Position numbers and translations under genes: made by a program. This document shows, piece after piece, positions 1 to 41,604 of a stretch of DNA of 41,604 nt. Source of the stretch: Chiloscyllium plagiosum. Its lineage: Eukaryota. The stretch's first letter is position 1. Every line of letters begins with the position of its first letter. A model generated the notes under the pieces. That model was not told where the DNA came from. It saw nothing but the letters and a program-made list of their open reading frames with translations, and made no database searches. Location of the stretch: contig NW_025214621.1 of assembly GCF_004010195.1 (NCBI RefSeq), positions 1 through 41,604 of the forward strand, written 5' to 3'.

Positions 1-209
1 GGAGACAAAGGCAGGTGAAATAGGAAAATAGATTAGAGATAGGGGTACAAATTGTTTTTTATAACACTGCAAAAGTCATCTGGAGATGATGCAAAACACG
101 CATGCATCAAGAGAAACCAAATGTTATTCAGAAGCGATGGTACGCAGCAAATATTTTCAATTTACAACAGTCACTTATTGTGTGTTCTTCTGGTTGGAAG
201 CATAAACAG

Positions 210-528
210 TGTTACGGATCTAGCCAGATCCCCTCAAAATATTTCAAGTAGCCTGGACTCTAACTTTGCTAGCTGTTTTAAGCAGGTGTAAAATGGATAT
301 TCCAGGAGAGATGCAGCTGAACCAACCACTTAGTTTTAAACAAAACAGAATTTATTTGCAAAATTACCAAATGAAACACAAACAAAAGAGAACAGAATTT
401 AGAATAACGTAACCTATCCAAAAACCCAACAGTTTATCCCAACTTAATGATACTGTCCCAAATTTCTGCAACAATCCCCATAAACACCATTTGGCAAAAA
501 AGTAAAAATCAAACACAGGTCTTACAGG
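210..528 (-). mobile_element. Partial solo-LTR-like element (3' part, reverse orientation) running into the GA array
   Basis: Starts TGT at 210. 210-306 (tgttacggatctagccagatcccctcaaaat...tagcctggactctaac) aligns with the reverse complement of the terminus of the LTR-like element ending at 18101. The reverse complement of 440-528 (tgtaagacctgtgtttgatttttacttttttgcc) matches 13548-13630. Confidence 0.65.
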
Positions 529-3500
529 AGAGCGAGAGCGAGAGGGAGAGGGAGAGCGCGCGCGCGCGAGAGACAGCGAGAGACAGAGAGCGCGCGAGAG
601 ACGAGAGAGAGAGCGCAAAAGCGCGAGAGCGAGAGAGAGAGCGAGAGACAGAGAGCGCGCGAGAGACGAGAGAGAGAGCGCAAAAGCGCGAGAGCGAGCG
701 AGAGAGAGCGAGCGAGAGAGAGCGCGCGAGAGAGAGCGCGAGAGACAGAGAGCGCGCGAGAGACGAGAGAGAGAGCGCAAAAGCGCGAGAGCGAGCGAGA
801 GAGAGCGAGCGAGAGAGAGCGCGCGAGAGAGAGCGCGAGAGACAGAGAGCGCGCGAGAGACGAGAGAGAGAGCGCAAAAGCGCGAGAGCGAGCGAGAGAG
901 AGCGAGCGAGAGAGAGCGCGCGAGAGAGAGCGCGAGAGACAGAGAGCGCGCGAGAGAGAGCGAGAGACAGAGAGCGCGCGAGAGACGAGAGAGAGAGCGC
1001 AAAAGCGCGAGAGCGAGCGAGAGAGAGCGAGCGAGAGAGAGCGCGCGAGAGAGAGCGCGAGAGACAGAGAGCGCGCGAGAGACGAGAGAGAGAGCGCAAA
1101 AGCGCGAGAGCGAGAGAGAGAGCGAGAGACAGAGAGCGCGCGAGAGACGAGAGAGAGAGCGCAAAAGCGCGAGAGCGAGAGAGAGAGCGAGAGACAGAGA
1201 GCGCGCGAGAGACGAGAGAGAGAGCGCAAAAGCGCGAGAGCGAGAGAGAGAGCGAGAGACAGAGAGCGCGCGAGAGACGAGAGAGAGAGCGCAAAAGCGC
1301 GAGAGCGAGAGAGAGAGCGAGAGACAGAGAGCGCGCGAGAGACGAGAGAGAGAGCGCAAAAGCGCGAGAGCGAGAGAGAGAGCGAGAGACAGAGAGCGCG
1401 CGAGAGACGAGAGAGAGAGCGCAAAAGCGCGAGAGCGAGAGAGAGAGCGAGAGACAGAGAGCGCGCGAGAGACGAGAGAGAGAGCGCAAAAGCGCGAGAG
1501 CGAGAGAGAGAGCGAGAGACAGAGAGCGCGCGAGAGACGAGAGAGAGAGCGCAAAAGCGCGAGAGCGAGAGAGAGAGCGAGAGACAGAGAGCGCGCGAGA
1601 GACGAGAGAGAGAGCGCAAAAGCGCGAGAGCGAGAGAGAGAGCGAGAGACAGAGAGCGCGCGAGAGACGAGAGAGAGAGCGCAAAAGCGCGAGAGCGAGA
1701 GAGAGAGCGAGAGACAGAGAGCGCGCGAGAGACGAGAGAGAGAGCGCAAAAGCGCGAGAGCGAGAGAGAGAGCGAGAGACAGAGAGCGCGCGAGAGACGA
1801 GAGAGAGAGCGCAAAAGCGCGAGAGCGAGAGAGAGAGCGAGAGACAGAGAGCGCGCGAGAGACGAGAGAGAGAGCGCAAAAGCGCGAGAGCGAGAGAGAG
1901 AGCGAGAGACAGAGAGCGCGCGAGAGACGAGAGAGAGAGCGCAAAAGCGCGAGAGCGAGAGAGAGAGCGAGAGACAGAGAGCGCGCGAGAGACGAGAGAG
2001 AGAGCGCAAAAGCGCGAGAGCGAGAGAGAGAGCGAGAGACAGAGAGCGCGCGAGAGACGAGAGAGAGAGCGCAAAAGCGCGAGAGCGAGAGAGAGAGCGA
2101 GAGACAGAGAGCGCGCGAGAGACGAGAGAGAGAGCGCAAAAGCGCGAGAGCGAGAGAGAGAGCGAGAGACAGAGAGCGCGCGAGAGACGAGAGAGAGAGC
2201 GCAAAAGCGCGAGAGCGAGAGAGAGAGCGAGAGACAGAGAGCGCGCGAGAGACGAGAGAGAGAGCGCAAAAGCGCGAGAGCGAGAGAGAGAGCGAGAGAC
2301 AGAGAGCGCGCGAGAGACGAGAGAGAGAGCGCAAAAGCGCGAGAGCGAGAGAGAGAGCGAGAGACAGAGAGCGCGCGAGAGACGAGAGAGAGAGCGCAAA
2401 AGCGCGAGAGCGAGAGAGAGAGCGAGAGACAGAGAGCGCGCGAGAGACGAGAGAGAGAGCGCAAAAGCGCGAGAGCGAGAGAGAGAGCGAGAGACAGAGA
2501 GCGCGCGAGAGACGAGAGAGAGAGCGCAAAAGCGCGAGAGCGAGAGAGAGAGCGAGAGACAGAGAGCGCGCGAGAGACGAGAGAGAGAGCGCAAAAGCGC
2601 GAGAGCGAGAGAGAGAGCGAGAGACAGAGAGCGCGCGAGAGACGAGAGAGAGAGCGCAAAAGCGCGAGAGCGAGAGAGAGAGCGAGAGACAGAGAGCGCG
2701 CGAGAGACGAGAGAGAGAGCGCAAAAGCGCGAGAGCGAGAGAGAGAGCGAGAGACAGAGAGCGCGCGAGAGACGAGAGAGAGAGCGCAAAAGCGCGAGAG
2801 CGAGAGAGAGAGCGAGAGACAGAGAGCGCGCGAGAGACGAGAGAGAGAGCGCAAAAGCGCGAGAGCGAGAGAGAGAGCGAGAGACAGAGAGCGCGCGAGA
2901 GACGAGAGAGAGAGCGCAAAAGCGCGAGAGCGAGAGAGAGAGCGAGAGACAGAGAGCGCGCGAGAGACGAGAGAGAGAGCGCAAAAGCGCGAGAGCGAGA
3001 GAGAGAGCGAGAGACAGAGAGCGCGCGAGAGACGAGAGAGAGAGCGCAAAAGCGCGAGAGCGAGAGAGAGAGCGAGAGACAGAGAGCGCGCGAGAGACGA
3101 GAGAGAGAGCGCAAAAGCGCGAGAGCGAGAGAGAGAGCGAGAGACAGAGAGCGCGCGAGAGACGAGAGAGAGAGCGCAAAAGCGCGAGAGCGAGAGAGAG
3201 AGCGAGAGACAGAGAGCGCGCGAGAGACGAGAGAGAGAGCGCAAAAGCGCGAGAGCGAGAGAGAGAGCGAGAGACAGAGAGCGCGCGAGAGACGAGAGAG
3301 AGAGCGCAAAAGCGCGAGAGCGAGAGAGAGAGCGAGAGACAGAGAGCGCGCGAGAGACGAGAGAGAGAGCGCAAAAGCGCGAGAGCGAGAGAGAGAGCGA
3401 GAGACAGAGAGCGCGCGAGAGACGAGAGAGAGAGCGCAAAAGCGCGAGAGCGAGAGAGAGAGCGAGAGACAGAGAGCGCGCGAGAGACGAGAGAGAGAGC

Positions 3501-6500
3501 GCAAAAGCGCGAGAGCGAGAGAGAGAGCGAGAGACAGAGAGCGCGCGAGAGACGAGAGAGAGAGCGCAAAAGCGCGAGAGCGAGAGAGAGAGCGAGAGAC
3601 AGAGAGCGCGCGAGAGACGAGAGAGAGAGCGCAAAAGCGCGAGAGCGAGAGAGAGAGCGAGAGACAGAGAGCGCGCGAGAGACGAGAGAGAGAGCGCAAA
3701 AGCGCGAGAGCGAGAGAGAGAGCGAGAGACAGAGAGCGCGCGAGAGACGAGAGAGAGAGCGCAAAAGCGCGAGAGCGAGAGAGAGAGCGAGAGACAGAGA
3801 GCGCGCGAGAGACGAGAGAGAGAGCGCAAAAGCGCGAGAGCGAGAGAGAGAGCGAGAGACAGAGAGCGCGCGAGAGACGAGAGAGAGAGCGCAAAAGCGC
3901 GAGAGCGAGAGAGAGAGCGAGAGACAGAGAGCGCGCGAGAGACGAGAGAGAGAGCGCAAAAGCGCGAGAGCGAGAGAGAGAGCGAGAGACAGAGAGCGCG
4001 CGAGAGACGAGAGAGAGAGCGCAAAAGCGCGAGAGCGAGAGAGAGAGCGAGAGACAGAGAGCGCGCGAGAGACGAGAGAGAGAGCGCAAAAGCGCGAGAG
4101 CGAGAGAGAGAGCGAGAGACAGAGAGCGCGCGAGAGACGAGAGAGAGAGCGCAAAAGCGCGAGAGCGAGAGAGAGAGCGAGAGACAGAGAGCGCGCGAGA
4201 GACGAGAGAGAGAGCGCAAAAGCGCGAGAGCGAGAGAGAGAGCGAGAGACAGAGAGCGCGCGAGAGACGAGAGAGAGAGCGCAAAAGCGCGAGAGCGAGA
4301 GAGAGAGCGAGAGACAGAGAGCGCGCGAGAGACGAGAGAGAGAGCGCAAAAGCGCGAGAGCGAGAGAGAGAGCGAGAGACAGAGAGCGCGCGAGAGACGA
4401 GAGAGAGAGCGCAAAAGCGCGAGAGCGAGAGAGAGAGCGAGAGACAGAGAGCGCGCGAGAGACGAGAGAGAGAGCGCAAAAGCGCGAGAGCGAGAGAGAG
4501 AGCGAGAGACAGAGAGCGCGCGAGAGACGAGAGAGAGAGCGCAAAAGCGCGAGAGCGAGAGAGAGAGCGAGAGACAGAGAGCGCGCGAGAGACGAGAGAG
4601 AGAGCGCAAAAGCGCGAGAGCGAGAGAGAGAGCGAGAGACAGAGAGCGCGCGAGAGACGAGAGAGAGAGCGCAAAAGCGCGAGAGCGAGAGAGAGAGCGA
4701 GAGACAGAGAGCGCGCGAGAGACGAGAGAGAGAGCGCAAAAGCGCGAGAGCGAGAGAGAGAGCGAGAGACAGAGAGCGCGCGAGAGACGAGAGAGAGAGC
4801 GCAAAAGCGCGAGAGCGAGAGAGAGAGCGAGAGACAGAGAGCGCGCGAGAGACGAGAGAGAGAGCGCAAAAGCGCGAGAGCGAGAGAGAGAGCGAGAGAC
4901 AGAGAGCGCGCGAGAGACGAGAGAGAGAGCGCAAAAGCGCGAGAGCGAGAGAGAGAGCGAGAGACAGAGAGCGCGCGAGAGACGAGAGAGAGAGCGCAAA
5001 AGCGCGAGAGCGAGAGAGAGAGCGAGAGACAGAGAGCGCGCGAGAGACGAGAGAGAGAGCGCAAAAGCGCGAGAGCGAGAGAGAGAGCGAGAGACAGAGA
5101 GCGCGCGAGAGACGAGAGAGAGAGCGCAAAAGCGCGAGAGCGAGAGAGAGAGCGAGAGACAGAGAGCGCGCGAGAGACGAGAGAGAGAGCGCAAAAGCGC
5201 GAGAGCGAGAGAGAGAGCGAGAGACAGAGAGCGCGCGAGAGACGAGAGAGAGAGCGCAAAAGCGCGAGAGCGAGAGAGAGAGCGAGAGACAGAGAGCGCG
5301 CGAGAGACGAGAGAGAGAGCGCAAAAGCGCGAGAGCGAGAGAGAGAGCGAGAGACAGAGAGCGCGCGAGAGACGAGAGAGAGAGCGCAAAAGCGCGAGAG
5401 CGAGAGAGAGAGCGAGAGACAGAGAGCGCGCGAGAGACGAGAGAGAGAGCGCAAAAGCGCGAGAGCGAGAGAGAGAGCGAGAGACAGAGAGCGCGCGAGA
5501 GACGAGAGAGAGAGCGCAAAAGCGCGAGAGCGAGAGAGAGAGCGAGAGACAGAGAGCGCGCGAGAGACGAGAGAGAGAGCGCAAAAGCGCGAGAGCGAGA
5601 GAGAGAGCGAGAGACAGAGAGCGCGCGAGAGACGAGAGAGAGAGCGCAAAAGCGCGAGAGCGAGAGAGAGAGCGAGAGACAGAGAGCGCGCGAGAGACGA
5701 GAGAGAGAGCGCAAAAGCGCGAGAGCGAGAGAGAGAGCGAGAGACAGAGAGCGCGCGAGAGACGAGAGAGAGAGCGCAAAAGCGCGAGAGCGAGAGAGAG
5801 AGCGAGAGACAGAGAGCGCGCGAGAGACGAGAGAGAGAGCGCAAAAGCGCGAGAGCGAGAGAGAGAGCGAGAGACAGAGAGCGCGCGAGAGACGAGAGAG
5901 AGAGCGCAAAAGCGCGAGAGCGAGAGAGAGAGCGAGAGACAGAGAGCGCGCGAGAGACGAGAGAGAGAGCGCAAAAGCGCGAGAGCGAGAGAGAGAGCGA
6001 GAGACAGAGAGCGCGCGAGAGACGAGAGAGAGAGCGCAAAAGCGCGAGAGCGAGAGAGAGAGCGAGAGACAGAGAGCGCGCGAGAGACGAGAGAGAGAGC
6101 GCAAAAGCGCGAGAGCGAGAGAGAGAGCGAGAGACAGAGAGCGCGCGAGAGACGAGAGAGAGAGCGCAAAAGCGCGAGAGCGAGAGAGAGAGCGAGAGAC
6201 AGAGAGCGCGCGAGAGACGAGAGAGAGAGCGCAAAAGCGCGAGAGCGAGAGAGAGAGCGAGAGACAGAGAGCGCGCGAGAGACGAGAGAGAGAGCGCAAA
6301 AGCGCGAGAGCGAGAGAGAGAGCGAGAGACAGAGAGCGCGCGAGAGACGAGAGAGAGAGCGCAAAAGCGCGAGAGCGAGAGAGAGAGCGAGAGACAGAGA
6401 GCGCGCGAGAGACGAGAGAGAGAGCGCAAAAGCGCGAGAGCGAGAGAGAGAGCGAGAGACAGAGAGCGCGCGAGAGACGAGAGAGAGAGCGCAAAAGCGC

Positions 6501-9500
6501 GAGAGCGAGAGAGAGAGCGAGAGACAGAGAGCGCGCGAGAGACGAGAGAGAGAGCGCAAAAGCGCGAGAGCGAGAGAGAGAGCGAGAGACAGAGAGCGCG
6601 CGAGAGACGAGAGAGAGAGCGCAAAAGCGCGAGAGCGAGAGAGAGAGCGAGAGACAGAGAGCGCGCGAGAGACGAGAGAGAGAGCGCAAAAGCGCGAGAG
6701 CGAGAGAGAGAGCGAGAGACAGAGAGCGCGCGAGAGACGAGAGAGAGAGCGCAAAAGCGCGAGAGCGAGAGAGAGAGCGAGAGACAGAGAGCGCGCGAGA
6801 GACGAGAGAGAGAGCGCAAAAGCGCGAGAGCGAGAGAGAGAGCGAGAGACAGAGAGCGCGCGAGAGACGAGAGAGAGAGCGCAAAAGCGCGAGAGCGAGA
6901 GAGAGAGCGAGAGACAGAGAGCGCGCGAGAGACGAGAGAGAGAGCGCAAAAGCGCGAGAGCGAGAGAGAGAGCGAGAGACAGAGAGCGCGCGAGAGACGA
7001 GAGAGAGAGCGCAAAAGCGCGAGAGCGAGAGAGAGAGCGAGAGACAGAGAGCGCGCGAGAGACGAGAGAGAGAGCGCAAAAGCGCGAGAGCGAGAGAGAG
7101 AGCGAGAGACAGAGAGCGCGCGAGAGACGAGAGAGAGAGCGCAAAAGCGCGAGAGCGAGAGAGAGAGCGAGAGACAGAGAGCGCGCGAGAGACGAGAGAG
7201 AGAGCGCAAAAGCGCGAGAGCGAGAGAGAGAGCGAGAGACAGAGAGCGCGCGAGAGACGAGAGAGAGAGCGCAAAAGCGCGAGAGCGAGAGAGAGAGCGA
7301 GAGACAGAGAGCGCGCGAGAGACGAGAGAGAGAGCGCAAAAGCGCGAGAGCGAGAGAGAGAGCGAGAGACAGAGAGCGCGCGAGAGACGAGAGAGAGAGC
7401 GCAAAAGCGCGAGAGCGAGAGAGAGAGCGAGAGACAGAGAGCGCGCGAGAGACGAGAGAGAGAGCGCAAAAGCGCGAGAGCGAGAGAGAGAGCGAGAGAC
7501 AGAGAGCGCGCGAGAGACGAGAGAGAGAGCGCAAAAGCGCGAGAGCGAGAGAGAGAGCGAGAGACAGAGAGCGCGCGAGAGACGAGAGAGAGAGCGCAAA
7601 AGCGCGAGAGCGAGAGAGAGAGCGAGAGACAGAGAGCGCGCGAGAGACGAGAGAGAGAGCGCAAAAGCGCGAGAGCGAGAGAGAGAGCGAGAGACAGAGA
7701 GCGCGCGAGAGACGAGAGAGAGAGCGCAAAAGCGCGAGAGCGAGAGAGAGAGCGAGAGACAGAGAGCGCGCGAGAGACGAGAGAGAGAGCGCAAAAGCGC
7801 GAGAGCGAGAGAGAGAGCGAGAGACAGAGAGCGCGCGAGAGACGAGAGAGAGAGCGCAAAAGCGCGAGAGCGAGAGAGAGAGCGAGAGACAGAGAGCGCG
7901 CGAGAGACGAGAGAGAGAGCGCAAAAGCGCGAGAGCGAGAGAGAGAGCGAGAGACAGAGAGCGCGCGAGAGACGAGAGAGAGAGCGCAAAAGCGCGAGAG
8001 CGAGAGAGAGAGCGAGAGACAGAGAGCGCGCGAGAGACGAGAGAGAGAGCGCAAAAGCGCGAGAGCGAGAGAGAGAGCGAGAGACAGAGAGCGCGCGAGA
8101 GACGAGAGAGAGAGCGCAAAAGCGCGAGAGCGAGAGAGAGAGCGAGAGACAGAGAGCGCGCGAGAGACGAGAGAGAGAGCGCAAAAGCGCGAGAGCGAGA
8201 GAGAGAGCGAGAGACAGAGAGCGCGCGAGAGACGAGAGAGAGAGCGCAAAAGCGCGAGAGCGAGAGAGAGAGCGAGAGACAGAGAGCGCGCGAGAGACGA
8301 GAGAGAGAGCGCAAAAGCGCGAGAGCGAGAGAGAGAGCGAGAGACAGAGAGCGCGCGAGAGACGAGAGAGAGAGCGCAAAAGCGCGAGAGCGAGAGAGAG
8401 AGCGAGAGACAGAGAGCGCGCGAGAGACGAGAGAGAGAGCGCAAAAGCGCGAGAGCGAGAGAGAGAGCGAGAGACAGAGAGCGCGCGAGAGACGAGAGAG
8501 AGAGCGCAAAAGCGCGAGAGCGAGAGAGAGAGCGAGAGACAGAGAGCGCGCGAGAGACGAGAGAGAGAGCGCAAAAGCGCGAGAGCGAGAGAGAGAGCGA
8601 GAGACAGAGAGCGCGCGAGAGACGAGAGAGAGAGCGCAAAAGCGCGAGAGCGAGAGAGAGAGCGAGAGACAGAGAGCGCGCGAGAGACGAGAGAGAGAGC
8701 GCAAAAGCGCGAGAGCGAGAGAGAGAGCGAGAGACAGAGAGCGCGCGAGAGACGAGAGAGAGAGCGCAAAAGCGCGAGAGCGAGAGAGAGAGCGAGAGAC
8801 AGAGAGCGCGCGAGAGACGAGAGAGAGAGCGCAAAAGCGCGAGAGCGAGAGAGAGAGCGAGAGACAGAGAGCGCGCGAGAGACGAGAGAGAGAGCGCAAA
8901 AGCGCGAGAGCGAGAGAGAGAGCGAGAGACAGAGAGCGCGCGAGAGACGAGAGAGAGAGCGCAAAAGCGCGAGAGCGAGAGAGAGAGCGAGAGACAGAGA
9001 GCGCGCGAGAGACGAGAGAGAGAGCGCAAAAGCGCGAGAGCGAGAGAGAGAGCGAGAGACAGAGAGCGCGCGAGAGACGAGAGAGAGAGCGCAAAAGCGC
9101 GAGAGCGAGAGAGAGAGCGAGAGACAGAGAGCGCGCGAGAGACGAGAGAGAGAGCGCAAAAGCGCGAGAGCGAGAGAGAGAGCGAGAGACAGAGAGCGCG
9201 CGAGAGACGAGAGAGAGAGCGCAAAAGCGCGAGAGCGAGAGAGAGAGCGAGAGACAGAGAGCGCGCGAGAGACGAGAGAGAGAGCGCAAAAGCGCGAGAG
9301 CGAGAGAGAGAGCGAGAGACAGAGAGCGCGCGAGAGACGAGAGAGAGAGCGCAAAAGCGCGAGAGCGAGAGAGAGAGCGAGAGACAGAGAGCGCGCGAGA
9401 GACGAGAGAGAGAGCGCAAAAGCGCGAGAGCGAGAGAGAGAGCGAGAGACAGAGAGCGCGCGAGAGACGAGAGAGAGAGCGCAAAAGCGCGAGAGCGAGA

Positions 9501-12500
9501 GAGAGAGCGAGAGACAGAGAGCGCGCGAGAGACGAGAGAGAGAGCGCAAAAGCGCGAGAGCGAGAGAGAGAGCGAGAGACAGAGAGCGCGCGAGAGACGA
9601 GAGAGAGAGCGCAAAAGCGCGAGAGCGAGAGAGAGAGCGAGAGACAGAGAGCGCGCGAGAGACGAGAGAGAGAGCGCAAAAGCGCGAGAGCGAGAGAGAG
9701 AGCGAGAGACAGAGAGCGCGCGAGAGACGAGAGAGAGAGCGCAAAAGCGCGAGAGCGAGAGAGAGAGCGAGAGACAGAGAGCGCGCGAGAGACGAGAGAG
9801 AGAGCGCAAAAGCGCGAGAGCGAGAGAGAGAGCGAGAGACAGAGAGCGCGCGAGAGACGAGAGAGAGAGCGCAAAAGCGCGAGAGCGAGAGAGAGAGCGA
9901 GAGACAGAGAGCGCGCGAGAGACGAGAGAGAGAGCGCAAAAGCGCGAGAGCGAGAGAGAGAGCGAGAGACAGAGAGCGCGCGAGAGACGAGAGAGAGAGC
10001 GCAAAAGCGCGAGAGCGAGAGAGAGAGCGAGAGACAGAGAGCGCGCGAGAGACGAGAGAGAGAGCGCAAAAGCGCGAGAGCGAGAGAGAGAGCGAGAGAC
10101 AGAGAGCGCGCGAGAGACGAGAGAGAGAGCGCAAAAGCGCGAGAGCGAGAGAGAGAGCGAGAGACAGAGAGCGCGCGAGAGACGAGAGAGAGAGCGCAAA
10201 AGCGCGAGAGCGAGAGAGAGAGCGAGAGACAGAGAGCGCGCGAGAGACGAGAGAGAGAGCGCAAAAGCGCGAGAGCGAGAGAGAGAGCGAGAGACAGAGA
10301 GCGCGCGAGAGACGAGAGAGAGAGCGCAAAAGCGCGAGAGCGAGAGAGAGAGCGAGAGACAGAGAGCGCGCGAGAGACGAGAGAGAGAGCGCAAAAGCGC
10401 GAGAGCGAGAGAGAGAGCGAGAGACAGAGAGCGCGCGAGAGACGAGAGAGAGAGCGCAAAAGCGCGAGAGCGAGAGAGAGAGCGAGAGACAGAGAGCGCG
10501 CGAGAGACGAGAGAGAGAGCGCAAAAGCGCGAGAGCGAGAGAGAGAGCGAGAGACAGAGAGCGCGCGAGAGACGAGAGAGAGAGCGCAAAAGCGCGAGAG
10601 CGAGAGAGAGAGCGAGAGACAGAGAGCGCGCGAGAGACGAGAGAGAGAGCGCAAAAGCGCGAGAGCGAGAGAGAGAGCGAGAGACAGAGAGCGCGCGAGA
10701 GACGAGAGAGAGAGCGCAAAAGCGCGAGAGCGAGAGAGAGAGCGAGAGACAGAGAGCGCGCGAGAGACGAGAGAGAGAGCGCAAAAGCGCGAGAGCGAGA
10801 GAGAGAGCGAGAGACAGAGAGCGCGCGAGAGACGAGAGAGAGAGCGCAAAAGCGCGAGAGCGAGAGAGAGAGCGAGAGACAGAGAGCGCGCGAGAGACGA
10901 GAGAGAGAGCGCAAAAGCGCGAGAGCGAGAGAGAGAGCGAGAGACAGAGAGCGCGCGAGAGACGAGAGAGAGAGCGCAAAAGCGCGAGAGCGAGAGAGAG
11001 AGCGAGAGACAGAGAGCGCGCGAGAGACGAGAGAGAGAGCGCAAAAGCGCGAGAGCGAGAGAGAGAGCGAGAGACAGAGAGCGCGCGAGAGACGAGAGAG
11101 AGAGCGCAAAAGCGCGAGAGCGAGAGAGAGAGCGAGAGACAGAGAGCGCGCGAGAGACGAGAGAGAGAGCGCAAAAGCGCGAGAGCGAGAGAGAGAGCGA
11201 GAGACAGAGAGCGCGCGAGAGACGAGAGAGAGAGCGCAAAAGCGCGAGAGCGAGAGAGAGAGCGAGAGACAGAGAGCGCGCGAGAGACGAGAGAGAGAGC
11301 GCAAAAGCGCGAGAGCGAGAGAGAGAGCGAGAGACAGAGAGCGCGCGAGAGACGAGAGAGAGAGCGCAAAAGCGCGAGAGCGAGAGAGAGAGCGAGAGAC
11401 AGAGAGCGCGCGAGAGACGAGAGAGAGAGCGCAAAAGCGCGAGAGCGAGAGAGAGAGCGAGAGACAGAGAGCGCGCGAGAGACGAGAGAGAGAGCGCAAA
11501 AGCGCGAGAGCGAGAGAGAGAGCGAGAGACAGAGAGCGCGCGAGAGACGAGAGAGAGAGCGCAAAAGCGCGAGAGCGAGAGAGAGAGCGAGAGACAGAGA
11601 GCGCGCGAGAGACGAGAGAGAGAGCGCAAAAGCGCGAGAGCGAGAGAGAGAGCGAGAGACAGAGAGCGCGCGAGAGACGAGAGAGAGAGCGCAAAAGCGC
11701 GAGAGCGAGAGAGAGAGCGAGAGACAGAGAGCGCGCGAGAGACGAGAGAGAGAGCGCAAAAGCGCGAGAGCGAGAGAGAGAGCGAGAGACAGAGAGCGCG
11801 CGAGAGACGAGAGAGAGAGCGCAAAAGCGCGAGAGCGAGAGAGAGAGCGAGAGACAGAGAGCGCGCGAGAGACGAGAGAGAGAGCGCAAAAGCGCGAGAG
11901 CGAGAGAGAGAGCGAGAGACAGAGAGCGCGCGAGAGACGAGAGAGAGAGCGCAAAAGCGCGAGAGCGAGAGAGAGAGCGAGAGACAGAGAGCGCGCGAGA
12001 GACGAGAGAGAGAGCGCAAAAGCGCGAGAGCGAGAGAGAGAGCGAGAGACAGAGAGCGCGCGAGAGACGAGAGAGAGAGCGCAAAAGCGCGAGAGCGAGA
12101 GAGAGAGCGAGAGACAGAGAGCGCGCGAGAGACGAGAGAGAGAGCGCAAAAGCGCGAGAGCGAGAGAGAGAGCGAGAGACAGAGAGCGCGCGAGAGACGA
12201 GAGAGAGAGCGCAAAAGCGCGAGAGCGAGAGAGAGAGCGAGAGACAGAGAGCGCGCGAGAGACGAGAGAGAGAGCGCAAAAGCGCGAGAGCGAGAGAGAG
12301 AGCGAGAGACAGAGAGCGCGCGAGAGACGAGAGAGAGAGCGCAAAAGCGCGAGAGCGAGAGAGAGAGCGAGAGACAGAGAGCGCGCGAGAGACGAGAGAG
12401 AGAGCGCAAAAGCGCGAGAGCGAGAGAGAGAGCGAGAGACAGAGAGCGCGCGAGAGACGAGAGAGAGAGCGCAAAAGCGCGAGAGCGAGAGAGAGAGCGA

Positions 12501-12925
12501 GAGACAGAGAGCGCGCGAGAGACGAGAGAGAGAGCGCAAAAGCGCGAGAGCGAGAGAGAGAGCGAGAGACAGAGAGCGCGCGAGAGACGAGAGAGAGAGC
12601 GCAAAAGCGCGAGAGCGAGAGAGAGAGCGAGAGACAGAGAGCGCGCGAGAGACGAGAGAGAGAGCGCAAAAGCGCGAGAGCGAGAGAGAGAGCGAGAGAC
12701 AGAGAGCGCGCGAGAGACGAGAGAGAGAGCGCAAAAGCGCGAGAGCGAGAGAGAGAGCGAGAGACAGAGAGCGCGCGAGAGACGAGAGAGAGAGCGCAAA
12801 AGCGCGAGAGCGAGAGAGAGAGCGAGAGACAGAGAGCGCGCGAGAGACGAGAGAGAGAGCGCAAAAGCGCGAGAGCGAGAGAGAGAGCGAGAGACAGAGA
12901 GCGCGCGAGAGACGAGAGAGAGAGC
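529..12925. repeat. Giant GA/GC-rich tandem array with a 65-bp unit; 182 apparently identical copies at 1096-12925, preceded by variant units of 65, 97, 97, 125 and 97 bp
   Basis: Unit gcaaaagcgcgagagcgagagagagagcgagagacagagagcgcgcgagagacgagagagagagc. The marker gcaaaa occurs at 615, 680, 777, 874, 999, 1096 and then every 65 bp to 12861. No T on the + strand. Confidence 0.97.
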
Positions 12926-13210
12926 ATAGAACGGTTGGAGGCATGCGCAGAAAAATGACAGATGGAGATTAAGCCAGATAAATGCGAGGTAATACATTTT
13001 GGAAGGTCAAATACAGGTGGAAATTATACAGTGAACGGCAGAACCCTTCAGAGTATTGATTTGCAGAGGGATCTGGATGTGCAGGTCCACAGATTACTGA
13101 AGGTGGCAGCACAGATAGATAAGATGGTTAAAAGAAAAAGGCTTCCGGCATGCTTGCCTTCATTGGGAGGGGCACTGAGTATCAGGATAGGCAAGTTATG
13201 CTGCAGCTTT
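12926..13210 (+). mobile_element. CR1 LINE 'A', left part of a 5'-truncated ORF2 C-terminal fragment (continues at 18106)
   Basis: Translation QMEIKPDKCEVIHFGRSN...YTVNG...QRDLDVQVH is the typical CR1 post-RT region. The sequence breaks at gcagcttt and resumes ctttatagaactttagtta at 18102. Confidence 0.9.
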
Positions 13211-15779
13211 TGTGACAATTTTGTCATTTTAAAAAGGTCATTTTGTCCCTGGGATTTTTTTTTTGGAGAGAGGTTTTGAAGGCAGAGGCGTGGAACCAGC
13301 TACTGGAGATGGCCGAAGTAAACAATTGAGGAGGCCTTTAGATTTGTTTTTTTTAAAAGGTTGGAACAAGAGAAGCAGCTTGAATGGGAGTGGCCAGTTC
13401 TCACAGACCAAGCGATTTTTTTTAACATTAGCAATCAGAAGCTGTTTGGGGTCCCAGAAGAATTAGAAATTTCAGTGAATGATTCCGAGCTGCTACTTTC
13501 GCTGAAATCTCTCTTGATGTTGTCTCCTCAAAGCTTGGAGAATGGCATGTAAGAATCTGTGTATGAATTTGCCTTTTTGCAAAGGAGTGTGTTTGTGGGA
13601 TGTTACCATATTGGAACAGTTAATTATTAATAGGTACTGTATCTACTGTAGAGTCATAGAGACATAAACCATGGAAACATACCCTTTGGTCCAACTCATC
13701 AATGCTGAACAGATATCCTAAATTAACCTAATCCCATTTGCCAGCATTTGGCCCATATCCCTCTAAACCCTTCCTATCCATATACCCATTGGATGCTTGT
13801 TAAATGTTGCACTTGTAAAGTCTTCCACCACTTCCTCTGGCAGCTCATTCTGTACACGCATCACCCTCTGTGTGAAGAAGTTGCCCTTTAGGTCCCTGTT
13901 AAATTTGCTCCCTCTCATCTTAAACCTACGCCCTCCAGATTTAGACTCCCCACCCCAGGGAAAAGACTTTGTCTATTTACCCTATCCATTCCCCTTGTGA
14001 TCTTATAAACCCCTATAAGGTCGACCCTCAGCCTCCGATGGTCCAAGGAAAGTAACCATCTCCCTACAGCCCAAATCCACTAACATATTTATAAATCTTT
14101 TCTGAACACTTTCATTTTTCAAAACATCCTTCTTCCAGCAACAAGACCAGAATTACACACAGTATTCCAAAAGCGGCCTAACCAATGTCCTGTACAACCG
14201 CAACATTCTGGGTAATTCAAGATGGAGGACGGGAAAAAATTGTGGCTGTAAGAGCTGCTCTTTCTTTTAGGTATTTTAGGAGTTCAACGTGATTTCCTTG
14301 AATTCCAAGAGCAGCAATTACTGTTCTGTATGCTGTTGCATTGTTTTGGAACTTTGGTGAAAAAACGTCAAAACAACAGCACTTTGAAAAGGGAGAAGGA
14401 CAGGCAACACACAGCACATGATCAGTGAAGGAGAGAAAGAAACCCACAATGCTAACTGACACAGCAGTGAATCTGTGGGTTAACAGCAGTGAATCTGCGC
14501 AGTTACTGCATTTGCTGTTGGAATTCATGGATGTCTGGACATCGGAGTGTGTCTAACAAAACTTAACAAACAGTAAAATTCATAACTGATCTTGGAGGAA
14601 CCTGTGTGGGAGAGCTCACAGCACAGGATCAGGTAAGTGTATAGTTTTTAAAGTGTAACCTTGCTGTAAGTCTACAGTAGTGGGTAGAGTGGTTTCTTTC
14701 TTGATTATATGTTTATTGAGATCTGTATCTTGATTAAACCTTAAAAATATAAGACATAAGTATGAAGTTAGCCTGGAGAAATTTTTTTTAGAGCAATAAG
14801 ATGGGGCTATTTTTGGGGTCTGTAGATTGTAAAGGAGCAAAGATGGCCTTTAGTAAATGCTCTTCTTGTTGGGTGTGGGAGAATTTACAGGTTACTGAGG
14901 ATTATGGCTGCAGGATATGTCTTTCGTTGTGAATCCTCTCAGATCGAATGGATCATTTGGAGTGACAGTTGGAGGCAATGAGGAATTTACAAGAGCAATG
15001 AGGTGTGATGGATGGCAGTTATAGGAAGGGAGAAAGGCTACAGATACAGTCGGATAGATGGGTTAACTCCAGGAAAGGTAGGAGAGTTATGCAGGTAGTG
15101 CAGGAGTCTTCTGTGGCTCTTCCCATTTCAAACAATTATGCTGCTTTAGAAAATGTAGGGGTGATGGACTCTCAGGGAAATGAAAAGCCAAGTTTCTGTT
15201 ATCAAGGTAGGCTCGAATGTAATAAGGAGTACTTTGGATTCCAAGCGATCGATTATGATAGAGGATTCTCAAGTCAGAGGCACAGACAGACGTTTCTACG
15301 GCCATCAGTGAAAAATCAGAATGATGTGTTGCCTTCCTGTTGCCAGGATCAAGGATGTCTCAGAGAGGGTGCAGAGTGTCCTCAAAGGGGAGAGGGACCA
15401 GCAGGAGGTCATTGTACATATTGGAATCAATGACATAGGAAAGGAAAAGGTTGAAATTCTGAAGGGATAATACAGAAAGTTAAGCAGGAATTTAAAAATG
15501 AGGTCCATGAGTGTAGTAATATCTGGATTACTCTCGGTGCTGCGAGCTCCTGAGAGTAGGAATAGGAGGATAGAGCAGATAAATGTATGGCTGAGGACCT
15601 GGTGCAAGGGAGAAGAGTTCATATTTTTGGATCATTGGAATCTCTTCAGGGGTAGAAGTCACCTGTACAAGAAGAATGGATTGCACCTAAATTGGAAGGG
15701 CAGTTGGGAAAAGAAGCGAGTCAAACAATCAGAACAGGCAGGGACAGAGCAGAGAACAAGGTAGGACTAATAAATTAAA

Positions 15780-15911
15780 CAGTCCAAAGATGTGCAGGAC
15801 AGGTGAATTGCCTGTAGTGTTAGGTGGAAATGAGTCTGGGTTATGCTTCAGAGTGTCGGTGTGGACTTGCTGGGCCACATGGCCTATTTTCAAACTGTAA
15901 GGAATCTAATC
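15780..15911 (+). mobile_element. HE1-like shark SINE, body and 3' part, within CR1 'C'
   Basis: cagtccaaagatgtgcagg...gtcggtgtggacttgctgggcc...actgtaaggaatctaatc resembles the elasmobranch HE1/V-SINE body and tail (recognised from memory, not searched). Confidence 0.65.
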
Positions 15912-16405
15912 ATAGACTGGCACTGCCATCATGTTAAGGGTTTAAATGAAGAGGAATTTGTTAAGTGTATGCAAGAACATTTTCTGATTCAGTATGTGGA
16001 TGTATCGACAGAAGAAGGTGCAAACCTTGACCTGCTTTTGGGAAATAAGGAGGTGACTGAGGTGTCAGTAGGGGAGCATGTTGGGGCCAGGGACCATAAT
16101 TATATCAGTTTTAAAATAGTGATGGCAACGGATAGATGGGATCTAAAGGTTGAAGTTCGAAATTAGAGGAAAGCTAATTTTGATGGTGTGAGGCAAGAAC
16201 TTTCAAAAGCTGACTGGGGTCAGATGTTCGCAAGTAAAGGGACAGCTGGAAAATGGGAAGCCTTCAGAAATGAGATAACGAGAGTCCAGAGACAGTAGAT
16301 TCCTGTTAGGCTGAAAGGAAAGGCCGGTAGGTATAGGGAATGCTGGATGACTAGAGAAATTGAGGTTTCAGTTAAGAAAAAGAGGGAAGCTTATGTCAGG
16401 TAAAG

Positions 16406-16539
16406 CCCTTTTTCCTGAAGAAGGGCTTATGCCCGAAACGTCGATTCTCCTGTTCCTTGGATGCTGCCTGACCTGCTGTGCTTTTCCAGCAACACATTTT
16501 CAGCTCTGATCCCCAGCATCTGCAGTCCTCACTTTCTCC
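16406..16539 (+). mobile_element. Short Penelope terminal-repeat insertion carrying a hammerhead-like motif
   Basis: Perfect 14-bp TSD tatgtcaggtaaag at 16392-16405 and 16540-16553. The sequence matches the 3' end of the Penelope at 31390-31518. Confidence 0.9.
16415..16442 (+). ncRNA. Putative minimal type I hammerhead ribozyme core
   Basis: CTGAAGA-A-GGGC-TTAT-GCCC-GAAA-CGTC: conserved CUGANGA and GAAA boxes, 4-bp stem II, palindromic ACGU in place of stem III. Confidence 0.7.
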
Positions 16540-18105
16540 TATGTCAGGTAAAGGCAGGAGAGATTGAGTGAATCCTTGGGAATATGAAGGCAGTAGGGGT
16601 ATACTTCAGAGGGAAATCAGGAGGGCAAAAGGGGACATGAGACAGCTTTGGCAAATAGGGCTAATGATAAACCAAAGGTTTTTATAAATACAATAAGGAC
16701 AAAATAGTAACTAGGAAGAGAATAGGGCCCCTCAAAGATCAGCAAGGCAGCCTATGTGTGGGGCTGCAAAAGATGTAGGAGATACTAAACGAGTATTTTG
16801 CATCAGCATTTACTGTGGAGAAGGACATGGAAGATATAGAACATGGGGAAATAGATGGTGACATCTTGAAAAAGGTTCATATTAAATAGGAGGAGGTGCT
16901 GGATGTCTTGAAATGCATAAAAGCGTATAAGCTCCCAGAACATGATCAAGTGTACCCCTGTACTCAGTGGGAAGCTAGGGAAGTGATTGCTGGGCCCCTT
17001 ACTGAGATATTTGTATCATCGATAGTCACAGGTGAGGTGCCGGAAGACTGGAGGTTGGGTAACATGGTTCACTCACTTCTTTAAGAAATATGGTAAGGAA
17101 AAGCCAGATAACAAAATAGGTGCCTGACATAGGTGATGGGCAAGTTGTTGGAGGGAATCCTGAGGGACAGTATTTACATCCATTTAGAAAGACAAGGATA
17201 GATCAGGAATAGTCAGCATTGCTTTGTGTTTGGGAAATCATGTTTCACGAACTTGATTGAGTTTTTTTGAAGAAGTAACAAAGACGATTGATGCGGGCAG
17301 AGTTGTGGACGTGATCTATATGGACTTCAGTAAGGCATGGGAGACTGGTTAACAAAGTGAGATCTCATGGAATACAGGGATAACAAGCCATTTGGATACA
17401 TAACCGGCTGGAAGGTAGAAGACAGAGGGTGGTGATGGAGGGTTGCTTTTCAGATTAGAGACCTGATAAGTATGAGGTGCTGCATTTTGGAAAAGCAAAT
17501 CAGAGCAGGACTTACACAGTTAATGGTAAGGTCCTCAGGACAAAGAGACATTGGGGTATAGTTTCAAAGTTCCTAGAAAATAGAGTCACAGGTAGATGGG
17601 ATAGTGAAGAAGGCATTTGGTATGTTTTCCTTTATTGGTCAGAGTATTAAGCATAGGATGATGAAGGGCAGAGGCTGGTACAATTACAGCATTTAATCGG
17701 GATGGATATATGAACAGGAAGACTTGAGAGGGATATTGGCCAAGTGCTGACAAAAGGGACTTGATTGGGTTAGGACATCTGGTTGGCATGGACGGGTTTG
17801 ACCGAAGGGTCTGTTTCCATCCTGGACATCTCTGACTCTATAACATGAAATCCCAACTTCCATACTCAATGCACTGTTATTTGGTTACGTCTGTCAATAG
17901 TTATGGAATTTTAAATTCCTCTTTATTTTGTTTGTATTTTAACTATCGTGTTTAAATTGCGTGTTGCTTAATGTCGAGTAGTTTAACCAGTTGCATCACA
18001 TCTGGAACATACACTTCACATTTACCTTTAAAATAAGAAAAGGTTAGGGTACAGGCTATCTTTCTAAAAGATTTCGAGGAGGTCAGGTCTCGTCCATAAC
18101 ACTTT

Positions 18106-18665
18106 ATAGAACTTTAGTTACGCCACACTTGGTATAATGCGTACAATTCTGGCCACCACACTATCAGACGGATGCCTTGGAGAGGGTCCAGAAAATGTTT
18201 ACCAGGATGTTGCCTGGCCTGGGGGTTGTAGCTATGAAGAAAGGTTGGACAGACTGGGTTTGCTTTCACTGGAATGCAGGAGGTTGACGGGGGCGACCTA
18301 ATAGAAGTTTTGTAAGATTGTGAATGGCGTGGATAGAGTGGAAAGTATGAGGCTTTTTCCCAGGGTGGGAGGGGTCAATTACTAGGGGACACAGGTTCAA
18401 GATGTGAGGGGGGCAAGTTTAAAAGAGATGTATGAGGCAAATTTTTCACACAAAGGGCAGTGAGTGCTGCTCAAGGAGGTGGTGCAAGCAGACAAAATAG
18501 CAGCTTTCAAGAAGCATGTGGACGAGTACATGAATAGGAAGTGAACAGAGAGATATGGATCCTGTAACTGAAGACAGTTTTAGTATAGAAGAACAAAATG
18601 TGTTGGCACAGGTTTGAAGGGCTGAAGGGCCTGTTCCTGTGCTGCATCATCCTTTAGTGCTCTCT
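18106..18665 (+). mobile_element. CR1 LINE 'A', right part with 3'UTR
   Basis: LERVQKMFTRMLPG-like translation, gggcctgttcctgtgctg 3'UTR motif, and a T-rich tail. Contiguous with 12926-13210. Confidence 0.9.
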
Positions 18666-18679
18666 TGTTTTTGTTGTTC

Positions 18680-18770
18680 TGCAAACTCCACACAGTTACG
18701 CAAGGCTGGAATCAAACCTAGGCCTCCAGCACTGTGAGGCAGTTGTGCTAACCACTGAGCCTCCGTGCTG
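18680..18770 (-). mobile_element. tRNA-derived SINE 5' head (HE1-like)
   Basis: Reverse complement cagcacggaggctcagtggttagcacaactgcctcacag...ggtttgattccag...gtgtggagtttgca, with Pol III A-box (GGCTCAGTGG) and B-box (GGTTTGATTCC). Confidence 0.8.
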
Positions 18771-18975
18771 TGGAAATATGGTGGAGGCAGGTACGAGTGA
18801 GGCATTCAAGAGTGCAGTGAGTGATTATTGGAACAGAAACACAAACAACTCTGTGTTTCATTCTCAGATTTATTCTCACATGTCATACATTGAAGTCAGA
18901 ATTATCTCACTTTCCCTCCCACCACCATTTTGGATTTTGGAACTTCAGATAAAGGGTCGCTTACCTGTACAAGGT

Positions 18976-19080
18976 TTTGGACTGCTGTTTCTTCATCAGG
19001 TAGCTACCTGACAAAGAAGCAGTGCTCCGAAAGCTGAAAGCTCAAATAAACCTGTTGGATTAGAACCTAGTCTTGTGATA
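18976..19080 (+). mobile_element. Second-family Penelope-type terminal repeat with an inverted 5' segment and a decayed hammerhead motif
   Basis: cctgacaaagaagcagtgctccgaaagct...aaataaacctgttgga, preceded by its partial reverse complement; perfect palindrome tcaggtagctacctga at 18996-19011. Confidence 0.6.
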
Positions 19081-19125
19081 TTGCCAGTATCAGGAGGTTT
19101 AATGCTGAGATGTATTTTCCTACAG

Positions 19126-19202
19126 TATCGCTGTTACTACATGGGATCTGTGAGAAAATTCCCTGGATCCCAGGTCTCTGCAAGCATGTGCTCAGGTTTC
19201 AG
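19126..19202 (+). CDS. ADAM-family metalloprotease, prodomain exon (77 nt, phase 0 to 2)
   Basis: Acceptor ttttcctacag, donor AG|gtaaac. Translates YRCYYMGSVRKFPGSQVSASMCSGF, matching the reprolysin propeptide motif CYYxGxVxxxxxSxxxxSxCxG. Not in the ORF track. Confidence 0.92.
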
Positions 19203-19282
19203 GTAAACAATCTGACTATTTCTTCTCAGGTTTTAAACTGGATTTAGATATAGAACATTTTAGCCTGTAAGATGTTCCCTTG

Positions 19283-19523
19283 GCAGGATCACTCACTGTG
19301 GGACTGTGCTGGGATGTGTTTATTCAGCAGGATGAGGGTCACTCACTGTGTAACTGTACTGGGATGTGTTTATTCAGCAGGGTGAGGGTCACTTACTGTG
19401 TAATTATACTGGGATGTGTTTATTCAGCAGTGTGAGGATCAATTACTGTGTAACTATACTGGGATGTGTTTATTCAGCAGTGTGAGGATCAATTACTGTG
19501 AAACTATACTGGGATGTGTTTAT
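19283..19523. repeat. 50-bp minisatellite, about 4.8 copies (last unit resumes at 20290)
   Basis: tattcagcag recurs at 19321, 19371, 19421 and 19471. Unit is approximately tattcagcagggtgagggtcactcactgtgtaactgtactgggatgtgtt. Confidence 0.95.
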
Positions 19524-20285
19524 TGTTAAGAAGTTGAAGGTGTGTACTGCACTCTTAAGAGTGTGAATGCTGTTCTGAACTGAGGGACGACAAGCACCTG
19601 TGTATATGACTAGATGTCAGTCTCAAGAGTTTACGAGAAAATTGAAAATATGTAACACTTGGCTGTGAAATGGATACCTGAGCTTTAGTTGCTATTTTGA
19701 CAATAATTTGAATTTAATCAATCATCTTAAATTATGCCCCAGGATATAAAACCCAACCAAGTTTGAATTTATTGTTTGCCAACATTGAACCAATGAGATG
19801 ATCCAATGTTGGGGATATAAAAAATCAGACAGAGCAACTGTCATTGAGAGAGAGAGAGAGAGAGAGACCCAAGAAATTAGGAAACACTCTCCATCAAAGG
19901 CACCTTTTTGGAGGAAACTTATTCGCAGTAAAAAGAAAGAAGATGACTCAGGAAGATCTTCAGCCATAAGAAGACAGACACCAAAAATGATAGCTGCTGT
20001 GTGATTTTGAAATTATGTTGATTTAATTTTCATAAGAGTTTTATTGGAACAACATATTGTTATAGAGTGGAGGCAGATAATAAGCAGTTAAGAGGAAGGG
20101 GGATTTAGAGTTGTGAATAGTTGTTTAATGTTCACTTTTAGAGTTAAAGGATAAATTGATATTATGTTCTTTAAATAGTGGAATTTGAGAGTTCACTGTC
20201 ACTCAATTTAACAGATTACAAGATGAGGTGAGCTTTTCTGGGTGTTTGGTTTAATTACAGAAGAGTTCACTGCTGTGTTGTAATA
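19524..20285 (+). mobile_element. Solo-LTR-like element (762 bp) with TATA-like box and internal (GA)n
   Basis: Starts TGTTA and ends GTAATA (decayed TAACA). 4-bp TSD ttat at 19520-19523 and 20286-20289 splits a minisatellite unit. gatataaaaa near 19814; (GA)n near 19846-19868. Confidence 0.75.
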
Positions 20286-20351
20286 TTATTCAACAGGGTA
20301 AAGGTTACAAGGATTGTTTTCTCTCTATCTTTGTTTGTTTCTCTTCTGCAG

Positions 20352-20526
20352 TGCTGTGATTGTGTTCAATAATCAAACATATGTCATTGAACCTATTGGT
20401 GGGGATGCAAGTGGTCGTCATTTGTTATACAGAGCTGAAGACCTCCTGCCAGTATCGAGCAGCTGTGGAGTCAGAAATCTAACCCTTGAGTTAAACCTGA
20501 CCGATCACCTCCAGCCCTCTCAGAGG
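20352..20526 (+). CDS. ADAM-family metalloprotease, prodomain exon with cysteine switch (175 nt, phase 2 to 0); ADAM8/12/15/19/33-like group
   Basis: Long polypyrimidine tract plus ctgcag acceptor; donor AGG|gtgagt. In frame with the previous exon: (S)AVIVFNNQTYVIEPIGGDASGRHLLYRAEDLLPVSSSCGVRNLTLELNLTDHLQPSQR, with YxIEP, HxxY and CGV motifs. Confidence 0.93.
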
Positions 20527-21529
20527 GTGAGTAATGAACACTGTAACTAAAGAACTCACAGAAAGAAAGAAGTCCCATAGAAAATACAATCCTCAGACAC
20601 AGCCTTCAGCTCAGGCAGCTCATGGAAGGTTCATTTACTCAGCATATTCCCGTTTCCCTTCTGACTCTCTTGCTCTCCTATTGAAAGTCGATATTGATGG
20701 AGATTGTCTCTGAAGCACTGACTCTAGAAATGAATCCATGGCTGCGCTATTCTTTCTGTGATGCAAATCTCCTATTATAAAGCTCTTATATTGAATTGTT
20801 TCTCTCTGACCTCTTGTTCGAGACTGTCAGCGACTGGAAACAATCAGTTTTCATCCATCTGCCCCATCATTTCACTATTCTTCAGACTTCCTTTCTGTCA
20901 TTGATGACAAAATGTGCTGACAGGAAAGAGTTTGAACCATTGTAAGAGATATGTAAAGCAGTAATCATTCAGCTCAGAAAAAAAATCAGTAAAAACGGCA
21001 AAAAATGCCAATGATGAGATGCTTGAACAATGTAATAAAGATGAAACTAAAACCAAATGACAAACCTTTCCAGCTCTGGTGTATTTCAGTCCCCAACAGC
21101 ATTTTAATCCTTTTACAATGTTATTACAGATTCTGCTACCCTCTGGACAGTCAGTCCCAATTCCATCCTCTAATAAATCCTTGTGAAATCTCTTTGTAAT
21201 AACACAGGGAACTAACTGAAAAAGTCCATCATTTATTGTTGAGCACCAAAATAGAGCCACTACTCATGGCACACACTGGCTGTCCCTGCTCTGACAGACA
21301 GTTCTGTCGTCCCATCCCTGGACCTGCTTTATAAAGGGCTCAGGTTATGAGGTCCAGCTCAGCAGGCCATTGCCTGTTACTAAGGGTACTCACCAGGGGA
21401 GATTTGTTGGTGATTCCCCATGAACCTTAAAGACCTTGTCATATTCCGAGATCTTATGTCAGGGATACAAGAAGAGAATATGGAATAACGGAAATCCCGA
21501 CTTAACAAACCCAACTCAAAAGAGTACAA

Positions 21530-21626
21530 AATAAAAACTGGAAATACTGCGGATGCTGTGAGAATCTGTTCTGAGGAAGGGTCACGCAACTCGAAATGTG
21601 ATCTTTGATTTTTCTCCACAGATGCT
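21530..21626 (+). mobile_element. Third-family Penelope-type terminal repeat fragment with hammerhead-like motif
   Basis: ctgaggaagggtcacgcaactcgaaatgt at 21571; related to the minus-strand copy at 25511-25615. Confidence 0.6.
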
Positions 21627-22077
21627 TTGAGTATAGGAGGTGGGAAGTGATGTTCAGACTGTACGGGACATTGGTGAGACCTCTTTTGGAATACTGTGTC
21701 CAGTTGTGATCACTCAGTTACAGGAACAAAGTTCAGCTGGAGAGGGTTCAGAAGAGATTTGCTAGAGTGTTGCTGGGGGTGGAAGGTTTGAATTATAAAG
21801 AAAAGCTGAATATGCTGCGACTTTCTCATGGAGCAGAGGAGCTTGAGAGGTGACTTTATAGAAGTTCATAAAATAATGAGGGGTATACATAGAGTTAATA
21901 GTAGTTATCTTTTCACGAAGATGTGGGATTTCAAGGCTGGGAACACATTTTTAAGGTGAGAGGAAAGAGATTTAAACAAGATATGAGGGGCAAAGTTTGT
22001 ACTCAGAGGTTGGTTTGTGTATGGAATGAACTTCCTGAGGACCTGGTGGATGTGGGTACAATTACAATATTTAAAAG
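21627..22077 (+). mobile_element. CR1 3' fragment (resumes at about 22617-22750 after an LTR-like insert)
   Basis: LYGTLVRPLLEYCVQ, LERVQKRF and QRLVCVWNELPEDLVDVGTITIFK. Continues catttggataagtacatg at 22617. Confidence 0.9.
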
Positions 22078-22616
22078 TGTCACAAAGCTGGTCCCTTTTT
22101 TCCAAAAGTTGTTCCTTTTCTCAAGGATACTGTGTCCTTGATTTTTCCAGTGGGGTCATAAACCCTCCCGGCTCCAAGGTGACTAGTTTGGTGCAGAGAT
22201 GAAAAAGGATGTTGAGAGGCCTAATGTCTATATGTAAACAGATGAGACTTCAGGCTAAAGTGGTCATGTTTTAGAAGTGATGTGTATAATGAAAGGGGAG
22301 TGGTCAGCTCTCTAGCTGAGTAGGCGAAAGTGGGTACTGAGATGCTGGAGATTAGAGTCAAGATTAGAGTGATGCTGGAAAAATGCAGCAGGTCAGGCAG
22401 CATCTGAGGAGCAGGAAAATCAATGTTTCAGGCAAAAGCCCTTCATCAGGAATCCTTATGTAATTTTGTGAATACATTTTTGTCTATTTTAAAACCTGGT
22501 AGTCAACCTCACTAACTTACTCCAGGTAATTTTCACTGTACACTTACCGAAACAAATTGCAAAGTTATGGTCTGGGCTGCTTGCTTAAGAATGTTTTTGA
22601 GTGGTCTGGCCTCGTC
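22078..22616 (+). mobile_element. Internally deleted LTR-like element interrupting a CR1
   Basis: Starts TGTCAC. Its end (aaagttatggtctgggctgcttgcttaagaatgtttttgagtggtctggcctcgtc) resembles the 18040-18095 LTR terminus. Terminal ACA and TSD not visible. Confidence 0.55.
22322..22453 (-). mobile_element. Short Penelope terminal-repeat copy (partially duplicated at 23070-23139)
   Basis: Reverse complement begins attcctgatgaagggcttttgcctgaaacattg and matches the 16406-16539 family. Confidence 0.85.
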
Positions 22617-23715
22617 ATTTGGATAAGTACATGAGTAGGAAAGGTTAGGAGGGATACAGGCCAGGAGTAGGCAGGTGGGACCAGTTTAGTTTGGGATTAT
22701 GGTCAGCATGGGCTTGGGTTGGATTGAAGGGGCTGCTTCTGTGCTGGATGACGATGATGTCAGACATGCTGAAGTTTTCCAGAAATTCCTATTTTTGTGT
22801 CAAACGTGTACAAGATGTTCTTATTTTCATCCTATATGTGATGATGGCTGATAGAAGGGCTTGGTCTCGCCACTACTGGAATTAAAACATTGGTAGCCAG
22901 AGAGCTGTCAGGGAGATACACACGCAGGAGGCTGAAAGAACACAGCAACCCAGGCAGTATCCGGAGGTGGAGAAGTCAACGTTTTGGGTGTAATACTTCT
23001 TCAGGGGTTAGCTGGGGGTCAGGGGAGCTGCAGGTAAAGGGGATGGAGGGGAGTTATGGGGGAGGCTTTTGCAGCAGGTCAGGCAGCATCTGAGGAGCAG
23101 GAAAATCAATGTTTCAGGCAAAAGCCCTTCATCAGGAATCCTTATGTAATTTTGTGAATACATTTTTGTCTATTTTAAAACCTGGTAGTCAACCTCACTA
23201 ACTTACTCCAGGTAAGTTTCACTGTACACTTACCGAAACAAATTGCAAAGTTATGGTCTGGGCTGCTTGCTTAAGAATGTTTTTGAGTGGTCTGGCCTCG
23301 TCATTTGGATAAGTACATGAGTAGGAAAGGTTAGGAGGGATACAGGCCAGGAGTAGGCAGGTGGGACCAGTTTAGTTTGGGATTATGGTCAGCATGGGCT
23401 TGGGTTGGATTGAAGGGGCTGCTTCTGTGCTGGATGACGATGATGTCAGACATGCTGAAGTTTTCCAGAAATTCCTATTTTTATCTCAAGTGTGTACAAG
23501 ATGTTCTTATTTTCATCCTATATGTGATGATGGCTGATAGAAGGGCTTGGTCTCGCCACTACTGGAATTAAAACATTGGTAGCCAGAGAGCTGTCAGGGA
23601 GATACACACGCAGGAGGCTGAAAGAACACAGCAACCCAGGCAGTATCCGGAGGTGGAGAAGTCAACGTTTTGGGTGTAATACTTCTTCAGGGGTTAGCTG
23701 GGGGTAAGGGGAGCT
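22384..23715. repeat. Near-identical direct tandem duplication, period 686 bp (22384-23029 versus 23070-23715)
   Basis: Duplicate ORFs at 22691 and 23377 (offset 686). Only a few substitutions seen, e.g. ttttgtgtcaaacg versus ttttatctcaagtg. Confidence 0.95.
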
Positions 23716-24230
23716 GCGGAGCTGAGAGGAAGGGCTGATCAGAGGAATGGAAGGGAGGGGAAGGGGCTGGAAACAGAGGAGGGGATGGGAAGGGAGGATA
23801 TTTCAAACTGGAGAACTCAATGTTTAGTCCTCCAGGCTGTAGGCTGCCCAGGTGTGGTCTGATTCGCTGTGGCAATGGAGGAGGCCAAGAATGGTCATGT
23901 TGGAAAGGGGACTTTAAATTGGACAGTGACTGGGAGGTCTAGTCAGCTCCTGCAGGCCTGGCTGTAATGCTTGGCGAAATGGGTCCTAAGTTTATGTTTT
24001 ATCTCCCTGATGTAGAGAAGACCACATTGGGAGCACTGCATTCAGCAGATTGCAGGAGATGCAGGTGAACCTCTTTCTCACCAGGAAGGACTATTTGGGG
24101 CCTTGGATGGAGGTGGGACGGTAGTGTGCCGGCAAGTTTTGCATCTTTTACGCTTGCAGGGAAAGGTGCCTGGGGTTTTAGGAGGGCTGGTGGGGAGAAT
24201 GGTGTGAACCAAAAACGGGTGCAATGAAAA
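23595..24230 (-). mobile_element. Degenerate Penelope 3' fragment (GIY-YIG region and terminal repeat), fourth subfamily
   Basis: Minus-strand translation includes RFTC and QCSQCGLLYIRE. Terminal cctgaagaagtattacacccaaaacgttgac is a decayed hammerhead motif. Confidence 0.75.
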
Positions 24231-24334
24231 GGTCACCCCAGTGCACTTGGGGTTTGTAGGAAAACAACCGAATAAAATACAGCCCTCTCACCTTCATCTC
24301 TCACAACTGTGCACCTGCAACACACACACAATCA

Positions 24335-25110
24335 CTGGATGAGAAATCCAAGAAACCAACTAATGTTTTGGGAATCCTTATCTTAATCCTGCCATGGCAG
24401 ATAGAGGAATTTGAAGTCAACAAAATCTGAAATTAAAATTCTAATGCAGACCATGAAACAATTGTTGGGAAGGAATTCTGCCATCCTGATCCAGTCTGGC
24501 ATACACGTGACTCCAGACCCACAACAATGTGGTTTGTTTCTAACATGCCTCTGAAATAGCCTGGCAAGTCACTCAGTTTATTTTGTGACAAAGTCTCAAA
24601 AAAGGAGTGAAACCAGACAGATCATCTGTCTTCGACCTACACTCTGGAAGTGACAACATCAGCCACAGCCCTGTCGACACTGAAAAGTAGTCCTTATTAA
24701 CATCTGTGGGCTGTACCAACATTGGAAGAGTCGACATTTCAGGCAAAAGCCCTATTCCTGATGAAGGGCTTTTGCCCAAAACGTCAACTCTCCTGCTCCT
24801 TGGATGCTGCCTGACCTGCTGTGCTTTTCCAGCACCACACTCTCGACTCTAATCTCCAGCATCTGCAGTCCTCACTTTGGCCAACACTGACTCTCACAGA
24901 CTAGTTCATCAACAGCCTAACATAGTCATACTGATGGTTTATATTTTACAAACATTGTCCGAGACACCACCATCATCATCTCTGGATATGTCCTGTCCCA
25001 CCGACAGGACAGATCCAGCAGAGGTGGTGGTACACTGGGACACAGAGAGGAGGGAGATGTCCGGGGTGTCCTCAACAATGACTTTGAAACCCATGAAAAC
25101 TAATGGCATC
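24335..25110 (+). mobile_element. 5' part of an old LINE: leader followed by a decayed AP-endonuclease N-terminus
   Basis: Frame-broken SHRLVHQQPNIVIL...GYVLSHRQDRSSRGGGTL, which is the APE motif 'R.DR...GGG'. Confidence 0.6.
24726..24880 (+). mobile_element. Short Penelope terminal-repeat insertion with an inverted 5' segment
   Basis: gagtcgacatttcaggcaaaagccct is inverted relative to agggcttttgcccaaaacgtcaactc. Flanked by ccaaca...ccaaca. Confidence 0.85.
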
Positions 25111-25139
25111 AGGTGAAATATGAACAAGAAAACACCCAG

Positions 25140-25410
25140 CAGATGTGCATATCCACAGATCCTTGGAGGCAGCAGCATAGGTAGACCAAGTGGTTAAGAA
25201 GGCAAATGGATGAACTGCCTTTATTAGTCAAGGCACTGAATACAAAAGATTATGATGGGGCTCTGTGTAATATTAGTTAGGCCACAGTTGGAGTACTACG
25301 TGCAGTTCTGGTCATCACACAATAGGAAGGATGTGACTACATTAGAGAGGGTGCAGAGGAGATTCATCAGGAATTTGGCAGGATTGAAGCAATTCAGCTT
25401 TGAGGAGAGA
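25140..25410 (+). mobile_element. CR1 fragment
   Basis: LVRPQLEYYVQFWSSHNRKDVTTLERVQRRFIR. Confidence 0.85.
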
Positions 25411-25510
25411 CTAGACCATGAATCATGCAGTTCAGAAGAGGTCCTTTGGCCTGTCCAATCTGTACAATTAAAATACATTCCTACCTCCACTAGCCTCACT
25501 TTCTCTATTC

Positions 25511-25615
25511 CAAAACAAAATCAGAAATTGTTGGAAAAGCTCAGCAGGTCTGGCAGCATCTAAAGGAGAGAAATCAAAGTTAACATTTCGAGTCCGATGA
25601 CCCTTCCTCAGAACT
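25511..25615 (-). mobile_element. Third-family Penelope-type terminal repeat with hammerhead-like motif (25582-25611)
   Basis: Reverse complement CTGAGGA-A-GGGTC-ATCG-GACTC-GAAA-TGTT. Confidence 0.65.
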
Positions 25616-25624
25616 GCCTTCTTC

Positions 25625-27655
25625 TCACCCTGTCCATGTCCCTTATTACCTTAAACACCTCAATCAGGCCCCCTTCAATTATCTCTGCACCAAAGAAAAC
25701 GTGAGCTTCTCCAGCTTCTCTTCATTGCTGAAATACTCTATTCTAGGCAACATCCTGGTGAATCTCCTCTGTATCCCCTCCAGTCCAATCACATCCTTCT
25801 TATAGAGTGGGGACCAGAACTGCACACAATACTCCAGCTGTGGCCCAATCAATCTTCTGTACAGTTCCAACAGAACCTCCCTGCACTTATAGCTCATGGC
25901 ATGTCTGATAAAATGATGTTCTGTCGTCTTCTTAACTACCCTATTAACCTATCCTTCCACCACCAGCAATCTGTAGACATACACCCCAAGATCCCTCTGT
26001 TAATCTAAGCTTCGTAGTGTTCTGCCAATACTCCCTTGTCTTGTTCCTTCTTCCAATGTTCACCACATCGCATATCCACCTGTAACCTTCCACTTTCCTA
26101 ATCATTGTCAATGACCTGGCCAACCTTTGTGTCATTCACAAACTTACTTGTCACCCCCTCATATTTTCAACTCTATCATTTCTGAATGTCACTGACAATA
26201 AGGGATCCAGCATCGATCTCTGTGGTGCACCACTACACACTGGACTCCAATCACACAAACAGCCTTCTGCCATTACTCTCCCTTTCCTGTTACAATTTTC
26301 TGCAATAGTTTTTCTGCCACTGATACGTGACTCACTGGTCTGTAATTCCATGGTTTACTTTTACTTTCTTGGAAAGTGGAACCACTTTCCTCTAGTAAAT
26401 CCTTGCGACCAGAGACAATTTAAAAACATTGGTTCAGGGCCCCTGTGATTTCCTCCCTTGTTTTCCACAGCAGCCGAGGATACAATTCATCCAGACCTGG
26501 GAAAGGGTCTCCTCCTAGATGCACCAAATCCTCCAATAGATAAGATAGTGAAGAAAGCATTTGGTATGCTTTCCTTTATTGGTCAGAGTATTGAGTACAG
26601 GAGTTGGGAGGTCATGTTGCGGCTGTACAGGACATTGGTTAGGCCACTGTTGAAATATTGCGTGCAATTCTGCTCTCCTTACTATCGGAAACATGTTGTG
26701 AAACTCGAAAGGGTTCAGAAAAGATTTACAAGGATGTTGCCAGGGTTGGAGGATCTGAGCTACAGGGAGAGGCTGAACAGGCTGGGGCTGTTTTCCTGGA
26801 GGCTGAGGGGTGACCCTATAGAGGTTTACAAAATTATGAGGGGCATAGCTAGGATAAATTGACAAAGTCTTTTCCCTGGAGTCGGGGAGTCCAGAACTAG
26901 AGGGCATAGGTTTAGGGTGAGAAGGGAAAGATATAAAAGAGACCTAAGGGGCAACCTTTTCATGCAGAGGGTGGTACGTTTATGGAACGAGCTGCCAGAG
27001 GATGTGGTGGAGGCTGGTACAATTGCAACATTTAAGAGGCATTTGGATGGGTATATGAATAGGAAGGGTTTGGAGGGATATAGGTTGGCTGTTGGCAGGT
27101 GGGACTAGATTAAGTTGCGATATCTACTCGGCATGGACGGGTTGGACCGAAAGGTCTGTTTCCATGTTGTACATCTCTATGACTCTATGACCTCCTTGCT
27201 TCTTATATCAATCTGCTCAAGAACCTCACAATCCATCATCTTGAGTTCTGTATCTACACCCTCCTTCTTCTGAGTACAGATGTAAGCCATTCATTTCACA
27301 CTTTATCAATGTCCTCTGTTTTCTCACAGTTTACCCCTTGGTTCCTAATAAGCCCTATATGTTCCCTGGTTATTCTCTTCCTCTGGTTATTATTATACTT
27401 GCTGAATATCTTGGGATTCTCCCGAATCTTGGCAGCCAACATTTTCTCATATTCCCTCTTTGCTCTCCTAATTGTTTTCTTCACTAACCCCCAATTTTCC
27501 AGATTCCTCAAGACGACCATTGATTTACTCCCTTTGCACTTTTGTAAGTCTTTCTTTTCATTTTTATCATGTACTGAATATCCCTAGATATTCTGGGTTC
27601 TCTGGCCTTCCTGCTCCTGCTTTCACTCTAAAGAGAACACGTTGGGTCTGAACTC
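25625..27655 (-). mobile_element. Old CR1 ORF2 remnant, split by a younger + strand CR1
   Basis: Minus ORFs LIGPQLEYCVQFWSP, WSPVCSGAPQRSMLDPLL and IRRAKREYEKMLAAKIRENPKIFSKY are in collinear order. Confidence 0.8.
26538..27190 (+). mobile_element. Relatively young 5'-truncated CR1 with intact tail
   Basis: DKIVKKAFGMLSFIGQSIEYRSWEVMLRLYRTLVRPLLKYCVQF; ends tctatgactctatga. Confidence 0.92.
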
Positions 27656-27749
27656 ACTCCAGTATCTTGTTGAGTAAATCCTTAACTCCAGATAGGTTGA
27701 GGTTGTTTTCCTTAAAGCAGGGAAGGCTATTGGCAATCTTATTGAGGTG

Positions 27750-27946
27750 AAAGTGAGGTCTGCAGATGCTGGAGATCAGAGCCGGAGATGTGTTGCTGGA
27801 AAAGCGCAGCAGGTCAGGCAGCATCCAGGGAACAGGAGAATCAACGTTTCGGGCATTCCTGAAGAAGGGCTTATGCCCGAAACGTCGATTCTCCTGTTCC
27901 CTGGATGCTGCCTGACCTGCTGCGCTTTTCCAGCAACACATCTCCG
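27750..27946. mobile_element. Fold-back Penelope terminal-repeat insertion (74-bp inverted arms, 16-nt loop)
   Basis: Arms at 27783-27856 and 27873-27946 with one mismatch. 15-bp TSD aatcttattgaggtg at 27735-27749 and 27947-27961. Confidence 0.93.
27859..27886 (+). ncRNA. Putative minimal type I hammerhead ribozyme core
   Basis: CTGAAGA-A-GGGC-TTAT-GCCC-GAAA-CGTC, identical to 16415-16442. Confidence 0.7.
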
Positions 27947-28744
27947 AATCTTATTGAGGTGTATAAAGTTCAAAGGAGCACAGACAGTGTCAGTGAGGAG
28001 TTATTATTTCCTTTAGTTGAGCAGTCAAAAAACACGGAGGCATAGTTTAAAGGAGAGGAGTAACAGGACAGTGGAGGTGGGAGCCCTTGAGACATTTAGA
28101 ATAATTTAGATGAGCACTTAAACTCCTCAAATACAAGCCTAAGGACCAATTGCTGGATAATGGGTTTAGAATAGATGGATATTTCATGACCAGTGTGGAC
28201 ATGATGGGCCAAATGGACTTTTCCATGCTGTAAAAACTCTAAGACTCTGAGACCTTTATAAGTGGGAACCTGTTACTTCCAATAATCAGGAGTTCTGATC
28301 AGCACCAAAAGATCTCAGCAAACCCTATGGACACAGACCTCGGAATTGCATTCCCAGTATTTCCCTTCACCAAAAACACTCATGTTTTTTATTCCTGTTT
28401 GTTTCCATCAATAGGGTATGTGTGTGGGAGTTTAAAGATTAGTTCGAGTTTTGATTAATTGACGTATTGTTGTCACATGCACTGAGATACAGTGGAAAAT
28501 GTTGTTTTGCCTCCTTTACAGGCAGTTTGGAACAGACAAAGTGCATCAGTGGAGCAGAGCTTAAAAAAAAGCATCTCTACACTTCTTCGCCAAATCCCCA
28601 CTCTCAGTCTATACTTCAATAAGATTTAGAACGATGAGTGGTAGTCTCAATGAAACTGAGAAGTCTGGATAGAGGGGACAAGGAGAAGATGTTCTCACTA
28701 GTATGAGAAACTAGGACCTAAGCGCACATCATTAGAGTGAAGGC

Positions 28745-31700
28745 ATTTTTATTTTCAGCAGCAGCAGGAGCAGTGACAGTGAGGACCAGTTAGCTGCTGG
28801 GAAGGTAAATTCTTATGAAAAGGCATAACCTCGAGCATCAGCGGCCTTCATTTTCAGCAGCAGCAAGAGTAGTGAGAGCGAGGACCTGAGTGGGAGTGGT
28901 CAAATTGCATTCTGGGAAAGTGAGTGAACTGATAGATTTGGGCAGCAGAGGGAGAAAAGGAATGGGTGACCAAATGGCAGAGAAAGAGCAGGAAAGCTGT
29001 GCAGGTGTCCCCTGCAGTCATCTCCCTCAAAAACAGGTTTACCGTTTTGGATACTGTTGAGGGAGATGGCTCACTAGGGGAAGGTAACAGTTGCCATGTT
29101 CATGGCACCATGGCTGGCTATGCTGTTCAGAAAGGGCAGGAAAAAAAGTGGCAGAACTTTAGTCATAGGTAGTTCAATTGGAAGGGGAGTAGAAGGCGGA
29201 ACTGTGGTCGAAAACGAGACTCCCGAATGGTACGTTGCCTTCCAGGTGCATGGGTCAGGGATGTCTCAGATTGGCTGTGGGACATTCTGAATGGGGACGC
29301 ATATAGGCACCAATGATATAGGTTAAAACAAAAAGAGGATGAGGTCTTACAAGCAGAATTTAGGGAGTTAGGAGCCAAGTTAAAAAGTAGGACCTCAGAG
29401 GTAGTGATCTCAGGATTGCTACCAGTGCCACATGATAGTCAGAGTAGAAATGAAAGAATAGACAGGATAAATACATGGCTTGAGAGATAGTGCAGGTGGG
29501 AGGGGTTGTTGGGACATTGGGACCTGTTCTGGGGGAAGTAGGACTTTTAAAAAATTGGACGGCCTACACCTGGGCCGGAGTGGAACCAATGTCCTTGGGG
29601 GTGCTTTTGCTAATGCTGTTGGGGAGGGTTTCAACTAATGTGGCAGGTGGAAGGGAATCCAAATGAGGTTATTGGACAGTAAGGAGGTTGTACCTAAACC
29701 TGTAAATAACTAATAATTAAGTCAGCGTGACTAAGGGGAAGAGTAAATAGAAGTTCTTTTCACCAAACTCATTTCCACATATTTGATTCTGTCCCATGTC
29801 CCCTTGTCCAGGAACTCTGACCTACATTCGGGCCACCATCCACACCCTCCACCTCGTCCATGAATTTTATTTCCCTGGCCTCCAATGCCTCATCTTCACC
29901 ATGGATATCCCGTCCCTATACACGTCTATCCGCCATGACAAAGGCATCCGGGCCCTCTGTTGCTTCCTCTCCCGATGTTCCCAACAGTATCCTTCCACTG
30001 ACACTCTCAATCATTTGGCTGAACTGGTCCTCAACCTCAATAATTTCTCCTTTGAATCCTTCCACTTCCTCCAGACAAAAGGGGTAGCCATGGGCAGCCG
30101 CATGGACCCCAGCTATCCCTGTCTCTTCATTGTATACATGGAACAGTCCATCTTCCGCAGCTACATCGGCACCATTCCCCACCTTTTCCTCTGCTACATT
30201 GATGAATATATTGGCGCCACCTCCTGCTTCCACCAGGAGGTTGAACAGTTCATCCATTTCACCAACATGCTTCACCCTGAACTTATGTTCACCTGGACCA
30301 TTTTGGACACCTCCCTCCCCTTCCTGGACCTCTCTATATCCATCAACGTTGACCGACTCAACACGGACATCTTCTACAAAGCCATCAACTCCCACAGCTA
30401 CTTAGACTACAACTCCTCCCGCCCTGCCTCCTGTATCCCTTATTCCTAATTCCTCTGCCTCTGGCACATCTGCTCCCAGGAAGACTGCATTTTCCCCTCG
30501 CAGGTGGTTGATGACCCTCTCCAGAGCACCTCATCCACTTCCCGCACCTCCACGTTTGAACCGCACCTCTCCAACCACCTCGGTCCACATCTTCCACCCC
30601 ACCCATCTCCAAATACATTGCAAAATCCTCTGCCATTTCTGCCACCGACAAACGGACTCCACCACCAGAGATATATTTCCCTCTCCACCCCTATCTGCTT
30701 TCCGTAAAGACCATTCCCTCCGTGGTGCTCTTGTCAGGTCCACTCCTCCCACCAACCCACCCTCCCCTCCCGGCACCTTGCTCTGCCACTGCAGGAATTG
30801 CAAGACCTGTGCCCACACATATGCCCTCACTTTGTCCATGGCCCCAAAGGAGCCTTCCACATCAATCAGAGATTTTCTTGCACTTCCACACTTCTCATTT
30901 ACTGTATCTGTTGCTCCTGATGTGGTCTCCTCTACAGTGGGGAGACAGGATGCCTACTTACAGAATGCTTCAGAGAACATCTCTGGGATACACGCACAAA
31001 GCAATCACATCACCTCGTGACTGAACACTTTGACTCCTCCTCCCACTCTGTCAAGGACATACAGGTGCTGGGCCTCCTCCATCACCAAACCCGAACCACC
31101 TGACGCTTGGAGGAAGATGCCTCATTTTCCGCCTTGGGCCCCTCCAACCACATTGATGTGGATTTCACCAGTTTCCTCAATTCCCCTCTCCGCCACCTTA
31201 TCACAGATCCAATTTTCCAACTCAGCACCGCCCTCATGATCTGTCCTACCTATCCATCTTCATTCCCATCTATCCACTCCACCCTCGTCTCTGACTTATC
31301 ACTTTTAACCCCACTTTCAGCTACCTATCACACTCTCAGGTACCTCCCCCTGCCATTTATCTCTCTACCCCCTTGACTCACAAGCCTCATTCCTGATAAG
31401 GGGCTTAGGCCTGAAATGTCAATTCTCATGCTCCTCGGATGCTGCCTGACCTGCTGTGCTTTTCCAGCACCACACTCTCGACGCTGATCTCCAGCATCTG
31501 GAGTCCTCACTTTCTCTGAAGGGGAAGAGCACGCAGGGAGCAGATAATGAACACAAAGGGACTGATGGTCTGAGGTGCATTTGTTTTAATGCATGAAGTG
31601 TAGTAGGTAAAACAGATGAACTTAGGGCTTGGAATAGGACCTGTAATATGATGTTATTGCTATTACTGAGACTTGATGAGGGGAGGGCATGATTGGAAAC

Positions 31701-33100
31701 TAAATATCCCAGGATAGAGCTGCTTCAAGACGGATAGAGAGGGAGGTAAAAAGGGTGGAGGAGTTGCATTACTGGTCAGAGAGGATATCACAGCTGTGCT
31801 GAAGGAGGGCACCATGGAAGACTTCTGCAGTGAGGCATTATGGGCACAGCTTGAGAAATAGGAAGGGTGCAATAACAATGTTGGGGCTGTACTACAGGCC
31901 TCCCAATAGCAAGTGTAAGATAGAGGTTAAAATACGTAAACAAATTATGGAAAGATGTTGGAGCAACATGGTGGTGGTGATGGGAGATTTTAATTTTCCC
32001 AACATTGACTGGGATTCATTTAGTGTTAAAGGATTAAATGGAACAGGATTTGTAAGGAACATTCAGGAGGGTTTTCAAGAGAATTTTTGTAAATAGTCCA
32101 ACTCAGGAAGGGGCCAGACCGGACCTGGTGTGAGGGAATGATCCCGGCCAGGTGGGTGTAGTTTCAGTAGGGGATTACTTTGGGAATAGTGATCACAATT
32201 CCGTAAGTTTTAGAATACTCATGGACAAAGACAAGAGTGATCCTAAAGGCAAAGTGCTAAACTGGGGGAAGGCAAACTATACCAAAATTTGACAGGAGCT
32301 GGGGAATGAAGATTGGGAGCAACTGTTTGAGGGTATATCCATATTTGATATGTGGGAGGCTAAAAAGAGATGTTGATTAGAGTGCAGGACAGACATGTCC
32401 CCGCAAAAATGAGGGATAGAAATGACAAAATTAGGGAACTCTGATGACAGTTGAAATTGTGGGACTAGCTAAGAGGAATCATACATAAAGTCTGGACGAA
32501 TGAAGACAGATGAAGCTCTGGAAGAATATTGGGAATGTAGGACTAATCTGAAATGAGGAATTAAGAGGTCTAAAAGGGGTCATGAAATATCTTTAGCAAA
32601 CAGCGTTAAGGAAAATCCCAAAGCCTTTTATTTATATCTAAGGAGCAAAAGGGTAACTGGTGAAAGAGTTGGCCACCTCAAGGACAAAGGAGGAATGTTA
32701 TGCATGGACTCAGAGAAAATGGGCGAGATTCTTGACTAGTACTTTGCATCGGTATTCACCAAGGAGAGGAACATGACGGATGTTGGGGTTAGGGATAAAT
32801 GTTTGATTACTGTAGGTCAAGTCAGCATAAGGAGGAGGAAGTGTTGATATTCCAAAAGGTGGACAAGTCCCCAGGTCTGGATGTGACATATCCTGTGAGA
32901 AGCGAGAGAGGAAATAGCTGGGGCCTGAACAGATATCTTTGCAGCATTCTTGAACACGGATGAGGTCTTGGAGGACTGAAGAATTGCTAATGCTGTCACC
33001 TTGTTTAAGAAGGGGAGCAGGGGTAGACCAATGAGTCTGATGTCAGTGGCAGAGAAGGTGTTGGAGAAGATACTAAGGGATAGGATCTATTCTCATTCAG
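28745..33100 (+). mobile_element. Long degenerate CR1 'D' (5'UTR, SGNH-esterase ORF1, endonuclease and partial RT), split by a Penelope
   Basis: ORF1 remnants LKNRFTVLDTV, LVIGSSIGRG, HIGTNDIG and DGLHL. ORF2 remnants GLYYRPPNS and VVMGDFNFPNIDW. The 5'UTR has a duplicated attttcagcagcagca motif. Confidence 0.85.
29744..31518 (+). mobile_element. Penelope-like retroelement, 5'-truncated: RT, GIY-YIG endonuclease and terminal repeat
   Basis: RT motifs FTMDIPSLYTSI, FLQTKGVAMG, CYIDEY (decayed YIDD) and LPFLDL; linker CHCRNCKTC; GIY-YIG remnant IYCICCS*CGLLYSGETG. 11-bp TSD aaggggaagag at 29733-29743 and 31519-31529. Confidence 0.92.
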
Positions 33101-33109
33101 TTCACATGA

Positions 33110-34530
33110 GTCAGAAACAACTGTGTTCAATATAAATAAAGGGAATTACAATGAAATGATGCCAGAGTTAGCTCAAGTGAACTAGCTGGATAAATTTACC
33201 AGGAACAACAGTAAGCAAGTACTGTTGACATTTAAAGAGGTAATTCATGATTCTCAGCAAAAATACATTCCAGTGAGGAGGAAAGATTATGGGAAGGGGA
33301 TAAAGACCAACCATGGCTAACCAAGAACGTTATGCAGAGTATTAAATTGAAAAAAAATGCATTGAAGGAGGCAAAAGTCAGTCTGAAGACTGGAATAAAT
33401 TCACAATCAACAAGGGAGGATAAGAAATGATAATAAAAAGAGAGCAAGCAATTTATGGAGAAAAACTAATCAGGAATAGAAAAACTGACAATCATAGCTT
33501 CTTTAAATATATAAAAAGACTGTGATCAAATTGAATATTTGCTCCTTAGAAAATGATTTTGGGGAAATGGTTATGAAGAACAAGGCAAAGGAGTTAAACG
33601 GAGATTTTGCATCAGTCTTTATGGTGGAAGATACTTCGAACATTCCATTAATACTAAGGAGTATGGAGAGGAAGTAAATACCATCAGTATCACTAGAGAA
33701 TAGTATCAGACAAAACAATAGGGCTAAAACCAGATCTGTCTCCTGGCCCTGACAGCTTGCATTCTGGGATCCTAAAAAAGGTAGCTACAGAGATAATGGT
33801 TACGTTAGCTGTAATTTTCCAATAATCCTTGGATTCTGGAGAAGTACCAGATGATTGGAAATCATTAATGTGATACCGCTCTTCAAAAAGTGAGACAGGC
33901 AAAAAAATGCACAACTAAGACCGATTAGTCTAACAGCTATTGTTGGAAGAGTATTTGAATCAATCATTGAGGGAGAAATGCAGAATATTTGGAAAATCAT
34001 AATCCAAACAAGCAAAGTCAGCATGACTCCATTAAAGTTTGATTAATGTAACAGATTTTTTCAAGGAAGTCTCAATGAGAGTGGAGAACATTTTAATATG
34101 GATTTCCAGAAGGTATTCAACCAGGTACCTCACAAAAGGTGAAATTACAGAGGAACAGTCCATGGTGTTGGAGATAGTATATTGATATGGAGAGAGAACT
34201 GGCAAATAGACAGGAAACAGTAAGTGGGGCTAAAGGGTTCTTTTTCAGGGTTGGCAACCCATGACCAGTGTGGTTCCACAGGAATCAGTGCCGGGAATGC
34301 AAATATTTACAAAATTCATTGATGACTTGGTGGAAGAAAGAGAATGTATTTTTGCCAAATTTGCAAACGTCACAAACATATGTAAAAAGGAAAGCTGTGA
34401 GAGAGGTACAAGCGCTTTGCAGAGAAATATTGAGAGGTTAAGTAAATGGGCAACAAGGTGGCAAATGCAGTGTAATGTGGGAAAATGTGAAGCTCTTCAT
34501 TTTGGAAGGGAGAAAAAAAAAGCAGCATTA
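33110..34530 (+). mobile_element. Old CR1 ORF2 fragment (different subfamily)
   Basis: TSVVPQESVPGMQIFTKFIDDL...FAKFAN...LSKWATRWQMQCNVGKCEALHFGR. Confidence 0.85.
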
Positions 34531-34535
34531 TTTAG

Positions 34536-34582
34536 AGGCAGCATGGCGGCTCACTGGGAAGCACTGCTGCCACAATGCCAGG
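34536..34582 (+). mobile_element. Short decayed tRNA-SINE head
   Basis: ggcagcatggcggctcactgggaagcactgctgcc resembles the SINE head at 18680-18770. Confidence 0.45.
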
Positions 34583-34589
34583 TGTTCTA

Positions 34590-35412
34590 GACCACCTTAT
34601 CCACTTGTGTTGCTACTTTGAGGAAACTGCGGGCTTATGTGCCTAGATCTCTCTCTCTTTTCTGACGCTTCTCAGGGTTCTGCCATTTACAGAATACTAC
34701 TCTCCTCCCAAAATACATCACTTCCCATTTGTTCAGATGAATTTACATCTGCAATTTCTCTGACCAAATCTCTAGCTATCTATATCCTGCTGCATCCTCT
34801 GGCAATCTTCCTCACCATCCACAGCTTTCTTAATCTTTGTGTTGTTCTCAGACCATCTACGTTCTCTTCCAAATCACTGTACGTATTACAAACAAAAGCG
34901 GTCCCAGCACTGATCTCTGCGGCACACCAGTCGTCACAGATCTCCATCAGAAAAACATCCTCCCCTGCTTATTGCTGTCTTCTGTGACCAAGCCAGTTCT
35001 GTACCCACCTTATCAACACAACACAGATCACACATAACTTCATCTTCTTTATCAGCCTGCCATGAGGGACCTTATCAGAGGCCTTGCTAAAGTCCATTTG
35101 ACAACATCAAGCACTCCGCTCTCATTAATAATCTTTGTCGCTTCTTCAAAGAACTCAATCAAGTGGGTGAGGAATGAGCTCCCCCACACAAAACCATGCT
35201 CCCTCTCGCAAATAACTGTGAGTATATTCTTGCTAAAAAAACCTTCTTCAATAATTTCCCTACCACTGACCTAAGACTCAACAGGTTATAATTTCCTGGA
35301 CTGTCTCTGTTGTCTTTCTGAGACAAAGGAAGAGCATTGGCTATTTACCATTTCTCTGGAACCTCTTCTGTGACTAATGAGGATACAATCATTCATATGG
35401 GCCCCCAGCAAT
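34590..35412 (-). mobile_element. CR1 RT fragment
   Basis: Collinear with the minus-strand CR1 at 40200-41050 (cccagcactgatctctgcggcacacca; gccttgctaaagtccat). Confidence 0.8.
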
Positions 35413-35414
35413 AT

Positions 35415-36448
35415 CTTCACCTGGATTACACCTCTTCCCACCCTACCTCTTGCAAAAATGCCATCCCGTATTCCCAATTCCTCCGCCTCCGCCGGATCTG
35501 CTCCCAGGAGGACCAGTTTCACCACAGAACACACCAGATGGCCTGCTTCTTTAGAGACTGCAATTTCCCTTCCCACATGGTTAAAGACGCCCTCCAACGC
35601 ATCTCGTCTACATCCCACACCTCCGGCCTCAGACCCAACCCCTCCAACCGTAACAAGGACAGAACGCCCCTGGTGCTCACCTTCCACCCTACCAACCTTC
35701 GCATAAACCAAATCATCCGCCTACATTTCCGCCACCTCCAAACAGACCCCACCACCAGGGATATATTTCCCTCNNNNNNNNNNNNNNNNNNNNNNNNNNN
35801 NNNNNNNNNNNNNNNNNNNNNNNNNNNNNNNNNNNNNNNNNNNNNNNNNNNNNNNNNNNNNNNNNNNNNNNNNNNNNNNNNNNNNNNNNNNNNNNNNNNN
35901 NNNNNNNNNNNNNNNNNNNNNNNNNNNNNNNNNNNNNNNNNNNNNNNNNNNNNNNNNNNNNNNNNNNNNNNNNNNNNNNNNNNNNNNNNNNNNNNNNNNN
36001 NNNNNNNNNNNNNNNNNNNNNNNNNNNNNNNNNNNNNNNNNNNNNNNNNNNNNNNNNNNNNNNNNNNNNNNNNNNNNNNNNNNNNNNNNNNNNNNNNNNN
36101 NNNNNNNNNNNNNNNNNNNNNNNNNNNNNNNNNNNNNNNNNNNNNNNNNNNNNNNNNNNNNNNNNNNNNNNNNNNNNNNNNNNNNNNNNNNNNNNNNNNN
36201 NNNNNNNNNNNNNNNNNNNNNNNNNNNNNNNNNNNNNNNNNNNNNNNNNNNNNNNNNNNNNNNNNNNNNNNNNNNNNNNNNNNNNNNNNNNNNNNNNNNN
36301 NNNNNNNNNNNNNNNNNNNNNNNNNCACTGCCTTTATGCCCAAAACGTCGATTTCGAGGCTCCTTGGATGCTGCCTGAACTGCTGTGCTCTTCCAGCACC
36401 ACTAATCCAGAATCTGGTTTCCTGCATCTGCAGTCATTGTTTTTACCT
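35415..36448 (+). mobile_element. Young Penelope 3' portion spanning the assembly gap
   Basis: Open frame LDYTSSHPTSCKNAIPYSQFLRLRRICSQED...PLVLTFHP before the gap. Terminal repeat (tatgcccaaaacgtcg...atctgcagtcattgtttttacct) after the gap. Confidence 0.88.
35774..36325. other. Assembly gap (552 N)
   Basis: Run of N. Confidence 1.
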
Positions 36449-36494
36449 CGATAAATACTTGCCTGACCAGCCAGACCTTATTTGTGAATGAAGT

Positions 36495-37060
36495 TTAAAA
36501 AATCCAGTTATCCTGACTCTCTGTTTTCTGTTGGTTAGATGGTCCTCTATCCGACCTAATGAATTCCCCTCACTCCATGTGACATTGTGTATTGACTTTT
36601 TCTGTGTAACCTTTTCAAATGCCTTTTGAATTCTACTGATACAAAATCTACAGGATTCCAATATTCACTTTGCTTATGGCATCTTCAAAGAACTCTAGCA
36701 AGTTAGTCAAACATGATTTCCCCTTCTCAAAACCATTCTGACTCTGATGGATTGTATTTTGACTTTCCAAATGTCCTAATTTTCCTTAATAATGGATTCT
36801 ATCAATTTCCCATCAATACATGCTAATCTAACTCACCTGTAATTTCCTATTTTCTGCCTCCCTCCCCTTTTGAATAAGAGTGTTCCATTTGCATTTTTCC
36901 AGAGGAACTGTTCCCGCATTCAGGGGATCTTGCAATGTTATAACCAATAGATTCAGTTCCTTTTAGGCTATAGGATGTAGGTCTCAGTCACTGGGGACTT
37001 ACCTGCCTTCAATCCCAACAGTTTGCTTTGCATGTTTTCCCTCGTGATGATGATTGTTCT
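36495..37060 (-). mobile_element. Old CR1 RT fragment
   Basis: Minus translation includes QKAFEKVTQK and LTNRKQRVRITGFF. Confidence 0.75.
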
Positions 37061-37274
37061 AAGTTCCTCATTTTCTATAACTTCTGTTCACCTGTCACTA
37101 AAGTAGTATTCACGTAGAGGGCATGGACTGAGAATTAGGGCCAGAATGTTCAGGAGAGATATAAGAAAGCATGTCTACACCCAAAAGGTGGTAGATGTTT
37201 GGAAATTTCCCTCACAAATGGCAGTGGATGCTGGTTCAATTGTTAATTTGAAATTTGAGATAGATACATTTTTG

Positions 37275-37802
37275 ATATACATTGACATAGATACATGGAC
37301 AAACACACCAACCATCCCCACCACTCCATGGTTGAACACTTCAACTTCCCCTCCCAATCTGCCAACGACAGGCAGGTTCTGGGTCTTCTCCATTGCCAAA
37401 CTCTTACCAACTGATGCCTGGAGGAAGAAGACCTCATTTTCAGCCTTGTGACTCTGAAACCACATGGGATTAATGTGGATATCACCAGTTCCCTCATTTC
37501 CCTTTACCCCCACATTATCTGTCTCAAGCCTCCAACGCGGCATCACCGCCTTGACCTGTCCATCACCTTTCCCATCTATCTGCTCCACTCTCCTCTCTGA
37601 CCAATCACCTTCTCCCCCACCTTCATCTAATATCACATTATCAGCTACCTTCTCCCAACCTCACCCCTCTCCCATTTATCTCTCAACACCTAGCCCACAA
37701 GCCTCTTTCCTGATAAAGGACTTTAGCCCGAAACATCAATTCTCCTGTTCTCGGATGCTGCCTAACCTGCTGTGCTTTTCTAGCACCACACTCTCAACAT
37801 AT
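37275..37802 (+). mobile_element. Penelope 3' fragment inserted in a CR1 3' end (host about 37115-37850)
   Basis: Similar to 30985-31480; decayed core cctgataaaggactttagcccgaaacatc. 11-bp TSD atacatttttg at 37264-37274 and 37803-37813. Confidence 0.85.
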
Positions 37803-37994
37803 ATACATTTTTGTTAAGTCATGGCATTAAGGGCTATGGACCAGAGACAGTTATATGAAATATCCTCTAAAAGATAATGAAGGAAGGTTGTGTGCCGAAC
37901 CTGAGAGAATGGGTGAGATTCTGAATGATTACTTTTCCAGCAACACATTTTCAGCTCTGATCTCCAGCATCTGCAGTCCTCACTTTCTCCTCCA

Positions 37995-39208
37995 TGTTAG
38001 ATTCAGGATTCAAGTGTTGGGCAGCTCGGGGTGTGTCTTGCATGGGTGATTTATTTGAGGGAGACACAATGATGTCCTTTGATCAGTTAGCATGGAAATA
38101 CGAGCTATCTAAAAGAGAACTCTTCTGTTTATTTTTTCAAGTTAAGAATTTTATTCAAAAAAACCTACACTTTTGATTGATCCCAACAAATCCGATATAG
38201 AGAGGAGGGTGTTCATGCTGAGAGTACACTTTCTGTTAGCACTTTATATCATCAGTTTGAGGGGATGCCCCTCAGCTGAGTTCGATTGGCTCTGCAGGAT
38301 ATGGGAGACAGAGCGAGGCGTTGAAGTTTCTTCAGAGGTGTGGGAAGATATTTGGGAAAATGCAAGAAAGGTATCAATTTGCAATCGGACCCATGCTTTA
38401 CAGTTGAAGATTCTCCATAGGGTCCACTTGGTTCTGGACTATTTGTCAAAATTTAAACCAGGGGTATCTTCAACATGTCCCAAGTGCAAGGTCTGTACGG
38501 ACACTCTCACCCATTGTCTCTGGACCTGTGGTAGGCTTCAAACATACTGGAGCACTGTGGCAGGTGGAATGGAGGGGATTTTGGGTGTAAGGGTGCAGAG
38601 GGACCCGATCTCTCTTCTTTTGGGCCTGCCCAGTGTGTTCCCTGCAGATGTGCATAAGAAAAAAATTTTCAATATCCTCACTTTTTGTGCAAGAAAGAAT
38701 ATCTTGCTAGGTTGGGTATCTGAAAACTCCCGGGACTGTTGGGTTGGCGGAAGATTGTTTTGGAATATATTCCCTTGGATTTTCTCACAAGTATAGTACA
38801 CCACAAAACTGAGAATTTTTATAAGACATAACAGCCCTTTTTGGAATACCTGGGCTCAGATTTATCTGCCACACTAACAAGGGCTTTTATATAGCTGTAA
38901 CGATTGGGTTTTACAAGTCCAATATCCAAGGAAGAGGATCTGTGAATGTATGACTGTCTTGTTTGGCTGAGTTGAGTTATTATTATTTATTAGTTTGTTG
39001 TTGGTTATTATTTATTTAGTTAAATAGTTAGTTGGGTTTTTATATTATATATTTTTCTATATATTATGGGGGTACATGGGGGTAAAGGGTTTCTTTACCT
39101 TTTTCTCTCGTGTTCTTTTTTTTGTACTGTTTTGAAATGTATTGTTTTGTATTTGTTGTAATATTAAAAAAATTATTTTTTCAATGAAAATATATCTTAA
39201 AAAAAAAG
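37995..39208 (+). mobile_element. L1-clade LINE, 5'-truncated: ORF2 C-terminal cysteine-rich domain, T-rich 3'UTR and poly(A)
   Basis: WEDIWEN...LQLKILHRVHL...CPKCKVCTDTLTHCLWTC..LQTYW is the CCHC zinc-binding region typical of fish L1 ORF2. A-tract at 39199-39207. Confidence 0.85.
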
Positions 39209-39211
39209 ATG

Positions 39212-41604
39212 GTGACTGGGAGGTCCGGTCAGCTCCTGCAGGCCCGGCTGTGATGCTTGGTGAAACGGGTCCTAAGTTTATGTTTTATCTCCCTGATGTA
39301 GAGAAGACCACATTGGGAGCACTGCATTCAGTAAACTAAATTGCAGGAGATGCAGGTGAACCTCTGTCTCACCTGGAAGCACTGCTTGAGGCCATGGATG
39401 GAGGTGGGGGTGGGGGGTGGTGGTGTGCCAACAAATTTTGCATCTTTTACGCTTGCAGGGAAAGGTACCTGGGGTTTTGGGGAAGGCTGGTGGGGAGAGT
39501 CATGTGAACCAGGAACGGGCACAATGAAAAGGTCACCCCAGTGCACTTGGACAAAGAACAAAGAACAAAGAAACTTTACAGCCCAGAAACAGGCCCTTTG
39601 GCCCTCCAAGCCTGAGCTGATCAAAGTCCACTGTCCAAACTTGTCGCCCAATTCCTAAGCATCTGTATCCCTCCGCTCCTCACCTACTCATGCATCTATC
39701 CAGCCACATCTTGAGTGAATCTACAGTGCCTGCCTCTACCACCTCTGCTGGCAACATGTAACAGGCACCTACCACTCTCTGTGAAAAATACTTGCTGCAT
39801 ATATACCCCTTAAACTTTTCACCTCTTAACTTGAACGCGTAACCTCTCGTTATTGAATCTTTCCCCCTGGGAGAAAGCTTATCTCTATCTACCCTGTCTA
39901 TACCCTTCATGATTTTGTCAACCTCAATCAGGTCCCCCCTCAATCTCCTTTTTTCTAATGAACACAATCCTAACCTACTCAACCTCTCTTCATAGCTAGA
40001 ACCTCCATACCAGGCAACATCCTCATAAACCTTCTCTGCACCCTCTCCAAAGCGTCCACATCCTTTTGGTAATGGGACAGCCAGAAATATACACAATATT
40101 CTAAATGCGGCCTAACCAATGTCTTGTACAATTTTAACATGACCTGCCAGCACTTATACTCAATACCCCGTCCAATGAAGGCAAGCATACTATATGCCTT
40201 CTTGACCACTCTATCCACCTGTGCAGCAACCTTCAGGGTACAATGGACCTGAACTCCCAGATCTCTCTGCTCATCAACTTTTCCCAAGGCTCTTCTGTTT
40301 ACTGTATAATTTCCCAAGGCTCTAGAATTAGACTTCCCAAAATGCATCACCTCACATTTGTCTGGATTGAACTCCATCTGCCACTTCTCTGCCCAACTCG
40401 CCAGTCTATCTATATCCTCCTGTATTCTCTGACATTCCCTTATGTTTTCTGCTACTCTACCAATTTTTGTGTCATCTGCAAACTTGCTGATCATACCAAC
40501 AGCTCCCTCTTCCAGATCATTTATGTATATTACAAACAACAGTGGCCCCAGCACTAATCCCTGTGGAACACCACTGGTCACCTTCCTCCATTTCAAGAAA
40601 CTTCCTTCAACCACTACTCTCTGTCTCCTGTTGTTCACCCAGTTCTTTATCCACCGAGCTAGAACACCCTGCACACCATGTGACTTCACTTTCTCCATTA
40701 GTTTACAGTGGGGAACCTTATCAAATGCCTTACTAAAGTCCATATGTATGACATCAACAGTCCTTCCTTCATCTATCAACATGGTCACTTCCACAAAGAA
40801 CAGTATTAAGTTGGTCAGCCATGATCTCCCCCACACAAGCCTATTATTTTCCAAGTATCAATAGATCCAATCCCTCAGTACCTTCTCCAGCAACTTTCAC
40901 ACCAGTGATGTCAGGCTCACTGGTCTGTAGTTACCTGGAATATCCCTACGATCCTTCTTGTACAGGGGGACAAAATGAGCAACATTCCAGTCCTCACCTG
41001 TATTTAAGGATGCCACAAAGATGTCTGTCAGGGCCCCAGCAATTTCCTCTCTTGCCTCCCTTAGGAACCTGGGATAGATCCCATCCAATCCTGGGGATTT
41101 GTCCACCTGGAGCTTATTAGGAAAACAACCGAATAAAATATAGCCCTCTCACCTTCATCTCTCACAACTGTGTACCTGCCCCACACACACAATCACTGGA
41201 TGAGAAATCCAGGAAACCAGCTAATGTTTTGGGAACCCTTGTCTTAATCCTGCCACTGTAGATAGAGGAATTTGAGGTCAACAAAATCTGGAATTAAAAT
41301 TCTAATGTAGGCCATGAAACAATTGTTGGGAAGGAATCCTGATCCGGTCTGGCATATACGTGACTCCAGACCCACAACAATGTGGTTTGCTTCTAACATG
41401 CCTCTGAAATCACTCAGTTTATTTTGTGACAAAGTCTCAAAAAAGGACTGAAACCAGACAGATCATCTGTCTTCGACCTACACTCTGGAAGTGACAACAT
41501 CAACCATAGCCCTGTCGACACTGAAAAGTAGTCCTTATTAACATCTGTGGGCTGTACCAACATTGGAAGAGCCGACATTCTTGATGAAGGGCTTTTGCCC
41601 AAAA
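39212..41604 (+). repeat. Second copy of segment 23926-24780 (39212-39550 plus 41111-41604), interrupted by a CR1
   Basis: Shares the same succession of unrelated repeat pieces and their junctions. ORFs 24573-24779 and 41414-41602 are near identical. Confidence 0.92.
39551..41100 (-). mobile_element. Young 5'-truncated CR1 with largely intact RT
   Basis: 291-aa ORF with MDFSKAFDKVPH, SGVPQGLVLGPLLF and KFADDTK. (CTTTGTT)n tail at 39551. Flanks gtgcacttgg and gtccacctgg form an imperfect TSD; the empty site is visible at 24241-24260. Confidence 0.95.

Follow-up and report, generated by a model that had tools for sequence, protein, structure and literature searches.

Minimal hammerhead motifs of Penelope-like retroelements in a shark: mostly decayed copies, with short insertions that begin just upstream of the ribozyme core

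Minimal hammerheads (min-HHR) were described by Cervera & de la Peña in 2014 in the pseudo-LTRs (pLTRs) of metazoan Penelope-like elements (PMC4209133). The motif arrangement discussed here has been known since that report. According to the review PMC6765202, Lünse, Weinberg & Breaker (RNA Biol 14:1499) found that small Penelope-like hammerheads cleave as dimers. For PAc, a Poseidon element of Anolis carolinensis, the accessible text of Frangieh et al. 2024 (PMC11167929) reports that uncleaved RNA is the main template in vitro, that reverse transcription starts internally, in the tail, and that cleavage requires protein. Insertions of endonuclease-bearing (EN+) Penelope-like elements include 5' truncations and solo pLTRs (Arkhipova et al. 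2013, PMC3846280; Craig et al. 2021, PMC8557442). Non-LTR retrozymes form tandem units of 170-400 nt, mostly with canonical hammerheads (PMC7229834; bioRxiv 10.64898/2026.07.22.740005). Cartilaginous fish do not appear in the supplementary alignment or the searchable supplement of PMC4209133. We found no dedicated description of shark Penelope hammerheads in the literature; supplement file 1 of PMC4209133, the supplements of the 2026 preprint and the Lünse paper may list some.

Our window is a stretch of 41,604 nucleotides from the shark Chiloscyllium plagiosum. Between 16.4 and 41.6 kb, it contains 13 hammerhead motif sites. An earlier note had listed ten. All ten are real, displaced by a few bases at most, but three were missed (22449, 23135 and 23004, each on the minus strand). 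The two sites described as intact, 16415-16442 and 27859-27886, are indeed so, and both read CUGAAGA-A, stem II GGGC/GCCC and GAAA-CGUC. The variant placed at 41577 exists, but starts with UUGAUGA at 41581 and is cut by the window end. Note that the pattern is short, and that Rfam does not score it; the Rfam search gave ten matches at E up to 10 and no hammerhead family among them. Chance matches might be suspected on these grounds. However, in region 13001-41604, we found five strict matches, having every core position and a 4-bp stem II, compared with none (maximum 0) in 60 dinucleotide shuffles. Allowing up to one mismatch, there were eight, where 40 shuffles averaged 0.275 (maximum 2). The motif position is also fixed behind Penelope reading frames. 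A chance origin, to which we attach practically no weight, is already refuted by the shuffle control.

The ten listed sites do not stand for ten independent contexts; they fall into four families: A (six sites), B (two), C and D (one each). All core positions are kept at 5/13 sites; the other eight lack C3, G8, G12 or H17, and core, stem II and palindrome are retained together at only two of the 13. Every site has an extra base between positions 9 and 10.1. The 10.1-11.1 pair is G-C at ten sites and G-U at three, which are decayed family A copies, and G10.1-C11.1 occurs in all four families. There is no loop 3. The palindrome at 15.1-16.1 is ACGU in families A and C and AGCU in family D; it is exact at six of 12 scorable sites, and the remaining six show CpG-type transitions. 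Helix I is short, with 4/4 pairs at 25611 (minus strand), 3/4 at 27859 and at 22449 (minus strand), and is decayed in families C and D. In family A, the third pair is a U-U or U-C mismatch.

In families A and C, the motif lies on the sense strand, directly 3' of Penelope-like reverse transcriptase (RT) and GIY-YIG frames. The distance past the endonuclease frame is 200-230 nt for two family A copies and about 110 nt for a family C copy. One family A element (29820..31518, plus strand) is 5'-truncated and broken, with RT, CX4CxxC linker and GIY-YIG to about 31187, and a 3' part containing the motif (31393-31420, G8 lost) and tail. A younger, family A-related element (35418..36454, plus) has 89% amino-acid identity to P0001; a 552-N gap lies inside it, and only the 3' half of the motif is visible past the gap. 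A further family A 3' end (37297..37798, plus) retains an endonuclease remnant and a motif at 37710-37737, with G8 lost, and a tail-only fragment (37932..37991, plus) begins 67 nt past the core start and has no motif. The family C 3' end (23572..24250, minus; ends approximate) carries the CX4CxxC linker and a GIY-YIG remnant from 24227 to 23801, followed by a motif at 23690 to 23664 with G12 lost and stem II decayed. Its local duplicate (22755..23031, minus; 98%) has the motif at 23004 to 22978, and a separate family C endonuclease fragment (39212..39550, minus) has none. The endonuclease fragments were unrecognised by Pfam and were placed by tblastn instead. A CX2-5CxxC linker before the C-terminal GIY-YIG, the definition used for the Neptune/Nematis clade in PMC8557442, occurs in family A (near 30790) and family C (24179 and 39478, both minus). 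On the basis of this linker, we class both as probable Neptune-type elements.

Families B and D have no frame within the window, so a terminal-repeat location was found for two of the four families; B and D are probably Penelope-like element ends as well. The earlier reading of these motifs as sense-strand minimal type I hammerheads of Penelope elements consequently holds for A and C, from the adjoining frames, and probably extends to B and D. Family B comprises short insertions at 21568..21630 (plus; core 21571-21600, H17 lost) and 25500..25614 (minus; intact core 25611 to 25582), both with approximate 3' ends. The second has a perfect 4-bp helix I (AGUU/AACU) and a 5-bp stem II. The family D insertion (18972..19075, plus; 3' end approximate) contains a core at 19008-19036 on the same strand, with G8 and H17 lost, the AGCU palindrome and a 5-bp stem II. 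It forms a head-to-head palindrome centred 4-5 nt upstream of the core, and CUGAUGA is kept in the inverted arm. A tblastn extension that took the family D piece as part of an ADAM protein was dropped after reading P0014.

Family A is very abundant, matching 93,592 and 75,056 contigs in two runs, while scans of viral, metagenome and prokaryote genome collections with its pattern gave 0 stretches. The best protein relatives are from Chiloscyllium, Rhincodon and Stegostoma. Several divergent, high-copy shark families had been proposed; what we find is four families, one of them shown to be very abundant, with shark-like protein relatives. Reads over the decayed 31393 copy (31249-31548) restore the core, with G8 in 406/420 RNA reads, the extra A in 399/420 and G1.1 in 1166/1328; N7 is variable (172/417). 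Most of the listed variants are post-insertion, CpG-type decay within family A. Compensatory change in stem II had also been suggested. Double-sided changes do occur, but only between families. In an alignment of ten copies from only four families, with the family D row one column out of register, the covariation score was reached in 50/500 shuffles, which is not significant, and the count of pairs changed on both sides in 177/500. The covariation claim was overstated.

Short insertions bearing a core have a common 5' boundary. In all seven, the first base lies 3-5 nt upstream of CUGANGA, and no insertion begins at the cut site; four of the seven have fold-back arms. In family A, the insertion at 16406..16539 (plus; intact core 16415-16442) has a short fold-back arm at its 5' end and a 14-bp target-site duplication (16392-16405 and 16540-16553). 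The insertion at 24727..24880 (plus; core 24758-24785, G12 lost) has a 27-nt arm. The head-to-head insertion at 27750..27946 (plus) consists of an inverted arm with a full tail (27750-27856) and a sense copy (27855-27946, plus; intact core 27859-27886), flanked by a 15-bp duplication (27735-27749 and 27947-27961). One of the missed sites lies in an insertion at 22321..22453 (minus), where the core (22449 to 22422) is complete and the palindrome decayed; its local duplicate (99.5%) is at 23070..23139 (minus; core 23135 to 23108). The copy at 41577..41604 (plus; C3 and G12 lost) lies in a 91% duplicate of segment 24257-24760, which holds the 24758 site. Target-site duplications of 14-15 bp were found for two of nine insertions searched, and an 8-bp candidate at a third was not accepted. 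The 5' boundaries of families B and D are putative, being read from short copies.

Starts at -5 to -3, rather than at the cut site, suggest copying of uncleaved RNA. The short insertions may hence derive from uncleaved transcripts that begin at helix I, and we favour slightly, as the most likely reading, that the point 3-5 nt upstream of CUGANGA is the RNA 5' end. Two other origins for the boundary were ruled out: a 3' splice site, as no AG precedes it at 31389, and cleavage at the upstream CUC, where neither helix I nor helix III can form. Among the 24 longest read pieces listed over 31249-31548, the starts of eight fall at 31387-31390 and no piece begins at the cut site; note that, because the pieces were selected by length, this count is no test of the boundary. 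Similarly, the depth step over the 31393 copy is confounded by divergence of the reference copy, which is too great for a clean step, and the loose-end listing leaves out 1017 rows.

The boundary could also reflect a structural stop of reverse transcription, or a fold-back hotspot, at the margin of a hammerhead folded within a longer RNA, rather than a transcription start. We hold this possible, though somewhat doubtful. Three families of differing sequence all have their boundary at the 5' edge of helix I, and 4/7 copies fold back there. Moreover, in Drosophila virilis it is an intron that ends at helix I, and transcription begins 46 nt upstream of that intron rather than at helix I itself (PMC2377424, PMC4209133). 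Against such a stop, an enzyme travelling 3' to 5' along the RNA should stall on reaching the 3' side of the structure, and the folding energy of the module is not unusual (z -1.3 to +0.6 in 4/4 folds). In addition, the full-length context at 31393, TCATTCC, fits the initiator consensus when the boundary is taken as +1. The 37710 copy, unlike 31393, has T at the boundary position.

Alternatively, the pieces of 120-130 nt could be an independent non-autonomous family, SINE-like or retrozyme-like, with its own short or circular hammerhead-processed RNA. The shared 5' boundary, similar length and target-site duplications would fit, as would the very high abundance noted above; the accessible part of the 2026 preprint (10.64898/2026.07.22.740005) derives animal retrozymes from Penelope pLTRs and includes one chondrichthyan. 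However, the short pieces share 85-88% identity with the end of the 31393 copy, which bears a frame, and within region 13000-41604 the module is never arrayed in tandem, the only array being a 50-bp minisatellite. If the RNA were a cleaved or circular monomer, ends at the cut site should also result, and none of the seven insertions begins there. We therefore regard an independent family as unlikely.

We consider it highly probable that the motifs are minimal type I hammerheads of Penelope-like terminal modules, and that the copies are decaying by-products of retrotransposition. Probably four families of endonuclease-bearing Penelope-like retroelements would carry the hammerheads, each in its terminal (pseudo-LTR) module. 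The catalytic core is presumably kept in master elements, as the other copies reveal for family A. Judging from the boundaries, reverse transcription would start within the tail, some 90-130 nt 3' of the core, and in many cases end 3-5 nt upstream of CUGANGA. Because the copies extend to that point, the template would have been uncleaved. Fold-back at the same place may sometimes yield the head-to-head arm. After insertion, copies would decay neutrally and would not be functional host ribozymes.

Could some copies nevertheless serve the host, as ribozymes that cleave the pre-mRNA of the ADAM12-like gene around them? The intact copies at 16415 and 27859 are sense to exons 19126-19202 and 20352-20526. 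However, the inverted arm of each is predicted to sequester it in a fold-back hairpin. Sense copies are not depleted (eight sense sites, two of them mutual duplicates, against three independent antisense), and single minimal motifs did not cleave in vitro in the accessible account of PMC4209133. There is no pile-up of read starts or ends, although a poly(A) single-cell library is a weak detector of ribozyme ends, and the location of all sites within the ADAM12-like gene is itself a prediction. A host role thus seems very improbable. In its genomic setting, the 27859 copy, which had been proposed for a cleavage test, is predicted to lie within a 74-bp hairpin. Rfam miRNA matches at 27818-27911 correspond to this inverted-repeat hairpin and score below gathering thresholds. 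A designed 27859 dimer has a computed energy of -9.3 kcal/mol, compared with -5.2 per monomer; the best non-hammerhead dimer reaches -21.9 kcal/mol. With no stable helix III, the literature implies that cleavage would need dimers or the element protein. We infer that these motifs would cleave only as dimers, via the 4-nt palindrome, or with that protein.

In a fuller version of this scheme, the shark Penelope transcript would start at the helix I 5' strand, making the hammerhead its first 35 nt; most copies would be short copies of uncleaved RNA, reaching from the priming site in the tail to this 5' end and often folded back, and the ribozyme would act outside the insertion step. We judge the case for this evenly poised. 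If true, the ribozyme might, for example, remove a capped leader or serve as a switch triggered by protein, and the junctions of many copies would provide a ready, genome-scale assay of cleavage timing. More generally, the known ribozyme class is extended to sharks, and 5' ends upstream of the core, not at the cut site, give genomic support for an uncleaved template, as seen with the lizard element in vitro. No new RNA class or host function is revealed. The Penelope-element motifs here are mostly decayed and are an ordinary further example of the kind described in 2014.

Features shared with the motifs in the accessible parts of PMC4209133 are a type I core that lacks helix III and loop 3, the extra base past A9, G10.1-C11.1, the palindromic 15.1-16.1 (here ACGU or AGCU) and the short helix I. 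In both cases, a genome also has more than one family, most motifs are single copies from truncated elements, and pairs on opposite strands occur. Conversely, stem II here is 4-5 bp, the short end of the range, family A helix I is mismatched, and the short copies share a 5' boundary undescribed there. A very short, palindromic stem III is shared with the hammerheads of Lünse et al., as reviewed in PMC6765202. As in PAc (PMC11167929), the hammerhead is near the element end, with no reads ending at the cut site there. However, PAc is a Penelope/Poseidon element whose frame starts at stem II, unlike families A and C with their Neptune/Nematis linker, and in family A the frame opened by an ATG within the core is closed by a stop a few codons later. 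The 5' truncation, solo pLTRs, adjoining inverted copy, junction palindrome, tail on only one arm and target-site duplication of variable length all resemble EN+ insertions in the accessible text of PMC3846280 and PMC8557442. Unlike those, junctions here cluster at one point just upstream of the hammerhead core. Finally, like non-LTR retrozymes as described in the accessible sources, these are type I hammerheads in non-coding, Penelope-related repeats; unlike them, the copies are minimal and dispersed rather than tandem.

All ten hammerhead sites in the earlier note were found, and three more were added on the minus strand, with cores beginning at 22449, 23135 and 23004 (minus-strand sites take a trailing "-" below). 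We scored 13001-41604 with a strict descriptor: CUGANGA, a single additional base, a stem of 4 bp, then GAAA and NUH. This returned 5 sites, compared with 0 in 60 shuffles. Allowing one mismatch gave 8 sites in the same range; 40 shuffles averaged 0.275. All core positions are intact in 5 of the 13 sites; only two (16415 and 27859) also have a perfect stem II and an ACGU palindrome. The motifs are real, the hammerhead class itself being already known. The suggested check against Rfam hammerhead models did not recover them (zero hammerhead matches at E up to 10), probably because helix III is missing.

The source genome is shark-like, the best relatives of proteins in the window coming from Chiloscyllium, Rhincodon and Stegostoma. 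A satellite with a 65-bp period occupies positions 472 to ~12950. It is GA-rich and near-perfect over ~12.5 kb (97% between units, all six frames open), and may be an assembly expansion. Beyond it, LINE-rich DNA surrounds two ADAM12-like metalloprotease exons on the plus strand (19126-19202 and 20352-20526; 90% to a Chiloscyllium protein); tblastn detected no further such exons in the window. The intron between them holds a 50-bp minisatellite (19285-19524; 4.8 copies, 93% matches). Much of the window is taken up by CR1-like fragments similar to a LINE-type reverse transcriptase frame on the minus strand (39979-40857; PF00078, E 4e-24). A 216-aa plus-strand open frame (38146-38796), with a CxxC and HxxxxC pattern, has no Pfam match; it presumably resembles the end of a LINE-1/Tx1-type frame.

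Self-comparison sorted the 13 sites into four families. Family A comprises 16415, 22449-/23135-, 24758/41581, 27859, 31393 and 37710; B, 21571 and 25611-; C, 23690-/23004-; and D, 19008, where the insertion ends ~50 nt upstream of the first ADAM12-like exon. Because the three slashed pairs arose by local duplication, the independent insertions showing a core number 10. Segments 22384-22599 and 23070-23285 (99.5%) double the 22449- motif, and 22755-23031 and 23441-23717 (98%) double 23690-; this recent duplication may be genuine or may stem from the assembly. Segments 24257-24760 and 41118-41604 (91%) contain the same family A insertion, the fold-back arm being absent from the 41577 copy. Note that, 3' of the hammerhead, A and B share a 36-nt tail block (16457-16492 versus 25528-25563, 89%), a candidate protein-binding or priming signal.

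The motifs had been placed at the ends of Penelope-like elements. For A and C, tblastn bears this out. A reverse transcriptase, CX4CxxC linker and GIY-YIG domain (29820-31187) lie immediately upstream of the 31393 motif, and endonuclease remnants lie 5' of 37710 and, on the minus strand, of 23690. Families B and D have no Penelope frame within the window; motif anatomy suggests their Penelope origin. As described in part of PMC8557442, a CX4CxxC-type linker distinguishes Neptune or Nematis from Penelope/Poseidon, and would mark our frames as the former.

Stem II was also said to co-vary. Between families, both sides of pairs do change. At 10.4-11.4, A has C-G, B and C have U-A, and D has G-C; at 10.3-11.3, D has A-U where A and B have G-C; and at 2.1-1.1, B has U-A where A and C have C-G. 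The palindrome is AGCU in D and ACGU in A and C. With four families, these double-sided changes are suggestive only. Across 10 aligned copies, with the D row misregistered by one column, 73.7% of cells were paired, against 14-48% in slid registers, and 50 of 500 shuffles matched the covariation score. Differences within family A are chiefly CpG transitions, with pairs broken or turned to wobble. They are decay, and the covariation claim was overstated.

Reads from other copies were mapped on the decayed 31393 copy. Among the rows listed for a raw RNA run, 406 of 420 reads carried G8, 399 of 420 carried the extra A and 1166 of 1328 carried G1.1; position N7 varied, with A in 172 of 417. G8, G1.1 and the extra A were likewise in the majority in the listed rows of three contig sets. 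Other copies restore the 31393 core, and the family A majority core is intact. Contigs mapped to this region, numbering 93,592 and 75,056 in two runs, are not a copy number and show high family A abundance. RNA reads fell on both strands (~1150 and 1720 at peak), the pattern that passive transcription within introns would give.

Upstream of the core, three of the 10 independent insertions run on into a Penelope frame. Seven start 3-5 nt upstream of CUGANGA (16412, 22453-, 24754, 27855, 21568, 25614- and about 19004), none of them at the cut site. A family A fragment at 37932 starts 67 nt downstream, and an N gap conceals one further copy's boundary. Under even truncation over 130 nt, clustering of the seven has a probability of ~1e-10, a crude and post hoc figure. 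For B and D, which offer no full-length copy for comparison, the 5' boundaries are probable. An inverted arm turns at the boundary in 4 of the 7 (12, 27, 74 and 19 nt), and target-site duplications of 14-15 bp flank two of the 7. At 27750-27946 the full tail is on the inverted arm only, the sense arm being ~35 nt shorter; this resembles published Penelope insertions, in which the tail is optional. Loose read ends clipped at the cut site have a consensus of hammerhead-core letters (agreement 0.58-0.61), and therefore reflect clipping at mismatches of the 31393 reference. A minority class of copies may start at the cut site.

In each of the two intact copies, the hammerhead is predicted to be locked up by the copy's own inverted arm. 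For 27750-27946 the predicted fold, at -168 kcal/mol (z -23), is a long hairpin; in that of 16395-16470, the arm pairs with stem II and the 5' box. Eight sites, including two that are duplicates, are sense to the ADAM12-like gene, versus 3 independent antisense ones; if all sites lie inside the gene, sense copies are not depleted. A host function for these copies is unlikely.

Motif anatomy, the link of A and C to Penelope frames, the intact core of the family A majority and the boundaries are shown. We propose that a copy primed at the tail, close to the 5' end of the RNA, would extend 90-130 nt and terminate at the RNA start; it may fold back. In the main rival, a structural stop sets the 5' boundary instead. 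The full-length sequence context at the boundary, TCATTCC, agrees with the initiator consensus when the boundary is taken as +1. Penelope has an internal promoter in its terminal repeat, as reported in part of PMC2377424.

The class, dimer model, single-copy dispersion and inverted insertions already appear in sections of PMC4209133, PMC3846280 and PMC8557442. Our literature comparison, outside which the Lünse paper falls, returned no dedicated paper on elasmobranch or cartilaginous-fish hammerhead ribozymes or shark Penelope; a 2026 preprint includes, in the portion cited, one chondrichthyan with retrozymes (bioRxiv 10.64898/2026.07.22.740005). According to part of PMC4209133, lone minimal motifs fail to cleave, and cleavage by dimers is weak. 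For PAc, the Poseidon element of Anolis carolinensis, sections of PMC11167929 describe reverse transcription beginning internally in the RNA, uncleaved RNA as the main template, and hammerhead cleavage only with protein.
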